Assembly (NCBI GenBank): GCA_963710645.1
Contig: CAVQBD010000002.1
Location: 138,828-202,827, forward strand
Direction of reading: 5' to 3'
Source: an uncultured Holophagae bacterium
GTDB lineage: Bacteria; Acidobacteriota; Thermoanaerobaculia; Thermoanaerobaculales; Sulfomarinibacteraceae
Length of the DNA: 64,000 nt
In this document: one piece after another, positions 1 through 64,000 of the stretch
Layout of the letters: every line of letters starts with the position of its first letter
Position numbering within the stretch: the first letter of the stretch is position 1
Notes under the pieces: generated by a model
Database searches by the model: none
What the model was told of the DNA's origin: nothing
Seen by the model: the letters and a program-made list of their open reading frames with translations, nothing else
Made by a program: the position numbers and the translations under genes

Positions 1-3
1 CCC

Positions 4-4864
<4,861 letters not shown>

Positions 4865-4874
4865 TCGGTCACTG

Positions 4875-4916
4875 GTGAACGGTGAATAGTGAATAGTGAA
4901 TAGTGAATAGTGAATA
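4875..4916. repeat. Heptamer tandem array, GTGAATA x5 plus one degenerate unit
   Basis: Read directly from the DNA. It starts 11 nt after the TAG stop at 4862-4864. Confidence 0.95.
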
Positions 4917-4975
4917 GGGGGCAAGGGGGTAGGGGGCAGCCGAAAAAACGGTACAGGTCGCGGTGCGATGGAATC

Positions 4976-5071
4976 GTAGGCGCGCATCTCATGCGCGTTC
5001 CCGTGACGAATCAGCGATGCGGGAAGATCCTGCGATTGGCGGCCGACTGCGCGCGTAAGACGCGCGCCTAC
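4976..5071. other. GC-rich twin-hairpin element bounded by a 10-bp inverted repeat
   Basis: GTAGGCGCGC (4976-4985) pairs with GCGCGCCTAC (5062-5071). Internal hairpins are CGCGCAT-ctc-ATGCGCG (4981-4997) and GCGCGCG-taaga-CGCGCGC (5049-5067). Confidence 0.6.
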
Positions 5072-5089
5072 TGGTACCTTGAATCCGGC

Positions 5090-5142
5090 ATCTTGGATCT
5101 TGGATCTTGCATCTTGCATCTTGGATCTTAGATTTTGGATCT
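5090..5142. repeat. Heptamer tandem array, ATCTTGG/ATCTTGC, about 7.5 units
   Basis: Read directly from the DNA. It ends about 60 nt upstream of ATG 5202. Confidence 0.95.
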
Positions 5143-5201
5143 CCGACCAGTCACGCAAAAACCGTTGTACGCTTATAGGGCACTGGTCGAAAGGAGCGCT
5201 C

Positions 5202-5417
5202 ATGGAGATTCCAGGCAAGGTCTCCCTGTACTGTCCGCTGGTGGATGCAAAGGGCACTGCGGCAACCCTGGTCGCGGTCTCCCCACAGGGCTACTATCAG
5301 CTCGAGGTGATGGTCCAAGGCAATCGTCACACCATGTTCGTGCCGGTGGGTCATGCCGCGCTGTACTTCTCAGAACCCGAGATCGAACCCGACGAAGATC
5401 TCGAAATCGAACGTTGA
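5202..5417 (+). CDS. Small hypothetical protein (71 aa)
   Basis: ATG 5202 lies 6 nt after an AAGGAG RBS (5191-5196). It is the in-frame inner part of ORF 5079..5417, whose upstream part runs through ATCTTGG repeats. No family was recognised. Confidence 0.55.
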   Translation: MEIPGKVSLYCPLVDAKGTAATLVAVSPQGYYQLEVMVQGNRHTMFVPVGHAALYFSEPEIEPDEDLEIER

Positions 5418-5478
5418 ACGTCGCAGAACGCGGGATGAAGCGCGAATAATCGGGGGTCATGCTGCTGTTAAAGGTGGC

Positions 5479-6633
5479 GTGACCCAATTGGAAGATCTCC
5501 GCGATGTACTGGGCGAATCTCTGCCCGCGGTGCTGGAAAACCTCTCCGAGGCCGTGCTGATCCTGGATCACCAGCGCACGCTCAGGTTCGTCAATGAACG
5601 CGCCCGGCGTCTGCTCGGCTATGGCGAGTCCGAACCGCTGGGCGGCAGGTGTCGACTCACGACCCGTGGCATCGACTGCGAGAATGCGTGCCCCTTGACC
5701 TTCGCCCTGGAGAGTCGTCTGGACCGCGTCGACGATTTTGAAACGGTCTATCACACCCGGGACGGAAGAGCAGTTGCGCTCAAGGTGACGGTCATTCCGC
5801 TGAATGACTCCGATGGTGGCTTCCGAGGGGCTGTGGAGATCCTGAGGCCCACCGAGCCGGATCCCGGGGTGCTCCTTTCCGGACGAAGCGATGCGGCGCT
5901 GGCACTGCGTGACCGGGTCGCCGAGTTGGCCACATCCGATGCTCACCTGATGTTGGTCGGCGCGTCACCGGCGTGTTCGGACGTGGCGAGGACCATCCAC
6001 CGCTACTCCGGTGTGGCGGAGTCACTCTTCCATTGCTGGAATGGCTCCTGGAGTGGCATTCCGCCGTGGCCTCCGGGAACCATGTTTGCCGCCTCCGATG
6101 GCGAGGCGGGACCGTTGTCGGAAACCCCTCCCGAGGGATGGCGGGTCATCGTCGGTGTTGACGAACCGCCGGATGTGCACGGTGATGATTTGTTGCCGCA
6201 CGAGGTGGTGGAAATTCCGACGGCGAAAGACCTCCGGGTTGATATCCCGCTGATAGTGTCCGCTTGGTTGCGCGAGCTTGCTCCTTCGCTAAAAATCCAC
6301 CCGCTTGCCCTCGATAAGTTGACCAGGGTGGCTCAGGACGTGGGATTCGAACGATTTCAGAGGGTGCTGCATGGGGCGGTGGGAGCCGCCGGGGACCAAT
6401 TAGAAGAGCACCACATCCCCGAAGACGGATATCGGGCAGCCTATGTTGACGAGTTGTTGGCGCAGGACGATCCGTTGTCAGCCCTCGAGCGACGGTTGCT
6501 CTTCGAGGTGCTGGAACGCAGTGGCTGGCGGATGCAGGAGGCGGCCGATCGGCTCGGCATCTCCCGGGTGACCCTGTGGCGGAAACTCAAGGACCACGGC
6601 ATCGAACGGCCGAACAACCACTGTGAGAAGTGA
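5479..6633 (+). CDS. PAS-domain, degenerate sigma-54-activator-like protein with Fis-type HTH
   Basis: Part of ORF 5353..6633; the start is uncertain (GTG 5479 proposed). It has a Cys-rich PAS (GGRCRLTTRGIDCENACPL). The AAA+-like core has no Walker A (LVGASPACSD in its place) and no GAFTGA. The C-terminal HTH reads MQEAADRLGISRVTLWRKLK. Confidence 0.7.
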   Translation: MTQLEDLRDVLGESLPAVLENLSEAVLILDHQRTLRFVNERARRLLGYGESEPLGGRCRLTTRGIDCENACPLTFALESRLDRVDDFETVYHTRDGRAVALKVTVIPLNDSDGGFRGAVEILRPTEPDPGVLLSGRSDAALALRDRVAELATSDAHLMLVGASPACSDVARTIHRYSGVAESLFHCWNGSWSGIPPWPPGTMFAASDGEAGPLSETPPEGWRVIVGVDEPPDVHGDDLLPHEVVEIPTAKDLRVDIPLIVSAWLRELAPSLKIHPLALDKLTRVAQDVGFERFQRVLHGAVGAAGDQLEEHHIPEDGYRAAYVDELLAQDDPLSALERRLLFEVLERSGWRMQEAADRLGISRVTLWRKLKDHGIERPNNHCEK

Positions 6634-6653
6634 AGGGTTTGTGCGGGCCTTGG

Positions 6654-6690
6654 GGAATTAGAAATTAGAAATTAGAAATTAGAAATGTGA
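6654..6690. repeat. Heptamer tandem array, GAAATTA, about 5 units
   Basis: Located between convergent genes. A related degenerate array (CCCATTT CTATTTT CCCATTC TGCCTAT) at 6731-6760 abuts the stop of the minus-strand regulator. Confidence 0.9.
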
Positions 6691-6755
6691 AGTGGTTCCC
6701 GTCCGCCCGGGGAGCCTGGGATCCTCAAATTCCCATTTCTATTTTCCCATTCTGC

Positions 6756-7505
6756 CTATTCTTCCGGGTCGCCGGTGAACCGGTATCCCACTCCACGGAC
6801 GGTGTGGAAGTGAAGGGGGTGGCGGGGATCCTCCTCGAAGTGTTTCCGGAGCCGGTGGACAAAGGTGTCCAGAGTGCGTGTTGAAGTATCGAAAGTGTAG
6901 CCCCAGACCCTCTCGAGGAGTTCGCCGCGAGTGAGGACCCTGCCGTCGTTCTCGGCAAAGAAACGGACCAGCATCACCTCTCGTTCGGTCAACGATACCG
7001 GTCCATCGCTGGTATTGGCGCGCATGGTCGTCATGTCGAGTTCGTGCTCCCCGACGCGAATCACGGGCCCGGTTTGAGCGGGAGTGCGGGACCATGCGGC
7101 CCGCCGCAGGATGCCTCGGACCCTGAGTACCAGTTCCTCGACGACAAAGGGCTTTGGAAGGTAGTCGTCCGCGCCGAGCTGCAGACCCAAAACCCGATCG
7201 GCGTCGCTGCCTCGAGCCGTGAGGAACAATATGGGAATCGTGTCTCCCTGGGCGCGAAGCCGACGACAGACCTCGAGGCCATCGATGCCAGGCAGCATGA
7301 TGTCGAGAATTACCAGCCCGTAGTTCGGGTCCGCCCCGCCGATTTCCTCGAGAGCGTCCTCACCGCTGTGGACACTCGAGACCCCGAAGCCCTCCATCTC
7401 GAGATTGCGGCACAACCCCTGGGCAAGCCTCACATCGTCTTCCACGACGAGCAATCGCGGGGCGGGCCTGTCCTGATCGACGGTGTTCACACGGGCCTCC
7501 TGCAC
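6756..7505 (-). CDS. OmpR-family response regulator (winged helix)
   Basis: Receiver (LLVVEDD...LDIMLPGIDG...LTARG...ADDYLPKPF) plus the trans_reg_C signature (VHRLRKH...TVRGVGYRF). Confidence 0.9.
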   Translation of the reverse strand: MQEARVNTVDQDRPAPRLLVVEDDVRLAQGLCRNLEMEGFGVSSVHSGEDALEEIGGADPNYGLVILDIMLPGIDGLEVCRRLRAQGDTIPILFLTARGSDADRVLGLQLGADDYLPKPFVVEELVLRVRGILRRAAWSRTPAQTGPVIRVGEHELDMTTMRANTSDGPVSLTEREVMLVRFFAENDGRVLTRGELLERVWGYTFDTSTRTLDTFVHRLRKHFEEDPRHPLHFHTVRGVGYRFTGDPEE

Positions 7506-7689
7506 ATTGTCTGTACCTATTGTAGCCCCCCGGCCCGTCCAGCCGGTGTGGACGGTGTGGATTCCCGCATCCGAGTCCGTGCCCGATGAGGGCTCCGAAT
7601 TCCAAGCGAGTGGAAGAACCCAGATCCCGGAACCCGAAAACAGGCAGATTGTCGCCGGCTATAATCGCGATCTGTGCGGGAGGTGCCTG

Positions 7690-8208
7690 ATGAGGTCACG
7701 ACGTCTTTGGTTGGTTCCGATCCTCGCTCTGCTGCTCACCGGCACTGCTGCCGCCGGCAAGATCGGTTTTCTGGACGCCGAGCGCGCGGTGATCACCGTG
7801 GACGAGGGCAAGGCCCAGGTCAAGCAGCTCGAGGACTGGGCGAACCCGCAACGGGAGAAGGTCGAAGAGTTGGCGCAGCGCGTGAACGGGTTGCGGGAGC
7901 AGCTCGAGGCCCAACGCCGGGTGGCCTCTCCGGAGACCGTCGCTCAGCTCGAGCAGCAGGAGATGAGCGCCCGGCGCTCCTTCGAAGAAGCCCGCGTGAA
8001 TTTCGAACGACAGCTCGAACAGAAACAAAACGAGTTTTTGGCGGATGTGGCGGTGAAGGTGGGCCGGGTGGCCAGTGACTACGCCAAGGCCAACGATTTC
8101 GATGCGGTGTTCGTGCTCACGGCACAGCCCCTGGTGTACATTGCTGAATCCGCCGACCTCACCGACACCGTGATCAGGCTCTACAACGAACGGTTTCCGG
8201 CGAAATAG
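7690..8208 (+). CDS. skp: OmpH/Skp-family periplasmic chaperone
   Basis: ATG 7690, inner start of ORF 7483..8208. Signal peptide MRSRRLWLVPILALLLTGTAAA and a coiled-coil-rich body ending in DFDAVFV...VYIAESADLTDTVIRLYN. Confidence 0.8.
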   Translation: MRSRRLWLVPILALLLTGTAAAGKIGFLDAERAVITVDEGKAQVKQLEDWANPQREKVEELAQRVNGLREQLEAQRRVASPETVAQLEQQEMSARRSFEEARVNFERQLEQKQNEFLADVAVKVGRVASDYAKANDFDAVFVLTAQPLVYIAESADLTDTVIRLYNERFPAK

Positions 8209-8235
8209 TCGGTCGAAAGTCGAAAGTCGAAGGTT
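8209..8235. repeat. Heptamer tandem array, GTCGAAA, about 3.5 units
   Basis: It begins at the skp stop codon. The 11-mer AATAGTCGGTC, which contains the stop, is identical at 4860-4870 and 8204-8214. Confidence 0.9.
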
Positions 8236-8280
8236 GTCCTGGCCTTCCCGGAGCGCTAGGGCACGACGAGTGTTACCAAG

Positions 8281-8336
8281 CTGCCCGCTGCTCCCTGCCC
8301 CCTACTGCCTACTGCCTACTGCCTGCCGCCTGCCCG
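8281..8336. repeat. Heptamer tandem array, CTGCCCG/CTACTGC, 8 units
   Basis: CTGCCCG CTGCTCC CTGCCCC CTACTGC CTACTGC CTACTGC CTGCCGC CTGCCCG. Confidence 0.9.
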
Positions 8337-8423
8337 TTGGGCGGTTGGTCGGGCGGGGTTTTCGAATTTTACATTTCACATTTCGAATTGGGTGGGCGGG
8401 GGCCAGATATACTCGCCGCACCC

Positions 8424-11198
8424 ATGAGGCGCCTCACCCTCCCCGGATTGCGACTCGTCGCGCTGACCCTGGTGGTGGCGTTCTGGGCGGCCTTGGCCGC
8501 GGCCTCGGTGGAGGTTCTGGATCACCACGTTCCAGCCGAAGTGGAGCCGGGATCGAGGGCTACGGTAACGGTGGAGATCGCCAATCGAGGGGTTGATCCC
8601 TGGGATCCGGCGCTGGGGTACAAGCTCTCCTATCACTGGTTCGACGCAGACGGCGATGTGTTGGTATGGGATGGAGTGCGCACCGAGTTGTCGCGAGTCG
8701 TCGGAGTCGGAGAGGCGGTGGAACTCGAGGCTGTTATCGAGGTCCCCGGGCGGGAGGGCCGGCTTCAGCTGCAGTGGGACGTAGTCCAGGAGGGCCAGCG
8801 GTGGATGTCCGAGACCGACGATGCGACCGCGCGGCTCATAACGGTCGTCGCGGGCGTGGATTACGCATTTTCGATCGTGCGGGGCTCCGCCCCCCACCGC
8901 ATGGCGCCGGGCCGACGAACTGAACGTGAGCTGGTGGTTCGAAACGACGGCTCGCTGGAATGGCCGGCCGGGGCGGAAATCGCGGTCTCCTACCATTGGC
9001 TGACGCGGGACGGTGAGACTGTGGTGTGGGACGGGCTGCGGACGGCTCTGCCCACCAGAGTGTCTCCGGGACGCGAGGTCAAGGTCTCTGCCGTGGTGGA
9101 GGCACCAGGTCGATCGGGCAGGTATGAGCTGCAATGGGACCTGGTCCACGAGGGGGTTTTGTGGTTCAGCCAGCGGGATCCTTCGCCCGAGCCGCCATCA
9201 ACGGTTGCGGTGATGGGACTCGCCACCCTGGGGCTCGCAGGTTGGGCTGTGATCAGCCTGGGGCTTGCGATGGTGGCGGTTGTGGTTGCCGGCGGGCGGT
9301 TGCGACCGTTGGCCGGGTTGGTGGCGTTGGCGGACATCCCGTGGTGTGTCGCAGCCGTGATCGTGAAACAGAACGCCGTCCTGCTGGAGTTCGGACAGTC
9401 GCCGGGGTCGTGGTCCGTTCTTCTGACCGTGGCGGGGATTTTTGTGCTCTTGTTGCCGGCTCTGTTCTTTCCGCCGCGGTTTCGGGTGTGGTGCAGTTGG
9501 GTCCTGGCGGCCGTTGCTTCGGCGGTCCTGTACGCCGATCTGGTGTACGGGAGGTTCTTCGGTGACCTCCTGTCGGTGTCGGTGGCGGGCGCAGCGGGCC
9601 ACACCGACGAGGTGAGTGCCAGCATCATCAGCCTGCTGAGACCCGGTGACGTGTGGTTCTGGCTCGACCTTGTGGCCGGGGTCGTGCTGGTTGCCGCGGT
9701 GGCCCGGCTCGCCGCGATGCTCGATGAGCGGCCTCCGCGAGTTGTGGCCGGCGGGCTGGCGGCGGTCGTGATTCTCGGCGGGCTGGTGGCGATGTCCCTG
9801 GTCCGATCGCAGGCGGTCTCCGTCAGCCAGATCTTTCGTAACGTCTACCTCGCGAGGGAGATCGGCGTCCTCAATTTCCACGTCGTTGATGCTGGTGCGG
9901 GCCTGTTCCGGAGTGTTGAATCCGGTCCGCTTGATGAATCGGAGGTGGCGCGTCTGACGCAGTGGTTTGCCGACCGGTGGCCGTCGAGAACGGGTGTGGG
10001 GCCGGCTTTCGGTGCGGCGGCAGGTGCCAATGTGGTGATGGTGCAAGCCGAGTCGTTGCAGGCGTTCGTGCTCGGTCTTTCAGTCCGTGGCCAGGAGATT
10101 ACCCCATTCCTTAACCGCTGGTCCCAGAGTGCGCTGGTGTTTTCCAACGTCACCGACCAGACGGCACAAGGCCGGTCGTCCGACTCGGAACTCGCCACCC
10201 AGGTGTCGCTGTTGCCACCTCCCGCAGGGGCCGCGGCGTTCCTTTATGCGGGCAACGACTTCACCGGCATGGCCGGCATCCTGGACGGTCTTGGATATCA
10301 CACGCTGTCGGCGGTGGCGTTCGAGGCCTCGTTCTGGAATCGGCAGTTGACCCATGCCGGGTATGGCTACTCCGAGAGCCTCTTCGAGGGTGAATTCGAG
10401 GGCGGACCGGCCGTGGGATGGGGTCTGAACGACCGGAGTTTCTTCCAACAGATGGCCGGTCGGCTGGCCGGGCTGCCGGAGCCATTTTGCGCATATTTGT
10501 TGACCTTGTCGCTCCACCACCCCTTCGATGGTTTTCCTGAGCAGTTCAAAGAACTCGATCTGGGCGATCAGGAGGGACAACCGATTGGCAACTATCTCCA
10601 CACGATGCGGTTTTTTGACCGGGCCTTCGAAGCTCTGATCTCAGAGCTCGAGTCGACGGGGCTGGCCGAACGAACATTGGTGGTGGTCTGGGGGGACCAC
10701 GACGCGGGCTTCGAGTGGACGCCAGAGTTCGCGGCCCTGACCGGCCACAGGCCGGATCCGGTGGGCTGGTACCAGAGCCAAATGGTGCCGCTACTGATCA
10801 AAGTCCCGGGGGCCGAAGGACCGAGCGGCGATGTGGGGGCGCCGGCCGGACATCAGGATGTGGCGCCGACCCTTCTGGCATTGCTTGGAGTGGACCCGGC
10901 GCCGTATGCCTTCGTTGGTCGCAACCTGCTGGGCGATCCCGGCAGCGGTCCGGTGGTTGGCGAGTACCACTGTTGGCGTGACGCGCGGCACATTTTCCTC
11001 CAGGGCGGAGGTCGGCTGGAAGACGGAGAGTGCTTCATCCTGCCGGATCTCACACCGGTGGCCCCAGCGGCGTGTGCCGACGGATTCGCGGCCGCCATGG
11101 CTCAGGTCGATGCATCGCGGATCGTGCTCGAGCACGATCTGCAGGCGGAGATCCATCGGCGGTTGGTCAATGGAGATGGTGGGAAGGTGAAAAGGTGA
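8424..11198 (+). CDS. Membrane protein with two N-terminal Ig-like repeats and a C-terminal LTA-synthase/sulfatase (alkaline-phosphatase superfamily) domain
   Basis: ATG 8424 followed by a signal/TM segment. There is a duplicated roughly 110-aa module (YKLSYHWFDADGDVLVWDGVRT...LQLQWDVVQEG versus VSYHWLTRDGETVVWDGLRT...YELQWDLVHEG). A multi-TM block follows, then sulfatase-like motifs (VVMVQAESLQ, GWGLNDRSFF, LSLHHPF, VVWGDHDAG). Confidence 0.75.
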   Translation: MRRLTLPGLRLVALTLVVAFWAALAAASVEVLDHHVPAEVEPGSRATVTVEIANRGVDPWDPALGYKLSYHWFDADGDVLVWDGVRTELSRVVGVGEAVELEAVIEVPGREGRLQLQWDVVQEGQRWMSETDDATARLITVVAGVDYAFSIVRGSAPHRMAPGRRTERELVVRNDGSLEWPAGAEIAVSYHWLTRDGETVVWDGLRTALPTRVSPGREVKVSAVVEAPGRSGRYELQWDLVHEGVLWFSQRDPSPEPPSTVAVMGLATLGLAGWAVISLGLAMVAVVVAGGRLRPLAGLVALADIPWCVAAVIVKQNAVLLEFGQSPGSWSVLLTVAGIFVLLLPALFFPPRFRVWCSWVLAAVASAVLYADLVYGRFFGDLLSVSVAGAAGHTDEVSASIISLLRPGDVWFWLDLVAGVVLVAAVARLAAMLDERPPRVVAGGLAAVVILGGLVAMSLVRSQAVSVSQIFRNVYLAREIGVLNFHVVDAGAGLFRSVESGPLDESEVARLTQWFADRWPSRTGVGPAFGAAAGANVVMVQAESLQAFVLGLSVRGQEITPFLNRWSQSALVFSNVTDQTAQGRSSDSELATQVSLLPPPAGAAAFLYAGNDFTGMAGILDGLGYHTLSAVAFEASFWNRQLTHAGYGYSESLFEGEFEGGPAVGWGLNDRSFFQQMAGRLAGLPEPFCAYLLTLSLHHPFDGFPEQFKELDLGDQEGQPIGNYLHTMRFFDRAFEALISELESTGLAERTLVVVWGDHDAGFEWTPEFAALTGHRPDPVGWYQSQMVPLLIKVPGAEGPSGDVGAPAGHQDVAPTLLALLGVDPAPYAFVGRNLLGDPGSGPVVGEYHCWRDARHIFLQGGGRLEDGECFILPDLTPVAPAACADGFAAAMAQVDASRIVLEHDLQAEIHRRLVNGDGGKVKR

Positions 11199-11207
11199 GA
11201 AGGTGAG
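11176..11207. repeat. Period 7-8 array, (R)AAGGTG x4, overlapping the end of a CDS
   Basis: GGTGGGAAGGTGAAAAGGTGAGAAGGTGAGCGG. The TGA stop of the LtaS-like gene (11196-11198) lies inside the array. Confidence 0.8.
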
Positions 11208-11335
11208 CGGTCCCCCTCTCACCCGGAGCGTTCTTAGTGTCGGCCCTGGCACCGGGAGGCCCTGATAGCGGGACGAAGCGCCCGAAGTGTCGGCCCTGGC
11301 ACCGAGAGGGGCCCTTGTTCCATCTGGCACCGGGA

Positions 11336-11497
11336 GGCGCGTTCGGTTTGACTCGGTGATTTCGTCGCGCCCATCTCCCAACCGCGCTCCCCGCGGGAGC
11401 CACCCCTGACACTTATCGGGATCCGAGGACGTTGAGAACCCCAAGGGGACGACCCCGAAAGTGTCAGAAGTGGCACGCCCGCCCATCGCGCCCACAG
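11336..11497 (-). repeat. Dispersed roughly 160-nt repeat, copy A (inverted relative to copy B at 23806-23966)
   Basis: The reverse complement aligns by eye with 23806-23966. The shared cores are GGGCGCG(T)ATGGGCGGGCGTGCC and GTGTCAGGGGTGGC..C..CGGGGAGCGCGGTTGGGAGATGGGCGCG. Confidence 0.8.
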
Positions 11498-11651
11498 GCG
11501 CTCCGGATCGGTGAGGGCCACAACCCACAACCTACACCCTGGTCGGGCGGGGGAATTGACACTCCCGGTGCTTGCTTGTCCTATTGACTGTCGGCGGTGC
11601 CCTCCCTACGATGAACTGGTCCCGCCGCACCTCGGAATCAAAGGAGCCAAC

Positions 11652-12695
11652 ATGAATCAGAAGGCCGACAAGCTCAAGGCATTGGAGACCGCCATCGGGC
11701 AGATCGAACGGCAGTTCGGCAAGGGTGCGGTCATGCGCATGGGGGAGCAGCCGGGGATCCGGGTGAACATCATCCCCACCGGATCGATCGCTCTTGATGC
11801 GGCCCTGGGCGTGGGCGGTGTCCCCCGCGGCCGCGTGATCGAGATCTATGGGCCCGAGTCCTCCGGGAAGACGACCCTCGCCCTGCACGTGATCGCCAAT
11901 GCCCAGGCCACCGGCGGGCTGGCCGCGTTCATCGACGCGGAGCACGCTCTCGATCCGGAATATGCCGGCAAACTGGGGGTCAATCTGGACGAGCTCTTGA
12001 TCTCTCAGCCGGACTTTGGTGAACAGGCGTTGGAGATTGCCGAGACCTTGATCCGGTCGGGTTCGGTGGACGTCATTGTGGTGGACTCGGTGGCGGCGCT
12101 GGTCCCCAGGGCCGAACTCGAGGGCGACATGGGAGACGCGCAGATGGGACTTCAGGCCCGTCTGATGTCGCAGGCCCTGCGGAAGCTCGCGGGCATCGTC
12201 TCCAAGTCCAACACCAGCCTGGTTTTCATCAACCAGGTCCGGGAGAAGATCGGAGTCATGTTCGGCAACCCGGAGACCACCACCGGTGGCCGGGCCCTCA
12301 AGTTTTACAGCTCGGTGAGGATCGACATCCGGCGCACCAGCGCCATCAAACAGGGCGACGCGGTCATCGGCAACCGCACTAAGGCGAAGGTGGCCAAGAA
12401 CAAGGTCGCCGCACCATTCAAGATCGCCGAGTTCGACATTCTGTACGGTGAGGGGATCTCACGCACCGGCGAACTGCTGGATCTCGGTGTGGAGCACAAG
12501 CTGGTCCAGAAGTCGGGTTCCTGGTATTCGGCGGGGGAGACCCGGATCGGCCAGGGCCGTGAGGCGGCGCGGGCTTTTCTGGCCGAAAACTCTGAGTTGG
12601 CAGCGGAGATCGAGTACAAGCTGAGGGAGGCTCTGGGGCTGATTCCGACAAAGGAAACCAAGAGTCCGGATGCCGCTGAGAAACCCTCAGACTGA
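11652..12695 (+). CDS. recA: Recombinase RecA
   Basis: ATG 11652 follows an AAGGAG RBS. Walker [11 protein letters not shown], and the classic [16 protein letters not shown]-terminus. Confidence 0.97.
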
Positions 12696-12779
12696 GGTCC
12701 TCGGAATATCTGACCCCACCACACTGTGTTTTGATTGGCGGTGGCCCGGTGCGCCGCAGCGTTCTTCTGAGAGGTGAGC

Positions 12780-13904
12780 ATGAGTCCGAAATCCGCGTGG
12801 GCAGTGGTCATGATTCTGGCTGGGTTGGCGGTTGGAGTGGGAGCCGAAACTGCCGACCCGCCGGATCAGGATCCGGTACTGCTCCGTTTCATGGAACGTG
12901 CCATGACCTACTATCCGGACTCCACCTTCCGGGTGACTTCCATCGACCGCAGGCAGACACCGTCGGGTTCGTACCGCTTGGTCGAGGTCGACCGAGCGTG
13001 CGCAAACGACCGGCTCTCCGGTCCCCGGACCGTGGTGATTGACGACGTTTCGGATTTGGCGTGGTTTGGAAGCGCCGCCCAACTCCCACTGCAGGAAACC
13101 GGTGTCGGCGGCGATGCGTTGCGGAGCTTTCTCAACGAGTTCCTGCCCGGTGCCTTGAAATCGAGCCTGCGGATGAAGGCGACCCTGGACTGGTCCGACC
13201 CCCCTTACCGCAACGGCGCCTTACTGTCGTTTTGGCTGCTGGTGGACTCCGGCTACGGCGAGTACCGGAGGGCCGCTTCGGTCACCTCGGACGGAGCATA
13301 TGTGGTGCTCGGACCCGTCTACCCGCTCAACGTGGATCCGGTGGAGTATCGGCGCCGCTTGCTCTCTGACAGTGAGGTGGTGGTCTGGGATCATGTGGGC
13401 TCCGACGACGCCAAGGTGCAGATCGTGGAGTTTTCGGATTTCGAGTGCCCGGCGTGCCGGCGCACCTGGCCCACGGTCAAGACCGTGCTTGAAACCAAAG
13501 GCTCGACGGTCAGCCACGGGATGGTGAGCTACCCGCTGACCGTCATCCATCCGTGGTCCTTCCGGGCAGCGTCCGCATCGTGGTGCGTCAGCGCCCAGCA
13601 ACCGGATCTCATGCTGCCGTTCAAGGAGCTGTTCTACGATCTCCAGACTGAAATGGGTGTGTCGCTCGTAACCCCCACGGCAAACGACTTCGTGGCCGCC
13701 AATGGACTGGATGAGGTGGCTTTCGACGCCTGCTATTTGAAGTCGGAGTCCCTTGATGCCGTCCACCGCCAGATATCCCTCGCCCACGAGATCGGCATCA
13801 TTTCCACGCCCACCTATCTCGTCAACGGATATGTTCTCCAGGTTGTTGCAGAGGATTGGCTCGTGAAACTCATTGACGACCTGGCGGCCGGTGAGGAACC
13901 GTAG
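12780..13904 (+). CDS. Secreted thioredoxin-fold thiol:disulfide oxidoreductase (DsbA-like)
   Basis: Signal peptide (SAWAVVMILAGLAVGVGA) and a C-terminal thioredoxin-like domain with a CPAC active site (VEFSDFECPACRR). GTG 12774 is an alternative start. Confidence 0.7.
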   Translation: MSPKSAWAVVMILAGLAVGVGAETADPPDQDPVLLRFMERAMTYYPDSTFRVTSIDRRQTPSGSYRLVEVDRACANDRLSGPRTVVIDDVSDLAWFGSAAQLPLQETGVGGDALRSFLNEFLPGALKSSLRMKATLDWSDPPYRNGALLSFWLLVDSGYGEYRRAASVTSDGAYVVLGPVYPLNVDPVEYRRRLLSDSEVVVWDHVGSDDAKVQIVEFSDFECPACRRTWPTVKTVLETKGSTVSHGMVSYPLTVIHPWSFRAASASWCVSAQQPDLMLPFKELFYDLQTEMGVSLVTPTANDFVAANGLDEVAFDACYLKSESLDAVHRQISLAHEIGIISTPTYLVNGYVLQVVAEDWLVKLIDDLAAGEEP

Positions 13905-13906
13905 GA

Positions 13907-13988
13907 GAAAATTCGAAATTCGAAAACCCTCACCCTCCCGGTTGGGCGGGGGCCACTTCTCATTTCTCATTTCACATTTCTCATTTCC
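13907..13988. repeat. Heptamer arrays, AAATTCG x3 (13907-13927) and CATTTCT x5 (13954-13988), flanking a GGTTGGGCGGGGGCC motif
   Basis: The first array starts 3 nt after the TAG stop at 13902-13904. The second ends 7 nt before the sigma-54 -24 element. Confidence 0.9.
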
Positions 13989-13994
13989 CCCCCC

Positions 13995-14010
13995 GGCACA
14001 CCGATTGCAT
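13995..14010 (+). promoter_or_regulatory. Sigma-54 (-24/-12) promoter candidate for the small Cys protein and NuoEFG-like/GltD-HdrD operon
   Basis: CGGCACACCGATTGCA. GG at 13996-13997 and GC at 14008-14009 give canonical 12-nt register against TGGCAC-N5-TTGCW. It lies about 25 nt upstream of ATG 14034. Confidence 0.6.
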
Positions 14011-14033
14011 CGCCTCACACCAGGCGGTGGACC

Positions 14034-14276
14034 ATGGCCCAGCCAATTTTCGGGAGGGGTGACTGTCAAAGTTGCCGGTTCTTCATCGACGACCCTCACC
14101 AGTTGGAGAGGGTGCTCATCGGGGTTTTGGCGCTGTCCTCCACCTACGGTTCGACCCGCGGTGACAGCGGCATCTGCACCGTCCATGACACCTTCCAGTA
14201 CCCGTTGACCGACTGCGAACACTACCGTTCCCGAGACCGGTGTTTCGAGGTGGTGGCCGGAGATGTTACGCAATAG
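14034..14276 (+). CDS. Small Cys-rich hypothetical protein (80 aa)
   Basis: ORF 14034..14276 with G/C-rich third codon positions. Motifs CQSCRFF, GICTVHD and DCEHY. It lies directly downstream of a sigma-54-type promoter and overlaps the start of the next gene. Confidence 0.55.
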   Translation: MAQPIFGRGDCQSCRFFIDDPHQLERVLIGVLALSSTYGSTRGDSGICTVHDTFQYPLTDCEHYRSRDRCFEVVAGDVTQ

Positions 14277-16416
14277 TGACGGCGCCGGGTCCGGTCAGAT
14301 GATATCCGGGAGTTGGCAGGTGCAAAGCAAAGGCTCGACCCCCCGACCCGAACATCTGGCGGAGCTGGCGGATGATTTTCTGACCAGGTGTCGAGGCGAC
14401 GGACCAGCCAACTGCGCCGCCCGCTGTCCGCTGCACGTTGATGCTCACGGCTATATGCAGTTGACCCGCCTCGGCAGGTTTCGCGAGGCATTGCAGTTGA
14501 TTCGCGAGGAACTCCCGTTTCCGGGCATCCTGGGCCACGTGTGCGTCCATCCGTGTGAGCTGCACTGCAAGAGGATCGATACCGATTCGGCCGTTCGGAT
14601 CCGTGATGTGAAGCGTTTTCTCGCCCAATGGGAGCCCGGTGACCCGCAGCACGTGACCGATTGCCTCCCGTCGAAGGAACAGACCGTGGCCGTGGTGGGC
14701 TCCGGTCCGGCGGGGCTGATTGCCGGCTATGACCTCCGTCGCCAAGGCTACCGGGTGACGATTTTTGAAAAAGAGGACCGGATCGGCGGCTGTCTGACCC
14801 ACAGGATCCCGGAATGGCGGCTGCCGGCAGATGTGCGGCAGCGGGACCTGTCCATCGTCGATGCGGTGGGACTTGCCGTCGAGACGGGTGTGGAGGTCGG
14901 GAAGGACCTCAGCCTCGGCGAGCTCTGCGCCTCCCACCACGCCGTGCTTCTGGTGGTGGGCTTCGGTGGCGGGCAAATCCTGCTCGATCGGGAATCCTCC
15001 AGCCTTCGCCGGTCGGCACGTCAGACGATAATGGTGAATCCAAACACCGGCATGTCGGACATCGAGGGTGTGTTCGCCGGTGCTGATGCCGTGACCGGGC
15101 CTGGGACGGTGATCCACGCTCTGGCGTGGGGTCGGAGGTTGGCCAGGTCGGCGGAGAAGTTCCTCGACGGCCGAGACCCGGCCGAGGACCAATGGTCCCA
15201 CCGCCCGCCACCCCTGTTGTGGCGCCTCGAGGTGGACGAGGCCGAGCGACGTCGGCGAGAGCGACCGCCGGTGATGCTGCGACCGCCTCCAGAGGAGATG
15301 ACCGAGGCCGAAGCGGTGGCAGAGGGCGAGAGATGTCTCGACTGTGTCTGTGGACTCTGCACGGTTGAGTGCGAATTCCTGGCCAAGTATTGCGATGTGC
15401 CGAGGCAGCTGGCTGCAAAGATCCGGGACGGTCCGGAGCATCACCTCGACATGGTCTATTCCTGTAACCTGTGTGGTCTCTGCCGCCAGGTCTGTCCGGT
15501 GGACCTGGACACAGGTGAGTTGATGCTCGAGGCGAGACGGCGTGCTGTGCGCAGTGGGGTCGCTCCGCTTGATCGTCACCGCAAGGAATTGCGGTTCTTT
15601 CGACTGGGCGTCTCCAAGACCTTCTCGCTGGCAGCTCCGGAGCCGGGCCGCCGCACGGCCAACAGTTTGTTCTTCACCGGTTGCTCGTTGCCGGCCTCCT
15701 CCCCTGAAAACACCCTCCGCCTTTACCAGGAACTGCGACGCCTTTCCCCCGGCATCGGTGTTCTGATGCACTGTTGCGGTGCGCCGGCATTCGCCATCGG
15801 GATGGAGGAGGAAGCTCGCTCCGCCCGGCAAAACGTGCTGGAGATGGCCCAGAGCCTCGGTGCCGACGAGCTGATCGTGGCGTGTCCCGGGTGCCAGAAA
15901 ACCCTTGACCAGCCCGATTTCGGCCTCAAGGTGCGGTCCGCCTGGCAGCTCCTGGCCGAGTCCTGGTCACCTGAGGTGGACTGGAAGGGGCTCGACGTTT
16001 CGGTGCACGATCCGTGCGTGGCCCGTCACGACGCCGCCACCCAAGACGCGGTGCGATTGCTCATCAACGGGACCGGTGCAAGGACCGTCGACTTGGAGGC
16101 CTCGGGGGAGGACACGAGGTGCTGCGGTCTTGGCGGGAGGATTGGCGGCGTGGATCCCCAGCTTTCCCGGGCGGTTGCACAACGGCGGGTGGCCGAGGCC
16201 TCGGATCCGATCGTCACCTACTGCACGAGGTGCCGGGCCGCACTGCAGAGCGGTGGGGGAGCTCCGGTCCACCTCCTGGAACTATTGTTCGCCAATGATC
16301 TGGAGAGGGCCCTGGCCAGAAAACCGCTGGGTGCCATTCGGCGCTATGCCAATCGTTTGTTGGCCAAGAGATCATTGCGCCGTGGCCCGCTCACCGGCCG
16401 GGTGCAGGGCGGATGA
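14263..16416 (+). CDS. GltD/DsrL-like NAD(P)H flavoprotein fused to an HdrD/GlpC-like module (2x[4Fe-4S] and 2 CCG domains)
   Basis: N-terminus matches the glutamate-synthase small-subunit pattern (CAARCPLHVD...FPGILGHVCVHPCELHCKR; dinucleotide fold VAVVGSGPAGL...IFEKEDRIGG). Two ferredoxin motifs follow (CLDCVCGLCTVEC, CNLCGLCRQVCP). Two CCG motifs complete it (HCCGAP...ACPGC and CCGLGG...YCTRC). Confidence 0.75.
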   Translation: MLRNSDGAGSGQMISGSWQVQSKGSTPRPEHLAELADDFLTRCRGDGPANCAARCPLHVDAHGYMQLTRLGRFREALQLIREELPFPGILGHVCVHPCELHCKRIDTDSAVRIRDVKRFLAQWEPGDPQHVTDCLPSKEQTVAVVGSGPAGLIAGYDLRRQGYRVTIFEKEDRIGGCLTHRIPEWRLPADVRQRDLSIVDAVGLAVETGVEVGKDLSLGELCASHHAVLLVVGFGGGQILLDRESSSLRRSARQTIMVNPNTGMSDIEGVFAGADAVTGPGTVIHALAWGRRLARSAEKFLDGRDPAEDQWSHRPPPLLWRLEVDEAERRRRERPPVMLRPPPEEMTEAEAVAEGERCLDCVCGLCTVECEFLAKYCDVPRQLAAKIRDGPEHHLDMVYSCNLCGLCRQVCPVDLDTGELMLEARRRAVRSGVAPLDRHRKELRFFRLGVSKTFSLAAPEPGRRTANSLFFTGCSLPASSPENTLRLYQELRRLSPGIGVLMHCCGAPAFAIGMEEEARSARQNVLEMAQSLGADELIVACPGCQKTLDQPDFGLKVRSAWQLLAESWSPEVDWKGLDVSVHDPCVARHDAATQDAVRLLINGTGARTVDLEASGEDTRCCGLGGRIGGVDPQLSRAVAQRRVAEASDPIVTYCTRCRAALQSGGGAPVHLLELLFANDLERALARKPLGAIRRYANRLLAKRSLRRGPLTGRVQGG

Positions 16417-18944
16417 CGAGCCTGAGAAACGTGCGGGTCACGGTCGATGGAACGCCGGTCGACGTGCCGGTGGGCCGCTCTCTGCTGCAGGTCTTGCGAG
16501 ATCTTCGCGTACGCGTTCCGACCCTCTGTCATGACGACCGACTCACTCCCTACGGAGGATGTCGGCTGTGTGTGGTGGATCGAAGGGACGGTAACCGCGG
16601 TCTAGTGACCGCCTGCTCCACCCCAGTGGAGGAGGGGATGGTCGTGAGGACCCGGACGCCGGAGATCGTGGAGTCCCGGAGGCGGCAGCTGCAGCTGCTT
16701 TTGCTCAACCACCGGCTCGACTGTCCGGTGTGTCAACGCAACGGCGACTGTCGGTTGCAGGACCTGATCTACGAAATCGGCGTGCCGGACGAAGATCTGC
16801 CCTTTGAATCAACCCCGGTACCGGCGGACGACCCCTCGCCGATCATCCTTCGTGATCCTGGAAAGTGCATCGTTTGCGGGCGCTGTGTGCGACTGTGCGA
16901 GGAGGTGCAGGGCGTCGCGGCCATCGGTTTCAAGGGCAGGGGATTGGAGCTGCGGGTGGCGACCTTCGACGGTCGCCCGCTGGACTGTGAGTTCTGCGGC
17001 CAGTGCGTGAACGCGTGCCCGGTTGGAGCCCTCACGACGCGGACCGACGGTTCGGATGTGCCGGCCTGGTTGCGGGAGTCGGTCACCACGACCTGCGGTT
17101 TCTGCAGTTGTGGATGCCAGCTCACCGTGGAGTCAGACGAGGGCCGGCTGCAGCGAGTGACCTCTGCGCCGGGGAGTTCGCCCAACAACGGAAAGCTGTG
17201 TGTCAAGGGGTGGCTCGGGCATGACCTCTTGGCCGACCCCGATCGGTTGACAGAACCGCTGGTCCGCCGGGGTGGTCGGCTCGTTGCTGTTGGTTGGTCC
17301 GAAGCCTTGGCAGCGGCGGTTGCCGGAATCGAAGCCGCCGCGGGTTCGGGGCGGCCCGTGGTGGGTCTTGGAAGTGGCAGGCTGAGTTGTGAGGACGGCT
17401 ATCTGCTCCAGCGGTTCATGCGGGGTGTGCTGTCGTCGCCCCACGTGGCCCTCGCCCCCACCGGTGGTGTGGAAGCGCTGGTGGACGGGCTCGGCCGGGT
17501 TCTGACCCGGGCGGCCTCCACCGGCAGTTTCCAGAGCTTGGCGGAGGCCGATCTCGTGGTGGTTCTGCGTGCGGACCCGGGCCGCACCCATCCTCTGGTC
17601 AAGACGGAGATCGTCCAAGGGGTTCAGCAGCGCGGCCAACGGCTGATTCTGGCTCACGCCCTGTCGGGTGGTCTCGAGCGACACGCCGAAAGTTACGTGC
17701 GGTTGGAGCCGGGGTCGGAGGCCGATCTATTGGGAGGTGTGACCAGGGCGCTGCTCGAAGAACGGCCGGTTCTCGAGCATCGCATCGAGGAGATTCCTGG
17801 AGCGCGGGGATTTGTCGACAGTCTGGCCGGTTACACCGAGGGTTGGGTCTGCAGGCGGACGGGAGTGCCGGTAACTGAGTTTCGCCGGCTCGTACACCTC
17901 CTACTCCAGGCCCGCCGTCCCCAGTTGGTGGTTGTCACGGGTCTCGGAATTCCCGGTGACGAGGCGGCCGTTTCCCGGGCTGCCGTTCAACTGAGTGCTC
18001 TTCTTCCTGGGAATGGGGGCGTGCTGGTGCTCGGCGAAAAGGCCAACGTTCAGGGCCTGGTGGATGTTGGAGTCCACCCCCGGCTGCTTCCCGGACACCG
18101 CCCGGCATCGGATATCTCGGCCCGGGAGGATCTGACGGCCCTCATTGGATGCGATTTTGCGACCGGCGTTGGCTGGACGGCGCGCGAGGCATGTGATGCG
18201 GCGGTGGAAAGGGAGGTGGGCGCTCTGCTGCTTGCGGGTGTGGACCCGGTGCGGAATTTCCCCAGGGAGTATCAGGGTCGTGCCGCGGTGGACGGCGCCG
18301 GATTCGTGATCTGCCTCGACGCCTTTCCCACCGAATCCGCACGGATGGCGGACGTGGTGCTGCCGGTGGCGATCCTCGCCGAGCGAGATGGGAGTACGGT
18401 GGGATTGGACGGGGTCCGGCGGTCGTTGCGGCAAGCGCTCGCGCCACCGGTTCCCTTGCCCGGGGATGGTGATCTGTTGCGCCAGCTGGCGGTTCTGATG
18501 GGGTCCGACCTACCGGCGGGGGGGCGGCTCTCCAGTGAGATGGAGCGGGTGGTGGGATGGCCCTATCCCACCGCAGCTCTCCGGCGCCTGCTGCCGGCAC
18601 CGGAATCGGGAGGCGGCCTCGGCTGGTCGGGCATCCTGCTCGATGGATCGCCTCAGCTCTTTCACTCCGGCTCGGTGACGACCCGTAGCGCGAACCTCAG
18701 GGAGCTTGCTCCGCCTGTGGCCCTGCGTCTCCATCCGGAAGATGCTCTCGAGCTGGACGTGGGAGCCGGAGACGTGATTTCGGTGGCCAGCGGAGGCCGC
18801 GAGCTCCTGCTCCGGGCGAGAGTGGACTCCACGGTCCGCCGAAGCACGGCAGTCGTGCTTTGGGGGGCGGGCCGCCACGGAGCGTCGGAGCTGATGGACA
18901 GCGAATCACAGCCGGTCGCCGTCACCCTCCGGAGGTCCCGGTGA
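16413..18944 (+). CDS. NuoG/FdhA-like Fe-S protein with a molybdopterin-oxidoreductase-like domain that appears to lack a catalytic Cys/Sec
   Basis: ATGA overlap with the upstream gene. 2Fe-2S (CHDDRLTPYGGCRLC), CPVCQRNGDCRLQ, CIVCGRCVRLC, CEFCGQCVNACP and the CGFCSCGC...GKLCVKG cluster. The stretch where FdhA has its active-site C/U-H reads SSPHVALAPTGG, by my eye alignment. Confidence 0.7.
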   Translation: MTSLRNVRVTVDGTPVDVPVGRSLLQVLRDLRVRVPTLCHDDRLTPYGGCRLCVVDRRDGNRGLVTACSTPVEEGMVVRTRTPEIVESRRRQLQLLLLNHRLDCPVCQRNGDCRLQDLIYEIGVPDEDLPFESTPVPADDPSPIILRDPGKCIVCGRCVRLCEEVQGVAAIGFKGRGLELRVATFDGRPLDCEFCGQCVNACPVGALTTRTDGSDVPAWLRESVTTTCGFCSCGCQLTVESDEGRLQRVTSAPGSSPNNGKLCVKGWLGHDLLADPDRLTEPLVRRGGRLVAVGWSEALAAAVAGIEAAAGSGRPVVGLGSGRLSCEDGYLLQRFMRGVLSSPHVALAPTGGVEALVDGLGRVLTRAASTGSFQSLAEADLVVVLRADPGRTHPLVKTEIVQGVQQRGQRLILAHALSGGLERHAESYVRLEPGSEADLLGGVTRALLEERPVLEHRIEEIPGARGFVDSLAGYTEGWVCRRTGVPVTEFRRLVHLLLQARRPQLVVVTGLGIPGDEAAVSRAAVQLSALLPGNGGVLVLGEKANVQGLVDVGVHPRLLPGHRPASDISAREDLTALIGCDFATGVGWTAREACDAAVEREVGALLLAGVDPVRNFPREYQGRAAVDGAGFVICLDAFPTESARMADVVLPVAILAERDGSTVGLDGVRRSLRQALAPPVPLPGDGDLLRQLAVLMGSDLPAGGRLSSEMERVVGWPYPTAALRRLLPAPESGGGLGWSGILLDGSPQLFHSGSVTTRSANLRELAPPVALRLHPEDALELDVGAGDVISVASGGRELLLRARVDSTVRRSTAVVLWGAGRHGASELMDSESQPVAVTLRRSR

Positions 18945-21379
18945 TTGTCCACCCCTCCGGGGTCTCCACTGGCTATTACGGATCGCAGCCATCGGTGCCC
19001 CTGGAACCTGCGGTGGTGGATCTGGTGGACGCCTTCTTGTCCGCCAATCCGGGGGGTCGGGAGAGGTTGATTCCACTGTTGCAGTGCGTTCAGGACGAAG
19101 TCGGCCACCTACCCGTCGAGGCTCAGGAGCTGGTGGCAGATCGTCTGGCCATGTCACCGATCCAGGTCGCAGGAGTGGTCAGCTTCTACGATCTGTTCAC
19201 CCTCACGCCGCGGGCACCATTCGAAATCCGGGTCTGCGCGGGGACCGCCTGCCACGTTCAGGGTGGCGAAAGGGTGCTCGATGCGCTCACCGACGCTCTT
19301 GGAGTGACTGCCGGTGGCATCTCGGCAGACGGGTTGTTCAACCTCGAGCGAGGCCACTGCATCGGTGCCTGCGCCCTGGCCCCAGCGGTGATGGTCAACG
19401 GAGTTGTCCACGGGCGAATGACGGCCGGATCGGTGCGGCGGCTGGTGAGTCGGTTGCGTCACTCGGTCAAGGCTGCGGCGGAGCGGCCCGGTTCCATGGG
19501 TGCCGTCCGGTTGAGCCCTATGGGAGGCCTGTGGCGGAGCGCCCGTTGGCTGCCGACCGATGCATCCGGTGATGAAATCGGTGTGCGCACGATCCAGATC
19601 TGTTCAGGAAGCGGTTGCCTCGCCAACGGAGCTTTGGAGGTGGCGGAAGCCCTCAAGGCCTGTCTCCGCCGGCTGCGACGGGATGGTGGCCCGCGAGGTG
19701 CTTCGGTGGATCGGGTCAGGATAGAACTTGGAATCACTGGCTGTCGTGGCTTCTGCGCCGCCGGACCCCTGGTGAAGATCCCTGAAGTCGGTGTCCTGTA
19801 CTGCGGTGTAGGGGTCGACGACGCCGACGAGATCATCCAGAAGACGGTGTTCCAGGGTCACGTCATTCCGCGGCTGATATTTGGCGGCACAACTGGCGAC
19901 GGAAGGTACCGCAGCCAAGACGATATTCCCTTCTTCTCCGGCCAACAGCGACATGTGCTCGGGCTCTGCGGTGAAATCGACCCCGAGCGTATCGAACAAT
20001 ACGAATCTCAGGGTGGTTACCTGGCACTCGAACGGGTTGTCCGGGAATTCCGGCCGGACCAGGTGATCCAGCGGGTGATGGAATCCGGGTTGGTGGGTCG
20101 AGGCGGTTCCGGATTTCCGACCGGACGGAAGTGGCAGTTGGTCGCCGACGCCCCGGACGAGACCAAGGTCGTCATCTGCAATGGTGACGAAGGCGATCCC
20201 GGGGCGTTTATGGACCGCAGCTTGATGGAGGGCGACCCCCATTCGGTGCTGGAGGGAATGGCCATAGCGGGCTATGCGGTGGGCGCCCACATCGGCTACG
20301 TCTACCTGCGCGCCTCCTACGAGATGGCGGTGAGGAGAATGTTGCACGCCGTCGCGCAGGCACGTGAGCGCGGTTTTATCGGGGACGATGTCATGGCCAG
20401 CGGATACCACTTCGATGTCCGGATCGTGCAAGGTGGCGGCGCTTTCGTGTGCGGCGAGGAAACCGCGCTCATAGCCTCCATCGAGGGGCGACGAGCCATG
20501 CCCAGGACCCGTCCGCCACATCCTGCGACCCGCGGCCTGTGGGGACACCCCACGTTGATCAACAACGTCGAGACTCTGGCCAACATCCCGCAGATCTTGA
20601 TGCCGAGAAACCAACGGGGAGCCGGCCGCGCTACGACCAAGACGTTTGCGCTCACCGGTGCTGTTCGCAACGTCGGGCTGGTGGAGGTCACTCTGGGCAC
20701 CTCCCTGCGGGAGATCGTGTTCGGCATAGGTGGCGGACTGGCCGAGGGGCGAACATTCAAGGCGGCATGGATCGGCGGACCCGGAGGTGGGTGTCTCGGA
20801 GAGCCCCAACTGGACACCCCCATCGACTATGACTCCCTGGAGGAACAGGGAGTGGCCATGGGTTCGGGTGGGTTGGTGGTGGTGGACGACCGTACCTGCT
20901 CCGTTCGGCTGGCGCGTTTCATGCTCGCGTTTTGCGTCGAAGAATCGTGTGGCAAGTGTTCGCCCTGCCGAATCGGAACGCGGGTTCTGCTCGGTCTGCT
21001 GACTCGCGTCAGCGAGGGTGAGGGGCGGGCGGGAGACCTGGAGAGAATCGAACGCCTCGGAGAACACGTGCACAGGACATCTCTCTGTGGACTGGGACAG
21101 TCGGCCCCAATGCCGGTTCTGACTGCGCTCCGCCATTTCCGTTCGGAGTTCGAATCCCACCTCAACAGCCGCAGTTGCCCCGCCGGGGAGTGCTACCGGT
21201 TGTTGGATCTGCGTATCGATGCCGAATTGTGCGAGGGCTGTGGAGACTGCGTCGTGGTCTGTCCGGAGCAGGCGATCGTGGGAGAACCCGGTTCGAGCTA
21301 CGCCATCGACCTCGACCGATGCAACCGCTGCGGGCTATGTATCCACTGCTGCCCGTACGATGCTATCGAAACAGTGTAA
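18941..21379 (+). CDS. NuoE-like/NuoF-like fusion flavoprotein with an extra 2Fe-2S domain and a C-terminal 2x[4Fe-4S] ferredoxin domain (HydB/HydC- or Bfu-type)
   Basis: GTG 18941 overlaps the upstream TGA. NuoE motif (VCAGTACHVQG...GHCIGACALAP) and a second thioredoxin-like 2Fe-2S (CSGSGCLANG...GCRGFCAAGP). NuoF motifs GRGGSGFPTGRKW, CNGDEGDPGAFMDR and SCGKCSPCR...LCGLG. Ferredoxin motifs CEGCGDCVVVCP and CNRCGLCIHCCP. Confidence 0.8.
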   Translation: MIVHPSGVSTGYYGSQPSVPLEPAVVDLVDAFLSANPGGRERLIPLLQCVQDEVGHLPVEAQELVADRLAMSPIQVAGVVSFYDLFTLTPRAPFEIRVCAGTACHVQGGERVLDALTDALGVTAGGISADGLFNLERGHCIGACALAPAVMVNGVVHGRMTAGSVRRLVSRLRHSVKAAAERPGSMGAVRLSPMGGLWRSARWLPTDASGDEIGVRTIQICSGSGCLANGALEVAEALKACLRRLRRDGGPRGASVDRVRIELGITGCRGFCAAGPLVKIPEVGVLYCGVGVDDADEIIQKTVFQGHVIPRLIFGGTTGDGRYRSQDDIPFFSGQQRHVLGLCGEIDPERIEQYESQGGYLALERVVREFRPDQVIQRVMESGLVGRGGSGFPTGRKWQLVADAPDETKVVICNGDEGDPGAFMDRSLMEGDPHSVLEGMAIAGYAVGAHIGYVYLRASYEMAVRRMLHAVAQARERGFIGDDVMASGYHFDVRIVQGGGAFVCGEETALIASIEGRRAMPRTRPPHPATRGLWGHPTLINNVETLANIPQILMPRNQRGAGRATTKTFALTGAVRNVGLVEVTLGTSLREIVFGIGGGLAEGRTFKAAWIGGPGGGCLGEPQLDTPIDYDSLEEQGVAMGSGGLVVVDDRTCSVRLARFMLAFCVEESCGKCSPCRIGTRVLLGLLTRVSEGEGRAGDLERIERLGEHVHRTSLCGLGQSAPMPVLTALRHFRSEFESHLNSRSCPAGECYRLLDLRIDAELCEGCGDCVVVCPEQAIVGEPGSSYAIDLDRCNRCGLCIHCCPYDAIETV

Positions 21380-21390
21380 TCTCTGGAGCC

Positions 21391-22806
21391 ATGGCGTCTA
21401 CCAGCGAGACTCCGTTTGCCTATATCTTCGCCTCCGAGCTGCACGGGCGTCTGTTGTGGTTCGCGCGGCTGAGGTGGTTCGCGGTTGCGGTGCTGGCCGT
21501 CGCCTCGGTGGTCGGACCCCGATTCGGGTGGTCCGACGTCTGGCCAAGCCTCGCAATCATCGCGGGGCTCGTGGCAGTGTACAACCTGATCTTCACCAAG
21601 CGGCTCCGGAGTTATCTGCTGTGGGACAGGCCGTACCACGATCTACGAGCCGTAGCGATCGTGCAGATGCTGACCGACCTTGGTGCGCTGCTACTGGTGG
21701 TGCACTTCACAGGTGGCTGCCACAGCCCTGTGTTGCCGTTCGTGGTGTTCCACATGGCCATCGGCACGATCATGATCTCCACCCGGCTGATGTACGTGCT
21801 GGCGATGGTGACCATCATGGGCACGCTGGGATTGTTCGCCCTCGAGGGCTGGGTTCTGGAGCACCATCATCCCATCACGCCTCATACTGACGGCCTGGAG
21901 CTGTCATGCGTGCTCAACGCCGCGGTCATGGTGGTTCTGGTCTTCGGCATGGTCTACCTGACGGACACCGTGACCAGTCGTTTCAAGACCCGAGGCATCC
22001 AGCTCCACAAGACCAGCGAGCAGCTCAGATACCGGAAAGAAGAGCTCCAACAGTTGCTCCGCGAGCGTGAAGGCGTGGAGAGGCGCAAGTCTCACTACAT
22101 GCGGATCTCGGCCCACCAGTTGCGGTCGCCCCTCGGTACCATCAAGACTTCTCTGCAGGTCCTGGTGGACGGCATCGTCGATCCCGCCAGTGACGGTGGA
22201 CGGAGACTCATCGTGGGCGCCTCGGAGCGGGTGGATGATTTGCTGGAGATCGTCAACGACCTGCTGGAGCTGGCCAAGATGCGCGAGGGTCGGTTGCGGG
22301 CGCCCTGGGCTCGCCAGGTCTACATCAACCAGGTCCTGGCCGATATTTTTGACGCCATCGGACCGTTGGCCCAGGAGGGCCGGGTGGAGCTGGTGGCTGA
22401 TGTGGATGGTGTGGCGCTGCTCGACTGGGGGGTTCCGCCCGATCTGGTCTACGTCTTCGAGAACCTCATCGGTAACGCCATCAAGTACTCCCTCGAGGGT
22501 GGCGAGGTCCGGGTCAGATTGCGGGTCGAGGATGGCGTGGCGAAGGTCGAAGTGTCGGATCAGGGCATCGGTATTCCGGAAGAATTCTTGGACGATGTCT
22601 TCTTGGAGTTTGTTCGCGCGCCAAATGCCAAGAAACACGCGGCGGGCGGCACCGGTCTCGGCTTGTCCATTGTGCGCGAGGGTGTGGAGATGCACGGCGG
22701 CACCGTCGAGGTGGCAAGCGAGCCTGGCCGCGGCACCACCTTCACCGTCAAGCTCCCGTTGCATTTCGTTCCACCGGAGGTCGAGGATCGCGTCGATTCC
22801 GAATGA
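21391..22806 (+). CDS. Membrane sensor histidine kinase
   Basis: ATG 21391, inner start of ORF 21175..22806. Multi-TM N-terminus, H-box RISAHQLRSPLGT, N-box ENLIGNAIKYS and G-boxes DQGIGIP and GGTGLGLSIV. Confidence 0.85.
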   Translation: MASTSETPFAYIFASELHGRLLWFARLRWFAVAVLAVASVVGPRFGWSDVWPSLAIIAGLVAVYNLIFTKRLRSYLLWDRPYHDLRAVAIVQMLTDLGALLLVVHFTGGCHSPVLPFVVFHMAIGTIMISTRLMYVLAMVTIMGTLGLFALEGWVLEHHHPITPHTDGLELSCVLNAAVMVVLVFGMVYLTDTVTSRFKTRGIQLHKTSEQLRYRKEELQQLLREREGVERRKSHYMRISAHQLRSPLGTIKTSLQVLVDGIVDPASDGGRRLIVGASERVDDLLEIVNDLLELAKMREGRLRAPWARQVYINQVLADIFDAIGPLAQEGRVELVADVDGVALLDWGVPPDLVYVFENLIGNAIKYSLEGGEVRVRLRVEDGVAKVEVSDQGIGIPEEFLDDVFLEFVRAPNAKKHAAGGTGLGLSIVREGVEMHGGTVEVASEPGRGTTFTVKLPLHFVPPEVEDRVDSE

Positions 22807-22898
22807 CCGGATCCAGAGCATGGTGACCCGGACGGCCGGAGCGGCATATTGGGGATGGGACGGAGGGCCTGGAAGGGCCCCCCTCCTGGAGGATCCGC

Positions 22899-23588
22899 AT
22901 GGCAGGCACAGGGTGGAGCAGCAGGTGGTGGAAGCCCGCAGCCGGGGTGGCAGGGGTTGCGGTGGGAATATTGCTGGCCTGGCGGTTTGGCGCCTTTGAC
23001 CTGCTTACGGTTGACAACATCGACCGAATGGACCGGTGGTTCGACGTTCTTGGGATCTGGGCGCCGGTGGTCTTCATCCTGCTGTGGGTCGCAGCGGCGG
23101 TCTTCTTCCTTCCGGGGCTTCCCATATCCATCGCCGGGGGCCTGATCTTCGGTGCCGTCTGGGGCACCGTCTACACCACAATCGGCGCCAACCTGGGCGC
23201 GGCCGCAGCTTTTCTCATCGGCCGCTACCTGGCGCGGGACATGGTGGAGGGCCAGATCGAGAACAACGCCTCCCTGGTAAAAATCGACGAAGGCGTGAGG
23301 CGTCACGGCTGGCGCATGCTCATGATCACCCGGCTGGTGCCGGTCTTCCCCTTCAACATTCAGAACTACGTCTACGGTCTGACCGACATCGGACTCGGCA
23401 CCTACGTGTTGGTCAGTCTGGTGTGCATGGTGCCCGGGACCGTTGCCTACAACTTCGCGGCCGGCTCGGTCCGCACCGGGGATCTCGGCATGACCCTCTG
23501 GTATCTCGGAATCGCGGCCGTATTCTTCGTGCTGCTGTCGTTGCTGCCGGGGTGGATCAAGAAGCGGTATGGCGCAGGGGTGGAATAG
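22899..23588 (+). CDS. TVP38/TMEM64 (DedA-related, SNARE-associated) membrane protein
   Basis: Motifs FLPGLPISIAGGLIFG, GANLGAAAAFLIGRYLARD and RLVPVFPFNIQNYVYGLT. Confidence 0.75.
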   Translation: MAGTGWSSRWWKPAAGVAGVAVGILLAWRFGAFDLLTVDNIDRMDRWFDVLGIWAPVVFILLWVAAAVFFLPGLPISIAGGLIFGAVWGTVYTTIGANLGAAAAFLIGRYLARDMVEGQIENNASLVKIDEGVRRHGWRMLMITRLVPVFPFNIQNYVYGLTDIGLGTYVLVSLVCMVPGTVAYNFAAGSVRTGDLGMTLWYLGIAAVFFVLLSLLPGWIKKRYGAGVE

Positions 23589-23595
23589 GGTTCAA

Positions 23596-23782
23596 GTTGA
23601 AAGTCGAAAGTCGAAAGTCCCACCGGTCCAGGAGGCCAACAACTCGGGACTCGGGACTCGGGACTGAGGACTCGGGACTCGTCCCCCGCCCTCCCTCCCG
23701 GGACGACAACAGGGCGCGATGGGCGGGCGTACCACTCCGGGCACCTTCAAGTTGAAAGTTGAACGTTAAACGTTGAACGTTC
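23596..23782. repeat. Composite of heptamer arrays: GTYGAAA x3 (23596-23616), ACTCGGG x6 (23642-23683), AAMGTTG x5 (23748-23782)
   Basis: Each array is followed by CCC.CCCTCCCTCCC-GGACGACAACAGGGCGCG-ATGGGCGGGCGT. This makes a roughly 150-nt super-unit present twice in tandem (about 23590-23745 and 23746-23835). Confidence 0.85.
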
Positions 23783-23805
23783 CCACCCTCCCTCCCAGGA
23801 CGACA

Positions 23806-23966
23806 ACAGGGCGCGTATGGCGGGCGTGCCGTCTCTGACGATTTTGGGTTGAGGTCGAACAGTCTGCGTGTCGCGACGAGTCCCGAACAGTGTCAGGGGT
23901 GGCAACCTCGGGGAGCGCGGTTGGGAGATGGGCGCGTCGAAGCCGGTGAATCGAACCGTACGCCCG
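23806..23966 (+). repeat. Dispersed roughly 160-nt repeat, copy B
   Basis: See copy A at 11336-11497. The ORF-track translations of both loci share ...CQGW.PRGARLGDGR...ESNRT.... Confidence 0.8.
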
Positions 23967-24081
23967 TGCCCGGGTTCCGGCGCCAGCGGCAGCGTTCAGC
24001 GACAGTAACCAGCGACAGCAACCAGGCAACAGCGATCCGGGGGAGCGGCCGAACGGCTCACAGGGCGGGCGGCGGATCGAA

Positions 24082-24183
24082 CATCCAGGATCCAGCATCG
24101 AACATCCGGCATCCGGCATCCGGGTGGGCGGTGGATCTTGAATCTTGAATCTTGGGTCTTGCATCTTGGGTCTTGCATCTGGT
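24082..24183. repeat. Heptamer arrays, CATCCGG x6 (24082-24123) and ATCTTGR/GTCTTGC x7 (24135-24183)
   Basis: The arrays are separated by GGGTGGGCGGTGG. The second array belongs to the same unit family as 5090-5142. Confidence 0.9.
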
Positions 24184-24441
24184 CGGGTGGGTGGGGGCCC
24201 GGCGTTACGCGCTGGGAACGGCAAGAACGCCGGTGTCACAGCCAAATCCCAGGGTTCCGGGCGCCCTTTTGCGAAAGGCACAAGCGACAGCCGGCCCCAA
24301 GCCTTTCACCAACCGCGATTTCCGACGGTGGAGAGGGTTGGTGGGTGATCCGGGGAGACTCGAAATCATACCGTTTTCCTAAGGAATAGGAATTGCTCAA
24401 TTGTCCGGGGATGAGGTGTGCCTGTGGGCGATGGATCGAAT

Positions 24442-24471
24442 TTGAAATCCCTGCAAAATCTCCTCTATTTG
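24442..24471 (+). promoter_or_regulatory. Weak sigma-70-type promoter candidate for dsrMK
   Basis: TTGAAA (24442-24447), an 18-nt spacer, then TATTTG (24466-24471), inside the only AT-rich tract of the 940-nt spacer. Confidence 0.3.
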
Positions 24472-24529
24472 ATCGACTATCTCAATATTCCAGAAGAGAA
24501 TTCGGTATGATGGGCGAGGAGTGCTACTG

Positions 24530-25465
24530 ATGACTATTATTACTTATATGATCGCTTACTGTGGCATCGCAATCTTCCTGGTGGCCTGCGTGGCCCGGTT
24601 CAAGATGTGGTCGAAGATGCCCATGCACCTTCGCTGGGAACTCTACCCGGTGGCCCATGAGGGTGGCGGCAGAGCCGCGTACGGCGGTTCCTACCTCGAG
24701 GAAAGTGATTGGTGGACCAAGCCTCGCAACGTCTCGCTCGTGGGCGAGGCCAAGGTGATGGTGCCTGAAATCCTCTTTCTCGAGGCTCTCAAGGAGCACA
24801 ACAACCAGCTCTGGAAGCGCTCATTCCCGTTCCATTTCGGGCTCTACCTGGTGGCAGCGTGCACCATCCTGATGATGATCAACGGCATTCTGAGCGCCCT
24901 GCTGCCGGGGCTCATGGGTGGAATCATCGGGACGCTCTTCTCCTGGATGATCCCGATCACCGGCTACGCCGGGTTGATCATGGGATTGGTGGGTGCGGTG
25001 GGTCTGATCCAGCGGCGATTCGTCAAACCGCTGCGCGACTACTCGGCGCCCGTCGACGTGCTCAACCTCGTGTTCTTCGTGGTGGCCTTTGGTACGGCCC
25101 TGGTGACAGCACTTTGGGTCGACCACGGCTTCGAGCGGGTCACCGCGTTTGTCGGAAATCTGGTGACATTCCACGTCGCCCCGCTCCCGGGAACAGGGCC
25201 GGAGGTCCTGATGCCCATGATCTCGGCCATCCTGCTCGCTCTTCTGGTGGCCTACATTCCACTCACACACATGTCCCACTTCGTGGGCAAGTATTTCGCA
25301 TATCATTCCATCCGCTGGGCAGATGAACCCAATCTCCGCGGCGGAAAGCAAGAGAAGGTCATTCACGAGTTGTTGGACCAGCCCGTGTCATGGTCGGCCC
25401 CCCATATTCAGGGTGACGGCAAGAAGACGTGGTTGGATGTCGCGACGGAGGATCAGAAGAAATGA
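24530..25465 (+). CDS. dsrM: DsrM-like membrane b-type cytochrome (NarI/HdrE family)
   Basis: ATG 24530 lies 8 nt after a GAGGAG RBS. It is a polytopic membrane protein with the NarI-like N-terminus ...RFKMWSKMPMHLRWELYP. An ATGA overlap couples it translationally to the DsrK-like gene. Confidence 0.75.
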   Translation: MTIITYMIAYCGIAIFLVACVARFKMWSKMPMHLRWELYPVAHEGGGRAAYGGSYLEESDWWTKPRNVSLVGEAKVMVPEILFLEALKEHNNQLWKRSFPFHFGLYLVAACTILMMINGILSALLPGLMGGIIGTLFSWMIPITGYAGLIMGLVGAVGLIQRRFVKPLRDYSAPVDVLNLVFFVVAFGTALVTALWVDHGFERVTAFVGNLVTFHVAPLPGTGPEVLMPMISAILLALLVAYIPLTHMSHFVGKYFAYHSIRWADEPNLRGGKQEKVIHELLDQPVSWSAPHIQGDGKKTWLDVATEDQKK

Positions 25466-27066
25466 AGCAACCTGACAGCGTCAAGGATATTTCGAAGCAT
25501 CCGGGTCAGCCGCTGGCCCAGGTCAAGCCCATGGACCTGGTGCCGCTGCCACCCCCATTCGACAAGCTGGACGAGGAACCGGAGTTCGCTCAGTTGTCGG
25601 AAAAAGCTCGGCAGCAGTACGTTGTGCTTGACGACACCATCGCGGTGAACATCAAGAACCCCGAGACCAAGGAGGAGGAGGATCGCCTCGTCCAGAGCTT
25701 CTTGACCGGCATGAAGAAGTTGTTCACGAAGGAGGACAACTGGACGTTCCTACAGCCGCTCGAGATGTCCATGGAGCATTGCGCCAAGTGCATGACCTGC
25801 TCCGAGGCCTGCCACATCTTCGAGGAGTCGAATGAGAACGAGCTCTATCGGCCCACCTACCGGTCGGAGATCATTCGGCGGATCTACTTCAAGTACATCA
25901 AGAAGGCTTCACCCCTGATCCACGGCGACATCGATCTCAATTGGACCACCGTGGGCCGTCTCATCGAATTGAGCTATCGCTGCAATCTCTGCCGGCGCTG
26001 CGCCCAGACCTGCCCGATCGGTGTGGACAACGCGTTGTTGTCACGGGAGATCCGTAAGATCGCGTCCCAGGAGATGGGAATCGTTCCGAAGGAACTCCAC
26101 GACAATGGATCAGTACTGCAGCTCGAGGTTGGGTCTTCCACAGGGATGACCCCGATGATCGTCAAGGACAACATCGAGTTCATCGACGAGGACACGGCCG
26201 AGCGTACCGGCATCGTGTACGAGACCCCATGGGATGTTGAGGGAGCCGACATTCTGCTCATCCACAACGCGGGAGAAATCATGGCGTGGCCGGAGAACCC
26301 GGGCGCCTTTGGCACCATCTTTGATGCCGCCGGTCTGAGCTGGACCATGTCGTCGGAGATCGTGGCCTATGACGGCATCAATTACGGGGTTTGGTACGAC
26401 GACATGATGTTTGCCAAGGTGGCCGTCAAGCATGCTCAGGCGGCGGCCAAGCTCGGCGTCAAGAAGATCGTGCTCGGCGAGTGTGGCCACGCGCACAAGG
26501 CGCTTACCGTGATCGCCGACAGGGTGCTCACTGGAGACCTCAACATTCCCCGCGAAAGTTCCATGGTGACCCTGCTGGATATCGTCCGGTCGGGGAAGGT
26601 CAAGTTCGACAAGAGCCGGAACGACTTCCCGGTGACCCTTCACGATCCCTGCAATCTCGTTCGACTGATGGGTGTTGTCTCGCCGCAGCGGGAGATCATC
26701 GAGGCGGTGGTGCCCGAGGGCCGGTTCCGGGAGATGGCGCCGCACGGAGTCGAGAACTACTGCTGCGGAGGCGGATCGGGCTTTGCCATCATGTCCGGTC
26801 ACAATTTCGCCGATTGGCGTCACTACATGACCGGTCGCAGGAAGTTTCGCCAGATCCTCGACGCCTTCCAGGGCGAGGAAATGGACATGGACCATCCCAA
26901 GTATCTCTGCGCCCCGTGTTCCAACTGCAAGGGCCAGATCCGCGACATCATCACCTACTACGACGCATGGGAGAAAGCCGGTATCTACTACGGTGGCCTG
27001 GTGGAGTTGATGGTCAACGCCATGGTGGATGCCCAGCCGGGCTTCATCGATTGGGAGTGGCACTAG
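25462..27066 (+). CDS. dsrK: DsrK-like Fe-S/CCG heterodisulfide-reductase-type subunit (HdrD family)
   Basis: Ferredoxin motifs CAKCMTCSEACH and CNLCRRCAQTCP. CCG-type motifs GECGHAHK, HDPCNLVR, YCCGGGSGF and CAPCSNCKGQ. Confidence 0.8.
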   Translation: MKQPDSVKDISKHPGQPLAQVKPMDLVPLPPPFDKLDEEPEFAQLSEKARQQYVVLDDTIAVNIKNPETKEEEDRLVQSFLTGMKKLFTKEDNWTFLQPLEMSMEHCAKCMTCSEACHIFEESNENELYRPTYRSEIIRRIYFKYIKKASPLIHGDIDLNWTTVGRLIELSYRCNLCRRCAQTCPIGVDNALLSREIRKIASQEMGIVPKELHDNGSVLQLEVGSSTGMTPMIVKDNIEFIDEDTAERTGIVYETPWDVEGADILLIHNAGEIMAWPENPGAFGTIFDAAGLSWTMSSEIVAYDGINYGVWYDDMMFAKVAVKHAQAAAKLGVKKIVLGECGHAHKALTVIADRVLTGDLNIPRESSMVTLLDIVRSGKVKFDKSRNDFPVTLHDPCNLVRLMGVVSPQREIIEAVVPEGRFREMAPHGVENYCCGGGSGFAIMSGHNFADWRHYMTGRRKFRQILDAFQGEEMDMDHPKYLCAPCSNCKGQIRDIITYYDAWEKAGIYYGGLVELMVNAMVDAQPGFIDWEWH

Positions 27067-27070
27067 GTCA

Positions 27071-27126
27071 GTGACTCGTGAATAGTAAATAGTGAATAGT
27101 GAATAGTGAATAGTGAGTCGAGAATA
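27071..27126. repeat. Heptamer tandem array, GTGAATA family, 8 units
   Basis: It starts 5 nt after the dsrK TAG stop and belongs to the same unit family as 4875-4916, 22 kb away. Confidence 0.95.
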
Positions 27127-27154
27127 GTCGGAAGCTGACAGCATCAAATGATCA

Positions 27155-27236
27155 GAGACCGCCCACCCGCGTGGGCGGTTTTTTCAATGGCCCCGCCCTG
27201 GCCGATCCAAGAACGAAGAACGAAGAACGAAGATCC
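27155..27236 (+). repeat. 75-82-nt direct repeat, copy 1 (terminator hairpin, CAATGGCCCCGCCCTGGCCGATCC, then AAGAACG array)
   Basis: Apart from the AAGAACG unit count, I saw no difference from 27501-27575. This copy has three full AAGAACG units; copy 2 has two. Confidence 0.9.
27159..27184 (+). terminator. Rho-independent terminator downstream of dsrK (copy 1)
   Basis: CCGCCCAC-ccgc-GTGGGCGG gives an 8-bp GC stem with a 4-nt loop, followed by TTTTTT. Confidence 0.8.
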
Positions 27237-27263
27237 CCCCCACCCGCCCGGGTGGGGGTTTTT
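27237..27263 (+). terminator. Second hairpin and T-run terminator
   Basis: CCCCCACCC-gccc-GGGTGGGGG followed by TTTTT. Confidence 0.65.
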
Positions 27264-27500
27264 GTCGTCCCGTCCAGAGTGGGGGAGTGATCGGAACGAG
27301 ACCGCAACCCCGTTCCCGCTCCCGTTCCCGTTCCCGGGCACGGGGGCAGGCAGTACGGAGTGCAGTAGGGAGCAGGGGGCGGTCCACCTCTGAGCCCGTT
27401 GTCGTTACCGTTACCGAATACTCGGACCGGGGTGTCTGGGGGCCGTGAGCCGTGAGCTGTGCGCAGGCAGTCGGCAGGAACCCATAGAACCCAATCGATC

Positions 27501-27575
27501 GAGACCGCCCACCCGCGTGGGCGGTTTTTTCAATGGCCCCGCCCTGGCCGATCCAAGAACGAAGAACGAAGATCC
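27501..27575 (+). repeat. 75-82-nt direct repeat, copy 2
   Basis: See copy 1 at 27155-27236. Confidence 0.9.
27505..27530 (+). terminator. Rho-independent terminator (copy 2; identical hairpin to 27159-27184)
   Basis: Same CCGCCCACCCGCGTGGGCGG hairpin and T6, inside the second copy of a 75-82-nt direct repeat. Confidence 0.7.
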
Positions 27576-27813
27576 CCCATCCGCTCGAGGAGCGCGTTCG
27601 GAGAAAGTCGTTCTTCGGAGGTGCCTGGACTCCTGACGTTGTGGAGCAGCCGTCTCGGCTGCAATTCTTGCCCCAATTGAATGCATAAATGCGGGCCGGA
27701 GGATTGCTCCACAGTGACTCTCCGGTCTTGTACGTGTCTCGTATCTGCGCGGGCGGGTGGGCGGGGGTCTCATAGCTTATAGCGCAGGGCTTATAGCCTG
27801 AACGGCCGGGTGG

Positions 27814-27848
27814 GCCCGAACCCGGAACCCGGAACCCGGAACCAACGA
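27814..27848. repeat. Heptamer tandem array, CCCGGAA x5
   Basis: GCCCGAA CCCGGAA CCCGGAA CCCGGAA CCAACGA. Confidence 0.9.
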
Positions 27849-28017
27849 GGATGGCCCGCGGCCAGCGGTTCATGGCTTGCGACCGGAGCAAACTGCGATC
27901 CCCGACGGTCGTCTTCCATTGCAACTTGCGACGGTGCCGCTCGTGGATTGCCGGGAAGTCAGCCCGAAATATTGATTTTAAGAGACTTGTGCATAATTTC
28001 ACGAAATCTAGGAAAAT

Positions 28018-28033
28018 GGCACGCCGGTTGCTG
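28018..28033 (+). promoter_or_regulatory. Sigma-54 (-24/-12) promoter candidate for the beta-propeller and hmc-like operon
   Basis: TGGCACGCCGGTTGCT matches the consensus at every conserved position (GG 28019-28020, GC 28031-28032). It lies about 60 nt upstream of ATG 28092, with an AT-rich tract just upstream. Confidence 0.7.
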
Positions 28034-28091
28034 TTTCTCATCGTGGAGGGAGGGATTTGCCCTCCGCTTGGCACGGAGAAAGGGAGTGGCC

Positions 28092-29354
28092 ATGGTTGAC
28101 CTGGAGGGCTGGAATTGGGAGGAGGGACGGAGGGCCGTCGCCGACGTTTCCCGACTGCGGGAGCAGTTTGCAGATGTCCATGAGTTTGCGGTCAGCGGCG
28201 ACGGAGAGGTCATCGCCGCGCCGGTGGTCGACGAGTCGGGTGGCTTTGGTGTCTGGGTCAACGGCGCACTCTGGGAGGGAGAGTTCGAGAAAGCGTGGCA
28301 TCTCGTTTTCACTCCGGATCAGCGGTTGACGGCGTTGGTCCGCGTCGACGATGAGTGGACTCTGGCGGTGGACGGAGAGCTCTGGGATCAACGCTGGGAA
28401 TTTGCCTGGAACCCGACCTTCAGCCGCGATGGTCGGGTGATTGCGTTGCAGATCAAGGACAACATGGAGTACTCGGTTGCCGTCAACGGAACGCCGTGGG
28501 ACTGCCGCTTTCCCTCGAGCCGCGGTCTGGCGGTGAGCGACGACGGCAACACCGTGGCCGCGCTGGTTCAGGTGGTTCCGTTGGCAGAGGCGGACATCGT
28601 CGGCTTCATGGATGGAACCTGGTCCATCGCGGTCAACGGCGAGCCGTGGCAACAGAAATTCATCAACGTCTACGGCCTCGCGATCAGCGAAGACGGCTCG
28701 GGCGTTGCCGCCGAGGTCCGGCTTGACATCTGCAAGTACACGCTGGCTGAGAACTCACGGCCCTGGGAGAGCCGCTTCGGGTGCGTGTGGGAGCCCGCCT
28801 ATCGAAACGGCAGCCGGAATCTCCTGGCGCCGGTGCGGGTCGAGGGCTCGTGGACAATCGCGGAGAACGGGAGCCCCATCTGGTCGAGTCGCTTCATGCA
28901 GCTGTGGAACCTGCGGCTGAGTCAGGACGGAAGGCGGCTCGCCGCGGTGGCCGCGGGGGCTTTTGGCTCGTGGACGGTGGTGGTCGACGATCGGCCGTGG
29001 CCGGTCTCGTTCAACGATTTGATCCTGCCGCCGGTCTTCTCGCCAGACGGCCGAAGGGTCGCCGCAGGAGTCCGCCATGACGGCGTGTGGAGCGTGGCCG
29101 TCGACGGTACCCGCTGGCAGGAGACCTACGACATGGTCTGGGATCCGGTCTTTGCGCCCGACGGTGCGCGGGTGGTGGCGAAGGTGGAGCGCGACAGGAA
29201 GTTTGCCGTCGCGGTCGACGGCGAGGTCCGCGGCCCGTGGTTCGAGGCGATGTGGGAACCGGTGGTGAGCCCCGATGGGCAGCGGCTGCTGGTACGGGCC
29301 GTCGAGGACGGTGTCTACACCCGCCGGGTCGTTTCGTTCGACGGTCTCGGCTGA
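28092..29354 (+). CDS. Cytoplasmic repeat protein, about 10 PD40/WG-like beta-propeller blades
   Basis: ATG 28092 follows a GAAAGGGAG RBS; no signal peptide. The roughly 40-aa unit FSPDGrrvAa.v..dg.WsvAVdG..W...fd.vWdPv recurs about 10 times (for example FSRDGRVIALQ, VSDDGNTVAAL, FSPDGRRVAAG, FAPDGARVVAK, VSPDGQRLLVR). Confidence 0.7.
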   Translation: MVDLEGWNWEEGRRAVADVSRLREQFADVHEFAVSGDGEVIAAPVVDESGGFGVWVNGALWEGEFEKAWHLVFTPDQRLTALVRVDDEWTLAVDGELWDQRWEFAWNPTFSRDGRVIALQIKDNMEYSVAVNGTPWDCRFPSSRGLAVSDDGNTVAALVQVVPLAEADIVGFMDGTWSIAVNGEPWQQKFINVYGLAISEDGSGVAAEVRLDICKYTLAENSRPWESRFGCVWEPAYRNGSRNLLAPVRVEGSWTIAENGSPIWSSRFMQLWNLRLSQDGRRLAAVAAGAFGSWTVVVDDRPWPVSFNDLILPPVFSPDGRRVAAGVRHDGVWSVAVDGTRWQETYDMVWDPVFAPDGARVVAKVERDRKFAVAVDGEVRGPWFEAMWEPVVSPDGQRLLVRAVEDGVYTRRVVSFDGLG

Positions 29355-29369
29355 TCGAGAGGAGGGAGC

Positions 29370-30017
29370 ATGTTCGACTTCATCAGCGGTCCGCTCGTTT
29401 GGATCGCCTTCGCCGGCCTCTTTGGAGGGCTCGCCTACCGGCTGGTCACGATGGCTGCACTGGCGCGGCGGGAGCGGGTGGTCTACCCGACGCTGGACGC
29501 CAAGTACGGCACCCGCTCACTGCTCCATTGGCTGATCCCCTTCGCGGGAAGAAAGACTCGTCTGCACCCTGCCTACACCTTGGTGTCATACGCCTTTCAC
29601 GTCTGTCTGCTGGTGACGCCGTTGTTTGCCGCCGGGCACGTCCTGCTCTTCAAGCGGTCATGGGGATTCGGCTGGTGGACCCTGCCCGACGCGGTCGGCG
29701 ACGGGATGACCCTCGTGGTGGTCTTCGCCTGCCTGTTTTTTATGATCCGGCGCCTGCTGCAGCCTGAGGTTCGCAACGTCAGCGACGCCTCAGACTTCCT
29801 CCTCGCGGGCGTGGTCCTGGTTCCATTCGCGACGGGGTTCCTCGCCCACCGGCAGTGGCTCTCCTACGAACCGATGCTCATCATCCACGGTCTTTCCGGC
29901 GTGCTGGCCCTGTTGCTGATCCCGTGGACGCGTCTGGTGCACCTGCTGTGGTTCACCTTCACCCGCGCTTTCATGGGCTCCGAGTTCGGGGCCGTCCGTC
30001 ACGCGAGGGATTGGTAA
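29370..30017 (+). CDS. hmcE: HmcE-like membrane b-type cytochrome (NarI/HdrE/DsrM family)
   Basis: 215 aa and polytopic, with His residues inside TM helices (AFHVCLL...AAGHVLL...IIHGLSG...LVHLLW). It sits directly upstream of an HdrD-like subunit. RBS GAGGAGGG. Confidence 0.65.
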   Translation: MFDFISGPLVWIAFAGLFGGLAYRLVTMAALARRERVVYPTLDAKYGTRSLLHWLIPFAGRKTRLHPAYTLVSYAFHVCLLVTPLFAAGHVLLFKRSWGFGWWTLPDAVGDGMTLVVVFACLFFMIRRLLQPEVRNVSDASDFLLAGVVLVPFATGFLAHRQWLSYEPMLIIHGLSGVLALLLIPWTRLVHLLWFTFTRAFMGSEFGAVRHARDW

Positions 30018-30059
30018 TGAACCGCCACCATCAACCGATACCGACTGGAGCACGGCAGC

Positions 30060-31379
30060 ATGGCTGATCTGCAGGACATCCAGGTCATGGATCCCGGCGT
30101 TGACGACAATATCGCCAAACTGACGCCGGAGCGTATCGAGACCACTATCAACAGGGTGCTGACCGACGAGTGCGGCGCGCGGCTGCGGGTCTATCTCGAC
30201 ACGTGTGTCCACTGCGGCCTGTGTGCCGAGGCGTGCCAGAGCTACGTCTCCCGCAACGGCGACCCGGACTACGCGCCGGTGGCCAAGGTCAAGGACACGT
30301 TGTGGGAAATGGTCAAGCGCAAGGGTCGCGTGGACGGCGAATTCCTCCACAACGCGGCCCGAATCGCCTTCATTGACTGCGGGGCGTGCCGCCGCTGCAG
30401 CATGTACTGCCCATTTGGGATCGACATCGCCTATCTGATCATGACCGTGCGTCGGATCCTCAACCTGCTCGGGGTGGTTCCCCAGTACCTTCAAGACACC
30501 ACCAACAGCCACGCCGCCACCATGAACCAGATGTGGGTCCAGCAGGATGACTGGATCGACACCCTGATGTGGCAGGAGGAGGACGCCCAGGAGGAGCTGG
30601 CGGGCACCAGGATCCCGCTCGACAAGGAGGGCGCCGACATCATGTACTCGGTGATCGGTCCCGAACCCAAGATCCTCGCCCAGCTGATCGCCAACATGGC
30701 GATCATCTTCAAGGTGGCCGGCGCCGACTGGACCATGCCGTCCACCGACGGCTGGGACAACTCGAACATGGCCATGTACTCGGGCGACTTCGAAACCATG
30801 GGACGGGTCGAGCGGCTGCACTGGGAACGTGCCATGCAGCTCAAGGTCAAACGGGTGGTGATGGGCGAGTGCGGCCACGCCTACCGCGGGGCGGTTTACG
30901 ACGGACCGAGGTGGCTTGGTTGGACCAAGCCACCCATTCCCATGGTGCACGCCGTCGAGTACTACTACGAGATCATCAAGAGCGGTCGGCTGAAGATCGC
31001 CCGAAAGATCGAAGAGCCGGTCACGGTGCAGGATCCCTGCAACATCGTCCGCGGCCGCGGGCTTCACGACAAACTGAGGTACGTCGTCAACGCGATCTGC
31101 GAGGACTTCCGGGACATGGATCCCCGTTACGAGCACAACTACTGCTGTCAGGCCGGAGGAGGGCTGATCAATTGCGGCCCACCGTGGAAGGTGTCTCGGA
31201 TGAAGAGCAACAAGATCAAGGCGGAACAGATCGTCGGCACCGGGGCCCACACGGTCATCACCCCGTGCCACAACTGCCACAGCGGCATCGAAGACATCAT
31301 CGGTTACTACAAGCTCGGCGCCCATGTGTCGTTCATCAGCGAGCTCCTGGTCAAGACCATCGAGCTTCCGGAAGCCTGA
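30060..31379 (+). CDS. hmcF: HmcF-like Fe-S/CCG protein (HdrD/DsrK family)
   Basis: Motifs CVHCGLCAEACQ, CGACRRCSMYCP, GECGHAYRG, QDPCNIVR, YCCQAGGG and TPCHNCHSG. Confidence 0.7.
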   Translation: MADLQDIQVMDPGVDDNIAKLTPERIETTINRVLTDECGARLRVYLDTCVHCGLCAEACQSYVSRNGDPDYAPVAKVKDTLWEMVKRKGRVDGEFLHNAARIAFIDCGACRRCSMYCPFGIDIAYLIMTVRRILNLLGVVPQYLQDTTNSHAATMNQMWVQQDDWIDTLMWQEEDAQEELAGTRIPLDKEGADIMYSVIGPEPKILAQLIANMAIIFKVAGADWTMPSTDGWDNSNMAMYSGDFETMGRVERLHWERAMQLKVKRVVMGECGHAYRGAVYDGPRWLGWTKPPIPMVHAVEYYYEIIKSGRLKIARKIEEPVTVQDPCNIVRGRGLHDKLRYVVNAICEDFRDMDPRYEHNYCCQAGGGLINCGPPWKVSRMKSNKIKAEQIVGTGAHTVITPCHNCHSGIEDIIGYYKLGAHVSFISELLVKTIELPEA

Positions 31380-31382
31380 GGG

Positions 31383-32903
31383 GTGGTGGGAATGTCCGCA
31401 CGCAATTGGTATCTGGCGGTTTGGTGTGTTGTGCTGTTGCTCGCGGCCACGGTTGGGGTCTCGGCCGGGGAGGTCGGGGCTTTGCGGGCCATCGGCCCGT
31501 CGATCATCGTCATGGACAACATTGGCGCCTTCGACGTCATGGAGCGGCCATCGGTGGAGTTCGACCATGCGGCACACGCCGATGCGATGAAGTCTGAGGG
31601 CTGCACGGCGTGCCATCGGGTCGAGAACGAACGGCTGATGCCCAAACTGTCCGGGATTCCCAACGTCGGCGACCGAGATGAGTTGCTCGACGGCTTTCAT
31701 GGGAGGTGTATCGGTTGCCACTCCGAGCGCGCCGATGCGGCCCAGTCCAGCGGTCCGGTGACCTGCGGCGAGTGCCACGTCCGTCGGCCGGACGGTGTCT
31801 CGACTCGGGCGGCCATGTCCTTCGATTACTCGCTCCACGCACGCCACGCGCAGGCCTACCCCGAGCGGTGCGAGGAATGCCATCACGTCTACGACGAGCA
31901 GCAGCAGAAGTTGGTTTACGTCAAGGGCGAAGAAGATGCGTGTCGCTCGTGTCACGGAGAGTCGGACGTGAATGATACGCCCTCGCTCGAAAATGCCTCC
32001 CACCGAGGCTGCATCTCGTGCCACCTGAATCGGCAGGCGGCCGAGCTCGAGGCCGGCCCGGTGCGGTGCGTCGGGTGCCATGATCTCGATCACCAGCTTG
32101 CGATCAAGACCCTCGACGCGGCCGAGATTCCCCGCCTGCTGCGAGGCCAGCCGGACAGCGTCTGGATCGTCGACGACGAGGCTCGGACCAGGGTCGTGGC
32201 CTTTGATCACAAGGGACACGAGTCGGTCACCACCTCGTGCTCCACCTGCCATCACCAGACGATGAAGCCCTGTGGTGAGTGCCACACGTTGGTTGGCTCA
32301 ACGGAGGGTGGTGGGGTCACCATGGCGGTGGCTTATCACCTCGATGGCTCCGAACACAGCTGTGTGGGGTGCCATACGCTCGAAACTCGCGAGCAGGAGT
32401 GCTCCGGCTGCCACGCCCAGCCCTCGGTGGCACCGGCCGAAAGTACTTGCACGGTGTGTCATGCGGGTCCGGTCGCTGGACCCGAGGTGGCCGAGATGCC
32501 GGTGCCGGTTGCTCAACAATCGGAAATGGCGGCTCTTCCCCAGATCTCGGAATCCTACCCGGAGACGGTGGAGATCGCCGTGCTGGTGGACCGATACCAG
32601 TCCTCCAAGCTGCCCCACGCCAAGATTGTGGCCCGGCTCGACGCAGCGGTACGGGCCAGCGATCTGGCCGGTCGATTCCACCAGAATGTGGAGACCTTGT
32701 GCGCGGGCTGTCACCACCACAGTCCGGCGGGGATCCGGCCGCCGCCGTGTCGCGCGTGCCACGCCGAGGCTGCCGCCACCCGGGACATGCCCGGACTCAA
32801 GGTTGCCTACCACCGGCAGTGCATGGGCTGCCATGCCGAGATGGGGATCAAGGCTCAGAGCTGTACGGATTGCCACGCAGAGAGGGAGGGCGAAGAGTCA
32901 TGA
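31383..32903 (+). CDS. hmcA: Periplasmic 16-heme cytochrome c (HmcA-like)
   Basis: Signal peptide, and 16 CXXCH motifs counted in the translation: CTACH, CIGCH, CGECH, CEECH, CRSCH, CISCH, CVGCH, CSTCH, CGECH, CVGCH, CSGCH, CTVCH, CAGCH, CRACH, CMGCH, CTDCH. Confidence 0.85.
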   Translation: MVGMSARNWYLAVWCVVLLLAATVGVSAGEVGALRAIGPSIIVMDNIGAFDVMERPSVEFDHAAHADAMKSEGCTACHRVENERLMPKLSGIPNVGDRDELLDGFHGRCIGCHSERADAAQSSGPVTCGECHVRRPDGVSTRAAMSFDYSLHARHAQAYPERCEECHHVYDEQQQKLVYVKGEEDACRSCHGESDVNDTPSLENASHRGCISCHLNRQAAELEAGPVRCVGCHDLDHQLAIKTLDAAEIPRLLRGQPDSVWIVDDEARTRVVAFDHKGHESVTTSCSTCHHQTMKPCGECHTLVGSTEGGGVTMAVAYHLDGSEHSCVGCHTLETREQECSGCHAQPSVAPAESTCTVCHAGPVAGPEVAEMPVPVAQQSEMAALPQISESYPETVEIAVLVDRYQSSKLPHAKIVARLDAAVRASDLAGRFHQNVETLCAGCHHHSPAGIRPPPCRACHAEAAATRDMPGLKVAYHRQCMGCHAEMGIKAQSCTDCHAEREGEES

Positions 32904-33937
32904 GCATCACACGCCGGTCCATGATCGGAGGCCTGGTTGGTGGGGCGGCCGCCATGGCGGCCGAGTCCGCCGATGCCGGCTCCCATAAGCATTTCGAGGG
33001 CTATCCGGGCCGCTACGGGCTCCTCCACGACACCACCCTGTGTGTGGGCTGCCGGTCCTGCGAGATGGCCTGTGGCGAGGTCAACGATCTGCCCGCCCCA
33101 GAGGCTCCCATTGGTGACCAGCGTGTCTTTGAGGACACGCGGCGGACCACTGCCACCCATCTGACGGTCGTCAACCGCTATGTTGAACGAAGCGGCAATC
33201 AGCCGGAGGTGTTCCGCAAGCTCCAGTGCATGCACTGCAACGAGCCGTGCTGCGCCACCGTGTGCCCGGTTGGAGCATTCACAAAAACCCCCGAGGGACC
33301 GGTGCTCTATGACGCCGAGGTCTGCATGGGTTGCCGCTACTGCATCATGGCCTGCCCCTACAACGCCTTGGCCTATGAGTATGACAATCCGCTGACGCCA
33401 AGGGTCATGCGCTGCACCATGTGCTATCAGCGGATCGTGGAGGGCCAGGTTCCGGGTTGTGCCGAAGCCTGTCCAACAGGCGCCATCACCTTCGGCCGGC
33501 GCGACGAACTCATTAAAGTGGCCAGAGAGAGGATCCGCAAGGAACCCGGCCGCTACATCGACCACATCTTCGGTGAGAACGAGTTCGGCGGCACGAGCTG
33601 GCTGCTGCTGGCCGGCGTGCCCTTCAGTCAGCTCGATCTGCACGAGGGTCTGACCTATGAGCCCCTGCCGGCCATCGCGACCAGCTATCTCAGCGTCGTG
33701 CCACTGGTGATCACGATCTACCCGGGCCTGCTCCTCGGTCTGCACGCCTTCAGCAAACGCCAGGAGGCGGTGGCCCGCAAAGAGCGGGATGAGGCGGTGG
33801 CCGAAGCCCTGAAAAAGGCCGACGACGACGCGAAACAGAAGCTCACCAAGGCCGCCGAGAAGGCGAAGAAGGACCAGCAACGGGCGGTTGACATGGCGGT
33901 TAAAAAGGCGCTCGAGGAGCACGGGGGTGGAGCATGA
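32900..33937 (+). CDS. hmcB: HmcB-like Tat-exported 4x[4Fe-4S] protein (DsrO/PsrB/NrfC family) with a C-terminal TM anchor
   Basis: ATG 32900, with an ATGA overlap to hmcA. Twin-arginine leader MSITRRSMIGGLVGG. Four Cys clusters (CVGCRSCEMAC, CMHCNEPCCATVCP, CMGCRYCIMACP, CTMCYQR...CAEACP) and a late hydrophobic helix. Confidence 0.8.
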   Translation: MSITRRSMIGGLVGGAAAMAAESADAGSHKHFEGYPGRYGLLHDTTLCVGCRSCEMACGEVNDLPAPEAPIGDQRVFEDTRRTTATHLTVVNRYVERSGNQPEVFRKLQCMHCNEPCCATVCPVGAFTKTPEGPVLYDAEVCMGCRYCIMACPYNALAYEYDNPLTPRVMRCTMCYQRIVEGQVPGCAEACPTGAITFGRRDELIKVARERIRKEPGRYIDHIFGENEFGGTSWLLLAGVPFSQLDLHEGLTYEPLPAIATSYLSVVPLVITIYPGLLLGLHAFSKRQEAVARKERDEAVAEALKKADDDAKQKLTKAAEKAKKDQQRAVDMAVKKALEEHGGGA

Positions 33938-35121
33938 GTCAGGCCGGTGTCGAGAGTCTGCAGCCGGCGCCGTCAAAGCCCGGTCTGCTGACTCCGTTCA
34001 ACGTGGTGTCGGGGATCATATTGATCGGTGGTGCGGCGATCCTGGCCCTCCGATTCATCAAGGGGTTGGAGGCGACGACCAACCTCACCGACACCTATCC
34101 GTGGGGGCTGTGGATCGGCTTCGATGTCATGAGTGGGGTCGCGCTGGCAGCCGGTGGCTTCGTCACTTCGACTGCCGTTTACCTCTTCGGCATGAAGGAG
34201 TACAAGCCCATCGTCCGGCCGGCGATCCTGACGGGATTCCTCGGTTATTTCCTGGTGGTCCTCGGGCTGCTTGCGGATCTCGGACGCCCCTGGCGCCTTC
34301 CCTATCCCTTTATCAAACAGGCGGGCCCGACCTCACCGTTATTCGAGGTGGCGCTCTGCGTGGCGTTGTACCTGACGGTGTTGTTCATCGAGACGACGCC
34401 GGCCGCGCTGGAGTGGCTCGGTCTGAAACGGTGGCGCAGGGTGGTGGGCAGCCTGACCATCGCGCTCACCGTTTTCGGCTTGATATTGTCCACCATGCAT
34501 CAGTCCACCCTCGGGGCCATGTACATGGCGGCGCCCACCAAGGTGCACCCGCTTTGGTACTCGGCCCACATGCCGGTGCACTTCTTCGTGTCGGCGGTGG
34601 CGGCGGGCATCGGCATGGTTATCGTGGAAGGGGCCATCTCCCACCGGGCCTTCCACCATCAAGTACAGATCACCCAGGATCAATTCAGGGATATCAACAT
34701 CGGACTGGCCAAGGCCGGTGCGGTGGCTCTGGCTGTCTATTTCGCCGTCAAGGTGGTCGGTCTCGCCATCGAGGACGAATGGGCGTTGTTGGGCACGGGC
34801 TGGGGTGCGTGGTTTCTTCTGGAGATCCTCGGTTTTGTTCTGCTGCCCTGCATCCTCTTTGCGGTTGCATACCGGGAAAGGAATGTGGTGCTGGCCCGAG
34901 TCGCGGGCGTCCTCACGGTTGTGGGCGTCGTCCTGAACAGATTCAATATCACGTTTGTCGTATTCAACTGGAATTACACGACCGAGCCCAGGTACTACCC
35001 GAACTGGATGGAGATCTGGGTGACCGTCGCGTTCATCACATTCGCGGTGGTGGTGTTCAAGTTGATCGCGAGCTACATGCCGATCATGTACGAACACCCC
35101 GACTGGAAAGGCGAGCACTGA
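33934..35121 (+). CDS. hmcC: HmcC-like NrfD/PsrC/DsrP-family integral membrane quinone-interacting subunit
   Basis: ATGA overlap with hmcB. 395 aa and polytopic, with the NrfD-type N-terminus ...TYPWGLWIGFDVMSGVALAAGGF. Confidence 0.8.
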   Translation: MSQAGVESLQPAPSKPGLLTPFNVVSGIILIGGAAILALRFIKGLEATTNLTDTYPWGLWIGFDVMSGVALAAGGFVTSTAVYLFGMKEYKPIVRPAILTGFLGYFLVVLGLLADLGRPWRLPYPFIKQAGPTSPLFEVALCVALYLTVLFIETTPAALEWLGLKRWRRVVGSLTIALTVFGLILSTMHQSTLGAMYMAAPTKVHPLWYSAHMPVHFFVSAVAAGIGMVIVEGAISHRAFHHQVQITQDQFRDINIGLAKAGAVALAVYFAVKVVGLAIEDEWALLGTGWGAWFLLEILGFVLLPCILFAVAYRERNVVLARVAGVLTVVGVVLNRFNITFVVFNWNYTTEPRYYPNWMEIWVTVAFITFAVVVFKLIASYMPIMYEHPDWKGEH

Positions 35122-35131
35122 GGAGATGACA

Positions 35132-35278
35132 ATGTACACCTTGTTCGATTTCCTGACCCACACCAAAGGCATCGGGTACATCGTGGCCGGGTTGCTGCTG
35201 GTGAGCTTTATTCCGTTCTGGCGCTTCCTCACAGAGCGGGAGACGAACGACGACGCACTGTCGCAGCGGTCCCATTGA
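35132..35278 (+). CDS. Small single-TM protein (48 aa), HmcD-like by position and size
   Basis: Below the 60-aa ORF-track cutoff; found by reading the DNA. AGGAG at 35121-35125, ATG at 35132 (also at 35126), TGA at 35276-35278. Translation MYTLFDFLTHTKGIGYIVAGLLLVSFIPFWRFLTERETNDDALSQRSH contains one hydrophobic helix. Confidence 0.55.
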   Translation: MYTLFDFLTHTKGIGYIVAGLLLVSFIPFWRFLTERETNDDALSQRSH

Positions 35279-35291
35279 AACGGAGGCAACC

Positions 35292-35657
35292 ATGGGTCAC
35301 ACGGTTCTTGTGGTGGACGACGAGCCGGATGTCAGGACATTTCTGATGGCCGTGCTCAAAAAGAGGGGATACGAGACCTTGTCCGCCTCCGATGGCCGGG
35401 AGGCTTTCGAGGTCTTGCAGCGTGAGAAACCGGACTTGGTCATCCTGGACCTCCAAATGCCCAATCAGACCGGGACTGACTTTTTCCGCCGACTGACCAA
35501 GGACAAGGAACTCAGTCAGACGCCGGTGATCGTCGTCAGTGGACTTGCCGGACGCCACCTGGCCTTCAAGGAGCCGGTGGCTGTCTTTGATAAACCGATC
35601 GACCCCGACGAGTTCGGCGAAATGGTCGACAAAACCCTCGGCGTGGACGAGGGGTGA
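35292..35657 (+). CDS. Single-domain CheY-like response regulator
   Basis: VLVVDDEPDVR...DLVILDLQMPNQTG...VIVVSG...DKPIDPDEF. Confidence 0.9.
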   Translation: MGHTVLVVDDEPDVRTFLMAVLKKRGYETLSASDGREAFEVLQREKPDLVILDLQMPNQTGTDFFRRLTKDKELSQTPVIVVSGLAGRHLAFKEPVAVFDKPIDPDEFGEMVDKTLGVDEG

Positions 35658-35691
35658 CGGAGAGGGTCAACCCCTCGGAAGGGAGGCGACG

Positions 35692-36504
35692 ATGTCTCTT
35701 TTGGAGAAAAAGGACTATAAGCACGAGAACCCTCAGGTTCGACTCAAGGCGGTGGAAGAAATGAGTGACCCGGAGATGCTGGTCTCGGTGGCCTGCACAG
35801 ATGACTCTCCCCGGGTCCGGCTGACGGCCGTCGCAAAACTGAAGGACGATCAGACGCTGGAACGAATCGCCCGTGGCGCGGAGTCCCTCGATGCTCGTCT
35901 GGTTGCGGTGGAGAGGATCTTCTCGCAGGGGGTCATCGCTGACTTGTTGAAGGACCCCAAGAACTTCGAGCTCATGTCGGTGTGCTTTTCACGCATCAGC
36001 GATCGCCGCATCATCGAGTCCATCGCCCAGGACGAAGCCTACGGTGGGGTCGTCCGTCGGATGGCGGTGGAGTACTTTGCCGATTCGGGATACCTGGACG
36101 AGGTCGCGGAAGGCGCCGTGGCTGAGATTCCGGAGACCACAGCAGATCAGAGGGTGGAAGCATTTGTCGAAGTCTACGGTGGGGGCCTGCGGGGAGTCCG
36201 CGCCATCGGCCGATTCCGCCGTTCGGAAAAGGCCCTCAAGGCACTGGGGACAATCGCCCGCAAGGGTGGCGAGACAGGTGGACTGGCGATCGAATATCTG
36301 TGTTCGGCCCTGGCCAGCCCCAACCCCAAACTGGCTGACTGTGCTGCGGATGAACTCGGGGTTCTCAAGGATTCCGAGGCGGTGGACAGTTTGATCCGTG
36401 CGATGGACAATCCCAACCTGCGAGAGCCGGTTCGGCGCGTGCTTCGCAGGATCGGGACGCCTGAAGCCGTCGCCGCTCTCGGCGACGAATCGTGGATCAG
36501 CTAG
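35692..36504 (+). CDS. HEAT-repeat protein
   Basis: ATG 35692 follows a GGGAGG RBS. Repeated ...NPQVRLKAVEEM.., DDSPRVRLTAVAKL.., SLDARLVAVERI.. and NPNLREPVRRVLRRIG segments typical of PBS-lyase/HEAT-like repeats. Confidence 0.7.
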   Translation: MSLLEKKDYKHENPQVRLKAVEEMSDPEMLVSVACTDDSPRVRLTAVAKLKDDQTLERIARGAESLDARLVAVERIFSQGVIADLLKDPKNFELMSVCFSRISDRRIIESIAQDEAYGGVVRRMAVEYFADSGYLDEVAEGAVAEIPETTADQRVEAFVEVYGGGLRGVRAIGRFRRSEKALKALGTIARKGGETGGLAIEYLCSALASPNPKLADCAADELGVLKDSEAVDSLIRAMDNPNLREPVRRVLRRIGTPEAVAALGDESWIS

Positions 36505-36525
36505 ACCGCATGCAGGGAGAGCATC

Positions 36526-36900
36526 ATGGCGAAGAAAATTCTGATCATCGATGACGAGAAGGACATGCAGGTCTATCTCGGCACTCTGTTTCGGAAGGCG
36601 GGTTTCGAGACCAAGACCGCCTCAAATGGCGAGGAGGGCCTCAAGCTGGCCTTGACCTTCGAACCGGATCTCATCACGCTCGACGTGTTGATGCCGAAAC
36701 AGTCCGGGGTCAAGGCCTACCGAGGTCTCAGGACCTCCTCGCAGACCGCCTCGATTCCCATCGTCGTGCTGACCGGGCTCACCCGGCTGGATGACTTTTT
36801 TGGAGATCTCGGCGATTTGCGGAAACCGGACGCTCTGGTGGAGAAACCCATCGACCGGGACACCTTCCTGACCACGATCGAAGGACTCCTCAACGGCTGA
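36526..36900 (+). CDS. Single-domain CheY-like response regulator
   Basis: KILIIDDEKDMQ...DLITLDVLMPKQSG...IVVLTG...VEKPIDRDTF. Confidence 0.9.
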   Translation: MAKKILIIDDEKDMQVYLGTLFRKAGFETKTASNGEEGLKLALTFEPDLITLDVLMPKQSGVKAYRGLRTSSQTASIPIVVLTGLTRLDDFFGDLGDLRKPDALVEKPIDRDTFLTTIEGLLNG

Positions 36901-36983
36901 TTTTCTATCAGATAGCCCGGGGATTTTCGCGGGGCCGAAGACTGCGACCTCATCGTCGGCGTTGGGCCAACATCCGATCGTGG

Positions 36984-38510
36984 TCAACGAGCAACGGGCA
37001 AAACCACGGCAAACGTGCTGCCCTCGCCGACCTTGGATTCGACCTTGATCTCACCGCCGTGTTTCTGAATGATGCCGAGCGACACGGAAAGACCGAGCCC
37101 GGTCCCGCTGCCGCTCGATTTGGTGGTAAAAAAGGGATCGAAAATCGCTTTGAGTACGCGAGGCGACATTCCGGGGCCGGTGTCCCCGATGTAGATTGCG
37201 ACACATCCGGTGTCCAGGCTCACGTCACTGCTCAGGGTGAGTGTGCCCCCACTCTCCATTGCGTCGATCGCGTTGAGGATCAGATTGAGAAACACCTGGC
37301 TCAGATACTGCCGATCACCGTTGATCTCCGGCAGATCATCGGAGATGTCATAAACCTGCCTGACCCCGGAGAGTTTGAGCTGGTTGGACGCGAGTCTGAG
37401 TGCGTTTCCGACCACCTCGTCGAGGCTCAACCGTTCGGTCTTGATCTCGCTCTCGCGAGCGAAGTCGAGGAGATTTCGGACGATCTTACGGGCCCGCTCC
37501 GCCTGTTCTGATACGTCTCTGATCAACTCCTGTTTCTCGCCGTCTGGCAGGCTTTCGAAATCCTCCTCGAGAACCGCTGCGGTCAGCATGATGTTGTTGA
37601 TTGGGTTGTTGACCTCGTGGGCGATACCGGCGGTCAGGGATCCGACGGCTCGAAGCTTCTGGGACTGGAGGAGGAATTCCTCCCGGCGCACGAGTTCGCG
37701 GGTCATCCTGTTGATCGCGATCGCGAGATCGGTGAACTCGTCACGGGATTTTCGAACCGGCACGATCGGGGAAAAATCACCGGCCCCGATACGGCGTGCG
37801 GCGGCCATCAGAAGATCGAGGCGCAGCATGATATGGCGCCACATGAAGGTCGCCGCATAGACCGACAACGTGACCACCAGGAGCAGATAGACCGCGGGAA
37901 AGACCTTTGAAACAGCCAATAGCCTGCGAACGCTGTCGCGCTCCCTGTCGGCGACCTTCTGACCGCAGGAGACCAGGCCCGATCCGCAGTCTCGGAGCTC
38001 CTGGTCAAGCGCCTGACGGGAGGTTGACATCGCGGGTTCGCCGGACTGTTCGAGGTCACGAAGCTCGCCGATGAGCTCGCGGTAGTGTCGCAAATTTTTT
38101 TCGAGGAACTCGATACATTCGCCGCTCACCGAGACAGTGAGATCCTGCATTGACTGTTCCACGGCTGCTGCTGCGGCGTCGATGTGGTAGTCGACGTGCT
38201 GAAGGTCGCTGCCATAGAGCAAAAAGTTCTTCTCGAATCGCCGAGTTTGGAGAATCTCGTAGTTCAGCTGATCGGCGACACCGATCAAGGTGATTTTTCG
38301 CTCGATCCGGGACACCAGGACCCACGTTACGGCGGTGATCGCCACGGATCCGATGGCGAACAGGGCGAACATTGTGGCGAGTCGCATGCGGATACTAACC
38401 TTTGGGCGAGAGAGGAGGGTTCTTTCGGCCTCAGTGGTCGTCACCACACTGTGTTCGACGAGGTCGAACCCTCCGACAAGCGTTTCAGGGTTCTGCCCCG
38501 TATCCGTCAT
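36984..38510 (-). CDS. Membrane sensor histidine kinase (HAMP, HisKA, HATPase)
   Basis: Two TM segments flank a roughly 150-aa sensor region. H-box AGIAHEVNNPINNI, N-box LNLILNAIDA, and G-boxes GDTGPGM and GSGTGLGLSVS. Confidence 0.85.
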   Translation of the reverse strand: MTDTGQNPETLVGGFDLVEHSVVTTTEAERTLLSRPKVSIRMRLATMFALFAIGSVAITAVTWVLVSRIERKITLIGVADQLNYEILQTRRFEKNFLLYGSDLQHVDYHIDAAAAAVEQSMQDLTVSVSGECIEFLEKNLRHYRELIGELRDLEQSGEPAMSTSRQALDQELRDCGSGLVSCGQKVADRERDSVRRLLAVSKVFPAVYLLLVVTLSVYAATFMWRHIMLRLDLLMAAARRIGAGDFSPIVPVRKSRDEFTDLAIAINRMTRELVRREEFLLQSQKLRAVGSLTAGIAHEVNNPINNIMLTAAVLEEDFESLPDGEKQELIRDVSEQAERARKIVRNLLDFARESEIKTERLSLDEVVGNALRLASNQLKLSGVRQVYDISDDLPEINGDRQYLSQVFLNLILNAIDAMESGGTLTLSSDVSLDTGCVAIYIGDTGPGMSPRVLKAIFDPFFTTKSSGSGTGLGLSVSLGIIQKHGGEIKVESKVGEGSTFAVVLPVAR

Positions 38511-38553
38511 GATCCTCCGGTCTGCAGCGATGGAGTGTCCAGCGGTGCCACCT

Positions 38554-38934
38554 TCAGCGTTTCATTTCTTTGATCGCTCGCAGGATGATTTCGCGCAAAT
38601 CATCAGGCTTGAATGGTTTCGCAATGAAGTCGAAGGCACCGCGTGTGAGAGCCTCGCGCGCGACCTCCACCGTGGCGTAGCCGGTGATGAGGATCACCTT
38701 TGTGTGAGGCGACTTTTCGAGCACGTGCTCGAGCACTTCCATGCCGCTGAAGCCCTCCATCCGCACATCGGTCACGACGATGTCGAATGCCTTTTCCACC
38801 ACGCGCGCAACAGCCAGACGACTTTCCTGGAAGATCTCCACGTCATAGTCGGACTTCTCAAGCGCGGTCTTCAACCGCTTGCCAACAATTTCCTCGTCAT
38901 CGAGCACCAGAATCTGGATCTTCGGTTCGCTCAT
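38554..38934 (-). CDS. Single-domain CheY-like response regulator
   Basis: IQILVLDDEEIV...DIVVTDVRMEGFSG...VILITGY...FIAKPFKPDDL. Confidence 0.9.
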   Translation of the reverse strand: MSEPKIQILVLDDEEIVGKRLKTALEKSDYDVEIFQESRLAVARVVEKAFDIVVTDVRMEGFSGMEVLEHVLEKSPHTKVILITGYATVEVAREALTRGAFDFIAKPFKPDDLREIILRAIKEMKR

Positions 38935-38967
38935 CCGCTGCCTCCCGACCGCCCGGCACCGGGCCGT

Positions 38968-40062
38968 TCAGTTTTCGTTTGAAACAACCGCCGATTCCGC
39001 GAGCCGCCGCCGTATCGATGCCTGCCTGCGAAAAGCCTTGATGACGTTGAAAATAATCACCACAACGCCTGATACACCGGCAACAAAGAGCATACCCTTG
39101 CTGACGGCGTTCAATTGTCCGACCCAGACCTCATCAAAACTGACCAAGCCGAGTTGGCGGAGGTACACCGGTATGGCGACGCCGCGCGAGATGACGCAGA
39201 GCAGGATGACGATACTCGTCACCAACCGGATCACGACCTCTTTGACGACTTTAGTCCCGTAGGTACCGATGTAGATACCGATCAGAGACCCCAGGTACAG
39301 CAAGACCACCAAACGCACGTCGATGAACCCCTCGAGAACATAGTTCAGGGCTCCAAAGGCGCCCATGAACATGGCCAGAAAAAGTTCGGTCCCGGTGGCC
39401 ACGGCGGTCGGAACTCCAAAGACGTAGATCATCGCTGGAACGCCTATGAACCCTCCGACTCCGATAGTTCCGGCGAGGTACCCGGTGGCAAGCCCGACGA
39501 GGGCCAGCACCCACAGCGATACCTTCACGTCGGCCACCGGAAATTCAATCACCGGCGACAAACGCATACGTCCCAGTCTCTCGGCGATCTTCCGAGAAGG
39601 GCCCTCCTCCGCTCTGGATTTCACCACGTCCCGAAGCATGGAAATCGCAACCGCCGACAGAATACAGACAAAGACCAGACTGATGTACAGGTTGGCAGCC
39701 GCCCCCTTGCCGCCGCCGTGGGTGTCGGCGACCCCAAAGAGGGTGGCATTGATCCACACCGCGAGGCGGATTCCGACGAATGAGGTCGCGAGCAGGAAGA
39801 TGCCGAGTTTTTTGTCGACGTTGCCGAGTTCACCGTGTTTTCGAGATCCCATGAGGGCCTTGCCGAATTTGTGGGTGATATTGCTGCCGACGGCGATCAC
39901 GCCGGGAACACCCAGGTTCATCATTCCGGGGGTCATGAAGAATGCCCCACCGCTGCCGATGAAGCCACTGAGCACTCCGCCGATGAAACCGAGCAGAACC
40001 ACCTGGAGCGAGGTGCCGAGATCGAGAACGATGAAATCCTTGAATATCAGTTCTGGCATCAA
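38968..40062 (-). CDS. TauE/SafE-family (TSUP) anion exporter-like membrane protein
   Basis: 364 aa and polytopic. GG-rich helix motifs occur in both halves (GGVLSGFIGSGGAFFMTPGM... and ...GYLAGTIGVGGFIGVPAMIY). Confidence 0.7.
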   Translation of the reverse strand: MMPELIFKDFIVLDLGTSLQVVLLGFIGGVLSGFIGSGGAFFMTPGMMNLGVPGVIAVGSNITHKFGKALMGSRKHGELGNVDKKLGIFLLATSFVGIRLAVWINATLFGVADTHGGGKGAAANLYISLVFVCILSAVAISMLRDVVKSRAEEGPSRKIAERLGRMRLSPVIEFPVADVKVSLWVLALVGLATGYLAGTIGVGGFIGVPAMIYVFGVPTAVATGTELFLAMFMGAFGALNYVLEGFIDVRLVVLLYLGSLIGIYIGTYGTKVVKEVVIRLVTSIVILLCVISRGVAIPVYLRQLGLVSFDEVWVGQLNAVSKGMLFVAGVSGVVVIIFNVIKAFRRQASIRRRLAESAVVSNEN

Positions 40063-40134
40063 TCAACTTCCGGCCAGGGAATTTTGTCACCGCCGTTCGT
40101 CGCCATGGCGGTGGCTGCGCGGCCCAAGTCTTTG

Positions 40135-41664
40135 TCACTCCACATGGAACAACTTCAGGACGGTTCCGGCGAGCGTACCGTATATCACGGCGAAGACCGG
40201 CACAAAGACCAACAGAACCGCGGCGGCCACCACTTTTGCCCCGGCTGTCGCGGGTGAAAAAAACGCCAACATTTCGTACTGATGATCGAAGACCAGGAGG
40301 ACAACAGCGACCACGATGGCCGCCAGCGCAATCATCTTCGCGTAGTCGGACCAGCCGGTGTGAACCATCTGACCAAGATCCTCGGCGTTGACCACTGGCG
40401 CCTTGATGACATCTCCGAGCCGTCCTACCAGCTCTCTTGTCTTTCGGAGTCTCGTGGCGTGGCCGTGGTCCAGATATACGTCACCGACGACCACCAGACT
40501 GCAGGGAATCGATCGGTCAATGACCGCACCGATTCTCCCAACGTCAACCGGGAGTCGGCTTGCGCTGCCGGCGATTCCGCGAGCGTTCAATTCACCGATC
40601 ATCTCGCGCAGGTCGGCATCCTTCCCGGGTTGTCCAGGTGCGAGCTCCACATCCTCTTCGATCCCGCCGTCCACCTGGCGGACGTTGAACAACGGGAGAG
40701 GGTCGGCGTTCGCCGCACCGGCGTCAGTACTGTCTGTCACCGCCGAAAGCGAGGTGGCCGGGGTGAGAGTCACGAGCTCCACGGCCGAGTGCCAATGGGT
40801 CGCGGTCTTGACGACTGCCTCGAAGGTGGAACCCGTTGCCTGAAAACGCTCTTGCACCCACAGGATGTTGGTGGCCGCCATGGCGCAGGTCAGGTCTTTC
40901 ACACCCGGAATCGAACCGACGACCTCGGGCGCCCTGACGCCGACGGCCGCATCCTGCGGAAGAAAGGAGACCGCCACGAAGCCGGCCTCCGCCCTCACCG
41001 AGAATCTCGCCGCCCAGGTGCGTTCATCCCTGGCCAGGGCGATCCTTATCCGGGCGGCAAGCAACAGGTTCTCGAGCACCTTGATGGATGCAGGGAATGC
41101 CTGGAACTCTGGAAGTTGTGCATAATCGCATAGGGCCGTAGTGGCGCCTCCGACATCGACGCGATCGAGGTTGACGACCAGGTCATGCCCGGTCCACGGG
41201 TCCCCGCTCACGTTGTACATTGTCCGAATCCAACGTGCGATGTCCTCGTTCACGCTCTCCACATACTGCTTGGCTTTTGCGCGATCGAGGGACAATCGGC
41301 CCATGACCTCGGCGATGTGGGTGTCGGTGTCGATGGCCGTGCGGATGCGCAAGACGTGTGTCAAGCCCGGCGCCGCCAGATGAGCGGCTCGCCCGTGAAA
41401 CACCAGATCGTCCTCGATGGCGCGTTCGCACAGCACCCGCGTCATGAAGGCCAGAAAATGCTCTTTTTCCAGAATCTGCCGTTCACTCAACTGACGTCTC
41501 TTGACTGCTGCCGTTTCAAGTTTGCCGACGGCAATTCCGTCTCGGATAGCCAACTCGACAATGTCCTCCTGGCTGAGGCACCGGAAATCGAGTTTCTGGG
41601 CGAGGGTTTGAGCAAAGAGCTTGCCCTTCTCCTGCTCTCCCCGCGAGACACATACTATGCGCAC
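40135..41664 (-). CDS. Cytidylate-kinase-like (PF13189-type) / BON-like / membrane-anchored protein
   Basis: GTG start with a GGGGAGG RBS. The N-terminus MRIVCVSRGEQEKGKLFAQTLAQKLDF... has a degenerate P-loop, and the LTHVLRIRT...DIARWIRTMY...DLVVNLD pattern follows. A BON-like segment ends in GSIPGVKDL. Two TM helices lie at the C-terminus. Confidence 0.6.
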   Translation of the reverse strand: MRIVCVSRGEQEKGKLFAQTLAQKLDFRCLSQEDIVELAIRDGIAVGKLETAAVKRRQLSERQILEKEHFLAFMTRVLCERAIEDDLVFHGRAAHLAAPGLTHVLRIRTAIDTDTHIAEVMGRLSLDRAKAKQYVESVNEDIARWIRTMYNVSGDPWTGHDLVVNLDRVDVGGATTALCDYAQLPEFQAFPASIKVLENLLLAARIRIALARDERTWAARFSVRAEAGFVAVSFLPQDAAVGVRAPEVVGSIPGVKDLTCAMAATNILWVQERFQATGSTFEAVVKTATHWHSAVELVTLTPATSLSAVTDSTDAGAANADPLPLFNVRQVDGGIEEDVELAPGQPGKDADLREMIGELNARGIAGSASRLPVDVGRIGAVIDRSIPCSLVVVGDVYLDHGHATRLRKTRELVGRLGDVIKAPVVNAEDLGQMVHTGWSDYAKMIALAAIVVAVVLLVFDHQYEMLAFFSPATAGAKVVAAAVLLVFVPVFAVIYGTLAGTVLKLFHVE

Positions 41665-41808
41665 TCTCGAACCTCCCCGAGCGACTCCTTCACATCGAAA
41701 ATCAACAGCCCCTGCATGGCGACCCCATCGCTTTCTGTTCAGCCCAGCGGCTCGATTGTACTCCCGGTCGTGGGATTTCCCGCAACAGACAAATGGTTAG
41801 GCTGTGGC

Positions 41809-44800
41809 CTACCTATTCACCACCTCGATCAACGGACACGGACGTTCGTCGGTGCCCTCGTGGGCTTGTCCGTGAATTGCCTCGATCGCACGGGCGCGGG
41901 TCGGAAAGACCGACTCCCGGCCAATGGTCGCGAGACAGCCGGTCCGTTCGAGAATGTCGAAAATGTCATCCTTGAGACCGCTGATTGAAACCTGGTAACC
42001 GGCGCTTCGAAGATCCAGTACCAGGTCACCAAGGTCCTCCGCCGCGATCTCATCCACGGTCGAAAGACCGTGACACGCGAGCAGGATGTGGCGCGTCTCG
42101 GGGCGCGCGGCGACACGCGCCTTGATCTCGTGCGCGACGAAATCCACGGTCGCAAAATTGAGAGGCCCGTCGATCCGCATGGCTGCGATAAATCGGCAGA
42201 CGGCGAGACCATAGTGGTCGGCGTTGCGGAGCGATCCGTCCGCATGCATCGAAATCTCCACGACCCGAGGCAGGAGCGGCTGCATCGGGCAGTGCTCCTC
42301 AGAGTGTCCACGATGGGCCTCGGCGTACATGCTGGCCACTGCAGAGTCCGCGGTCGGGAAGATATTGTCCAACCCGATTTCGTCGGCAACACCCGACCGT
42401 CCGAGCTCCTCGAAAACGTGATCTCTGAAGCTGCAGAACGACACCGAAAAAGCCGCCTTTCTCAGGCGTTCCACCAACTCGCGAAGCCTTTGTGCGTCTT
42501 CCGAGCCGTGTCGTTCAAGGGTGTGAGCGACAAACAAAATGTGAGTCACCTCAAGCCGATTCTTGACCCACTTGGTGAGCTCCAACTCCAGAGCCGCCGG
42601 GTTGGCGAGAATCAACGGTCCATCGAAGCGAAGGGCCGCGATGTGAGAACACAGTCCAAGGCCGTGCCGTCGAGCTTCGCGCAAACTCCCGTCAGGATGC
42701 AAGGAAAGTTCGGTGACACGGGGCGCCATGGGCTGGAACGGGCAGTTCGGCTCGCTCGATTCGGCGTGCGCCTGCGAGCACAGGGCGGCGATCGCTGCGA
42801 ATTGGGTGGGGAAGCGGTGATTTGAGCCGATGACCTGGTCAGTGTCAATCCGGTCGAGGACCTCCAGGACTTCATCCCGGAAGCCCGAGAACGACACGCC
42901 CAAACCCTGCTCGCGGAGACGGTTGACGACCTGAACGAGCTTCTGCGCCCCGGACGGATCGACCTCCGCAATACCGTGGGCGACGAATATGACCTGTCGC
43001 AGCTCCGATCTCCCCTCCAATTTCAGGAGGATCTCCTGCTCGAGGAAATCCGTGTTGGCATAGGTGAGCGGATCGTCGAAGCGGAGGACTGCCATGTGCC
43101 GGCACAACTGGAGGTCATGGCGTACAGCATCGCGAAGCGAACCGTCGGGATGGACCGAGAGTTCCGCGAGTCGGGGCATCACCGATCGATAGGGGCAACC
43201 CGGCTCGGGATCAGTGTGGGCCGAGGCGTAGATCGCAGCGATGGCCTGGGCCTGAGTGGGGAACTGGTGGTCCCCGCCGAGGACATCGTAGAGGTGGGAC
43301 CGTTTGAGCACGTCGACGACCTGGTCCTTGAGGCCGCAGAAAGAGACGTCGTACTTCGCCTCCCGCAAGTGCTCCACCAGGTGGCGCAACATTTCCTCAC
43401 CCGAGGCGTCGACCTCGTTGATGCCCTCGGCCACGACCAGGACGTGCTTGAGATCCGGCATCTTGGAGACCCGATCGAGCACCTCGTCCTCGAGGTAGGA
43501 GGCGTTGGCGAAGTTCAGCGGGCCGTCGAACCGTATTGCGGCCAGGTACCGGCATTGCTCGAGGCCATGCCTCCTGGCGTCCTTCAAACCGCCCTCCGAA
43601 TGGGGGGCCAATACGGCCACGCTGGGACGCATCGTACGGAAGAGGTACCCGCCAAGCGACAGGGTCACCCCGATCAGGATCCCCCACTCGAGGTGCGGCG
43701 CAAGAATGAGAGTGCACACGAAGGTCACGACCGACACGAAACCGTCGAATGGTTGGGTCCGCCAAGCATGGACAAAACCACTCACGTTGAGCAGGCCGAA
43801 TACGGCCATCATGATGATCGACGCCAGCACCGCCTGTGGCAGGTTGTAGAGCATGGGTGAGAAAAAGAGCAGGACGATCGCGACGATCAACCCGGAGAAG
43901 ACGTTGGACATGCCGGTGCGCGCTCCCGCCTGCAGGTTGACGGCCGAGCGCGAGAACGATCCCGAGACGGCATAGCTCTGACCCATGCAGCCAACGATGT
44001 TTGCCAACCCCTGACCGATCAGCTCCTGGTTCGGGTCGAGCTTCTGCTTTGTCTTGGCGGCCATCGCTTTGGCGATCGAGATCGCTTCCATGAATCCGAG
44101 GATGGAGATGATGATCGCTGCGGCGATGAGCTTGGGTATGACCTGGAAGTCGATGACGGGCGGACTGATTGGCGGGAGGCCGGCGGGGATTGTCCCGACC
44201 ACAGCCCCTCCTCCTGTCATCATCAAATTCTCTTGATCGATGGCGACGTTGCCCACCTTGATCCGCCATGTGCCAGGTTCCACCTCGAGATCCTGGGCCG
44301 ACTCACCCCGCACGATGAATTGGGGCTCACCCTTTGCATCGACGGCGCGCTGGAAGCGGTAGCCTCTCAGCTCGGTTCGAACATCCGACACGTGGTGTTT
44401 GAGTTCCTCGATCCGAATGTCGATCAAGCCTGCCATTTGGTGAAGGGCCAGCGTCCTGCGCTCGAAATCGCCCGCCACAGCCGGACCACCGCCTGACCCA
44501 AACCCCGTCGCCGAGCGCAGCGCGTGGCAACCCATGCACTGAGTGACGAGATCGCTGTTCTGGTCGTCGAGGAGGACGTTCCCGGAGGCCCTCGCTTCCT
44601 CCAAGAGTCGCTCCTCGAGCACGGCGTCGTTGAACTCAGTGATCTGCTCTTTCACTTTTTCGGATTCGATCTGGTTGCCCTGGACGTTCTCGTTCCTTTC
44701 AAATCCGAGCGTTGCGGCAAGCGCGGTGGTTACGACAACTGCCACCAGCACATTCGGGATCCGGGGGTTGAGTCGCCTCAACGTGATCATGATTGCGAAC

Positions 44801-45414
44801 GACAAGATTGCCATCGCGAGCGTTGGAAGGTGGGTGTAGTGGAGGGCGGCCTCGAAGACCCGGTAGATGGTCCCGTAGTGATGTTCCGCCTTGTCTACAT
44901 AGACGCCGAAGATTTTCGACAATTGGGACGTTGCGATGATCAGGGCGGCGGCATTGGTGAAGCCGTTGACCACCGGATGGGAGAGGAAATTGACAATCAG
45001 GCCGAGGCGAAGGATGCCAAGGGCGAGCTGGAAAACGCCCACCATCAACGCCAGCAAAATGGCGTAGGCGATGTACTGCTGGCCGCCTGCAGTGGCGAGT
45101 GGCTCGAGTGCGGCGGCGGTCATCAGCGACACCACCGCAACAGGTCCCGTCGCCAACTGCCGGCTCGAGCCGAAGAGGTTGGCTACGATGGGCGGCAGAA
45201 AGGCCGCATAGAGCCCGTAGTAGGCCGGCAGCCCGGCCAGCTGCGCATACGCCATCGACTGGGGAACGAGAACGAGGGCTACCGTGAGCCCTGCGATGAA
45301 GTCACTTCTGAGAGTCGAGGCGTCATAGCCCTGGAACCATGTGAGAAATGGGAAAAGGCGTCGCAGGATGGTCATATCCCAGATACTCCAAGCTTTCGGA
45401 GTATACGACAGCAC
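41809..45414 (-). CDS. SulP/SLC26-family anion transporter with an inserted soluble loop and four tandem C-terminal STAS domains
   Basis: SulP signature region (LRSDFIAGLTVALVLVPQSMAYAQLAGLP...). There is a roughly 165-aa non-membrane insertion (residues about 239-404) before the VVGTIPAGLPP motif. Four roughly 150-aa STAS-like repeats occupy residues about 600-1201. Confidence 0.85.
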   Translation of the reverse strand: MLSYTPKAWSIWDMTILRRLFPFLTWFQGYDASTLRSDFIAGLTVALVLVPQSMAYAQLAGLPAYYGLYAAFLPPIVANLFGSSRQLATGPVAVVSLMTAAALEPLATAGGQQYIAYAILLALMVGVFQLALGILRLGLIVNFLSHPVVNGFTNAAALIIATSQLSKIFGVYVDKAEHHYGTIYRVFEAALHYTHLPTLAMAILSFAIMITLRRLNPRIPNVLVAVVVTTALAATLGFERNENVQGNQIESEKVKEQITEFNDAVLEERLLEEARASGNVLLDDQNSDLVTQCMGCHALRSATGFGSGGGPAVAGDFERRTLALHQMAGLIDIRIEELKHHVSDVRTELRGYRFQRAVDAKGEPQFIVRGESAQDLEVEPGTWRIKVGNVAIDQENLMMTGGGAVVGTIPAGLPPISPPVIDFQVIPKLIAAAIIISILGFMEAISIAKAMAAKTKQKLDPNQELIGQGLANIVGCMGQSYAVSGSFSRSAVNLQAGARTGMSNVFSGLIVAIVLLFFSPMLYNLPQAVLASIIMMAVFGLLNVSGFVHAWRTQPFDGFVSVVTFVCTLILAPHLEWGILIGVTLSLGGYLFRTMRPSVAVLAPHSEGGLKDARRHGLEQCRYLAAIRFDGPLNFANASYLEDEVLDRVSKMPDLKHVLVVAEGINEVDASGEEMLRHLVEHLREAKYDVSFCGLKDQVVDVLKRSHLYDVLGGDHQFPTQAQAIAAIYASAHTDPEPGCPYRSVMPRLAELSVHPDGSLRDAVRHDLQLCRHMAVLRFDDPLTYANTDFLEQEILLKLEGRSELRQVIFVAHGIAEVDPSGAQKLVQVVNRLREQGLGVSFSGFRDEVLEVLDRIDTDQVIGSNHRFPTQFAAIAALCSQAHAESSEPNCPFQPMAPRVTELSLHPDGSLREARRHGLGLCSHIAALRFDGPLILANPAALELELTKWVKNRLEVTHILFVAHTLERHGSEDAQRLRELVERLRKAAFSVSFCSFRDHVFEELGRSGVADEIGLDNIFPTADSAVASMYAEAHRGHSEEHCPMQPLLPRVVEISMHADGSLRNADHYGLAVCRFIAAMRIDGPLNFATVDFVAHEIKARVAARPETRHILLACHGLSTVDEIAAEDLGDLVLDLRSAGYQVSISGLKDDIFDILERTGCLATIGRESVFPTRARAIEAIHGQAHEGTDERPCPLIEVVNR

Positions 45415-45541
45415 TTCCTTTATGCGATGTCGGATGGAGAATCAGACAAGATCATGCGACAGTTTGACAGCCGAGATGGCGACTGACAGAATTCTGGTGC
45501 CTGCGATGTGATGTCGGGGCTTGAGCCGAGGGGGTCGAAAC

Positions 45542-46767
45542 GTGGCGATCATTACGATCGACAGTGCGACGTTCTGCCACGGGCCGGAGGTGGCATCTTC
45601 AGTGGCCGACCGTCTGAAACTGGACCGCCTCGAGGACGACGCGGTCTTTGCGGCCGCCGCCGCCGTCGCCGGTATGGATGCAGCCAAGCTGGTCCGTATC
45701 GTCTACGGTCCGGCGCCCATTTTCCCGGTCGGGGTGCGTGACACGGCGAAGGCAGTCGCCGCCCTCCGCGTCGCCTTGATCGAGGTCATCAGCGCGGATC
45801 AGCTGGTGTACCACGGTCTCCTCGGTCGGCTGCTTCCCCAAAAGCTGTCTCATGTGCTGCGAGTGTGCTTGGCAGGCGACACCGATTTTCGAATCGGGGA
45901 GGCGGACAGGCAGGGAGTTCCGCCCGGGAGGCGAAACGCCGCATCAAGGCCGACGACGACGCGCGGGCGGACTGGATCGACCTCGTGGTTGGTATGGGCC
46001 CATGGGACACGAGCATGTACGACATTTTCGTGGCCATGGACAAGACGTCTCTCGAAGGTGCGGTCGAGTTGGTCTGTGATCACGCGACTCGGCCGCTTCT
46101 GGATCTGACTCGAGCGGGCGAACGCGCCCTGGCCGAAGCTCGCCTTTCAGCGGAGGTCAATCTCGAACTCGCCCGCGAGGGCCACGACGTCGACGTGGTG
46201 TGCGACGATTCTCGGGCCACCATTTTGATCAAGAAGGAAAGCGTATTCAGGGACCGGCAGCGGAAGGAGTTCGAGAAAATTGCCCTCGGTGTCGAGGGGG
46301 TGTCTGCCGTCGAGGTCCGGCGTGGACCGCGCTTCAAGGAGCCGGACATATCATTCAAGATCGACCTCGACGTGCCGTCAAAGGTGCTGTTGGTCGATGA
46401 CGAGCAGGAGTTCGTCAACACCCTGTCCGAGCGGCTCGAGACCCGGAGCATGACGCCGGCAATCGCCTACGACGGCGAAGAGGCTCTGGCGATGGTCGCC
46501 GACGATCAGCCGGAGGTGATGGTGCTCGACCTCAAAATGCCGGGCATCGACGGCCTCGAGGTGCTGCGCAGAATGAAGAAGAGCCACCCCGAAACCCAGG
46601 TCATCATCCTCACAGGGCATGGTTCGGCGGCGGAGGAGGAATTGGCCGCCGAACTTGGCGCCTTTGCATACCTGCGCAAGCCGGTGGACATCGAGGAACT
46701 CACGGCGACAATGAGAAAAGCGTATCGTGAGATCGAGGCGCGACGCGAAGGACGCGACGACGACTGA
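45542..46767 (+). pseudogene. Cytidylate-kinase-like / BON-like / receiver-domain protein split by a frame change near 45900 (pseudogene, assembly indel or recoding)
   Basis: ORF 45521..46108 carries the N-terminal half of the kinase-like domain (...LSHVLRVCLAGDTDFRI). The continuation (SAREAKRRIKADDDARADWI...YDIFVAMD..., a BON-like segment, then a full receiver VLLVDDEQ...MVLDLKMPGIDG...ILTGHG...LRKPVD) is in the -1 frame (ORF 45865..46767). Colinearity with the paralog at 40135..41664 spans the junction. Confidence 0.7.
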
Positions 46768-46771
46768 GAAA

Positions 46772-48505
<1,734 letters not shown>

Positions 48506-48510
48506 ATTGA

Positions 48511-48894
48511 ATGAGTCGTCTTCGAGTCTTGTTCGTCGACGATGAAGAGGAGTTCGTATCGGCGGTCGTCGAACGACTCCAACTTCGAGGGATCGAAGCC
48601 ACAGGTGCGATAACTGGTGCAGAGGCTCTCGATCTGATCGACCGGGAAACCTACGACGTCGTCGCGGCCGATGTGAAGATGCCGGGGCTCGGAGGGCTCG
48701 AGATCGTCCGGCGCATCAAGGATCGACATCCCGGGCTGCAGGTGATTCTGCTGAGCGGTCACGGCTCGCGAGATGATGCCGAGGAGGGGCGTCGGCTCGG
48801 TGCCTGCGATTACTTGGAAAAACCCATCGACATCGAGATTCTGATAGAAATCTTGCGCAAGGCTGCCGCGTCGGCAGGGCCGGTGGTCCGGTGA
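48511..48894 (+). CDS. Single-domain CheY-like response regulator
   Basis: RVLFVDDEEEF...DVVAADVKMPGLGG...VILLSGHG...YLEKPIDIEIL. Confidence 0.9.
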   Translation: MSRLRVLFVDDEEEFVSAVVERLQLRGIEATGAITGAEALDLIDRETYDVVAADVKMPGLGGLEIVRRIKDRHPGLQVILLSGHGSRDDAEEGRRLGACDYLEKPIDIEILIEILRKAAASAGPVVR

Positions 48895-49613
48895 CCGACT
48901 CCGATTCCTCTCGAAAACGGGATGAGGGCCTTGCTTTCTTCGGCACGATGATCGCCGGACAATCCCACGAGCTCACCAACGTCCTCAATATCATCAAGGA
49001 GTTGGCCGGCCTGCAACACGATCTTCTGGAGGCAGGAAACACCGGGCGCCCCGTCGATCTTTCGAGGATTCAGGAGGTCGCATGCAGGATCCAAAACCAG
49101 GTCATGCGGGGCGACACGATCATTCGCAACCTCAACCATTTTGCTCACAGCGTCGACCTGCCGACGGCGGTATTCGATCTCAGGGAGGCGATTGAAAGGG
49201 TTGTGTTCTTCGCCGAGCGGTCGGCCCGGCTGGCCCGGGTCGAGTTGAGTCCGGACCTGCCGGAGGAATCGATGGCCCTCGAGAACAACCCGTTCAGCCT
49301 CCAGCAGGCGTTGTTCATTTGCATCGATCTTGCTCTGCAGTCCGCCACTGACGAACGAAAGGTGACCGTGGATTACAGCGTCTGCGAAGACGGGGCGAAG
49401 ATCCGGATCAACTCGGCCGACAGGCTGGCCAACGATGGTCTCGTCGCCGAGAAACTGGGGTTCCTCAGGCTGTTGCTGTCGGACCTTGGCGGGGTCCTCC
49501 TCAGGGGTCCTGGAGAGGAGCCGTACAACGCGATCGTTTTCAAAATCGGGCTGCACCGGGGCGAGCCATCCGGGCGGCTCGGATCGGCCCGAAGCTCAGG
49601 GGAAGAGAATTGA
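48891..49613 (+). CDS. Soluble histidine-kinase-like protein with a DHp/H-box but a degenerate ATPase domain
   Basis: GTGA overlap with the upstream gene. The H-box-like IAGQSHELTNVLNIIKELAG aligns with AGVAHEINNPLAII of the neighbouring kinase. The downstream region has no recognisable N, G1 or G2 boxes. Confidence 0.55.
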   Translation: MTDSDSSRKRDEGLAFFGTMIAGQSHELTNVLNIIKELAGLQHDLLEAGNTGRPVDLSRIQEVACRIQNQVMRGDTIIRNLNHFAHSVDLPTAVFDLREAIERVVFFAERSARLARVELSPDLPEESMALENNPFSLQQALFICIDLALQSATDERKVTVDYSVCEDGAKIRINSADRLANDGLVAEKLGFLRLLLSDLGGVLLRGPGEEPYNAIVFKIGLHRGEPSGRLGSARSSGEEN

Positions 49614-49668
49614 TACAGTGCGGACACCGGAACCGGCGGCCGGTGACGGCGGGTCGGAATGGAGGCGG

Positions 49669-50103
49669 ATGATGCGCGTCGAGAGCGTGTTGTTGGTTGA
49701 TGACGAAGTGGAGTTTGTTCAGACACTTGCAGAACGCATGCAGGCACGGGGACTGGCCGTCGAGTACGTCACCAACGGCCACGATGCCATCGAATCGGCG
49801 AGATCCAAGACCTACGATGCGGTGGTCCTCGATTTGGCCATGCCTGGAATGAACGGTCTCGAGACCCTCAAGATCCTCCTCCGAGATCATCCCGGCCTCC
49901 AGATCATGCTTCTCACCGGGCAGGCCACCGTTGGCGATGCCGTCGAGGCAACAAAGATCGGGGCGGTGGACGTCTTCGAAAAACCCACCGACATCGAGAC
50001 CCTGGTGGAGAAGATCCGCGAAGCCAGGAAAGCGCGACTCGCCCTGGAGGAGCAACACGCCCTCGATGAGATCGACAAGATCATGTCCACCAAGGGTTGG
50101 TGA
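49669..50103 (+). CDS. CheY-like response regulator with a short C-terminal helical tail
   Basis: ATG 49669 or 49672 follows GGAGG. VLLVDDEVEF...AVVLDLAMPGMNG...LLTGQA...VFEKPTDIETL. Confidence 0.85.
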   Translation: MMRVESVLLVDDEVEFVQTLAERMQARGLAVEYVTNGHDAIESARSKTYDAVVLDLAMPGMNGLETLKILLRDHPGLQIMLLTGQATVGDAVEATKIGAVDVFEKPTDIETLVEKIREARKARLALEEQHALDEIDKIMSTKGW

Positions 50104-50218
50104 GATATTCAGGCTGGCTAGCTCATATTGCGCGCGGAAAAGCGGTCCGGGTTTTCTGATTTTCCAAGCAGCATCAGGACGTCCCCTTCGCCGAAACGAG
50201 TATCGGCCGGAGGCGCAT

Positions 50219-52282
50219 TCAGCCTGCCCTCTCGAACCGTTCGAGGTGTTGTTCACTCCCCAACACCAGCATCACATCGCCCTCCTGAAAGACGTAGCCC
50301 GCACTGGGCATTTCGTCGATAAAAGTTTCCCCGTCGCTGCTCTTTCGCTTGATGAGCAGAAGGTTGACACCAAATTTCTGTCGAATGTCGAGCGAACCCA
50401 GACTCTGACCGAAGAAACTGGCGGGGACCGGGACCTCGGCAAGGCTCATGCCCCGAACTCCTGGGAGCGCTCGGGCTGACGGACCATTCCCCATTGTTCC
50501 GGCCATGGTCGAGGCCATATCGCGCTTGAGAATCTCGCCATTGTATGCCTCGATCACATCCTGCGGCCACAGGGTGCCCACGAGCCGTCCGCGATCCACC
50601 ACCGGCGCCATGAACCGATACCGTCCGAACCGCCTCATGACCTCGTCGAGCGGATCGTCGGGACCGAATACAGGGAAGCCGGTTTCCCTCATCATATCCT
50701 CGGCGATGACCAGACCTCGTGCCGATGCCGGATCGGTCATGAGGGGTCTGATGTCATCGATGGTAATCAGACCCAGGAGGTGGTGATTGGCGTCGGTCAC
50801 GAACACCGTATCGCCGGGGCGTTCGACAAAACGAGAAATCACGGGCATCAAATGGTCTTCTCGTCGGACCACGGTGACCTCGGTTCGCATCGCCTCGCGT
50901 GCGTTGAGCTGGCCAAGCACGTTGGCCGAGTATCCGCCCCGAATGTCGACCCCGCGTCGAAGCAGCTTGAGTGTATAGATCGACGCTGTCTGCATCCGTG
51001 TCGCGAGCAGAGTGGCGATGATGCAGCTGATCATCAGGGGAAGAATGATCTTGTAGTCGCCCGTGAGCTCGAAGATCATCACGATGGCGGTGATGGGAGC
51101 GTGGGTTCCCGCCGCGACAACGGCACCCATCCCCACCAGTGCGTAGGCGCCGGGGCTGGCCGACGCGTCGGGCCATAGGGAATGCACGATAGTCCCGACC
51201 GCCCCGCCGGCCATCGCGCCGATGAACAATGAGGGAGCGAAGATGCCGCCGGATCCGCCTGAACCGATGGTCAGGGAGACCGCCACGATCTTTACCAAGA
51301 CCAGGATCAGCAGCAGCTTCCACCCCAGTCCACCACTCAGTGCCTCGTTGATGGCTTCGTAGCCGACTCCAAGAACCTCCGGGAATTGGATCGCGATCAA
51401 TCCGATGAGCGCCCCGCCCATCGCTGGTTTGACGACAGCTGGAAGACTGAGAGCATCGAAGAGGTCTTCTGCGCCGTACAACGCACGAACAAAAACCAGG
51501 GCCACCAACCCGGCGATGATGCCCAACGCACCGTAGGCGAAGAGTTCGAGTGGGCTTGCGAGGCTGTAGGCCGGCACCTCAAATGCCGGGAAATTACCAA
51601 GGAAGTGTCGACTCACCACTGTTGCCGTGACAGATGAAATCACGATGGGAGAAAACTGGGTGACTCCAAAATCGCCGAGGATGATCTCCACTGAGAACAG
51701 GGCCCCGGCCACCGGCGCATTGAATGTGGCCGCGATCCCGGCCGCCGCGCCGCAGCCGACCAGGGTCCGCAGTCGCCGTTCTCCCACGCCCAACCACTGA
51801 CCGAGGGATGATCCGATCGCAGAGCCGATCTGGACGATCGGTCCTTCCCGACCCACTGACCCTCCAGATGCGATACACACGCCCGAGGCGAGGAGCTTGG
51901 CGACAACCACACGCGGACGGATCCGACCGCCCCGAAGGGCCACCGCCTCCATGACTTCCGGCACACCATGCCCCTTGGCTTCGGCAGCATAACGGACGAT
52001 GATCAGCCCGACGATCAGACCACCCACCGCCGGCGACAGCACTTTCCACCAACTCGGCAGACTTCTGAGGTATGCAAGAGTTACGTTGTCCGTTTGCCAG
52101 GCGACGGCCTGGAAGAGGCGTATGGACTCCCGGAACCCAACCGCACCAAGTCCACCGAGCAGCCCGATGACAACGGCCACGAGCACCATGTACGAGTGTT
52201 CGGTGTACTTCAGGAACAGGTGGGCACGCTCCGCCGCCTGGCGAACAAGATTGACAACCGGGATTCGGCTCAGCCAGCCCAT
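50219..52282 (-). CDS. ClC-family chloride channel/antiporter with a CBS pair and a C-terminal TrkA-C (RCK_C) domain
   Basis: GSVGREGPIVQIGS, GSGGSGGIFAPSLFIGA and the CBS region. The terminal segment VPASFFGQSLGSLDIRQKFGVNLLLIKR...GDVMLVLG is TrkA-C-like. Confidence 0.85.
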   Translation of the reverse strand: MGWLSRIPVVNLVRQAAERAHLFLKYTEHSYMVLVAVVIGLLGGLGAVGFRESIRLFQAVAWQTDNVTLAYLRSLPSWWKVLSPAVGGLIVGLIIVRYAAEAKGHGVPEVMEAVALRGGRIRPRVVVAKLLASGVCIASGGSVGREGPIVQIGSAIGSSLGQWLGVGERRLRTLVGCGAAAGIAATFNAPVAGALFSVEIILGDFGVTQFSPIVISSVTATVVSRHFLGNFPAFEVPAYSLASPLELFAYGALGIIAGLVALVFVRALYGAEDLFDALSLPAVVKPAMGGALIGLIAIQFPEVLGVGYEAINEALSGGLGWKLLLILVLVKIVAVSLTIGSGGSGGIFAPSLFIGAMAGGAVGTIVHSLWPDASASPGAYALVGMGAVVAAGTHAPITAIVMIFELTGDYKIILPLMISCIIATLLATRMQTASIYTLKLLRRGVDIRGGYSANVLGQLNAREAMRTEVTVVRREDHLMPVISRFVERPGDTVFVTDANHHLLGLITIDDIRPLMTDPASARGLVIAEDMMRETGFPVFGPDDPLDEVMRRFGRYRFMAPVVDRGRLVGTLWPQDVIEAYNGEILKRDMASTMAGTMGNGPSARALPGVRGMSLAEVPVPASFFGQSLGSLDIRQKFGVNLLLIKRKSSDGETFIDEMPSAGYVFQEGDVMLVLGSEQHLERFERAG

Positions 52283-52304
52283 GGGGCAAGTCTACGCCCT
52301 TCAG

Positions 52305-52748
52305 TCACCGGTTGCGGCGCCACTCGCGCCACGCACGCCAAGCATGGCGCGAGGAGAGGAGCAGCGCCACTCCAACTGCGATATAGACCGCGCCGACGAT
52401 GCCACGCGTGACCGCGCCACGCAGCAGGCGGCCGGCAGCGATCATCACAATGACCAACGCCCAGGTGCTCAGCGAGAGGAAGCCACCGAGACATCGGCCG
52501 TCGCCGCGGGCACGGATTCGTTCGACGACCTTCCGCGCCGCACGATCGAGCACCAGCTGTGACTTGATCGCACCGACGACGACCGCGCCGGCCGCGATCC
52601 ACGGCGCGGCCGCGGGTGCCGCCCCCCACAGCCACCGAACTCCGAAGCCCGCCAGGGCCGCCCCCACCACCGCCCACATGAGCCACGCCAACATCAGGTG
52701 GGTCGGTACCGACGCCGCCGGTTTGTGGTTTTCTGCCCAATGGGTCAA
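52305..52748 (-). CDS. Hypothetical small membrane protein (about 4 TM)
   Basis: 147-aa ORF located 22 nt upstream of the ClC gene on the same strand, with hydrophobic helices. No family was recognised. Confidence 0.5.
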   Translation of the reverse strand: MTHWAENHKPAASVPTHLMLAWLMWAVVGAALAGFGVRWLWGAAPAAAPWIAAGAVVVGAIKSQLVLDRAARKVVERIRARGDGRCLGGFLSLSTWALVIVMIAAGRLLRGAVTRGIVGAVYIAVGVALLLSSRHAWRAWREWRRNR

Positions 52749-53019
52749 TGGAGTCCTCCGCGTGGGGGGTGCAGCCGGTCCCGTGAGAGAGAACCCGTTC
52801 GGATGATTATGACCCGATCACGCTCAATGGGGTGACCATGCGTGGAAATTTCATAGAGAGATTCGGTCGCTCGGCGCGACAGGATTCCTGGCTCTGTTGG
52901 ATTCTTCGGAGTTGGGACTGTCGGATTGGCCCGAGTGCCGATCTGGCATTTGATCCGACAGCGGAGTCCACAGCGAAGCCTTGTTTTGGGTACGCCGCTT
53001 GCATTTCAGGTGGGCGAAT

Positions 53020-53937
53020 ATGAATGTCCAGCAGGTGATTTCCACCGTGACAGATCCAGTGGCTGCAGGGCCGGGGACCGGGTCGGTCGTCGGATCGGTC
53101 AATGAGGGACACGATCCGCCACGGCGAGGTGTGCCATTGAGCCTGCTCCTCGGAGTGACCATCTCGGCGCTGGTTGTTCTTCTGCTCGGTGCGCTCACGA
53201 CCCTTCAGCTGCGACGTGAGGAACGGAGGGAGATCACTGCCCGAGAGGCCTTATTGGCCCAGTCGCTCGTGCCGCTGGCCCAGGAAGTCGAGCAGGCGGG
53301 CAGCCTCGGTGAGATCGAGCAGGTCCTATCCTCTTGCCGGGTCGGCGAGATCGCTCTCGGCCGATCCGGCTACAACGTGGTGTTTCGCGATGACCGAGGC
53401 CGCGTGTTGGTCTCGGCTGATGCATCGGGCGGGGTTTCGCCGCCCGACGATTCGCTTCGGGCGAGTGTGGCGGTGCGTTCGAATGTGCTTTCCGCGGGAG
53501 GCGGAACACTCGCAGCGTGGCAGGACACCTCGAGTCTCGCCAAAGAGATGATGTTACGTCGAAAGGTGGCCTGGGTCGATATCGCGATCACCGGATTGGC
53601 CGTCATAGTCGTCATCCAGTTGGCGGTATATCTCCTCGTCACGCGGCCCATGAACCGGTTGCTGACAGCCATCGACAGATTCGAACAGGGGTATCCCGCA
53701 AAGTTCCGAAATGGCGCCGTCGCGCGCGAACTGCGCTGGTTGGGGTGGCGGTTCCACCGGATGAACACCAGCCTGACCGACAACGCCCGTTGGTTGGTGG
53801 CTGCGCACCGGCGAGCAGTGGAAACCTCGAGATCTCGGCGACAACAAGAAACTGGATCCTCTGCCCTTCGACCCTCTCGACCTGGATCGCGCCGAGGTGA
53901 CGGCTGGAAACGAGATCATGCGGCGCTTCTTGAGTGA
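53020..53937 (+). CDS. Membrane protein with two TM segments and a HAMP-like linker
   Basis: ATG 53020. TM1 LSLLLGVTISALVVLLLGAL, then a roughly 140-aa outer region, then TM2 VDIAITGLAVIVVIQLAVYLLV, then a HAMP-like segment TRPMNRLLTAIDRFEQG. Codon-position GC indicates that the last roughly 35 codons of the listed frame are probably not the true frame (see findings). Confidence 0.6.
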   Translation: MNVQQVISTVTDPVAAGPGTGSVVGSVNEGHDPPRRGVPLSLLLGVTISALVVLLLGALTTLQLRREERREITAREALLAQSLVPLAQEVEQAGSLGEIEQVLSSCRVGEIALGRSGYNVVFRDDRGRVLVSADASGGVSPPDDSLRASVAVRSNVLSAGGGTLAAWQDTSSLAKEMMLRRKVAWVDIAITGLAVIVVIQLAVYLLVTRPMNRLLTAIDRFEQGYPAKFRNGAVARELRWLGWRFHRMNTSLTDNARWLVAAHRRAVETSRSRRQQETGSSALRPSRPGSRRGDGWKRDHAALLE

Positions 53938-54635
53938 CCGATGTGCGTGGCTCGAAGGTTGTAGTCCGGAAAATCCAGAGGCTCGGGACGACCGCCCTGG
54001 AGGTATGGACAAACGATGTCGTCGATGCTGAGCGATTTGGTGAGATGGCCCTCCGCGCGCGGCTCGAGAACGCCGCCCTGAAGGTCCTCGATCCGGAGGC
54101 CTTCGATGGGGTGAGCAGAGGACTGGAGTCGATGGTCGCTGCGCAGGCCACGTGGTGTGCTGCGACCGAAGCGGCCATCGTCTCGGCACTTTCCGCCGAT
54201 GGCGTGCAGTATGTGGCGATCCAGCGCAGGGCCAAGCACGTCGCGGGGGTGTGGCGAAAAATGAAAGAGAAACACCTTGCCCTTGAAGACGTGCAGGATT
54301 TGTTCGCCTTTCGGATCATCGTTCCAGGGCAGGATGAATGCTATCTGGCTCTTGCCACCGTCCATCGTTTGTTCGACCCGGAGCCGTTTCGATTCAAGGA
54401 CTACATAGCAAATCCCAAGGCGAACGGCTACCAGAGCCTCCACACCAGTGTCCGTGATCGGGGCGGTTTTGCATTCGAGATCCAAATCCGAACCGTCGAC
54501 ATGCACCGTGCGGCTGAGGAGGGTGCTGCCGCCCATTGGCGTTACCGAGCCGGCAAATCCGTGCGCAACAGGGCATCGGCGAGGTCTGCGGGTCTGGGTG
54601 GTCTTGGTGCTCTGATCAGGCGTCGGCGTGGGTGA
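53934..54635 (+). CDS. RelA/SpoT-domain small alarmone synthetase-like protein
   Basis: Synthetase-domain motifs RAKHVAGVWRKMKEK, DLFAFRIIV, YIANPKANGYQSLHTSV, FEIQIRTVDMH and AAHWRYR. GTG 53934 overlaps the upstream TGA. Confidence 0.8.
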   Translation: MTDVRGSKVVVRKIQRLGTTALEVWTNDVVDAERFGEMALRARLENAALKVLDPEAFDGVSRGLESMVAAQATWCAATEAAIVSALSADGVQYVAIQRRAKHVAGVWRKMKEKHLALEDVQDLFAFRIIVPGQDECYLALATVHRLFDPEPFRFKDYIANPKANGYQSLHTSVRDRGGFAFEIQIRTVDMHRAAEEGAAAHWRYRAGKSVRNRASARSAGLGGLGALIRRRRG

Positions 54636-56049
54636 CGGGCGTCAGGGACGGGGTGGCTGGTAGGGTTACGGTGAAGGTCGTGCCCTTGCCCTGCTCCGTG
54701 GTGAAGGTGACGTCCCCGCCATGTTCTTCGGCGACCTTCTGAACCACCAGAAGACCGATGCCGGTGCCCTCGCTGCCCTTGGTCGAGAAAAAGTCCTCGA
54801 AGACCCGGCTGTTCATCTCGTCGGGAATCCCGGCGCCATCGTCCTCCACCTCGAGGATCATGGAGCCCTTGATGTCGGTGGTGCAGCGAAGGGTGATGGT
54901 GTGGTGTTCCTTCGCGTCTGACGGATCGAAACGACAGGCGTCGATGGCATTGGCGACCAGGTTGGTGAGCATGTTGTGGAGTCCGCCGGGATCGAAGGTG
55001 CCATAGACCGGCGGGTCACAGAGTTCGGTTTCCAGGGTGATGCCCTCTTCGGCCATGCGGTCGGCAAAGAGATCGCGGACCTCCATCAGAATGGTGTTCG
55101 GGCAGACCCCGTCCTTGAAATCCGGGGTCCGATCCTTGGAACAATAGAGCAGATCCATGACGATCCTCGAGACCCGGTGGACGTTTCGTTCGACCATTTC
55201 CCACCCTTCAGCAATGGTCTCGCGATCATCGGTTTCGAGCCCTGTGTTGACGACGAAAATGCCGCCCTCGAGCCCCATCAAAATATTCTTGATTCGATGT
55301 GCCATACCGGCTACGGCACGTCCCATGAGGGCCAACTGGCGTTGCAGCGCCTTGACCTCGGTGACGTCGGTGAACACCTCCATGACGGCGCTGATCTCGC
55401 CATCGTCGTCCACGATGGGCATTGTGTGCACCACGGCATTGACCCGTCTGTGATCCCGCGTCACGAGAATCTCTTCGTCGGAGTGGATCAGGCCGTCGGC
55501 AAAGGTCAGGTCCACCACGCAGTTTGGACACTTGCTCGTGCGTTTCTTGCACACCTCGTAACAGAAAGAACGGTTGGTCGCCCCGAACTCCTCGCGGTAC
55601 ATGGCGTTGGCCTCGAGGATTCGATGGTCCCGGTCGATGACGCAGATAAAGCATGGGACGGAGGTGAAGAGGCGTTCGAAACCACGTCGAGTTTGATTGA
55701 GTTCACGTTTGAGATCGTTGAAGGGTGGCGCGTCGACGACTCTCGGTCGCCGGGTGAAGACCCACACGCCGAGGCTTGCCAGGCAGAAGAAGAGGGTCGC
55801 CGCGATGACGATGGGAGACAGGAATCGAACTCCACCCGCCACCGCAACGCACAGGATCGAGATGACCGAAAAATACACCGCGACGATGCGCCGCCGCTGA
55901 ATGATCGGGTCGTTAACCTTCCTGGTGACCTTCGGGCCTGCCGGCGGGACGATGTCGTTGGGTGGAGTTCTGGTGTGGTGATGGGCCGGGGCACCATTGC
56001 GCTGATCTTGAGAGGGTGTTGTCCCGTCAGGTATGTCCATCGACGCCAC
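54616..56049 (-). CDS. Membrane sensor histidine kinase with a Cys-rich PAS domain
   Basis: Two TM segments, a PAS with SFCYEVCKKRTSKCPNCVV, H-box AGMAHRIKNIL, N-box LTNLVANAIDA, and G-boxes DDGAGIP and GTGIGLLVV. Confidence 0.85.
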   Translation of the reverse strand: MASMDIPDGTTPSQDQRNGAPAHHHTRTPPNDIVPPAGPKVTRKVNDPIIQRRRIVAVYFSVISILCVAVAGGVRFLSPIVIAATLFFCLASLGVWVFTRRPRVVDAPPFNDLKRELNQTRRGFERLFTSVPCFICVIDRDHRILEANAMYREEFGATNRSFCYEVCKKRTSKCPNCVVDLTFADGLIHSDEEILVTRDHRRVNAVVHTMPIVDDDGEISAVMEVFTDVTEVKALQRQLALMGRAVAGMAHRIKNILMGLEGGIFVVNTGLETDDRETIAEGWEMVERNVHRVSRIVMDLLYCSKDRTPDFKDGVCPNTILMEVRDLFADRMAEEGITLETELCDPPVYGTFDPGGLHNMLTNLVANAIDACRFDPSDAKEHHTITLRCTTDIKGSMILEVEDDGAGIPDEMNSRVFEDFFSTKGSEGTGIGLLVVQKVAEEHGGDVTFTTEQGKGTTFTVTLPATPSLTPVTHADA

Positions 56050-56361
56050 TCCCAGCGCCTCTTTCCGGTTGATCGGCGTCAGCCCGTTTGGAGGCCTGCT
56101 GCGCTAGTATGGCACACTCGTTTTCGCGGGGCGTCCGGCGGCTCGTGCTGCGGGTACAACCTCGGCCATGGGCCGAGCGTCAATCAGGTCTTGAGAAAAA
56201 TAGCTGAACAGGCCGATCGAATACCAGCTCGAAGGCTGATCAGAGGTCCATGGCCTGCCGTTGCGGTTGAACTACGACACGGCGCGACATACCTTGGATT
56301 GCGGGAGCCGAGTTGGCGGCAGCGCAGAGCCGGGAGGTTGGGTTCGGCTGAGGAAGATTCG

Positions 56362-57720
56362 ATGGATAACAGTGATTTCGATCCGGCACAGATCATTCTT
56401 GACAGCGTCGCCGACGGGGTCTTCACCGTCGATCGCCAGTGGCGCATCAGCTCGTTCAACCGGGCAGCGGAAGAGATTACAGGCGTGCCCCGGGAAGAAG
56501 CTCTGGGACAACGCTGCTGCGATGTGTTTCGGGCCAGCATCTGTGAATCCGGTTGCGCCCTCAGACACACCCTCGAAACCGGGGAAAATGTCGTCAACAA
56601 AAAGGTTTTCATTGTCGATACCGACGGTACCAAACTCCCGGTGAGCGTTTCGACGGCGATCCTCAGGGACGCCGATGGGCAACCCAAGGGTGGTGTCGAG
56701 ACCTTTCGCGATCTCAGCCACGTCGAGCAGCTGCGCAAGGAACTCGAGGGCCGTTTCTCGCTCGGCGACATCATTGGCCGCAGTCGTCCCATGAGGGACC
56801 TTTTCGAAGTGCTTCCGGCGATCGCGGCCAGCGAGAGCACCGTCGTCGTCCACGGCGCCAGCGGGACAGGCAAGGAGCTCTTCGCCCGTGCGATCCACCA
56901 GCTGTCACCGAGACGGGACAAACGGTTTGTTGCCATCAACTGTGGTGCTCTTCCGGACACTCTGCTTGAAAACGAACTCTTCGGCCACGTGGCCGGCGCC
57001 TTCACCGACGCCCGTCGTGACAGGCCGGGTCGTTTCGCCCATGCGGAAGGGGGCACCATCTTCTTGGATGAGATCGGGGATATTTCCCAGGCGATGCAGG
57101 TTCGTCTGCTGCGGGTTCTCCAGGAGCACGTCTACGAGCCTCTCGGCTCGGTGGAGCCGGTGACAGCCGACGTCCGGGTCATCGTCGCCACTCACCGCGA
57201 TCTCGCAAGCCTCGTTGAGGATGGAGTTTTCAGGGAAGACCTCTACTATCGCATCAACGTGATGAAGCTGGAGCTGCCGGCATTGAAAGAGCGCCGGGAG
57301 GACATTCCGCTGCTGGTGGATCATTTTGTCCAGCGATTCAACCGGCTTCAGGACAAGGACGTCGTCGGAGTGTCGGACGAGGTTCTCAGCCTGCTCATGA
57401 CATATTCGTTCCCAGGCAACGCCCGGGAGTTGGAAAACGTCATCGAGCACGCCTTCGTGCTCTGCAATGAAGGCTGCATCGAACTCAGACACCTGCCACC
57501 TGAAATCAGTCAGGGATCCGAAGTTCCTCCGGTGGAATCCCGGGGGGGAATGACTCTCCGTGAGATGGAAGCCCTGCAAATATCGCTTGCACTCCACCGC
57601 CATGGCGGAAACCGGAAGGCGGCGGCCGATGAGCTTGGGATCCACCCGAGCACCCTCTTCCGGAAACTCAAGGATCTGGAGATCGAGCCGCCGGAGCGCG
57701 ACGGTCGGAATAGTCAGTAG
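56362..57720 (+). CDS. Sigma-54-dependent transcriptional activator with an N-terminal Cys-rich PAS domain
   Basis: ATG 56362 is residue 463 of listed ORF 54976..57720; the upstream 462 codons are the antisense shadow of the kinase gene. PAS with GQRCCDVFRASICESGCAL, Walker A GASGTGKE, GAFTDA loop and a C-terminal Fis-type HTH. Confidence 0.9.
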   Translation: MDNSDFDPAQIILDSVADGVFTVDRQWRISSFNRAAEEITGVPREEALGQRCCDVFRASICESGCALRHTLETGENVVNKKVFIVDTDGTKLPVSVSTAILRDADGQPKGGVETFRDLSHVEQLRKELEGRFSLGDIIGRSRPMRDLFEVLPAIAASESTVVVHGASGTGKELFARAIHQLSPRRDKRFVAINCGALPDTLLENELFGHVAGAFTDARRDRPGRFAHAEGGTIFLDEIGDISQAMQVRLLRVLQEHVYEPLGSVEPVTADVRVIVATHRDLASLVEDGVFREDLYYRINVMKLELPALKERREDIPLLVDHFVQRFNRLQDKDVVGVSDEVLSLLMTYSFPGNARELENVIEHAFVLCNEGCIELRHLPPEISQGSEVPPVESRGGMTLREMEALQISLALHRHGGNRKAAADELGIHPSTLFRKLKDLEIEPPERDGRNSQ

Positions 57721-57748
57721 GCCGTGAGCGGCCCACCCACCCGCCCAG

Positions 57749-57834
57749 GCAGTAGGGAGTAGCGCCCGCCCCCCCCAGGCAGTGTTCCGGGTTTCGAGTT
57801 GCCCCCCACCCGGATGCGAGATACGAGATGCGAG
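57749..57834. repeat. Heptamer units GCAGTAG/GGAGTAG (57749-57762, the reverse complement of the CTACTGC family) and ATGCGAG/ATACGAG x3 (57814-57834)
   Basis: Located between the activator stop codon and the IS3 left end. Confidence 0.8.
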
Positions 57835-57889
57835 TTCCCCCTCCGGTGGCGTCCTGTAATAGGTTGACACTCGAGAAGGGGGTGGGCCT

Positions 57890-58291
57890 ATGGCGGGAAG
57901 GACGATGCGATACAGTGAGGCATTCAAGCAGCAGGTAGTGGACGAGCTCGAGGCGGGGCGATTTGGGAGTCCACATGAGGCATCACAGGCCTACGGTGTT
58001 GATTCGGGGTCGGTGAAGCGTTGGGCTAGACAGTACGGCAAGGGGCACTTGCTGCGGAAGGTGGTACGAGTGGAGAAGCAAGACGAGCCTGGGGAGATCA
58101 AGCGTTTGAAGGAACGGGTGCGAGGCTTGGAAGCTGCGTTGGCGGATTCGGTGATGGACCAGGCGTTGGATCAGGCGTTTTTCGAGATTCTGTGCGAGCG
58201 GATGGGCATCGACGCGAGAGAGTTTAAAAAAAAGCACGCTGGTCAGGCGTCCACCGGGCGGGCAAGAAACTCCAAGGACGACGCGGAGTAA
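57890..58291 (+). CDS. IS3-family transposase OrfA (HTH)
   Basis: MRYSEAFKQQVVDELEAG...VKRWARQY plus a leucine-zipper-like region, typical of IS3 OrfA. Confidence 0.85.
   Translation: MAGRTMRYSEAFKQQVVDELEAGRFGSPHEASQAYGVDSGSVKRWARQYGKGHLLRKVVRVEKQDEPGEIKRLKERVRGLEAALADSVMDQALDQAFFEILCERMGIDAREFKKKHAGQASTGRARNSKDDAE
58228..58234 (+). other. Programmed -1 ribosomal frameshift heptamer A AAA AAG in the IS3 element
   Basis: TTTAAAAAAAAG at 58223-58234. In the orfA frame the codons are AAA AAA AAG. The -1 frame downstream reads ARWSGVHRAGKKLQGRRGVSIERLCCKVGMTRQNYY with no stop codon before orfB. Confidence 0.7.
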
Positions 58292-58302
58292 GCATCGAGA
58301 GG

Positions 58303-59109
58303 TTGTGCTGCAAGGTGGGCATGACCCGGCAGAACTACTACAAGCAGAGGCGGCGGCGAAGACGGAGAGAAGTCGACGAGAGTCTGATCATCGCTCTGGT
58401 CAGGCGGGAGCGACAGCAGCAGCCGCGGCTTGGTTGTAGGAAGCTCCATCGGCATTTGCGTCAGCAGTTTCGAGACGCCGGTATCCAGGTCGGTAGAGAC
58501 CGGATGTTTGAGGTTCTTCGTCATCACGGGATGCTGGTCAGACCGTTGCCGAAGAAACCCCGCACTACGTTTTCGGGGCACTCTTTGCCGGTGTATAGGA
58601 ATCTCATCTCTGAGCTTGAGGCCACGGCTCCAAACCAGATCTGGGTCAGCGACGTGACCTACATCCGGACGTGGGGGGGGTTTGAGTACCTCACTCTGAT
58701 CATGGACCTGCACTCCCACAAGATCGTCGGCTATCACTGTGGAGAAAGCCTCGACACCAAGACTTCCATGAAAGCGTTGGATCAGGCGATTGCGGATCTG
58801 CCAGACGACAGGTATCCAATTCACCATTCAGATCGAGGAAGCCAGTACTGTAGCCACAAGTATGTCGAACGCCTGAATGGTCGCTACTTGCCGGTGAGCA
58901 TGACCGAGTTGAATCACTGTGCCGAAAACTCAACTGCAGAGAGACTCAACGGCATCCTCAAACAGGAGTATGGCCTCGGAAGAACTTTCCTCAGCCGGCA
59001 GCAGGTACGACGCGCTGTCGATGAAGCCGTCTGGCTCTACAACCACCGCCGACCCCACATGACCCTCGATTACCAATACCCTGCCAAGGTCCATGAACTG
59101 GCCGCCTGA
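58303..59109 (+). CDS. IS3-family transposase OrfB (rve/DDE integrase core)
   Basis: IWVSDVTYI (D), HHSDRGSQY (D) and AENSTAERLNGILKQE (E). The -1 frame is open from the slippery site at 58228 through to this ORF. Confidence 0.9.
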   Translation: MCCKVGMTRQNYYKQRRRRRRREVDESLIIALVRRERQQQPRLGCRKLHRHLRQQFRDAGIQVGRDRMFEVLRHHGMLVRPLPKKPRTTFSGHSLPVYRNLISELEATAPNQIWVSDVTYIRTWGGFEYLTLIMDLHSHKIVGYHCGESLDTKTSMKALDQAIADLPDDRYPIHHSDRGSQYCSHKYVERLNGRYLPVSMTELNHCAENSTAERLNGILKQEYGLGRTFLSRQQVRRAVDEAVWLYNHRRPHMTLDYQYPAKVHELAA

Positions 59110-59603
59110 CAAGGCTGGCTCCTTCACACAACTTGATCACTTCTCCACAGCCTGATGAACCACCGCGCGGCCCACCCTCCCGACTGCGGAGTTGCGGAAA
59201 GCTGGCCCCCTCCCCACCTCCCTCCACCTTCCCACAGCCTCCGCAGCCACGACGACGAATAGTGACAACTTTTCGCCAGGACTTGACCAGCGTTTCATCT
59301 TGGCATCCTGAGCGAGGCCCACCGGGCCGAGTCGAAGGATCTGGGTGGGTGGGGAGCCGATGCGTTCTTGCCCCCACCCAGACCCTTCGTCGCTCCGCTC
59401 CTCAGGATGACATCTGTCTTCCTCATTCTCGAGTTCAATCGAGGCTGGAACTGCCTACTGCCTACTGGCATCAATCGCGAAATGCGACGGTAGCCTCCGT
59501 TGCCCGGGCAGCGTTCTGCGAGGCAGCCGTGGCGCGTCTCGTTCGTTCGTTCGTAACTATATTTTTTTGAACATCTTAAGACCGAGAGTGCAGCAGAAAG
59601 AGT

Positions 59604-59619
59604 TGGCAGGATCATTGCT
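59604..59619 (+). promoter_or_regulatory. Sigma-54-like -24/-12 element abutting the NifX-like start codon
   Basis: TGGCAGGATCATTGCT has correct GG-N10-GC spacing. However, the predicted transcription start would fall at or within 2 nt of ATG 59631. Confidence 0.35.
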
Positions 59620-59630
59620 ATAGCTGGAGC

Positions 59631-60095
59631 ATGCGACTCGCCGTACCAGCTTGGGAAGGCCGAGTGTCGCCGCTCTTCGACGTGGCGAAGTGGCTTATGG
59701 TCATTGACGTCATCGGCGGTGAGGCGACCTTCACAAAGGTCTATCCAATCGGCGGCCCCAACCGCAAGCGGGTTGTCTCTGAGCTCGGCATCGATGTCCT
59801 GATCTGCGGCGCCATTTCCCGTGAACTCGAGGACGGATTGGTGGCCAGCGGGGTCGAGGTGGTCGCCGAGATCAGGGGCCGGATCGAGGACGTCGTGCGA
59901 GCGCATACCCAGGGCAGCCTGGTTCAGCCGCGGTTCTTGATGCCGGGATGCCATGGTCGGCGTCGCCGTGCCCGGACCCGGGCGAGCCGCATGGAGACGG
60001 TGGACGCGTCCGAGCGGCGATCCGCCGAAAGGGCTGATGGCGCTTCCGGAGGTTGGCCTGACGGTGGGGGACCGGAGGGTTGGATGGTCCACTAG
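59631..60095 (+). CDS. NifX/NifB-like (dinitrogenase Fe-Mo cofactor-binding fold) small protein with an Arg/Gly-rich tail
   Basis: MRLAVPAWEGRVSPLFDVAKWLMVIDV...GIDVLICGAISRELEDGLVASGVEVV is the typical pattern of this family. The C-terminal roughly 50 aa are low complexity. Confidence 0.65.
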   Translation: MRLAVPAWEGRVSPLFDVAKWLMVIDVIGGEATFTKVYPIGGPNRKRVVSELGIDVLICGAISRELEDGLVASGVEVVAEIRGRIEDVVRAHTQGSLVQPRFLMPGCHGRRRRARTRASRMETVDASERRSAERADGASGGWPDGGGPEGWMVH

Positions 60096-60250
60096 CCTGG
60101 TCGAGACCGAAAACCCGTGCGGTTCGCGGGACGAGGTAGATGGGTCGAAACGTGGCAAGGCCGTTGTCGTTACTGACTCGTGACACTTTTCACGAGTTCC
60201 CGCCCATGGTCGAGCAATCGGCTCGGAGAGCACCATTTTACATGTCTCAA

Positions 60251-60296
60251 CCTATTGCAAATAGGAATCTTAGAAAGCACGTTACGGTCTCGTAAC
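60251..60296 (+). promoter_or_regulatory. Two small palindromes, candidate activator-binding (UAS) sites upstream of the 60391 promoter
   Basis: CCTATTGCAAATAGG (60251-60265) and GTTACGGTCTCGTAAC (60281-60296) lie 95-140 nt upstream of the -24 element. Confidence 0.3.
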
Positions 60297-60390
60297 TGAA
60301 ACCCGGGTTGACCGCCGGGCAACTGTGGGTGGCGCGAGGCAATCCTCAGTTGTTGCAATGGCTTGCGTCACCGGACGCCGGCTGTCTCTC

Positions 60391-60406
60391 TGGCACAGCG
60401 GTTGCA
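60391..60406 (+). promoter_or_regulatory. Sigma-54 (-24/-12) promoter candidate for yeiH-like and dsrAB
   Basis: TGGCACAGCGGTTGCA (GG 60392-60393, GC 60404-60405). It lies about 47 nt upstream of ATG 60453. Confidence 0.7.
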
Positions 60407-60452
60407 CTGCTCCAATGGGCTGAGGTGTGTTTCGAAACCATCGGAGCGTGAG

Positions 60453-62105
60453 ATGGCCAGCGGAATCAAGAAATTCTGGACGACCGAAGACTACTGGGCC
60501 GTGTGGCTCGGTCTCGGGATTGTCTTGCTGGCGCTTGGCGCGTTTGCGGCGGGGGGCTCCATCAAGGGGTGGGCGGTCACGCCTGGTTCCTGGTCGACTC
60601 CGGGCGAGTTGGGGGCAGACCTTGCCAATCATTGGTCCGGCTATCTGACCATTTTTCTGCTCTTTGGTGTGGTGTTCTCGGTTTCCATCGCCGTGATGGG
60701 CCGCAAGATCTCAGAGTTCGTTCCAGGATTCACCATCTTGTACCTCGGTTCGTTGGCCATCTTCTACCTGGCCGCCAATCCATTCGTTGGCAAGACCCTC
60801 CATCTGGGTGCTCCCCTCCTGGCCCTCATTCTCGGTCTCATCATCGGCAACGTGATCCACTTGCCGGAGTGGTTTTCCGCCGCGTTGAGAACCGAGTACT
60901 ACATCAAGACGGGCATCGTGCTGCTAGGGGCGACCCTGCCGCTGACGCTGATTTTCAAGGCCGGACCGATTGCCTTCGTGCAGGCCACCATCGTTTCGGT
61001 CTGCACGTGGCTCACCATCTACCTGGCGGCCACGAGGGTTTTCCGGTTGGAACCGCAGTTCGCTGCTGTGCTCGGTGCCGGCGGCGCGGTCTGTGGAGTT
61101 TCGGCCTCCATTGCCGTGGGAGGTGCGGTGAAGGCCAAGAAAGACCACATCGCCATCGGAATCGCGGTGGTGTCGGTTTGGGCCATCGTCATGATCCTGG
61201 TCCTCAGCGTGGTGGTGAAGCTGATGGTGCCGACGCCGATCTCACCCGGAGAGGCGGGCGCGTGGGTGGGGACTTCGGAGTTTGCCGACGCTGCCGGTTT
61301 CGCGGTGGTGGCGGAGCTGTCAACGGTCATCGAAGCGGGCGTCATACGGGCTGCCGACGGCTCGATGATGAACCCCGACGACCCCATCAACACCTTCACC
61401 CTGATGAAGGTGATCGGGCGCGATATCTGGATTGGCATCTGGTGTCTGATCCTGGCCGTTGTGTCGGTGATGTTCTGGGAGAAGGACGAGGGAGCCCAGC
61501 GGACGGTGGGGCCTGGAGTGATCTGGGAGCGGTTCCCGAAATTCGTGCTCGGTTTCTTTGCCGCGTCGATCATCATGACGGCGGTGTCTGCCAACCCGCC
61601 CACAGACCACGTGGGGCGGGCATCGGTTGAGGGCACCTACAAGACCAGTGCCGAAAAGATCGTGTATGACGCCGACTTCTCCGACTACGCGGCACCGGGG
61701 GAACTGGCCGGCCGATTCGCCTACGATGCGCCCGCTGGCGAGATCACATACCTGGGCGAGATGAGGCTTTCCGAATACGACGACCTGGCGGCCGCGATTC
61801 CGGCGAGCGATCCCGATCTCAAGGACAAGAAGGGAGCCCTGAAACAGCTTCGCTTCAAATCCGACTGGTTCGAGTCCGAGCTCAGACCGCGGGTGATCTC
61901 ACCCATCAAAAAACTCCGGTCATGGGCCTTCGTGCTGTGCTTTCTGTGCATCGGGTTGTCCACCAGGTTCAAGGATCTGCTGACCTTCGGGCTCAAACCG
62001 TTCTGGGCCTTCACCATCGGTGTGGCGGTCAATGTGCCCCTCGGGTACTTTTTATCAACTGTCGTTTTTTCAAAGTTTTGGAGCAATATCAGCGACATGA
62101 TGTGA
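60453..62105 (+). CDS. YeiH/UPF0324-family putative sulfate-exporter-type membrane protein with a roughly 110-aa soluble insertion
   Basis: ATG 60453 follows GGAGCG. Polytopic, with a family-like core (...YIKTGIVLLGATLPL...VLGAGGAVCGVSASIAVGGAV...). A hydrophilic insert (ANPPTDHVGRAS...FKSDWFESELRPR) precedes the last TM segments. Confidence 0.65.
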   Translation: MASGIKKFWTTEDYWAVWLGLGIVLLALGAFAAGGSIKGWAVTPGSWSTPGELGADLANHWSGYLTIFLLFGVVFSVSIAVMGRKISEFVPGFTILYLGSLAIFYLAANPFVGKTLHLGAPLLALILGLIIGNVIHLPEWFSAALRTEYYIKTGIVLLGATLPLTLIFKAGPIAFVQATIVSVCTWLTIYLAATRVFRLEPQFAAVLGAGGAVCGVSASIAVGGAVKAKKDHIAIGIAVVSVWAIVMILVLSVVVKLMVPTPISPGEAGAWVGTSEFADAAGFAVVAELSTVIEAGVIRAADGSMMNPDDPINTFTLMKVIGRDIWIGIWCLILAVVSVMFWEKDEGAQRTVGPGVIWERFPKFVLGFFAASIIMTAVSANPPTDHVGRASVEGTYKTSAEKIVYDADFSDYAAPGELAGRFAYDAPAGEITYLGEMRLSEYDDLAAAIPASDPDLKDKKGALKQLRFKSDWFESELRPRVISPIKKLRSWAFVLCFLCIGLSTRFKDLLTFGLKPFWAFTIGVAVNVPLGYFLSTVVFSKFWSNISDMM

Positions 62106-62179
62106 GGAGTTTGTGTCGGGTGGGCCATCGTTGGTCTCCCCGCCGAGAAAATTTCTGAAATCAATGGAAAGGAGTGGCC

Positions 62180-63391
62180 ATGACAGAAGAGAGAAAAACG
62201 CCGCTGCTTGACGAGCTCGAAAAGGGACCGTGGCCGAGCTTTGTCAAGGAGATCAAGAAGGAGGCCGTTCGCAACGATATGTCGAACGACGTCCTGGGCA
62301 TCCTCGAACGGTCCTACGAGGAGCACATCAGCCACTGGAAGCATGGCGGACTAGTGGGTGTGATGGGGTATGGCGGGGGCGTCATCGGACGCTACTGCGA
62401 TATCCCCGAGGATTTCCCCAACGTCAGGGAGTTCCACACCTATCGCGTCAATCAGCCGTCGGCGTGGTTCTACAACACCGCGGCCCTGCGCCAGCTGTGT
62501 GATATCTGGGAGAAGTACGGCTCCGGTCTGACAAACATGCACGGCTCCACCGGCGACATCGTCTTCCTCGGGTCCGACACTGCGGCCCTGGAACCCTGTT
62601 TCGCCGAACTGAGCCACGAGCGTGAAGGTGAGCCGAGCTGGGACCTGGGCGGATCGGGCTCCAACATGCGGACCCCGAGCTGCTGCGTCGGTCCGGCGCG
62701 GTGCGAGTGGGCCTGTTACGACACCCTGGATGCCTGCTACGACATCACCCAGACCTTCCAGGACGAACTGCACCGGCCGTTCTTCCCCTATAAGTACAAG
62801 TTCAAGTTCGCCGGCTGCCCCAATGACTGTGTGGCGTCCATCGCACGATCGGACTGCTCGGTTATCGGCACCTGGAAGGACGACATCCAGGTCGATCAGG
62901 CCAAGGTTGCGGAGTACGCCGCGGGCGGCACCGACATCCAGGCCGAGGTCATCGACTACTGCCCCACCGCCTGCATGGCGTGGGACGGCAAGACCCTGGA
63001 CATCGACAACTCCAACTGCGTCAAGTGCATGCACTGCATCAACGTGCTCCACTTAGCCCTCAAGCCCGGCAAAGAGCGCGGCGCCACCATCCTCGTTGGT
63101 TCGAAGGCTCCGATCGTCGGCGGCGCGCTGCTGTCGTCGGTTTTCGTGCCTTTCCTCGAGATGGAACCCCCGTACGAAGATCTCAAGGAGCTCACCGAAG
63201 CGATCTGGGATCTCTGGGGTGAGCACGGCAAGGCCCGTGAGCGCACAGGCGAGTTCATCCAACGGGTGGGCCTCGGCAACTTCCTCGACGAGATCGGTCT
63301 CGAGCCGATCCCGGAGATGGTCATGCATCCACGCACCAACCCCTACATCTTCTTCGACACCGAGCTCGATGAAGATGAAGACGAAGAATAG
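62180..63391 (+). CDS. dsrA: Dissimilatory sulfite reductase alpha subunit
   Basis: ATG 62180 follows GAAAGGAG (GTG 62174 is an alternative). [21 protein letters not shown]-terminus, siroheme/Fe-S Cys motifs ([19 protein letters not shown]) and a ferredoxin insert (CPTACMAW...[10 protein letters not shown]). Confidence 0.93.
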
Positions 63392-63404
63392 AAGGGAGGC
63401 CCTC

Positions 63405-64000
63405 ATGACTGAATTCGAACGCCAAACCGATATCGGGCCGCCACACTACGGGCAGTTTCTTCCGCCCGTCATCAAGAACAACTACGGCAAGTGGGACCAT
63501 CACGAGATCCTCAAGCCGGGCGTGATGGTGCACGTGGGTGAGACAGGCGACAAGCTGTTCACCGTGCGCGCAGGAACACCGCGACTCCTGGCGATCACCT
63601 CGATTCGTGAGATGGCTGACCTGGCGGACAAATATTGTGATGGATACCTTCGTTGGACCAGCCGCAACAACGTCGAGTTCCTGCTCACCGACGAGTCCAA
63701 GATCGAGCCGTTGATCAAGGACGTGGAGACGCTGGGCTATCCCGTCGGCGGGACTGGCAACCAGATTTCCAACATCGTTCACACCCAGGGCTGGGTCCAC
63801 TGCCACTCCTCCGCGTCGGACGCGTCGGGTGTGGTCAAGTCCGTCATGGACGAGCTCTTCCCGTACTTCAGCGGTGAGAAGAGCCTGCCGGCCAAGCTTC
63901 GGGTGGCCTACGCGTGTTGCCTCAACATGTGCGGCGCGGTGCACTGCTCGGACATCGCGATCCTCGGGGTCCACACAAAGGTGCCGGCGATCAACCACGA
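63405..64000 (+). CDS. dsrB: Dissimilatory sulfite reductase beta subunit (5' part; runs off the window end)
   Basis: Not in the ORF track because it has no stop in the window. ATG 63405 follows a GAAGGGAGG RBS. My translation is [40 protein letters not shown]...[18 protein letters not shown]...[13 protein letters not shown]...[18 protein letters not shown]. Confidence 0.9.

Follow-up and report, generated by a model that had tools for sequence, protein, structure and literature searches.

Tandem arrays of heptanucleotide units in the window (the whole 64,000-nt stretch of DNA that was analysed) are confined to non-coding DNA and concentrated in the 3' flanks of genes, where the position of an array behind a stop codon outlasts near-saturated synonymous sites while its unit drifts. 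They represent a known class of bacterial repeats (STRR or "long SSR") in a new lineage; the kind of element itself is not new. Judging from its RecA, 82-87% identical to those of Thermoanaerobaculia MAGs, and from its DsbA-like protein, the organism is a member of Thermoanaerobaculia (Acidobacteriota), which agrees with the view of the first-pass annotation that the gene content is not cyanobacterial. That annotation also proposed a comparison with related genomes, and the array type indeed recurs there: independent assemblies of relatives contain 19-62 arrays per 100 kb, unrelated bacteria 1.7, and the more distant relatives L001 and L007 possess period-6 and period-8 arrays too.

The STRR of heterocystous cyanobacteria, originally regarded as the only well-described precedent, are not alone. 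Genome-wide heptamer families have been published for Xanthomonas (GGGAATC), Nostoc (GGGGAYT, TTTTGAA), Geobacter (GGGACCG, MTYCTGA), and jointly for Beggiatoaceae, Cyanobacteria and Bacteroidetes (TAACTGA), and two papers cite Mrazek et al. (2007) for heptanucleotides as the most abundant class of long simple repeats in most prokaryotic genomes (PMC4679880, PMC4692102). The arrays of Xanthomonas and Nostoc are mostly transcribed and follow the same placement rules as those of the window (PMC4692102).

Arrays were detected with Tandem Repeats Finder (TRF), a perfect-run test, a looser segment criterion and lag-7 identity. The perfect-run test returned nine arrays at period 7, seven short runs at period 3 and one at period 4, with none in the window at periods 2, 5, 6 and 8-15, and 20 Markov shuffles yielded no perfect-run arrays at periods 6-9. 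The looser criterion gave 23 period-7 segments in the window, 22 of them intergenic, and only 0-1 intergenic segments for each of the periods 5, 6 and 8-11. Period-7 arrays occupy 591 of 5,686 intergenic nt (10.4%) and 17 of 58,314 coding nt (0.03%), in keeping with their earlier description as non-coding and STRR-like. The previously suggested lag-7 comparison likewise reveals, within the window, an excess in intergenic DNA (0.326 vs 0.259 in coding DNA; background 0.261 +/- 0.005), and since intergenic identity stays at 0.279 after the arrays are masked, degenerate arrays must also be present.

TRF recovered period-7 arrays at essentially all coordinates listed in the first-pass annotation, with two corrections: the gene-end array at 11176-11207 (11173-11207 according to TRF) has a period of 8 (GAGAAGGT), not 7, and the supposed reverse-complement CTACTGC/CTGCCCG array at 57749-57762 is just two imperfect units. 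Conversely, the arrays at 27442-27461 and 11518-11536 (weak) were missing from its list. The statement that arrays populate almost every long spacer holds for spacers above 300 nt (5/5), but arrays are found in only six of the eight spacers of at least 200 nt and nine of the 17 of at least 100 nt, and by the looser criterion in none between 28 and 57 kb.

The individual arrays, all given on the plus strand as delineated by TRF, are placed as follows. The sigma54 response-regulator gene (TAG stop at 4862-4864) is followed 11 nt later by a GTGAATA array of ~6 units (4875-4917; TRF 4882-4917, 5.1 copies, 100% matches), which adjoins a G5 x3 block at 4917-4937; an ATCTTGG array (5090-5142, 7.6 units) lies directly 3' of a 96-nt inverted-repeat element (4976-5071) and 60 nt upstream of a small ORF at 5202. 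A GAAATTA array (6654-6690, ~5 units) begins 21 nt past the TGA stop at 6633 and precedes a hairpin (6694-6716), after which comes a degenerate T-rich array (6725) which, read in the sense of the convergent gene, is A-rich. In the OmpH-like gene, a GTCGAAA array (8209-8235, ~3 units) begins right at the end of the TAG stop; downstream, a composite CTGCCCC/CTACTGC array (8281-8336; four overlapping TRF rows of period 7 and period 14) extends into the 5' arm of a hairpin with TTTT (8328-8362), just 3' of which lies a T-rich CATTTCA array (8366-8384, 2.7 units). The weak array at 11518-11536 comprises 2.7 CCACAAC units (91% matches). In the DsbA-like gene, 3 nt past its TAG stop, an A-rich AAATTCG array (13907-13927, 2.5-3 units) is separated by a GC-rich hairpin (13927-13952; C-box CCCTCACCCTCCC, G-box GGGCGGGGG) from a T-rich CATTTCT array (13954-13988, ~5 units) directly 3' of it.

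Behind the VTT-domain gene, a GTCGAAA array (23594-23619, 3.7 units) lies 6 nt past the TAG stop, followed by an ACTCGGG array (23642-23683, 5.7 units) that adjoins a C-box hairpin (23685-23729), and an AACGTTG array (23748-23782, ~4.5 units) placed between this hairpin and a second copy of it (23782-23826), within a dispersed element that the window shares with L084 and L085; farther on there are an imperfect CATCCGG array (24082-24123, 5.7 units) followed by a G-box, and an ATCTTGG array (24135-24183, 6.6 units) with G-boxes on both sides. The Fe-S (CCG-domain) gene has a GTGAATA array (27071-27126, ~8 units) 4 nt past its TAG stop. Then come a canonical terminator-like hairpin plus T6 (27159-27184), duplicated at 27505-27530, and an AAGAACG array (27209-27236, 3 units plus AAGATCC) immediately 5' of the terminator hairpin 27237-27263, whose paralogous copy at 27555-27575 has 2 units plus AAGATCC; these three terminators (27159-27184, 27237-27263, 27505-27530) all adjoin arrays. 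The remaining members are GCCGTGA (27442-27461, 2.9 units), CCCGGAA (27814-27848, ~4 units, with a G-box before it and the start of the next gene at its end), ATGCGAG (57813-57834, 3.1 units, downstream of a C-box at 57732-57749), and CTACTGC (59450-59470, 2.6-3 units).

Quantitatively, 7 of 22 arrays begin no more than 25 nt past a stop codon (binomial 3e-4), and the post-stop starts originally noted at the stops 4864, 8208, 13904, 23588 and 27066 are all correct. Spacers containing a gene 3' end carry arrays in 9 of 14 cases. Among independent loci with post-stop arrays, a minus-strand gene included, the sense strand has more A than T in 14, equal numbers in seven, and more T than A in none. 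Hairpin boxes (C-box or G-box) lie within 12 nt of 23 of 57 arrays, vs the 11.6 +/- 2.7 that random placement within these spacers would give (23 attained in 0/2,000 simulations). Within the window, T-rich arrays occur 3' of hairpins at 13954, 8366 and 6725; L085 has one at about 5560.

Comparison of relatives reveals retention of position combined with turnover of sequence. Of nine genomes (63-100% identity of the protein), eight have a period-7 or 7/8 array starting 0-10 nt past the DsbA-like stop; at the sulfatase-like gene, five of six have one starting no more than 30 nt past the stop. Behind the DsbA-like stop, L081, L082, L084 and L085 have the AAATTCG unit exactly where the window has it, and three deep lineages agree completely in AAATTCGAAATTCGAAAA and the C-box, with third-codon-position identity at only 0.64-0.66; judged by this yardstick, conservation of the array with its C-box appears to lie beyond neutral expectation. 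The unit nevertheless turns over, and a mutated unit spreads along the array: at this same stop codon the AAATTCG of the window corresponds to a perfect AATTCGC x4.4 in L090 (concerted change), and the Fe-S (CCG-domain) gene end has GTGAATA in the window vs GTCTAAA x7.1 at the orthologous position in L087. Array length changes by whole units: a single AAGAACG unit is all that distinguishes the otherwise 100% identical paralogous duplicates 27157-27239 and 27503-27578, and orthologous arrays range from 2.5 to 3.7 units (AAATTCG: 2.5, 3.1, 3.4, 3.4). The close relatives L084 and L081 do not differ in their arrays, and L086 and L088 lack arrays that their relatives carry.

The reported repetition of unit families tens of kb apart is well supported: among 21 arrays there are four identical-class pairs vs 0.10 expected (matched in 0/20,000 simulations), and in the window GTGAATA, GTCGAAA, ATCTTGG and CTACTGC recur without flank homology, e.g. 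the unit at 59450-59470 is that of 8301-8324. Related genomes extend the pattern, with the ACTCGGG unit present in L090 as TCGGGAC x6.7 after a stop codon and the reverse complement of CATCCGG in L088 as CCGGATG x8.9. Because units recur at distant non-homologous loci and in relatives, purely local, independent slippage is inadequate; to that extent the first-pass annotation is supported, although local slippage demonstrably resizes the arrays. The 11-mer AATAGTCGGTC, noted as common to two gene ends, is present at 4860 and 8204, and the 9-mer AATAGTCGG has a third occurrence at 27123 (0.16 expected).

These patterns lead us to favour, tentatively and at somewhat less than an even chance, a reading based on sequence comparison in which heptamer arrays are maintained by slippage and kept as part of 3'-end/terminator modules. 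Slipped-strand mispairing in replication would make and resize the arrays, the replication or repair machinery would dictate the step of 7 nt, an idea put forward for prokaryotes generally, and stalling at adjoining stable hairpins would probably favour slippage; strand-specific retention would follow from membership in the 3'-end module of transcription units. An array between stop codon and hairpin could serve as an unstructured, AU-rich stretch of tunable length, and the U-rich stretch 3' of the hairpin would play the part of a terminator's A-tract and U-tract, or would alternatively offer RNases or RNA-binding proteins a landing pad in the 3' UTR. The exact heptamer would matter less for function than position, period and composition. 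Several observations speak against this proposal. Only two of the six orthologous gene ends compared carry arrays in both the window and L085 (high turnover), and the A-tract/U-tract role does not suit the GC-rich ACTCGGG, CATCCGG, CCCGGAA and CTACTGC arrays or those lying 5' of genes (5090, 27814). Array-hairpin-array regions of the window fold no more stably than shuffles (z = -0.5 and -1.6), and a simple terminator scan of 4-15 kb detected no excess. A sequence-independent role also falls short because loci without homology carry identical units (GTGAATA and GTCGAAA; AAATTCG at several loci per relative), and the arrays could be tolerated junk, since the spacers also hold multicopy palindromic elements. 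The 3'-end module reading leaves the step size of 7 nt without account, and the period-6 and period-8 arrays of L001 and L007 weigh against it as well.

A less probable, but still serious, explanation is that the arrays are a neutral by-product, i.e. selectively irrelevant microsatellites accumulating by slippage in unconstrained DNA, with the preference for 7 nt stemming from the polymerase and from loops whose length defeats mismatch repair, seeded by A-rich or T-rich stretches close to terminator hairpins, and spread, or apparently recurrent, through hitch-hiking on the MITE/REP-like elements that build the spacers. Heptanucleotide excess has been ascribed to polymerase slippage and weak repair of loops >3 nt (PMC4679880, PMC4060949), and the unit-step changes, decaying arrays (L085 3625-3765), residual lag-7 signal after masking, frequent gain and loss between relatives, and adjacency to stable hairpins, as expected of stall-induced slippage, all fit. 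So does the company that some arrays keep: AACGTTG arrays lie inside a multicopy element (23684-24016), AAGAACG inside an 85-nt duplication, the inverted arrays of L087 inside a two-copy element, and a Y1 transposase gene of L084 has duplicate copies of the AAATTCG and AGATCCC pair around it. However, neutrality fits poorly with the four units that recur without flank homology, the AAATTCG array and C-box conserved far past synonymous sites, the same-stop array kept in 8/9 genomes, and a strand bias that tracks the gene and not the replication strand.

We consider it unlikely that the arrays are periodic binding sites, where an oligomeric RNA- or DNA-binding protein would read a short motif every 7 nt, at least in the post-stop family (TC-N-AAA-N / GAA-N4 units), and regulate 3'-end processing, decay or termination, much as TRAP or HutP recognises triplets at regular spacing, or with each heptamer taken up by one cold-shock domain. 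CspB does bind heptamer repeats with one protein per heptamer (PMC4679880), and a Nostoc preprint infers a heptamer-binding partner. Preferred units recur within and across genomes in strict orientation, most post-stop units, read in one register, are 1-2 substitutions off AAATTCG (AAAGTCG, AAAGTCT, AAAATCG, AAATTAG, GAATTCG), and arrays have 3-8 units, as a ring or oligomer would predict. GAA occurs in 7 of 14 unit families of the window vs ~10% expected, but this count is post hoc, the GAA / TC-N-AAA pattern having been spotted only after inspection of the data. At least 13 unrelated unit families, GC-rich ones among them, coexist within 64 kb, the unit at one site differs among relatives (GTGAATA/GTCTAAA; AAATTCG/AGTCTAA), and the analysis brought no candidate protein to light.

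Phase variation, in which copy-number change in promoter or 5' UTR arrays would switch neighbouring genes, is very improbable, even though copy number varies by unit steps, a few arrays (5090-5142, 27814-27848) are upstream of genes, and heptamer repeats in a Haemophilus promoter are reported to be such a switch (PMC8262952): most arrays lie past stop codons or between terminators, not amid promoter elements, none of the window's three divergent promoter spacers contains one, the neighbours are housekeeping or redox genes, and the arrays are short (3-8 units) and identical in L084 and L081. No better are the prospects of non-B DNA of the Xanthomonas/Nostoc type, acting via G-quadruplexes or slipped structures; (ACTCGGG)5.7 has G3-N4 periodicity, as has the complement of (CCCGGAA)n, and G-rich boxes and the G5 block adjoin arrays, but most units contain no G-run, only 1-2 arrays could qualify, and GGGAATC or GGGGAYT dimers are absent from the window. 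Finally, the assembly or sequencing artefact about which the first-pass annotation was concerned, and to which a probable long-read metagenome assembly (relatives bear "contig_" names) might be prone, is effectively refuted, as the arrays are merely 20-56 nt long and the same gene-end arrays appear in independent assemblies that stem from different samples and pipelines, both at JGI (Ga0316187, Ga0272441, Ga0186781, Ga0366820) and at ENA (ERZ25039514, ERZ25039603).

Tandem Repeats Finder returned about 25 period-7 rows in the 64-kb window and recovered, with that period, essentially all of the array coordinates proposed in the first-pass annotation. That list missed the array at 27442-27461, assigned a period of 7 to the repeat at 11173-11207, which has a period of 8, and included 57749-57762, where there are merely two imperfect units. 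A strict test for perfect runs in the window gave nine arrays of period 7, seven short runs of period 3 and one run of period 4, with none at periods 2, 5, 6 and 8-15; applied to 20 Markov shuffles, it gave none at periods 6-9. With a looser criterion, used after the gene list had been corrected with Pfam, we counted 23 period-7 segments in the window, 22 of which are intergenic, and 0-1 intergenic segments for each of the periods 5, 6 and 8-11. Period-7 arrays cover 591 of 5,686 intergenic nt (10.4%) versus 17 of 58,314 coding nt (0.03%), and the lag-7 excess over coding DNA, proposed earlier as a check, is indeed found within the window, the identity being 0.326 in intergenic and 0.259 in coding sequence. 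Masking of the arrays leaves an intergenic lag-7 identity of 0.279, with the background at 0.261 +/- 0.005, which indicates that decayed arrays are also present. The period-7 arrays are a real and statistically strong feature.

The arrays occupy nine spacers, and the earlier statement that they populate almost every long spacer was too strong: they are found in 9 of the 17 spacers of at least 100 nt, 6 of the 8 of at least 200 nt and all 5 longer than 300 nt, in none of the three divergent spacers, and in no spacer between 28 and 57 kb. The 64 kb contain at least 13 families of units, most of which have no G-run. The arrays account for 10% of the intergenic sequence and will mislead ORF callers as well as terminator and small-RNA predictors in Thermoanaerobaculia MAGs; several spurious ORFs in the window run through them, and we rejected hidden genes in the array spacers, as the ORFs at 23766-24281 and 59295-60236 (both on the minus strand) have no Pfam match. 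No tRNA was detected in the window, nor any Rfam family at the gathering score, and a search of 23560-24540 at E<=1 likewise gave no Rfam match. Arrays with periods other than 7, namely CCCGTT (6) and CAGCGACAGCAAC (13), lie in the same spacers at 27309-27336 and 23997-24025. Among more distant relatives, arrays of period 6 and period 8 occur in the spacers of loci L001 and L007, including long GACAGC/CACTGC-type hexamer arrays (L001 12521-13290, L007 2391-2666).

The RecA protein encoded at 11511-12695 shows 82-87% identity to RecA from Thermoanaerobaculia/Thermoanaerobaculales MAGs, its nearest relatives, and the window carries genes for sigma54 regulators, an OmpH-like protein, and Hdr/Nuo-like and Dsr-like redox proteins; the G+C content of the source genome is ~62%. 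Judged from these sequences, the source organism is not a cyanobacterium, in agreement with the first-pass annotation. Counting period-7 arrays of 2.5 copies or more, we obtained a density of 36 per 100 kb in the window, 6.1 in nine Thermoanaerobaculia loci and 1.7 in 71 loci from other bacteria; the window exceeds the sampled unrelated genomes about 20-fold. The arrays also recur in closer relatives, collected via homologues of the DsbA-like and Fe-S proteins (L081-L090), where the density ranges from 19 to 62 per 100 kb.

Analysis of array placement reveals an association with the 3' ends of genes. Seven of the 22 window arrays begin no more than 25 nt past the stop of the preceding gene (binomial probability 3e-4). 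The stops with an array within this distance are those at 4864 (sigma54 response regulator), 6633, 8208, 13904 (DsbA-like protein), 23588 and 27066 (Fe-S protein with CCG domain), and the seventh array, a degenerate one, lies after the minus-strand gene at 6756. On the sense strand of independent gene ends from the window and its relatives, A exceeds T in 14 post-stop arrays, equals it in 7 and falls below it in none, and this bias tracks gene orientation, the minus-strand gene included. Boxes rich in C or G (CCCnCCCnCCCGG or its complement), often forming both arms of hairpins, adjoin the arrays: a box lies within 12 nt of 23 of the 57 arrays versus 11.6 +/- 2.7 expected from random placement in the same spacers, and a count of 23 was reached in none of 2,000 simulations. 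Hairpins followed by a T-run, the canonical form of a terminator, are found at 27159-27184, 27237-27263, 27505-27530 and 8328-8362, and T-rich arrays lie 3' of hairpins at 13954, 8366 and 6725. An A-rich array, a hairpin and a T-rich array stand in series at 13907-13988 and 6654-6755, and the recurrent layout runs from the stop codon through an A-rich array and a hairpin to a T-rich array or T-run. Outside this layout are the GC-rich arrays ACTCGGG, CATCCGG, CCCGGAA and CTACTGC, as well as ATCTTGG, which lies upstream of genes, and many arrays have no hairpin nearby.

We also considered that the arrays on either side of a hairpin might pair into one long stem, and rejected this for the window, where array-hairpin-array folds are no better than shuffles (z = -0.5 and -1.6). 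An array-to-array stem does hold for a dispersed element of ~130 nt in the relative L087 (7095-7222 and 8454-8559; also L089 20300-20427), whose arms are heptamer arrays in inverted orientation, (GAGTTYT)n and (AACTAAG)n, on either side of a 50-nt core. When folded, this element forms an extended stem in which every heptad has a single bulge (z = -2.5 in one of the copies).

The stop codons themselves are biased: TAG is used by 6 of the 7 genes with an array within 25 nt downstream versus 8 of 40 others (Fisher p = 0.0016), and L086, which lacks an array there, has kept TAG as well. The sequence AATAGTCGG occurs three times on the plus strand (4860, 8204 and 27123) versus 0.16 expected; two copies include the stop codon (TAG) of genes that are not related, whereas the copy at 27123 lies at the end of a GTGAATA array. 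At the orthologous sigma54-regulator stop, L085 retains TAGTCGG. A block of three G5 runs (GGGGGCAAGGGGGTAGGGGGC) lies directly 3' of a GTGAATA array at 4917-4937, and G-rich boxes such as GGGTGGGCGGGGG repeat at 8391, 24120, 24184, 27752 and 59340.

Changes in array length by whole units are shown directly by two paralogous copies, 27157-27239 and 27503-27578, which differ solely by one AAGAACG unit and are otherwise 100% identical; this direct duplication contains a terminator (hairpin and T6), a linker and the AAGAACG array. Comparison of orthologous gene ends reveals positions that are kept while units change. An array of period 7 (or 7/8) follows the DsbA-like stop in 8 of the 9 genomes compared, at protein identities of 63-100%, L088 being the one with no array there. 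The unit is AAATTCG in the window, L081, L082, L084 and L085 (2.5-3.4 units in the orthologues), AATTCGC in L090 (a perfect array of 4.4 copies), AGTCTAA in L089 and CGTTGAAA in L007. Downstream of the sulfatase-like gene, 5 of 6 genomes have an array. The segment AAATTCGAAATTCGAAAA and the next C-box are identical between the window and the L085 group despite a third-codon-position identity of only 0.64-0.66. Turnover is high, arrays being present in both the window and L085 at 2 of 6 gene ends.

We tentatively favor, among the readings considered, a model in which the arrays would be resized by slippage and retained in the orientation of the gene within 3'-end or terminator modules, a reasonable possibility to which we do not commit ourselves firmly. 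Slipped-strand mispairing would both make and resize the arrays, a mechanism that, like the origin of the 7-nt step, we infer, and stalling at the adjoining stable hairpins might favor it. Retention of the arrays as gene-oriented pieces of 3'-end modules is suggested by their position, strand bias, adjacency to hairpins and persistence at orthologous stops.

The dispersed distribution of the units was also borne out, although slippage acts as well. Four pairs of identical-class units are found among 21 arrays versus 0.10 expected, and none of 20,000 simulations reached four. BLAST comparison of spacers with spacers detected no flank homology for GTGAATA, ATCTTGG, GTCGAAA and CTACTGC, which rules out larger dispersed repeats as the cause of recurrence of these four; larger repeats do explain AAGAACG (an 85-nt duplication) and AACGTTG (the multicopy element at 23684-24016). 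Window units recur at other loci of the relatives, e.g. TCGGGAC (equivalent to ACTCGGG) in 6.7 copies after a stop codon in L090, and CCGGATG, the reverse complement of CATCCGG, in 8.9 copies in L088.

The foremost rival holds that the arrays are a neutral by-product hitch-hiking on the MITE- or REP-like elements that fill the spacers, and we regard it as possible but rather doubtful. Such elements do accompany the arrays. A 96-nt element at 4976-5071 is bounded by terminal inverted repeats (GTAGGCGCGC...GCGCGCCTAC) that enclose two hairpins; further copies lie in L085 at about 4708-4812 (reverse) and 5429-5537, and in L084 at 1639-1734 (reverse), 2415-2441, 11244-11312 and 13525-13593. These occupy different spacers in both orientations, with 80-100% identity between genomes (80-91% for the longer matches), and the element looks like a mobile element of the REPIN/MITE type. 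In L084 a Y1_Tnp (PF01797) gene at 12308-13285 is located among repeats of this element and arrays. A second, ~330-nt multicopy element is present in the window at 23684-24016 (plus strand) and 11330-11421 (minus strand), in L085 at 11126-11441 and in L084 at 11305-11599, 13584-13782 and 5526-5600. It comprises an AACGTTG array between two C-box hairpins, followed by a 200-nt core that folds into a ~32-bp stem and a second hairpin, and this core retains 84-92% identity between genomes at non-orthologous positions, with synonymous sites only about 65% identical. It has no Rfam match and shows no covariation because its copies are too similar, and may represent either a mobile palindrome or a non-coding RNA.

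Enterobacterial REP/BIME sequences are short GC-rich palindromes with linker motifs, located at the 3' ends of genes and at operon ends, which show turnover among related genomes and have a link with transposases of the Y1 (RAYT) type. The elements at 4976-5071 and 23684-24016 display the palindromic or terminal inverted repeats, multiple copies and variable sites of REP/BIME or MITE sequences, and the window shares with REP/BIME the mosaic 3'-end spacers, as L084 does the Y1_Tnp gene among its arrays. REP units are palindromic, however, whereas the window arrays are tandem heptamers, with the palindromic boxes and the 96-nt element as companions, and the arrays themselves, being direct repeats without palindromes, are ruled out as REP/BIME or MITE. 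In L084, an AAATTCG and AGATCCC array pair is found on both sides (11132-11218 and 13412-13496) of an insertion of 2 kb containing the gene for the Y1 transposase, which suggests that this insertion split and copied the spacer.

Periodic binding sites for a putative oligomeric protein that would read one motif per 7 nt are an unlikely explanation, although most post-stop units are within 1-2 substitutions of AAATTCG, a similarity noticed post hoc. Counts near chance led us to reject the ideas that the units carry GATC and that they consist of a 6-bp palindrome plus 1 nt (TTCGAA+A, AACGTT+G, TGATCA+C, GAATTC+S). Three-frame stop traps are likewise ruled out, as AAATTCG, GTCGAAA and ATCTTGG contain no stop triplet; such a trap would need units with TAG, TGA or TAA, which are GTGAATA and GAAATTA. 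That the arrays are phase-variation (contingency) loci is unlikely: the confident ORFs of the window contain no array of period 7, and neither do its divergent promoter spacers, although the few arrays upstream of genes (5090 and 27814) might be exceptions. A role as G4 elements is also unlikely: judged from the unit sequences, G3 per unit is found only in ACTCGGG (23642-23683) and in the complement of CCCGGAA. An assembly artefact was rejected, since the same arrays are present in independent JGI and ENA assemblies and the relatives' arrays come from several samples and assemblers.

Heptanucleotide tandem repeats have been known in cyanobacteria since 1990, and the STRR units reportedly described by Mazel et al. 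in that year are CCCCAGT, TTGGTCA and CAACAGT. To our knowledge, neither a function of STRR nor the reason for the 7-nt step has been established in 35 years, and we know of no STRR description that includes an association with stop codons and hairpin boxes. In STRR as in the window, tandem heptanucleotides are dispersed over intergenic DNA and a single genome has several families of units, but STRR hosts are heterocystous cyanobacteria, whereas the window host belongs to another phylum. Tandem dimers of the three STRR units are absent from both strands of the window, and on these units and on its host the system does not appear to be cyanobacterial STRR sensu stricto. Dimers of GGGAATC, GGGGAYT, TAACTGA and GGGACCG are also absent from the window, and membership of the named heptamer families (STRR1-3 and these four) is ruled out.

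The earlier proposal that STRR is the only precedent does not hold, since heptamer repeats have been reported in Xanthomonas, Nostoc, Beggiatoaceae and Geobacter, and the architecture as such was already known. According to Mrazek et al. 2007, as cited in PMC4679880 and PMC4692102, heptanucleotides are the most abundant class of long simple repeats in most prokaryotic genomes, and the cause proposed there is polymerase slippage over a roughly 7-nt contact; mismatch repair is poor on loops >3 nt (Huang and Mrazek 2014, PMC4060949). As far as the survey of Mrazek, Guo and Shah 2007 is cited there, its long heptanucleotide SSRs share with the window a 7-nt excess, non-coding location, patchy phylogeny and slippage as the proposed cause; the survey is statistical, and the array density in the window is 36 per 100 kb. 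In Xanthomonas (about 185 GGGAATC arrays per genome) and Nostoc PCC 7120 (GGGGAYT), the arrays have mostly 2-8 copies, number about 90-190 per genome, are intergenic, mostly between co-oriented and rarely between divergent ORFs, and are mostly transcribed; their length and sequence vary between related species, inverted pairs are frequent and the function is unknown (Rehm et al. 2015, PMC4692102). The window and its relatives follow the same placement rules, and inverted arrays are seen in L087. However, Xanthomonas and Nostoc each have one dominant G-rich, G-quadruplex-forming unit, whereas the window has many families, most without G-runs, its post-stop arrays are A-rich, and separate C-rich or G-rich hairpin boxes adjoin its arrays. 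On unit sequence the arrays would not belong to this G4 type (a G3-4 run per unit, at least 4 units). TAACTGA repeats (2-6 units, >100 intergenic sites per genome) occur in marine Beggiatoaceae, Cyanobacteria and Bacteroidetes, with a suspected but unproven post-transcriptional role (MacGregor 2015, PMC4679880); they have a single unit and lie mainly just before start codons, whereas the window arrays are mostly found after stops. Geobacter metallireducens has GGGACCG x4 at 49 sites and MTYCTGA x5, annotated as putative regulatory sites or RNAs (PMC2700814). These are multicopy tandem heptamers like those of the window, but with a fixed number of 4-5 copies, other units, and locations both within and between genes. 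Further cases are the TTTTGAA repeats of Nostoc and, as cited in PMC4692102, three tandem heptanucleotides in Calothrix PCC 7601. CRISPR arrays (24-48-nt repeats, unique spacers) are ruled out by the contiguous 7-nt units.

The arrays consist of tandem 7-nt units, are non-coding and dispersed, and fall in the generic class of heptanucleotide long SSRs or STRR-like repeats; they belong to this known intergenic class and are new for Acidobacteriota, Thermoanaerobaculia, for which the literature searched contained no report of heptamer arrays. New here are the lineage, the many unit families, the adjacency of boxes and hairpins, and the retention of position with turnover of units; many families, arrays between stop codons and hairpins, and kept positions with changing units together separate the reading that position and period matter from the reading that sequence matters.

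It is conceivable, though we consider it rather improbable, that the post-stop arrays represent an orientation-specific class of bacterial 3'-UTR or terminator elements of slippage-tunable length. The reader would be the transcription or translation termination machinery or an oligomeric nucleic-acid-binding protein that recognizes one motif per 7 nt. That such a class would be built on (TC-N-AAA-N)n- or (GAA-N4)n-type units here, on G-rich ones in Xanthomonas and Nostoc, and on yet others elsewhere is equally speculative. If this were true, the finding that 8 of 9 genomes carry an array behind the same stop would be a signature of selection for "an array here", and the 35-year-old STRR/heptamer puzzle would gain a testable function. 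The interest of the arrays would rise if their positional conservation should turn out to reflect a role in 3'-end formation.

In two relatives, the Fe-S gene is followed by a minus-strand MIP (aquaporin) gene (L086 11804-12502, L087 11729-12436), in place of which the window has a 785-nt spacer (27067-27851) of arrays, terminators and duplications; loss of the gene with a pseudogene left in this spacer was rejected, as tblastn gave no credible MIP match there (best E = 0.37). The sulfatase-like gene ends in a period-8 repeat, GAGAAGGT in 4.4 copies at 11173-11207, with AGGGGAGA in L084 (5374-5392) and GAAGTAGG in L085 (8427-8443). The unit differs in each genome, and hence the C-terminal tail of the protein is repeat-encoded and variable.

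Follow-up and report, generated by a model that had tools for sequence, protein, structure and literature searches.

A conserved acidobacterial relative of OrpR-like sigma-54 activators with a decayed AAA+ motor and a probable iron-sulfur PAS domain

Sigma-54 activators are the textbook case of ATP-driven transcription control. The window described here, the whole 64,000-nucleotide stretch of DNA that was analysed, contains a gene whose product keeps the sensor and the DNA-binding domain of such an activator and has lost the motor between them. With the ATP-driven motor gone, the protein must regulate genes by another route. The explanation preferred here, rated as a whole slightly better than even, is that the gene encodes an OrpR-like-derived, motor-dead, Fe-S-sensing and sigma-54-independent regulator. 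The target gene and its parts are as follows.

5479..6633, + strand: target gene, 384 aa, PAS, AAA+ remnant, AAA lid and Fis-type HTH (ORF, Pfam)
5521..5850, + strand: PAS sensor domain, residues 15-124 (Pfam PAS_9, PAS_4 and PAS)
5650..5691, + strand: Cys triad C58-x8-C67-x3-C71 (RCRLTTRGIDCENAC), invariant, probable Fe-S ligand set
5884..6228, + strand: stripped AAA+ alpha/beta core, residues 136-250 (hhalign mapping, AF2 secondary structure)
5959..5982, + strand: degenerate Walker A position, GASPACSD, aligned with GESGTGKE of intact relatives
6229..6414, + strand: AAA+ lid-like helical domain, residues 251-312 (DhaR and ZraR profile matches)
6472..6612, + strand: Fis-type HTH_8 DNA-binding domain, residues 332-378 (Pfam)

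The ORF begins with a GTG start codon; an alternative upstream ATG at position 5353 would make it overlap the preceding 71-aa gene. The PAS_9 match spans residues 24-123 (E 4.8e-10), and the AF2 model of this domain shows a PAS fold with LOV/PAS proteins as its Foldseek matches. In the lid region, the DhaR profile covers residues 244-378 and the ZraR chain covers residues 236-368 (E 3e-11, hmmsearch against the PDB). The HTH_8 match spans residues 334-372 (E 3.3e-14) and contains the recognition helix GISRVTLWRK, which is the same in intact acidobacterial relatives.

The target protein has 345 homologs, more than 120 of which are full-length and 53-88% identical. All were seen in Acidobacteriota, with labels that are mostly Thermoanaerobaculia, Sulfomarinibacteraceae or Holophagae. 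The 133 family sequences examined comprise 120 close homologs and 13 divergent representatives. Across the 120 close homologs, the HTH is the best-conserved part of the protein (mean column identity 0.88), and the PAS domain has a value of 0.78. The dN/dS of the gene is 0.09 (measured against the homolog L001), and that of the AAA+ remnant alone is 0.14. Selection is purifying over the full length of the gene, with the tightest constraint on the PAS Cys triad and on the Fis-type HTH. Judged by sequence, the family is a conserved, lineage-specific relative of sigma-54 activators.

The preliminary description had placed the protein among relatives of these activators, and the alignments agree. 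The target aligns colinearly with intact relatives (hhalign probability 100, E 2.8e-44). Its best Foldseek matches are NtrX and ZraR (E 2e-9 to 6e-8), NtrX being the best structural match. A profile search against the PDB returns ZraR, FleQ and NtrX, and with NCBIfam and PDB profiles the core matches the beginning of the NtrX, FleQ and ZraR AAA+ domains. These matches indicate descent from a sigma-54 activator, of an OrpR-like PAS-AAA+-HTH type in the explanation preferred here. Binding of c-di-GMP as in FleQ was considered and rejected; the arginine of the LFRS motif is missing from the target in the alignment.

The window also contains two intact activators.

3476..4864, + strand: intact NtrC-type response regulator, REC, AAA+ and HTH (PF00158 E 1.4e-72; GESGTGKE and GAFTGA present)
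56362..57720, + strand: intact OrpR-like PAS-AAA+-HTH activator with C52, C53, D54, C61 and C65 and a GAFTDA loop

The target protein has no match to PF00158 or PF14532 at E <= 0.1 in Pfam, whereas PF00158 is found in both intact activators checked, the window's regulator at 3476 and the relative L062 (E 1.7e-74). Relative to intact proteins the target is missing approximately 60-70 residues in three blocks (hhalign). The five strands of the AAA+ core are kept, and the functional loops and helices are deleted. At the Walker A site the family consensus is G-E/D-x-P-A-C-x-D, and the Lys position is occupied by R, A, S, T or V, with no Lys in any of the 133 sequences. The Walker B segment GGTxFLDEI of intact relatives becomes PGTM(Y/F)AxGD, the arginine-finger region FRxDLYYRL is deleted, and the sensor II segment PGNxREL becomes GFExL. 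The string GAFT occurs in 0 of 133 family sequences and in 14 of 14 intact controls; the remnant aligned with GAFTGA is G-S-W-D/E (hhalign). The motif expressions used for the scan recovered Walker A in 14 of the 14 intact activators and a GAFTGA-like loop in 13, the exception being the window's own activator with its GAFTDA. Among the 133 family sequences these expressions gave three matches, all at non-homologous sites in a PAS strand or the linker, so a shifted but intact Walker A or GAFTGA is present nowhere in the target. Within the remnant, W197-P-P-G and W221 are invariant and T201 is nearly so (120 sequences).

The AAA+ motor has decayed to a compact, non-catalytic scaffold. Since every motif for ATP hydrolysis and sigma-54 contact is lost, the target protein almost certainly cannot activate sigma-54 RNA polymerase. 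This bears out the earlier reading that LVGASPACSD stands in place of Walker A, that GAFTGA is absent, and that the protein probably neither hydrolyses ATP nor contacts sigma-54. The PAS, AAA+-like and Fis-HTH layout attributed to it holds for the PAS domain, the HTH and the descent; the AAA+ part is only a remnant, about 60-70 residues shorter.

The PAS domain carries the string GRCRLTTRGIDCENACPL, as quoted in the preliminary description, and within it C58, C67 and C71 are invariant in 120 of 120 close homologs and 13 of 13 divergent representatives, far beyond chance. The proposal of a Cys-rich sensor domain thus gains from conservation in all 133 sequences and from the spacing of the triad, which is that of OrpR. 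OrpR of Desulfovibrio vulgaris Hildenborough is a sigma-54 activator whose PAS domain carries a [4Fe-4S] cluster that is redox-sensitive, as shown spectroscopically (PMC8359166). Its triad is C52/C61/C65 (C-x8-C-x3-C), these cysteines are required for redox sensing, and a conserved Asp/Glu at the position Cys+2 is the proposed fourth ligand (PMC8359166). By analogy, the PAS domain of the target is probably an iron-sulfur redox-sensing domain. At Cys+2 the target family has L60 (Leu in 118 of 120), not Asp/Glu, and cluster ligation may therefore differ from that in OrpR. D66 is invariant and E68 nearly invariant in the family. Residue C166, at the Walker A position, was rejected as an essential fourth ligand; 113 of 120 close homologs have it, but only 7 of 13 divergent representatives do. 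Loop 59-69 has a pLDDT below 50 in the AF2 model, a value compatible with a cofactor loop modelled without its cofactor.

Related Cys patterns had been noted in two further regulators of the window, and both are present, as CCDVFRASICESGCAL in the activator at 56362 and CYEVCKKRTSKCPNC in the kinase at 54616, with the cysteines at aligned positions.

56515..56556, + strand: Cys triad of the intact activator (CCDVFRASICESGC), numbering identical to OrpR
54616..56049, - strand: PAS histidine kinase with a four-Cys variant
55519..55563, - strand: kinase Cys cluster C-x3-C-x6-C-x2-C, the last three aligned with the OrpR-type triad (alignment)

The activator at 56362 is the true OrpR-like protein of the window. 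Its orthologs keep the triad in all 14 cases (L081-L094) and GAFTDA in 13 of 14, and Cys+2 is D/E in the activator itself and in 12 of the 14. The PAS domain of the kinase, used as a query, returned two homologous proteins; the Cys cluster is conserved in P0241, P0242 and L081.

The target lies within a conserved housekeeping neighbourhood that includes cca, ligA and recA. The 675-aa ORF at 1461..3488 was considered as a histidine kinase and rejected, as its Pfam match is NAD-dependent DNA ligase. Pfam identifies the preceding ORF as a CCA/poly(A) polymerase, and there is thus no cognate kinase operon. Between the NtrC-type regulator and the target lie the following two features.

5202..5417, + strand: 71-aa partner, a five-stranded beta protein of SH3-like type, with C11 and H43 invariant and the tail acidic
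5442..5470, + strand: conserved element of two blocks, GCGAATAA-N16-TGTTA, 8 nt upstream of the GTG codon

The 71-aa gene precedes the target in 54 of 56 loci and is its obligate partner gene. The small protein has 163 homologs; among the 120 listed, nearly all have a length of 70-73 aa, and Pfam finds no domain in any of them. Its AF2 model has a pLDDT of 87, with weak fold matches to SH3, Tudor, KOW and NdhS-like proteins. In 50 of 56 loci an NtrC-type regulator lies upstream of this two-gene module, and the gap to the small gene is often only 33-60 bp.

The two-block element is found in 49 of 56 related loci, once per locus and at a fixed distance from the start codon. In the window it occurs once, against 0.02 expected. 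It resembles an ECF-sigma promoter and is a candidate for one, fitting the GGAAT-N18-19-GTT type of consensus (PMC10012870), which is from Actinobacteria. Upstream of either gene of the pair, no conserved GG-N10-GC element of a sigma-54 promoter was found in 55 loci. The spacer had no Rfam match at E <= 1 and no canonical sigma-70 promoter in a simple scan. Nothing was found tying the target protein to the dsr or hmc promoters, which had been suggested as its targets. The core deletions, the 71-aa partner gene and the promoter-like element do not appear in the preliminary description.

In the mechanism proposed here, C58, C67 and C71 of the PAS domain would ligate a [4Fe-4S] cluster or a related one, with D66 or E68 perhaps as fourth ligand, and the domain would report redox or oxidant state. 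Lacking an ATPase, the protein cannot have its PAS domain gate ATP-dependent sigma-54 activation, and the signal must alter DNA binding, oligomeric state or partner binding. OrpR binds DNA independently of redox state, so a redox switch on DNA binding in the target would be a new output. The protein would then be an ordinary DNA-binding regulator that does not depend on sigma-54; repression or occlusion is the simplest mode, and activation of sigma-70 or ECF promoters is the other. It probably works with the co-transcribed SH3-like protein and probably has its own stress-type (ECF-like) promoter, which lies so near the start codon that the transcript would have no leader or hardly any.

A bolder extension, for which we see only a small chance, makes the dead AAA+ remnant a platform for the SH3-like partner. 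The pair would be an Fe-S-controlled anti-activator, a redox-responsive, bEBP-derived pseudo-enzyme that possibly caps the neighbouring NtrC-type activator. The invariant WPPG and the Pro-rich linker motifs would be candidate contacts for the partner, whose Cys11 or His43 may complete the three-Cys Fe-S site. Cluster state would then control assembly of the pair, which would silence or redirect transcription.

Other readings of the locus were weighed against the preferred one, that of a motor-dead, Fe-S-sensing, sigma-54-independent regulator. A decaying pseudogene or annotation artefact might be suspected from the lost catalytic motifs and internal deletions. This reading has practically no probability left and is already refuted by the conservation data, namely a frame that stays intact across more than 120 homologs whose length is constant, the dN/dS of 0.09, and an upstream element and gene order that are both conserved. 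It is also quite unlikely that the triad, in place of an Fe-S site, forms one for Zn or a switch of the thiol/disulfide or persulfide kind. In favour of this reading, the invariant Cys number only three, L60 stands where the OrpR type has an acidic residue at Cys+2, bEBP sensor domains that release metal exist (PexR with its Zn/Fe GAF domain is one), and genes for sulfur cycling are present in the organism. Spacing and local sequence, R-C-x8-C-E-x2-C-P, nevertheless match the OrpR class, for which [4Fe-4S] was shown spectroscopically, and D66 or E68 could supply the fourth ligand.

A competitor or anti-activator role, raised in the preliminary description, is one of several possibilities for the target. 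As a passive competitor, the protein would recognise the same DNA as an intact paralog does and block that paralog's upstream activating sequences. The helix GISRVTLWRK is indeed identical in intact PAS-AAA+-HTH relatives from other Acidobacteriota (L059-L078). These come from other genomes, however, and among the matches listed 0 of 20 share a MAG with the degenerate family, a point of little weight. The two intact activators of the window have different recognition helices, no other SRVTLWRK occurs in the window, and neither the target nor the intact relatives have a conserved sigma-54 promoter nearby; passive competition is accordingly improbable. An attempt to derive the DNA site of the target from the same-helix relatives was abandoned, as their 17-kb loci contain no consistent sigma-54 promoter from which an enhancer could be derived. 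An anti-activator could instead act through mixed oligomers, the remnant and lid docking onto the AAA+ ring of the regulator at 3476..4864 to poison or gate it according to the PAS signal. The position of that regulator directly upstream of the module, the purifying selection on a remnant with invariant Trp/Pro motifs of a surface type, and the hetero-oligomeric bEBP pairs known from other systems (for example HrpR/HrpS) all fit. Against it, the deletions take the arginine-finger helix, and the helix and pre-sensor-I hairpin, which form ring interfaces. The gene pair is also kept without an adjacent regulator at four loci (L029, L044, L052 and L054), and adjacency may be plain synteny since the cca/ligA/recA block is conserved. 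Such mixed oligomers seem doubtful.

Known exceptions to ATP-driven control by sigma-54 activators lost only the sigma-54 contact loop; here a further step was taken and the whole motor was stripped. The sensor, the scaffold and the DNA-binding domain are still selected across a class of abundant, uncultured, sulfur-cycling Acidobacteria. If the PAS domain does hold an Fe-S cluster, OrpR's recently discovered sensing mode would reach beyond the Deltaproteobacteria in which it was characterised, and an OrpR-type sensor would be joined to an output of a different kind. With its paired SH3-like protein and dedicated candidate promoter, the family offers concrete experimental handles.

Several known systems can be compared with the target. 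Anti-activators and co-dependent partners of bEBPs (NifL, FleN, PspA and HrpV; HrpR/HrpS) embody the idea of a sensor protein that tunes a sigma-54 activator but does no activating of its own. None of NifL, FleN, PspA and HrpV is known to be a degenerate bEBP carrying an HTH. Of the intact relatives found, the closest are the PAS-AAA+-HTH proteins of other Acidobacteriota (L059-L078, for example in Thermoanaerobaculum aquaticum). They share the PAS motif RC-x8-C-E-x2-CP and the recognition helix with the target but carry a full PF00158 domain. A class-V aminotransferase gene lies upstream in 20 of 20, at 3 bp to approximately 450 bp, and there is no small partner gene.

GAFTGA-less bEBP relatives that work at sigma-70 promoters include VpsR, the NtrC proteins of Rhodobacter and Caulobacter, NtrX and TyrR. 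Like the target, these are bEBP-derived, have lost sigma-54 contact and retain a Fis-type HTH. In these proteins, by contrast, the AAA+ domain is still full-length and has both Walker A and Walker B, and they still rely on binding of nucleotide or on oligomerisation; in at least R. capsulatus NtrC it is nucleotide binding that matters. The target has no Walker A, Walker B, R-finger region or sensor II, is short of the same 60-70 or so residues, and senses through a Cys-PAS domain in place of REC or ACT. The analogy is therefore loose.

OrpR has the same order of PAS, AAA+-derived domain and Fis HTH as the target, a triad of the same spacing with nearly the same residue numbers, and, like the target, comes from an anaerobic, sulfur-cycling host. 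In contrast, OrpR has a working AAA+ domain whose ATPase is gated by the PAS domain, and it activates sigma-54 promoters. The target has no ATPase and a Leu at Cys+2, and its output must differ.

The gene at 5479 to 6633 encodes a degenerate relative of the sigma-54 activators. The open reading frame and its Pfam domains are listed below.

5479-6633, plus strand: target ORF, GTG start, 384 amino acids
Target residues 24-123: PAS domain (Pfam PAS_9, E = 4.8e-10)
Target residues 334-372: Fis-type HTH (Pfam HTH_8, E = 3.3e-14)

A start at ATG 5353 is unlikely, as the ORF would then run into a 71-amino-acid gene (5202-5417, plus strand). Target residues from about 125 to 330 have no Pfam match, including to the sigma-54 interaction domain, which is detected in the neighboring NtrC-type regulator (3476-4864, plus strand) at an E-value of 1.4e-72. 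The sequence strings quoted in a preliminary description were all found in the window. Of the PAS, AAA+-like, and Fis-HTH layout it proposed, the PAS and HTH are borne out by Pfam, but the central part is a stripped AAA+ remnant and not a full domain.

BLASTP aligns the target colinearly along its entire length with the intact activator at 56362 (24% identity, E = 1e-14), leaving big central gaps. NCBIfam profiles give weak matches to an AAA+ start at residues 133-184 and a clear DhaR match to the lid and HTH (residues 244-378, E = 8.5e-14). Searched against PDB sequences, a 120-member profile of the target's homologs (the family) matches ZraR (E = 3e-11), FleQ, and NtrX. The AlphaFold model of the target has a mean pLDDT of 82.8, with NtrX (5m7n) and ZraR (1ojl) as best Foldseek matches. 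Profile-profile alignment (hhalign) of the family with 14 intact acidobacterial relatives gives a probability of 100% (E = 2.8e-44) and pairs the motifs as follows.

Walker A: GESGTGKE in intact relatives; G-E/D-x-P-A-C-x-D in the family (GASPACSD in the target)
GAFTGA region: ELFGHxxGAFTGA in intact relatives; sLFxxWxGSW(D/E) in the family
Walker B: GGTxFLDEI in intact relatives; PGTM(Y/F)AxGD in the family
Sensor II: PGNxREL in intact relatives; GFExL in the family

The family lacks three blocks of about 18-24 residues each in this alignment: the strand-2 region, a helix plus the pre-sensor-I hairpin, and the arginine-finger helix. The target model retains the lid helices and five strands (156-160, 184-186, 201-205, 222-227, and 241-245). 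The AlphaFold model and hhalign differ over "LFH", which is either strand 2 or a remnant of ELFGH; the functional loop is lost under either reading. Scanning 133 family sequences by regex found neither Walker A nor GAFTGA at the homologous place, and its only three matches lie in a PAS strand or linker. Among the intact controls, Walker A was recovered in 14 of 14 and a GAFTGA-like loop in 13 of 14, the fourteenth carrying GAFTDA. The earlier claims that LVGASPACSD replaces Walker A and that GAFTGA is missing are both upheld, and no shifted but intact copy of either motif appeared in the scan.

A word-indexed search returned 345 target homologs. The best 120 of these are 351-418 amino acids long (53-100% identity), and none matches PF00158. 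HMMER, run exhaustively on 1.84 billion cluster representatives with the 139 central residues as query, yielded only 20 clusters, all of them full-length proteins of matching size (353-388 amino acids) or shorter fragments, with no canonical activator. These degenerate motifs are also found in the most divergent representatives (39-53% identity), and the search thus turned up no intermediate forms. Among species genomes, the family is confined to MAGs of Acidobacteriota, labeled Thermoanaerobaculia, Thermoanaerobaculales, Candidatus Sulfomarinibacter(aceae), or "Holophagae"; the few bins with other labels are probably mislabeled. The family is real, conserved, and narrow.

Between the target and its closest locus (L001), dN/dS is 0.09 overall (PAS 0.07, remnant 0.14, lid 0.05, HTH 0.03). 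Measured by column, the HTH (0.88) and the PAS (0.78) are the best conserved regions. The remnant scores lowest, at 0.59, yet W197-P-P-G, W221, P247, D255, and W263 are invariant there and T201 nearly so. The possibility that the target is a pseudogene is refuted. Selection acts on all three parts: the PAS with its OrpR-type cysteine triad, the non-catalytic AAA+ remnant, and the HTH.

The PAS cysteines, whose conservation in orthologs the preliminary description had set as a check, are C58, C67, and C71. They are invariant in 120 of 120 and 13 of 13 sequences, as are R57, D66, and P72. Desulfovibrio vulgaris OrpR, a sigma-54 activator, has the identical C-x8-C-x3-C spacing at C52, C61, and C65; it needs these cysteines for redox sensing, and its PAS carries a [4Fe-4S]2+ cluster that becomes [3Fe-4S]1+ upon mild oxidation (PMC8359166). 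The second residue after the first cysteine is a conserved D/E in OrpR homologs but Leu in the target family, so ligation may differ from OrpR. The invariant D66 and the near-invariant E68 are candidate fourth ligands. The cysteine loop (59-69) is the sole internal part of the AlphaFold model with pLDDT <50, as might be expected of a cofactor loop. A non-Fe-S thiol or Zn site is a rival reading of these cysteines.

The proposal that three regulators in the window share a Cys-rich PAS holds; the triads and cluster are alignable and conserved in relatives, and match a class of sensors that was described in 2021. The activator at 56362-57720 is intact (GASGTGKE and GAFTDA), and its C52, C53, D54, C61, and C65 reproduce the OrpR signature with identical numbering. 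Its triad is kept in 14 of 14 metagenomic orthologs (53-95% identity) and the acidic residue in 12 of 14. In 13 of the 14, L081-L092 among them, GAFTDA (loop at about 56995) replaces GAFTGA, the form seen in L094; L095 and L110 share the GAFTDA variant, so it is a trait of the subfamily rather than an error. Just 3' of this activator lies a transposase or integrase gene (rve core domain, 58303-59109). The kinase at 54616-56049 (minus strand) has a C-x3-C-x6-C-x2-C cluster (55519-55563, minus strand), with all four cysteines kept in the three relatives available. Its last three cysteines share columns with the OrpR-type triad in a MAFFT alignment, and at this same structural site the cluster would complete a four-cysteine ligand set.

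The target neighborhood is conserved in about 58 loci. It begins with CCA/poly(A) polymerase and continues through NAD-dependent DNA ligase, an intact NtrC-type response regulator, and the 71-amino-acid ORF to the target, followed by an OmpR-type regulator, Skp, a sulfatase-like protein, RecA, and a DsbA-like protein. The ligase ORF (1461-3488) overlaps the NtrC-type regulator start by 13 nucleotides, which points to co-transcription of cca, ligA, and the regulator, unusual company for a sigma-54 activator. Of the 56 loci whose upstream DNA is available, 54 have the small ORF ahead of the target and 50 have the NtrC-type regulator there; L029, L044, L052, and L054 have the small gene and target without that regulator. 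In L044 and L052 a canonical promoter, TTGACA-N18-TAGAGT, precedes the small gene. The 71-amino-acid gene is an obligate small partner gene of the target. Its product has 163 homologs; the 120 matches listed are nearly all 70-73 amino acids long, contain no Pfam domain, and come, where a source is named, from Acidobacteria. C11, K17, and H43 are invariant in the alignment, and the tail is acidic. The predicted five-stranded beta fold (pLDDT 87) matches SH3, Tudor, KOW, and NdhS barrels weakly (E at least 0.1).

Tandem 7-mers (GTGAATA x5, 4882-4917; ATCTTGG x7.6, 5090-5142) separate the NtrC-type regulator from the small gene. In other genomes this spacer is 33 to about 700 bp long with unrelated repeats (L003, L014, and L024), and it looks like a repeat-expansion hot spot.

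A two-block element precedes the target.

5442-5470: GCGAATAA-N16-TGTTA, 8 nucleotides before the target GTG

GCGAATAA-N15/16-TGTTA is found in 49 of the 56 loci, 7-8 nucleotides ahead of a conserved (G/A)GCGTG start, and divergent loci have GGAATG-N18-GTT(A/C) at the equivalent place. It occurs exactly once per locus (one observed in the window against 0.02 expected) and stays with the target even at 600 nucleotides from the small gene. The inter-block spacer is fixed in length and variable in sequence, the pattern of a promoter. The element agrees with the GGAAT-N18-19-GTT consensus of SigH/SigR/SigE-type ECF sigma factors (PMC10012870). Lying so near the start codon, it would give a leaderless or near-leaderless mRNA. 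It may instead be an operator. No conserved sigma-54 promoter was found upstream across the related loci.

The window also encodes DsrMK-like, HmcBC/DsrOP-like, SulP, TauE, and DsrA-like proteins. A 1201-amino-acid ORF (41809-45414, minus strand) with two Sulfate_transp and three STAS stretches is either two SulP permeases fused in tandem or a pair of genes read as a single ORF. Perfect sigma-54 consensus sites (TGGCAC-N5-TTGCW) lie at 28017-28032 and 60391-60406, the latter within the 5' end of the ORF preceding the DsrA-like gene at 62174, and a one-mismatch site lies at 13994-14009. At two mismatches the overall count in the window is not above chance. Nothing ties the target to the dsr/hmc-type genes or these sites.

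We infer that the target is an Fe-S or redox-responsive DNA-binding regulator. It would be unable to remodel sigma-54 polymerase and would act as a conventional repressor or activator. OrpR binds DNA independently of redox state, so the target's signal may act on partner binding or oligomerization. Anti-activation of the adjacent NtrC-type regulator through mixed rings has that adjacency as its one point in favor and is weakened by the loss of the ring-interface elements from the target. Passive competition at enhancers draws on the recognition helix, GISRVTLWRK, which is that of intact relatives in other genomes, but it too is weakened, as the helices of the window's two intact activators differ.

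Among intact proteins, those closest to the target are encoded at L059-L078. None of these 20 loci has the small partner gene, and in every one a class-V aminotransferase gene, of the cysteine-desulfurase-like fold family, lies upstream, at 3 bp (L062:6817-9320) to about 450 bp.

OrpR-type PAS domains, bEBP descent, and GAFTGA-less relatives are already known; literature searches did not return the combination of traits in the target family. VpsR, NtrX, and the NtrC of Rhodobacter and Caulobacter lack GAFTGA and act as conventional repressors or activators. These proteins keep Walker A and B, whereas the target family has lost both. The new combination joins a motif-free, truncated AAA+ remnant under selection to an obligate, putatively SH3-like partner and a candidate dedicated promoter, and is confined to one acidobacterial class.

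Follow-up and report, generated by a model that had tools for sequence, protein, structure and literature searches.

Copies of a hairpin-forming intergenic repeat of about 180 nt were found at two inverted sites, 12.3 kb apart, in a 64,000-nt stretch of DNA from an uncultured Holophagae bacterium (hereafter the window). The family is previously undescribed and is restricted to one uncultured Holophagae (Acidobacteriota) lineage. On balance, we favour the reading that the two copies (A and B) and a third one at the window edge belong to a non-autonomous mosaic interspersed repeat of the REPIN/ERIC/BOX kind, which would be propagated or exchanged via a single-stranded intermediate.

The original prediction described an inverted repeat of roughly 160 nt, and the match between A and B proved to be real, with a similarity far above chance in the repeat search, in blastn and against shuffles. 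In the unbiased search, the top inverted repeat of the window (I1) paired 11332-11421 with 23881-23970 over 90 nt (81% complementary), and two further arms (I5 and I3) paired the 5' block of copy A with 23809-23848 and 23712-23748. The formal alignment of A against B by blastn covered 93 nt at 81.7% identity (E ~1e-19), well over background, and the 5' blocks of the copies matched over 37-40 nt at 78-86%. The three sequence blocks on which the prediction had been based were all found. The 27-mer GGGGAGCGCGGTTGGGAGATGGGCGCG was the same in both copies (shuffle expectation 0), the 15-mer AGTGTCAGGGGTGGC showed no difference between them, and GGGCGCGATGGGCGGGCGTGCC had 0 mismatches at 11472, 1 at 23712 and 3 at 23809. 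The longest identical run common to A and B was 28 nt and lay in blocks of about 80% identity. The match had been expected to extend along the whole copy, and this was correct for two outer blocks only: the reverse complement of 11339-11519 aligned with 23782-23963 at ~80-86% identity on both sides of a centre of ~40-45 nt, the hairpin apex, which could not be aligned. Therefore, A and B do not match over their full length. The features of the window are listed in Table 1.

Table 1. Coordinates of the repeat units and accessory modules in the window.
Feature	Position	Strand	Basis
Copy A, full type-1 unit (leader, 5' box, long hairpin, 27-mer box, tail)	11339..11519	-	R1
Copy A 5' box (L5) GGGCGCGATGGGCGGGCGTGCC	11472..11493	-	exact pattern match
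Copy A long hairpin GCCACUUCUGACACUUUCGGGG...CCCGAUAAGUGUCAGGGGUGGC, stem subfamily a	11399..11474	-	MFE fold and covariation
Copy A 27-mer box GGGGAGCGCGGTTGGGAGATGGGCGCG	11366..11392	-	identical to that of copy B
Copy B, full type-1 unit	23782..23963	+	R1, fold, alignment
Copy B 5' box (L5)	23809..23830	+	3 mismatches to pattern
Copy B long hairpin	23828..23903	+	fold and family covariation
Copy B 27-mer box	23910..23936	+	exact match
Third copy, cut by window edge (leader, 5' box, 5' arm only)	1..75	-	R1
Tandem module beside copy A, two and a half direct CGGTGCCAGGGCCGACACT copies (PAL2 type)	11224..11338	-	repeat search
Left arm of imperfect inverted pair, CCCCCTCTCACCCGGAGCG	11212..11230	+	I2
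Right arm of imperfect inverted pair, CGCTCCGGATCGGTGAGGG; overlaps copy A leader	11499..11517	+	I2
Heptamer array CCACAAC x2.7, abuts copy A leader	11518..11536	.	TRF
Short L5-only module (leader, 5' box, mini-hairpin)	23685..23748	+	D5
Heptamer array GTTGAAC x4.4, between short module and copy B	23751..23781	.	TRF

A covariance model (R1) was built from 17 full copies. It matched copy A over its full length with 172.4 bits (E 1.7e-40) and copy B with 177.6 bits (E 8.8e-42). The MFE fold of copy A placed the long hairpin on the - strand (-84.7 kcal/mol), and the hairpin of copy B was present in the + strand fold and mostly lost on the - strand, so that in each copy the long hairpin folds on one strand only. 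Copy B looks chimeric, with the 5' arm and apex of stem subfamily b and the 3' arm of subfamily a. The search with the covariance model also revealed the window-edge copy, which was not part of the original prediction. This copy scored 41.4 bits (E 2.8e-8) over model positions 1-75 with its 3' end truncated, and its stem is close to subfamilies d/e.

Copy A lies in the spacer between a sulfatase-domain gene (8337-11198, + strand) and recA (11652-12695, + strand), and a recA promoter-like site, TTGACT-17-TACGAT at 11584-11612, is found just beyond the element. The spacer that holds copy B, 930 nt long, runs from a DedA/VTT gene (22899-23588, + strand) to a two-gene DsrMK-like unit. The DsrK-like gene of this unit (25429-27066) scored 321 bits, which is under the NCBIfam cutoff of 400 bits, and is followed by a TmcD-family gene. 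The copies thus occupy the places that had been assigned to them, upstream of recA and upstream of DsrMK-like genes. A protein-coding reading was rejected, in agreement with the earlier view that the element carries no convincing ORF: single-nucleotide indels separated the copies in the alignment, and the ORFs that overlap them (10791-11528 and 23766-24281) were both left uncalled by a GC3-based caller.

The full (type-1) unit is composed, from 5' to 3', of a heptamer array, a C-rich leader, a 5' box, a hairpin, a linker, a 27-mer box and a tail. Read in this direction, the unit is on the - strand at copy A and on the + strand at copy B. The 7-nt unit of the heptamer array varied by site. The leader had the consensus CCCGCCCACCCGGAGCG and the 5' box the sequence GGGCGCGATGGGCGGGCGT. 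The long stem-loop of ~75 nt with its 21-bp stem began with GCC and finished with GGC, the linker between the stem-loop and the 27-mer box read TCCCTC or AACCTC, and the tail of ~27 nt was looser. The region of the 5' box GGAGCGAGGTGGGCGCGATGGGCG and the part of the 27-mer given by GGAGCGCGGTTGG-GAGATGGGCG were imperfect direct repeats of each other, identical at 20 of 24 positions, and this similarity was equalled by 4 of 2,000 shuffles. The conserved boxes, G-rich and ~22-27 nt in length, were not palindromic. A target-site duplication as the source of the two similar boxes was rejected: variation in the 5' box is not tied to the 27-mer, which does not vary.

Most loci were retrieved by an exact match within the 27-mer, and the 99% identity of the 27-mer in those copies is a consequence of this retrieval. 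Seven bycatch copies, which were found by the model alone, served as the unbiased set. In these copies the identity was 88.7% in the 5' box, 88.4% in the 27-mer, 81% in the stems (with compensation), 79% in the leader, 70% in the tail and 45% in the loop. These values indicate that the two boxes are the best-conserved parts of the unit, though they are variable. The idea of an invariant 27-mer under extreme constraint was downgraded for the same reason, as the unbiased copies reached 88%.

The secondary structure was clearly supported by the alignment of the 17 full copies. Standard pairs filled 97.1% of the cells, compared with 44-50% when the 3' partners were slid by 1-3 columns. Compensatory changes were found in 8 of the 19 pairs of helix 5, the long hairpin, and the other helices had no double changes. 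None of 500 shuffles attained any of the observed structure measures. There were at least seven stem subfamilies with largely different interiors and a conserved stem base, and a G·G mismatch at the fourth position was common to four of them. These results are in line with the earlier suggestion of a structured element. Among the non-Watson-Crick cells, G·U occurred 49 times in 17 columns, compared with 2 A·C in 2 columns; with the 17 and 2 columns taken as events, the binomial probability was ~4e-4. This strand-specific excess of G·U indicated that the structure matters when single-stranded and on one specific strand. The private stem substitutions were few (6 Watson-Crick, 4 G·U, 2 A·C and 5 other), numbers too small to assess a bias.

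Taken as a whole, the unit folded as an imperfect rod with one-sided changes only in its outer helices. RNAalifold paired the C-rich leader with the 27-mer (94-97% paired, one-sided changes only), and an alternative local hairpin of the leader and the 5' box was 76% paired with one swapped pair. In copies with altered 27-mers, the leader pairing was compensated in one and uncompensated in several. Since the leader is able to pair with either the 5' box or the 27-mer, alternative conformers are possible.

The element had been described as dispersed and non-coding, and its multi-copy nature was evident in related DNA. A 20-mer from the 27-mer had 21 exact matches on 12 contigs of the MAG "uncultured Holophagae bacterium MFD03804.bin.1.68" (CAWCOD01, a GTDB representative); the window is a relative of this MAG from a different genome. 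The same 20-mer occurred in a co-sampled bin, on a single short contig, and once by chance in Rudanella. A 19-mer hit a few soil metagenome contigs, with 7 true copies in all, besides three sites that were due to chance. The chance matches (L012 in Rudanella, L024, L032, L033 and L034) were dropped. With R1, ~45 sense-strand matches were obtained in 301 kb of retrieved DNA, in which full units scored 120-204 bits and the reverse strand of the hairpin alone ~20 bits. All copies lay between genes as called by the rough GC3-based caller, so the family is extragenic and of high copy number, with at least 21 exact core matches in the MAG. A phage or viral origin was rejected, as the sole match in a viral collection was a chance one inside a coding region with 9 bits by the covariance model.

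No known RNA family accounted for the element. The whole window gave 0 matches to Rfam 15 at gathering thresholds, and a permissive scan of both copies and two composite loci returned only noise (Guanidine-II at 15, pRNA at 18 and mir-1271 at 23 bits). A σ70-type scan of copies A and B found no σ70-like promoter or intrinsic terminator, and the sequence upstream of the leader differed among copies; an own σ70 transcription unit or σ70-driven sRNA gene was rejected on these grounds. A σ54 promoter in the PAL modules that contain TGGCAC was also rejected, since the GG-to-GC spacing, judged by eye, is one nucleotide short. Relative to the neighbouring genes (rough GC3-based caller), 8 copies were sense-tandem, 8 antisense-tandem, 8 convergent and 3 divergent, with no significant difference from the background. 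The orientation is therefore random with respect to genes, and a UTR-type cis-regulator was rejected. Relative to the local GC skew, the orientation was 10 against 15, without bias, and A (- strand) and B (+ strand) both lie in a stretch of uniformly positive skew, which led us to reject a replication-oriented ssDNA element. IS200/IS605-type ssDNA transposons are usually orientation-biased with respect to replication. Integron attC sites have RYYYAAC...GTTRRRY core sites and occur once per cassette, in a single orientation and near intI. An attC identity was rejected here, as the orientation is random, the neighbours are housekeeping genes and the alignment holds no core sites.

The units were accompanied by further recurring modules, among them a second box variant, GCCGGCGGCAGCGGTTGTGGCCGTGGCCG, and a hairpin with GGTGCCAGGCACC arms. 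Composites of the form box-hairpin-box-hairpin reached ~450 nt, as in L5-hairpin-CORE27b-hairpin-CORE27-PAL hairpin, and the units within them were in tandem, not alternating in orientation. Near-identical cores carried different leaders and tails. The CGGTGCCAGGGCCGACACT module recurred with the units and makes the tandem beside copy A. This internal tandem, which had been noticed earlier, was recovered with 11224-11259 and 11274-11309 at 83% identity (D9) and a third piece of 15 nt at 11324-11338; PAL2 matches were at 11236 and 11286. In the MAG, the CGGTGCCAGGGCCGACACT module formed an inverted pair (L001, 4815/4887), compared with the direct copies beside A. On the side of copy B, a partial third copy had been proposed. 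A match was indeed present, with 88% identity between 23685-23733 and the 5' block of copy B, but it belongs to a recurrent short module and is not a truncated copy: the order of short module, GTTGAAC-type heptamers and full unit was found in the window and in L002, L007, L008, L020 and L025. The GTTGAAC heptamer stood in the same place in MAG and metagenome loci. The arms of the I2 pair (19 nt, 74% complementary, 268 nt apart) bracket the whole copy-A composite, and the leader of copy B is able to pair with a G-rich box 380 nt downstream. Both arrangements fit the idea that units sit within C-rich/G-rich hairpins that have been split. Such C-rich/G-rich boxes are common here, and the bracketing and the leader matches could be fortuitous.

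Comparison with the MAG revealed a fast turnover of the spacers. The MAG locus L007 is the ortholog of the sulfatase-recA-trx-hdr region of the window and is collinear with it, with successive segments at 95, 83 and 76% identity. The coding flanks of the compared spacers aligned at 76-95% though the modules between them differ. In the sulfatase|recA spacer, the window carries copy A and its tandem module, compared with only a GGTGCCAGGCACC-type hairpin in the MAG; L007 is without copy A, and homology restarts exactly at GGGAATTGACAC upstream of recA. In the trx|hdr spacer, the window has a simple hairpin and two heptamer arrays (CCCTCACCCTCCCGG TTGGGCGGGGGCC), and the MAG has a composite of ~480 nt, bordered on either side by sequence alignable with one half of the window hairpin. 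The first ~330 nt of this composite are arranged like 23685-23963 of the window, at a non-orthologous site. One copy was retained in place, at the orthologous loci L002 (MAG) and L028 (metagenome). Its stems differ at exactly two pairs, and both changes are compensated. Identity is 39% in the apex, 85-96% in the boxes and tail and 80-90% in the coding flanks, and the strand of the element carries a canonical terminator, GCAGGCCTCTGGCCTGCATTTT, ~45 nt further downstream.

Hallmarks of a classical mobile element were also searched for. Pfam analysis of 15 ORFs adjoining copies or lying between inverted pairs found no transposase, only ordinary genes or no match. In tblastn with IS200 TnpA and RAYT sequences, no hit below E 0.1 was obtained in ~300 kb, which is ~5% of a genome, and both of these negatives are weakly informative; none of the R1 matches in 301 kb was a copy with a long ORF-bearing insert. 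The copies showed no target-site duplication, their flanks being unrelated heptamer arrays and modules around unit ends that are not sharply defined, so that a very short duplication could have escaped notice, and clean terminal inverted repeats were not seen. The earlier proposal of a candidate MITE therefore agrees with the dispersed, non-coding and multi-copy nature of the element, but the evidence falls short of a strict MITE, as a clean TIR, a TSD, a parent IS and a transposase were all missing from this search.

Several features together point to a non-autonomous interspersed repeat: the many copies, the mosaic modules, the random orientation, the lack of own transcription signals, the fast spacer turnover and the strand-specific hairpin structured into subfamilies. 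The unit would spread or be exchanged between intergenic regions via an ssDNA or RNA intermediate, and a factor whose gene lies at another place in the genome may recognise its hairpin and flanking boxes. The unit may land in, or recombine with, the C-rich/G-rich terminator-like hairpins of the intergenic spacers of this lineage. Once settled, it would behave like REP, ERIC or BOX and form a stable hairpin in any transcript that crosses it, by which neighbours such as recA or the DsrMK-like operon might be affected. Against a mobile repeat count the missing transposase or partner, clean TIR and TSD, the lack of a skew bias and the lack of a clean filled-versus-empty site. Moreover, the compensated copy of L002/L028 fits selection in place at least as well as mobility. 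Alternatively, the units may be structured RNAs that act in place and are transcribed from a non-σ70 promoter or within neighbouring mRNAs, a reading that we consider possible but doubtful. The hairpin and boxes would then be a platform for binding or processing, e.g., by an RNase or RNA chaperone, or would serve in 3'-end stabilisation, in termination that needs no U-tract or as a small RNA precursor. The strand-specific G·U bias is what selection on RNA or ssDNA predicts, the stem covaries strongly, and the leader could switch between the boxes. At L002/L028, the two compensated pairs are accompanied by a randomised apex and by boxes and a tail that are at least as identical as the coding flanks, and the terminator lies downstream on the same strand; this pattern could, however, also arise by replacement with another subfamily member. 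Furthermore, of the copies between co-directional genes half are antisense (8 against 8), no promoter-like sequence is conserved upstream, A and B have no terminator, the private stem changes (4 G·U, 2 A·C and 5 other) show no clear structure-preserving bias, and Rfam holds no relative.

A related and unlikely reading is a new type of single-stranded module that is kept in place by compensatory evolution, either as an RNA platform with a leader that switches between the boxes or as the substrate of an undescribed mobility system. As a platform it would act in processing, termination or protein docking. The mobility system would aim at terminator-like hairpins, at their G-rich arm, and would build the intergenic regions of this lineage jointly with the heptamer arrays peculiar to each locus. 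It is still more improbable that the units are duplex-DNA sites for a host protein (a nucleoid-associated protein, gyrase or IHF) or cruciform insulators in which the hairpin is incidental. Gyrase or IHF sites are known at E. coli BIMEs. The best-conserved parts of the unbiased copies, the boxes (88.7 and 88.4%), do lie outside the stem and are direct repeats of each other, and the orientation follows neither the genes nor the direction of replication, all as such a site would have it, but neither compensatory stem changes across at least seven subfamilies nor the one-strand prevalence of G·T over A·C (49:2) is predicted by a duplex-DNA site. We regard it as very improbable that A and B are a substrate of homologous recombination that inverts the 12-kb segment from recA to dedA, as the original prediction had suggested. 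The copies are inverted and share the 28-nt run. Against such an exchange, 28 nt lies close to the lower length limit of RecA-dependent recombination, and the remaining identity is only ~80% around an unalignable centre. The MAG is collinear over the left breakpoint and is without copy A. Each genome has dozens of copies, which lie in both orientations, and the A/B pair does not stand out among them.

To our knowledge, most bacterial clades carry some intergenic repeat family of the REP/ERIC sort, and the present family, though previously undescribed, is a familiar REP/ERIC/BOX-type intergenic repeat and unsurprising in kind. It resembles the ERIC/IRU elements of enterobacteria (127-bp imperfect palindromes) in its size class (~130-180 nt), in its long imperfect hairpin, in being extragenic and in either orientation to transcription, in its conservation between related species and in having no known transposase. 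However, the sequences are unrelated, the most conserved parts of the Holophagae family are direct-repeat boxes outside the stem, and this family has many compensated stem subfamilies and units that are joined to modules and heptamer arrays. With BOX of Streptococcus pneumoniae (boxA-boxB(n)-boxC) and the E. coli BIMEs (mosaics of REP/PU and linkers) it shares the modular mosaic build, the many intergenic copies and the strong predicted secondary structure; the modules and the sequences are different. In BIMEs, moreover, the modules alternate, whereas those of the Holophagae family mostly have the same orientation (box-hairpin-box-hairpin), and the repeated unit of REP/BIME is an imperfect palindrome of 20-40 nt, compared with ~180 nt and a ~75-nt stem-loop here. 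The Correia/NEMIS MITEs of Neisseria are likewise short, non-coding, multi-copy and intergenic and form a hairpin when transcribed, but in the Holophagae family no defined TIR, TSD or related full-length IS was seen. Unlike IS200/IS605-type elements (PATEs), it has no replication-strand bias (10 against 15).

REPINs are paired REP sequences that are mobilised by RAYT Y1 transposases (Bertels and Rainey, 2011; PMC3116915). The likeness lies in the single-stranded long hairpin with a conserved hairpin-proximal sequence and a less conserved apex (PMC3116915), in the maintained structure and in the non-autonomous nature with tens to hundreds of copies. The difference is that a REPIN consists of two inverted REPs of ~20-25 nt, whereas here the stem is variable and the conserved boxes are direct repeats, and that no RAYT was found in the ~300 kb examined here. 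Heptamers are also known from other intergenic elements, as multicopy intergenic sequences of Geobacter metallireducens contain tandem heptanucleotide repeats (PMC2700814), and TAACTGA repeats occur in Beggiatoaceae and cyanobacteria (PMC4679880). Those systems and the present one have in common abundant intergenic 7-nt arrays beside or in multicopy elements of unknown function. There, one or a few heptamers prevail; the arrays of the Holophagae lineage, which flank C-rich/G-rich hairpins, almost all differ in their unit.

These results document a structured repeat family, with a covariance model and clear covariation, for an uncultured Acidobacteriota (Holophagae) lineage. The family remodels promoter-proximal spacers, in the window those immediately before the recA promoter and before a DsrMK/Tmc-like operon. 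Its strand-specific structure, random orientation and rapid turnover make it a tractable case for the spread and upkeep of REP/ERIC-like elements. In practical terms, elements of this kind lead to assembly breaks and spurious ORF calls, of which the two ORFs that overlap copies A and B are examples.

When the window was compared with L007, the orthologous locus of the related Holophagae MAG, the identity dropped in steps from the sulfatase gene to the Hdr-like gene, as shown in the table. This stepwise shift suggests recombination or transfer, in which the breakpoints would lie in the repeat-filled spacers.

A common intergenic layout in the window runs from the stop codon of a gene through a 7-nt tandem array and a C-rich/G-rich hairpin into a second 7-nt array, and the same layout was present at the loci of the Holophagae MAG. 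The hairpins between the arrays were often real terminators with a T-run. The TRF listing for the window had 61 rows, about 24 of them with a period of 7. The 7-nt unit was distinct at almost every site and a few units, such as GTGAATA, AAGAACG, and GTTGAAC, recurred across sites. The copy number of an orthologous AAATTCG array was ×2.4 versus ×3 between the window genome and the MAG.

Coordinates of the compared regions and repeat features
Feature	Sequence	Coordinates	Detail
Region compared with L007	window	8894-16466	
Sulfatase gene	window vs. L007		identity 95.4%
recA-trx	window vs. L007		identity 82.8%
Hdr-like gene	window vs. L007		identity 76.5%
Array-hairpin-array sites	window	4882-4917, 5090-5142, 6656-6686, 8212-8231, 8301-8331, 8366-8384, 13909-13925, 13957-13987	
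Array-hairpin-array sites (continued)	window	23594-23681, 24082-24180, 27070-27128, 27209-27233, 27555-27572, 27818-27843, 57813-57834, 59450-59467	
Energy-metabolism neighbourhood	window	14263-21379, 24521-29354	
Direct repeat D4	window	27155-27226, 27501-27572	perfect, 72 nt, spacing 346 nt
8-nt tandem repeat	window	11173-11207	GAGAAGGT ×4.4
Pairing segment of tandem repeat	window	11211-11223	
Hairpin I6	window	11173-11207 with 11211-11223	
Loci on the near-identical contigs	L015; L020	5981-6145; 141-304	
Module after orthologous element	L002; L028	1330-1450; 11950-12070	about 100 nt

The window also holds a neighbourhood of energy-metabolism genes, in which an HdrA/HdrD-like gene encodes FAD/NAD(P)-binding, 4Fe-4S, and CCG (cysteine-rich) domains in one protein and is followed by genes for a NuoG/formate-dehydrogenase-like molybdopterin protein and a fused NuoE-NuoF-like protein. 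Farther along, a TmcD-family protein and a DsrK-like protein, the latter scoring below the family cutoff, are encoded, and the membrane protein encoded upstream of the DsrK-like gene had no family match. The spacer 3′ of this gene contains the direct repeat D4, each copy of which consists of an intrinsic terminator (CCGCCCACCCGCGTGGGCGGTTTTTT) and an AAGAACG heptamer array.

An 8-nt tandem repeat overlaps the 3′ end of the sulfatase ORF, including its final codons and stop codon. It pairs with the segment behind it to form the small hairpin I6, which is followed by a T-rich run on the minus strand. This structure could be a minus-strand terminator downstream of copy A of the element; the terminator scan did not flag it.

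The contig L020 comes from the sample that also yielded the Holophagae MAG and was assigned to a 'Candidatus Sulfomarinibacteraceae' bin; it carried two element copies and was near-identical to contig L015 of the MAG over hundreds of bases. Mis-binning or duplication of L020 is the probable explanation, rather than a second host lineage. Immediately 3′ of the orthologous element in L002 (MAG) and L028 (metagenome) lies a module whose long inverted repeat (ATTGTGGAGC...GCTCCACAAT) flanks a canonical terminator (GCAGGCCTCTGGCCTGCATTTT). Between these two loci the module was 94% identical and the coding flanks were 80-90% identical.

Follow-up and report, generated by a model that had tools for sequence, protein, structure and literature searches.

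Conserved, probable sigma-54 promoters with two classes of associated palindromes at the dissimilatory sulfur operons of an Acidobacteriota clade

The window, the whole stretch of 64,000 nucleotides that was analysed, comes from an Acidobacteriota genome of marine-sediment type and encodes three sulfur/redox operons together with several regulators (EBP, sigma-54 activator type). Operon 1 was assigned by Pfam and by gene calls and synteny in relatives, and operon 2 by Pfam, NCBIfam and synteny. The genes are as follows.

3476-4864, + strand: NtrC-type response-regulator EBP; REC, AAA+ (GAFTGA), HTH_8
5353-6633, + strand: degenerate OrpR-like paralogue; PAS (C-x8-C-x3-C), remnant central domain, HTH_8
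14034-14276, + strand: 80-aa Cys-rich conserved ORF, first gene past site 1, overlapping the gltD-hdrD start
14263-21379, + strand: operon 1
14263-16416, + strand: GltD-like/HdrD(CCG) fusion (operon 1, Pfam)
16413-18944, + strand: NuoG/molybdopterin-like (operon 1, Pfam)
18941-21379, + strand: NuoE+NuoF fusion (operon 1, Pfam)
24521-27066, + strand: orf24521 and a DsrK/HdrD-like protein (dsrK2, 25429-27066)
28092-35121, + strand: operon 2
28092-29354, + strand: TmcD (operon 2), NCBIfam equivalog, 494 bits vs 440 cutoff
29370-30017, + strand: NarI/DsrM-like (operon 2)
30060-31379, + strand: DsrK/TmcB-like (operon 2)
31383-32903, + strand: multihaem cytochrome c3-type, 506 aa (operon 2)
about 32900-33937, + strand: Fer4_11 protein, HmcB-like (operon 2)
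33934-35121, + strand: NrfD-like, HmcC-like (operon 2)
54616-56049, - strand: PAS histidine kinase, divergent from the PAS-EBP
56362-57720, + strand: OrpR-type single-component EBP (PAS-EBP); PAS (C52/D54/C61/C65), AAA+ (GASGTGKE, GAFTDA, IFLDE), HTH_8
59631-60095, + strand: orp-like gene, Nitro_FeMo-Co family (PF02579)
60453-64000, + strand: operon 3, ending at the window edge
60453-62105, + strand: YeiH-family transporter (operon 3)
62174-63391, + strand: dsrA (operon 3), DsrA equivalog, 576 bits vs 393
63405 to window end, + strand: dsrB, partial (operon 3)

The 80-aa ORF matches no family in NCBIfam. It is predicted as a gene on the source contig too and has homologues in loci L161 and L162, with another just 5′ of yeiH in L010. 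No family match was obtained for orf24521, and dsrK2 scores 321 bits against the DsrK model, under the 400 cutoff. The orf24521-dsrK2 pair lies directly 5′ of yeiH-dsrAB in other Acidobacteriota; here a strong terminator (27237-27258) follows dsrK2, ahead of the tmcD promoter. The "propeller" gene of a supposedly hmc-like operon in the original prediction is tmcD, and the operon, more than just hmc-like, is a hybrid of the Tmc/DsrMK/Hmc type. The orp-like gene is named after the Desulfovibrio orange protein, which we take to be a member of the same Nitro_FeMo-Co family (PF02579).

Five matches to the sigma-54 consensus precede these genes, listed here as predicted promoters.

13994-14009, + strand: site 1, CGGCACACCGATTGCA; GG 13995-96, GC 14007-08, predicted TSS ~14020
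24382-24397, + strand: site 5, variant, AGGAATAGGAATTGCT; before orf24521-dsrK2, GG-N10-GC register intact
28017-28032, + strand: site 2, TGGCACGCCGGTTGCT; predicted TSS ~28043
59604-59619, + strand: site 4, TGGCAGGATCATTGCT; before the orp-like gene
60391-60406, + strand: site 3, TGGCACAGCGGTTGCA; predicted TSS ~60417

The three promoters originally predicted to head the sulfur/redox operons, sites 1 to 3, are all present on the + strand, contain GG-N10-GC and are conserved across species. Site 3 had been placed exactly at 60391, and sites 1 and 2 one nucleotide off, at 13995 (the GG) and 28018. The first ATG follows the element after 24, 59 and 46 nt (sites 1, 2 and 3), close to the 25 to 60 nt proposed. 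Site 1 does precede the GltD-HdrD/NuoEFG-like operon, the first gene of which is the 80-aa ORF and not the GltD-HdrD fusion. With sites 4 and 5, at 59604 and 24382, the window holds at least five predicted sigma-54 promoters, not three. Site 4 has the top score in the window with a position weight matrix (PWM), and its ATG lies only 12-13 nt past the -12 GC, which would leave the transcript almost without a leader. At site 5 the -24 box, AGGAAT, is weak; the site scores 12.0 with the PWM.

Counts within the window alone show a modest enrichment. Bare GG-N10-GC is uninformative (923 matches vs 982 expected). TGGCAC-N5-TTGCW with at most one mismatch occurs six times vs 1.69 expected, a number reached in 0 of 100 shuffles; two near-matches, at 3528 and 26310, lie inside genes. 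Four matches reach at least 14 bits with the PWM vs 0.81 expected, the shuffle maximum also being four; the matrix approximates the general sigma-54 consensus, and absolute scores are approximate. The four best PWM matches are all intergenic, on the + strand and directly 5′ of + strand genes, in a window of which only 9.9% is intergenic. No sigma-70-like promoter was found on the + strand of the three promoter regions using the E. coli consensus, which may not fit Acidobacteria, and no RpoN box among the 1.5 Mb of sequence examined.

We compared three sets of orthologous regions, from 25 genomes or contigs for dsrAB, 24 for the tmcD operon and 8 for the GltD-HdrD/NuoEFG-like operon. The MAGs of this clade bear the labels Thermoanaerobaculia, 'Holophagae' or Ca. 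Sulfomarinibacteraceae. Identity at the fixed -24/-12 positions was 0.92-0.99, vs 0.51-0.62 in the spacers and 0.32-0.33 in the flanks; the values for fixed positions and flanks were 0.94 vs 0.33 for site 1, 0.92 vs 0.33 for site 2 and 0.99 vs 0.32 for site 3 (25 sequences). Site 1, as CGGCAY-N5-TTGC[AT], is the best PWM match in 8/8 comparator loci (L161-L168). Site 2 is kept 32-77 nt before tmcD in nearly all loci with a TmcD identity of at least 63% (about 23 contigs), as TGGCAY-N5-TTGC in 20 loci and as weaker variants in L081, L097 and L101; the L103 contig in this comparison has no upstream sequence. Site 3 is retained 42-53 nt 5′ of yeiH in about 24 Acidobacteriota loci, and in L018, L023, L025 and L060 its module is relocated to immediately 5′ of dsrA. 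Site 4 is kept in L001, L056, L062 and L138, and site 5, as [AT]GG[AG]A[TC]-N5-TTGC[TG] between diverging flanks, in L083, L084, L087, L088, L091, L102, L002 and L007. The layout is retained across dozens of related species. This comparative sequence evidence, in which each site is kept at orthologous positions while the flanks are randomised, is decisive in favor of the predicted promoters.

Two kinds of palindrome accompany the sites: class A is GTTAC-N6-GTAAC, with GTTAC half-sites whose centres are 11 bp apart; class B is TTGCA-N3-TGCAA, repeated in tandem at a distance of 33 nt, with TTGCA half-sites whose centres are 8 bp apart.

14265-14280: class A, GTTACGCAATAGTGAC, 1 mismatch; on the gltD-hdrD start codon, ~+271 from the site 1 -24 box
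24204-24219: class A, GTTACGCGCTGGGAAC, 1 mismatch; 178 nt 5′ of site 5
60169-60184: class A, GTTACTGACTCGTGAC; distal copy before dsrAB
60281-60296: class A, GTTACGGTCTCGTAAC; proximal copy before dsrAB, 110 nt before the -24 box
27886-27898: class B, GAGCAAACTGCGA; before tmcD (-131)
27919-27931: class B, TTGCAACTTGCGA; before tmcD (-98)
59475-59487: class B-like, TCGCGAAATGCGA; before the orp-like gene (about -129)
59509-59521: class B-like, CAGCGTTCTGCGA; before the orp-like gene (about -95)

The four class A matches in the window compare with 0.21 expected, and the palindrome is conserved in every aligned dsr upstream region. In the 1.5 Mb, a sigma-54 site lies 80-240 nt past 30 of the 34 exact class A palindromes vs 2% of random positions. 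A class A-like palindrome is found at -176 to -179 from site 5 in L083, L087, L088 and L102. Site 1 has no conserved palindrome upstream; its sole associated palindrome, present in 8/8 comparators at +211 to +282, is downstream and overlaps the coding sequence. There it is read in the frame ATG-TTA-CGn-nnn-nGT-GAC. The rare TTA codon is retained despite 63-69% G+C, and the nGT codon encodes varying amino acids; both suggest a constraint at the DNA level.

Tandem class B sites occur at -99 ± 3 and -132 ± 3 in 23/24 tmcD loci, and 44 of 59 class B matches are concentrated in 3% of the sequence. Relatives of the orp-like gene have TTGCAATTTGCGA (L056), TTGCAGTTTGCGA (L062) and GTGCAAAATGCAC (L001) at -130 to -132.

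Two distinct palindromes argue for at least two activators. As predicted, an NtrC-type regulator and a PAS activator are encoded, both with intact AAA+ motifs, and a third protein is degenerate: it lacks Walker A, GAFTGA and Walker B and matches the PAS-EBP over the full length (24% identity, E = 3e-14). The kinase described as "cognate-looking" is not a classical partner of the PAS-EBP, because the latter has no receiver domain; their divergent pairing is kept in L001, L006, L008, L011, L056, L062 and L064. GAFTDA and the Cys triad are present in all PAS-EBP orthologues. The EBP followed by the orp-like gene is a conserved unit, even adjoining tmcD in L138, and in many distant lineages tmcD has an OrpR-type EBP next to it. 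The PAS-EBP most likely acts at class B sites, and the NtrC-type EBP is the in-window candidate for class A.

It is possible, if less probable, that the OrpR-type activator itself binds class A and directly switches on yeiH-dsrAB, perhaps acting at class B as well. An OrpR-type EBP lies directly 5′ of the class A dsrAB promoter, adjoining the class A and sigma-54 module, in L006, L008, L011 and L064, which counts against a class-B-only assignment, and only the orp-like gene separates the two in the window, L001, L056 and L062. EBP genes usually adjoin their targets (PMC4641369, PMC8359166), and the HTH recognition helix is invariant among the orthologues. Nevertheless, the half-sites and spacings of the two classes are too different for one HTH dimer, and OrpR-family sites elsewhere have xxGCA-type half-sites (PMC8359166). 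Furthermore, it is class B, not class A, that precedes the orp-like gene accompanying the EBP, and in more distant Acidobacteriota dsrAB still has class A in front of it while the nearest 6 kb contain no EBP. If one OrpR-type activator did serve both classes, sulfite reductase and its electron-transfer partners would come under the control of the same Fe-S redox sensor.

Class A might instead serve as an operator for some conventional repressor or a regulator of the sigma-70 type and only accompany the sigma-54 promoters, the true enhancers lying elsewhere. The site 1 palindrome, downstream and on a start codon, would suit a roadblock or a translational/operator role better than an enhancer, and the minus strand was marked as having a terminator-like fold at 60281-60296. 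We consider this unlikely, since class A keeps a constant distance of 109-111 nt from the -24 box, the mode in the 1.5 Mb, despite highly diverged sequences, tandem copies lie ~112 nt apart, and the aligned dsr upstream regions contain no other conserved block between -60 and -250. This geometry agrees with EBP sites defined by experiment: the orp promoters of D. vulgaris have them at -88 and -131 (PMC3897727), and lpxC of D. alaskensis at -101 (PMC4045070). Finally, it is very improbable that the matches are chance or non-promoter elements (e.g., another factor's sites), with the operons on unrecognised sigma-70-type promoters that deviate from the E. coli consensus and the EBPs serving unrelated targets: modest enrichment and the near-matches at 3528 and 26310 would fit, but the positions that do not vary are precisely the ones by which a sigma-54 promoter is defined (TGGCAC, TTGC, GG/GC 10 nt apart) while spacer and flanks drift in three independent sets, the palindromes keep a fixed helical distance, and the whole module moves to immediately before dsrA in other lineages.

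The promoter and enhancer elements observed, conserved and fixed in their spacing, together with the domains and motifs of the activators, lead us to infer, with a probability of about 0.88, that the sites are genuine enhancer-dependent sigma-54 (-24/-12) promoters and that they make up a layer of control, conserved in one Acidobacteriota clade, over its dissimilatory sulfur metabolism. They would then depend on sigma-54 in vivo: at each promoter the holoenzyme would wait in a closed complex, to be remodelled by an AAA+ activator that occupies a palindrome at a distance of ~95-240 bp and reaches it by looping. The two enhancer classes would define two sub-regulons, class A serving yeiH-dsrAB, orf24521-dsrK2 and probably, from a site downstream of the promoter, the small-ORF/GltD-HdrD/NuoEFG-like operon, and class B serving the tmcD electron-transfer operon and the orp-like gene. 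The PAS-EBP would be an OrpR-type redox sensor, with a putative [4Fe-4S] cluster on C52/C61/C65, active only when reduced. As the dsr genes and their electron-transfer partners lie behind at least five predicted activator-dependent promoters with two kinds of conserved enhancer, sulfur respiration is probably an on-demand, signal-gated programme.

The mechanism is known; its predicted wiring to dsrAB is new and conserved. In the NtrC-glnAp2 type, a TGGCAC-N5-TTGCA core is preceded, ~100-150 bp upstream, by tandem dyad sites an integral number of helical turns apart. Our locus shares the core, the tandem dyad-symmetric upstream sites with this distance and helical spacing, and a GAFTGA response-regulator EBP. 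In contrast, its targets are dissimilatory sulfur and electron-transfer genes and not nitrogen assimilation, and its palindromes are unrelated to the NtrC site TGCACC-N5-GGTGCA.

As originally noted, dsrAB is not usually described as sigma-54-dependent in model organisms: the D. vulgaris sigma-54 regulome contains no dsr or tmc genes, dsrAB, dsrMKJOP and tmc lying outside it (PMC4641369). We found no literature report of sigma-54-dependent Tmc or Hmc in Desulfovibrio. That regulome includes the flxABCD-hdrABC operon (DVU2399-2405), activated by DVU2394 (PMC4641369, after Rajeev et al. 2011), an NADH-linked heterodisulfide-reductase-type operon under sigma-54/EBP control in a sulfate reducer and thus a functional analogue of operon 1 (GltD-HdrD plus NuoEFG-like), with other subunit families and in another phylum. 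Operon 2 resembles the Desulfovibrio Tmc and Hmc complexes in its TmcD, NarI-type cytochrome b, HdrD/DsrK-type CCG protein and multihaem cytochrome c3-type protein, and Hmc in its HmcB-like Fer4_11 and HmcC-like NrfD proteins. It differs in being a hybrid in order and content: tmcD leads, a multihaem protein of 506 aa stands in place of the small TmcA, and there are additional HmcB/C-like subunits.

A close parallel to the PAS-EBP is OrpR (DVU2106) of D. vulgaris Hildenborough, likewise a single-component PAS-AAA+-HTH_8 protein with no receiver domain (PMC8359166, PMC3897727, PMC4641369). OrpR has GAFTDA, C52/C61/C65 and D/E54 and, together with IHF, switches on the sigma-54 promoters of the orp genes (PMC4641369, PMC8359166, PMC3897727); set against these published descriptions, the loop, the cysteines at 52/61/65 and the acidic residue 54 are common to both. 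In both systems the activator gene adjoins the sigma-54 promoter of an orange-protein-family (PF02579) gene, and a palindromic enhancer with a GCA-N3-TGC core lies ~90-130 bp upstream. The D. vulgaris site GGGCGCATTTTGCGCCC shares this core with class B, yet is not the same sequence (PMC8359166). A semi-conserved AAGTCA...CTTTG is found in many lineages between enhancer and promoter, where D. vulgaris has IHF sites. Here, however, there is a single orp-like gene, with no MinD/Mrp-type partner within the window, and the enhancer is a tandem TTGCA-N3-TGCAA vs a single GGGCGYRTTTTGCGCCC in D. vulgaris. Moreover, the activator is embedded in the dsrAB locus, and the same enhancer class additionally heads the tmcD respiratory operon.

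All three of the sigma-54-like GG-N10-GC 16-mers claimed by the original prediction were found on the + strand. The start given for the third (60391) is exact, and those for the first two (13995 and 28018) mark the GG instead of the first base. These promoters and two further candidates are the following.

Predicted sigma-54 promoters
13994-14009, + strand: site 1, CGGCACACCGATTGCA, 16-mer confirmed, before operon 1 (GltD-HdrD/NuoEFG-like)
28017-28032, + strand: site 2, TGGCACGCCGGTTGCT, 16-mer confirmed, before operon 2 (tmcD)
60391-60406, + strand: site 3, TGGCACAGCGGTTGCA, 16-mer confirmed, before operon 3 (yeiH-dsrAB)
59604-59619, + strand: site 4, TGGCAGGATCATTGCT, upstream of the PF02579 (orp-like) gene, best position weight matrix (PWM) score in the window
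24382-24397, + strand: site 5, AGGAATAGGAATTGCT, upstream of orf24521-dsrK2, weak -24 variant in the correct register

The bare GG-N10-GC pattern is uninformative, with 923 matches in the window against approximately 982 expected. The fuller consensus TGGCAC-N5-TTGCW with at most one mismatch occurs six times versus 1.69 expected, a number reached in none of 100 shuffles. Sites 1 to 4 carry zero or one mismatch to it, and site 5, whose -24 box is weak, is still in the correct register. Scoring of both strands of the window with an approximate PWM derived from the textbook consensus, whose absolute scores are rough, ranked the three original elements and site 4 as the top four matches (59604, 28017, 60391, and 13994). 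Each of the four is a + strand match in intergenic DNA, which makes up 9.9% of the window, and immediately precedes a + strand gene. Two other candidates, 3528-3543 inside the NtrC-type activator gene and 26310-26325 inside dsrK2 and lacking the -12 GC, were judged to be chance matches.

As originally proposed, the promoters lie shortly upstream of the first genes, with gaps to the ATG of 24, 59, and 46 nt for sites 1, 2, and 3. The gaps are 123 nt for site 5 and 11 nt for site 4, and all five promoters are intergenic and on the same strand as the gene that they precede. No sigma-70-like + strand promoter was detectable in the three promoter regions, and a strong terminator (27237-27258) is located between dsrK2 and the tmcD promoter.

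Comparison with relatives points to selection on these elements. Among 80 species-representative genomes with a YeiH homologue, TGGCAY-N5-TTGCA is found 42 to 53 nt before yeiH in about 24 Acidobacteriota loci, usually as the best or second-best PWM match within the 13.6-kb comparator locus, with a variable 5-nt spacer and unalignable flanks. In four loci (L018, L023, L025, and L060), the promoter is located between yeiH and dsrA instead, which argues that dsrAB is the conserved target. The site 3 motif is absent from Desulfobacterota (Syntrophales) yeiH-dsrA loci and from Gemmatimonadota yeiH loci. Among 80 metagenomic tmcD loci, nearly all those with at least 63% TmcD identity harbor TGGCAY-N5-TTGC 32 to 77 nt before the start, almost always as the top PWM match; the exceptions are weaker variants in L081, L097, and L101, and L103 has no upstream sequence. 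Below approximately 60% TmcD identity the site 2 motif is mostly gone. At site 1, CGGCAY-N5-TTGC[AT] is the top match in eight of eight comparator loci, with GltD-HdrD identity down to 54%.

Pairwise identity of aligned promoters
Site 3, 25 sequences: fixed -24/-12 positions 0.99, flanks 0.32
Site 2, 24 sequences: fixed -24/-12 positions 0.92, flanks 0.33
Site 1, 8 sequences: fixed -24/-12 positions 0.94, flanks 0.33

Spacer identity (0.51-0.62) falls between that of the fixed positions (0.92-0.99) and that of the flanks (0.32-0.33). Such selective conservation of the -24/-12 positions is the footprint expected of functional sigma-54 promoters, as these are predicted to be. The site 4 arrangement is kept in L001, L056, L062, and L138, and site 5 ([AT]GG[AG]A[TC]-N5-TTGC[TG]) in eight relatives despite diverged flanks. 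We also observed a variant, TGGCAC-N5-TTTCA, before orf24521 homologues of four loci (L014 3060, L015 3042, L023 2008, and L025 3024), where the canonical -12 GC is replaced by a conserved TC and a palindrome resembling that of dsrAB, with one mismatch, lies about 90 nt upstream.

The gene downstream of site 4 (59631-60095) belongs to PF02579 (Nitro_FeMo-Co), which we take to be the family of the Desulfovibrio orange protein. With the transcription start placed approximately 11 to 13 nt downstream of the -12 GC, the predicted start positions are about 14020, 24408, 28043, and 60417 for sites 1, 5, 2, and 3, and site 4 would initiate at about 59630, essentially the A of the AUG. The spacing of 11 to 17 nt between promoter and ATG is kept in five genomes (window 59604-59633; L001 5248-5281; L056 3327-3359; L062 5176-5208; L138 minus strand, ~530-500), and the transcript is thus predicted to be leaderless or nearly so; a sigma-54-driven leaderless mRNA would be unusual. 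An IS3-family element (57890-59109), with an HTH_Tnp_1 ORF and an rve integrase ORF, separates the enhancer and promoter of this gene from the gene of a PAS-type enhancer-binding protein (EBP). The element is missing from relatives, a search for its terminal inverted repeats found none, and the enhancer-promoter module appears intact in the window.

Pfam and NCBIfam agree with the gene outline first drawn for the window and refine it. Operon 1 encodes a conserved 80-residue Cys-rich protein, a GltD-like/HdrD-like fusion, a NuoG/molybdopterin-like protein, and a NuoE-NuoF fusion. The Cys-rich ORF (14034-14276), the first gene behind site 1, encodes MAQPIFGRGDCQSCRFF...SSTYGSTRGDSGIC... and has no NCBIfam match. 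Homologues are present in L161 (3736-3975) and in L010 (about 950-1180), the latter immediately before yeiH-dsrAB, a position suggestive of a function linked to dsr. The first product of operon 2, originally described as a propeller protein, is more specifically TmcD (NCBIfam equivalog NF045725, 494 bits versus a cutoff of 440); it is followed by NarI/DsrM-like, DsrK-like, multihaem cytochrome, HmcB-like, and NrfD-like proteins. Operon 3 encodes a 550-residue YeiH-family transporter, DsrA (equivalog, 576 bits versus 393), and DsrB. An exact-sequence look-up of the YeiH protein found no record; homologues assign the window to Acidobacteriota, alongside metagenome-assembled genomes (MAGs) that carry the labels Ca. 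Sulfomarinibacteraceae, Holophagae, or Thermoanaerobaculia. Region 35292-50103, between operons 2 and 3, is densely packed with genes for signalling and sulfur transport. It encodes two histidine kinases and five receiver proteins that stand alone, a TauE/SafE exporter and a SulP transporter of 1201 residues that carries four STAS domains, and also a ClC channel with CBS/TrkA-C domains and two proteins resembling cytidylate kinases.

Two kinds of palindromes, both putative enhancers, accompany the promoters. Alignment of dsr upstream regions revealed an invariant GTTAC-N6-GTAAC palindrome (class A) approximately 110 nt before the -24 box, with a second copy about 112 nt further upstream in many dsr loci.

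Class A palindromes upstream of dsrAB
60281-60296: perfect palindrome
60169-60184: upstream copy, one mismatch

With at most one mismatch allowed, class A has four matches in the window versus 0.21 expected. Of 34 exact copies in 1.5 Mb, 30 have a sigma-54 site 80 to 240 nt downstream, versus 2% of random positions, and the distance has a sharp mode at 109 to 111 nt. In other Acidobacteriota, this module is also found ahead of orf24521-dsrK2 homologues and of dsrK/dsrM-like pairs, and in the clade of the window class A is located at -176 to -179 from site 5 (24204-24219 in the window). At site 1, the only class A copy is downstream, at +271, exactly on the gltD-hdrD start (14265-14280) in eight of eight genomes, where it reads ATG-TTA-CGn-nnn-nGT-GAC. 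The TTA codon is kept despite a G+C content of 63 to 69%, and the residue encoded by the nGT codon is variable; both argue for a constraint on the DNA and not on the protein. No conserved enhancer was found upstream of site 1, where the DNA consists of heptamer repeats or the end of a DsbA-like gene; the downstream palindrome is an atypical candidate enhancer for this promoter.

Such heptamer repeats form no fewer than 14 distinct tandem arrays of period 7, all intergenic and with units unrelated to one another, including those at 4882-4917, 5090-5142, 6656-6686, 8212-8231, 8301-8324, 13957-13987, 23594-23781, 24082-24180, 27070-27128, 27209-27233, and 27818-27843. Relatives have arrays at the same intergenic places with different units. 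They are reminiscent of the cyanobacterial STRR heptamer repeats.

In 23 of 24 loci, tmcD is preceded by tandem TTGCA-N3-TGCAA palindromes (class B) with a spacing of 33 bp, at -99 +/- 3 and -132 +/- 3 (27886-27931 in the window), and 44 of the 59 class B matches in those loci fall within 3% of the sequence. A class B pair (59475-59521) also precedes site 4, at about -130 and -96. Thus, sites 2 to 5 have candidate enhancers about 80 to 250 bp from the promoter, and the pairing of promoters with two distinct enhancer classes argues for at least two activators. Class B-like matches in L163 and L164 were rejected as by-products of (ATTCGCA)n repeats. Nor did the class B motif transfer to distant tmcD loci, where other palindromes, such as GCAACATGTTGC, occur, in some cases with sigma-54 sites of the TGGCC type.

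The original prediction of two intact activators holds, as the AAA+ sigma-54 interaction motifs are complete in both, with GAFTGA in one and GAFTDA in the other. The NtrC-type EBP (3476-4864) has an HTH_8 domain. The PAS-EBP (56362-57720) is composed of PAS, AAA+, and HTH_8 domains with no receiver domain, and contains GASGTGKE, IFLDE, and a GAFTDA loop that is kept in eight of eight close orthologues and in distant EBPs beside tmcD. GAFTDA is among the functional variants of the Desulfovibrio vulgaris regulome, where it occurs in DVU2106, i.e., OrpR (PMC4641369). The OrpR PAS domain has conserved C52, C61, C65, and D/E54 (PMC8359166), and C52, D54, C61, and C65 are found with the same numbering in the PAS-EBP, all eight close orthologues, and most distant relatives. 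Because of this architecture, these motifs, and the adjoining orange-protein-family gene behind a predicted sigma-54 promoter, we classify the PAS-EBP as OrpR-type, a class set by motifs, architecture, and gene neighborhood. All EBP equivalogs of NCBIfam, which has no OrpR model, score below cutoff for the window EBPs. The PAS kinase 54616-56049, proposed as its cognate partner, is not a classical one since the PAS-EBP lacks a receiver domain, although the divergent pairing of the two genes is kept in seven loci. The degenerate activator (5353-6633, PAS-HTH_8) was confirmed as such. Its alignment with the PAS-EBP spans the full length of both (E = 3e-14), and it has kept C-x8-C-x3-C and a similar HTH and has lost Walker A, GAFTGA, and Walker B. 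An RpoN-box regular expression had no match across the 1.5 Mb of window and comparator loci.

We favor the OrpR-type EBP as the probable activator at class B sites. Class B precedes the orp-like gene, which travels with the EBP gene as a unit, and OrpR-type EBPs flank tmcD in many distant lineages. In addition, the OrpR site GGGCGCA-TTT-TGCGCCC shares the GCA-N3-TGC core of class B (PMC8359166), to which the class A half-site GTTAC is unrelated. In L138, the unit of EBP and orp-like genes is beside tmcD and not dsrAB. That the OrpR-type EBP directly controls dsrAB appears less likely, even though its gene is the immediate neighbor of the class A dsrAB promoter in L006, L008, L011, and L064. 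Apart from this EBP, the window encodes a single intact one, the NtrC-type regulator. In L003, L009, and L012, class A sites come directly after the ends of histidine-kinase genes, which is weakly suggestive of a two-component input. Beyond the favored assignment, we noted OrpR-type EBPs with the Cys triad, and mostly GAFTDA, beside tmcD operons of many distant, non-acidobacterial-looking lineages (L107, L111, L112, L113, L118, L121, L122, L125, L127, L136, L147, and L149). A link of the OrpR family to Tmc may thus be widespread.

Sigma-54 promoters have no basal activity without an activator, and therefore expression of dsrAB, the dsrK-like genes, and tmc would be strictly signal-gated. Taken together, these observations allow a tentative reading, with a probability of roughly 0.3, in which the dsr and electron-transfer genes of dsr-bearing Acidobacteriota would be silent by default and placed, at the level of the phylum, under a redox switch made of sigma-54 and two enhancer systems. 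One input would be the OrpR-type [4Fe-4S] PAS sensor reading the cellular redox potential, and the other a phosphorelay-driven NtrC-type activator; the degenerate paralogue of OrpR (5353-6633), its ATPase dead, may be an anti-activator that competes for the same DNA sites. If true, this would be the switch that governs when facultatively anaerobic Acidobacteriota turn to the respiration of sulfur compounds. dsrAB-bearing Acidobacteriota are abundant in marine sediments and peat, and the circumstances and purpose of their use of these genes are still to be settled (PMC8528874). The analysis names concrete sensors (an OrpR-type Fe-S redox sensor, an NtrC-type response regulator, and two kinases) and defines DNA sites for binding and reporter assays, so that the conditions of dsr expression in Acidobacteriota become directly testable, which makes it biologically useful. 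In MAGs, the two palindromes could also serve as a simple genomic signature from which further regulon members can be predicted; sat, aprAB, qmo, dsrC, and dsrMKJOP are expected to fall into one class or the other.

Regulation is not a topic of the description of Ca. Sulfomarinibacter, neither Acidobacteria nor dsr come up in a 2025 cross-phylum sigma-54 survey, and in the part of the literature covered we found no prior report linking sigma-54 with dsrAB or Acidobacteria. In D. vulgaris, the sigma-54 regulome comprises only two energy-metabolism operons, flx-hdr and DVU3143-3145, and no dsr or tmc genes (PMC4641369), consistent with the earlier remark that dsrAB transcription is not usually described as sigma-54-dependent in model organisms. 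Since dsr and tmc are outside the sigma-54 regulome of the best-studied sulfate reducer, their predicted control here would mean that a core energy pathway has been rewired in a lineage-specific manner. The complex encoded by operon 2 shares the TmcD subunit with Tmc but does not match the four-gene tmcABCD set with its small type II cytochrome c3 (TmcA); it has a 506-residue multihaem protein, HmcB/C-like subunits, and a tmcD-first gene order. OrpR is a single-component PAS-EBP active under reducing conditions, dependent on IHF, and activating only the sigma-54 orp operons (PMC8359166, PMC3897727). In both systems the activator gene adjoins a PF02579-family gene behind a sigma-54 promoter, a predicted one in the window, where this gene is directly downstream with the IS3 insertion in between, but D. 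vulgaris has two divergent orp operons, the sole regulon of OrpR, and the window only one orp-like gene. The 17-bp OrpR palindrome GGGCGYRTTTTGCGCCC is absent, the common ground with class B being the GCA-N3-TGC core only. IHF sites of the D. vulgaris orp promoters occupy the enhancer-promoter interval (PMC3897727); in the same interval of site 3, we observed a semi-conserved AAGTCA ... CTTTG about 25 to 55 nt upstream of the -24 box (about 60335-60365), a partial match to the IHF consensus that is weak in the window itself. The enhancer geometry of the window promoters matches that of experimentally characterized systems: the EBP binds at -88 and -131 in the orp promoters of D. vulgaris (PMC3897727), and at -101 in lpxC of Desulfovibrio alaskensis, whose -24 box is likewise CGGCAC (PMC4045070). 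The mechanism would be textbook sigma-54/EBP activation, with the sigma-54 dependence of the promoters predicted, and the novelty is its wiring to dsr and tmc genes, which has robust support at the sequence level.
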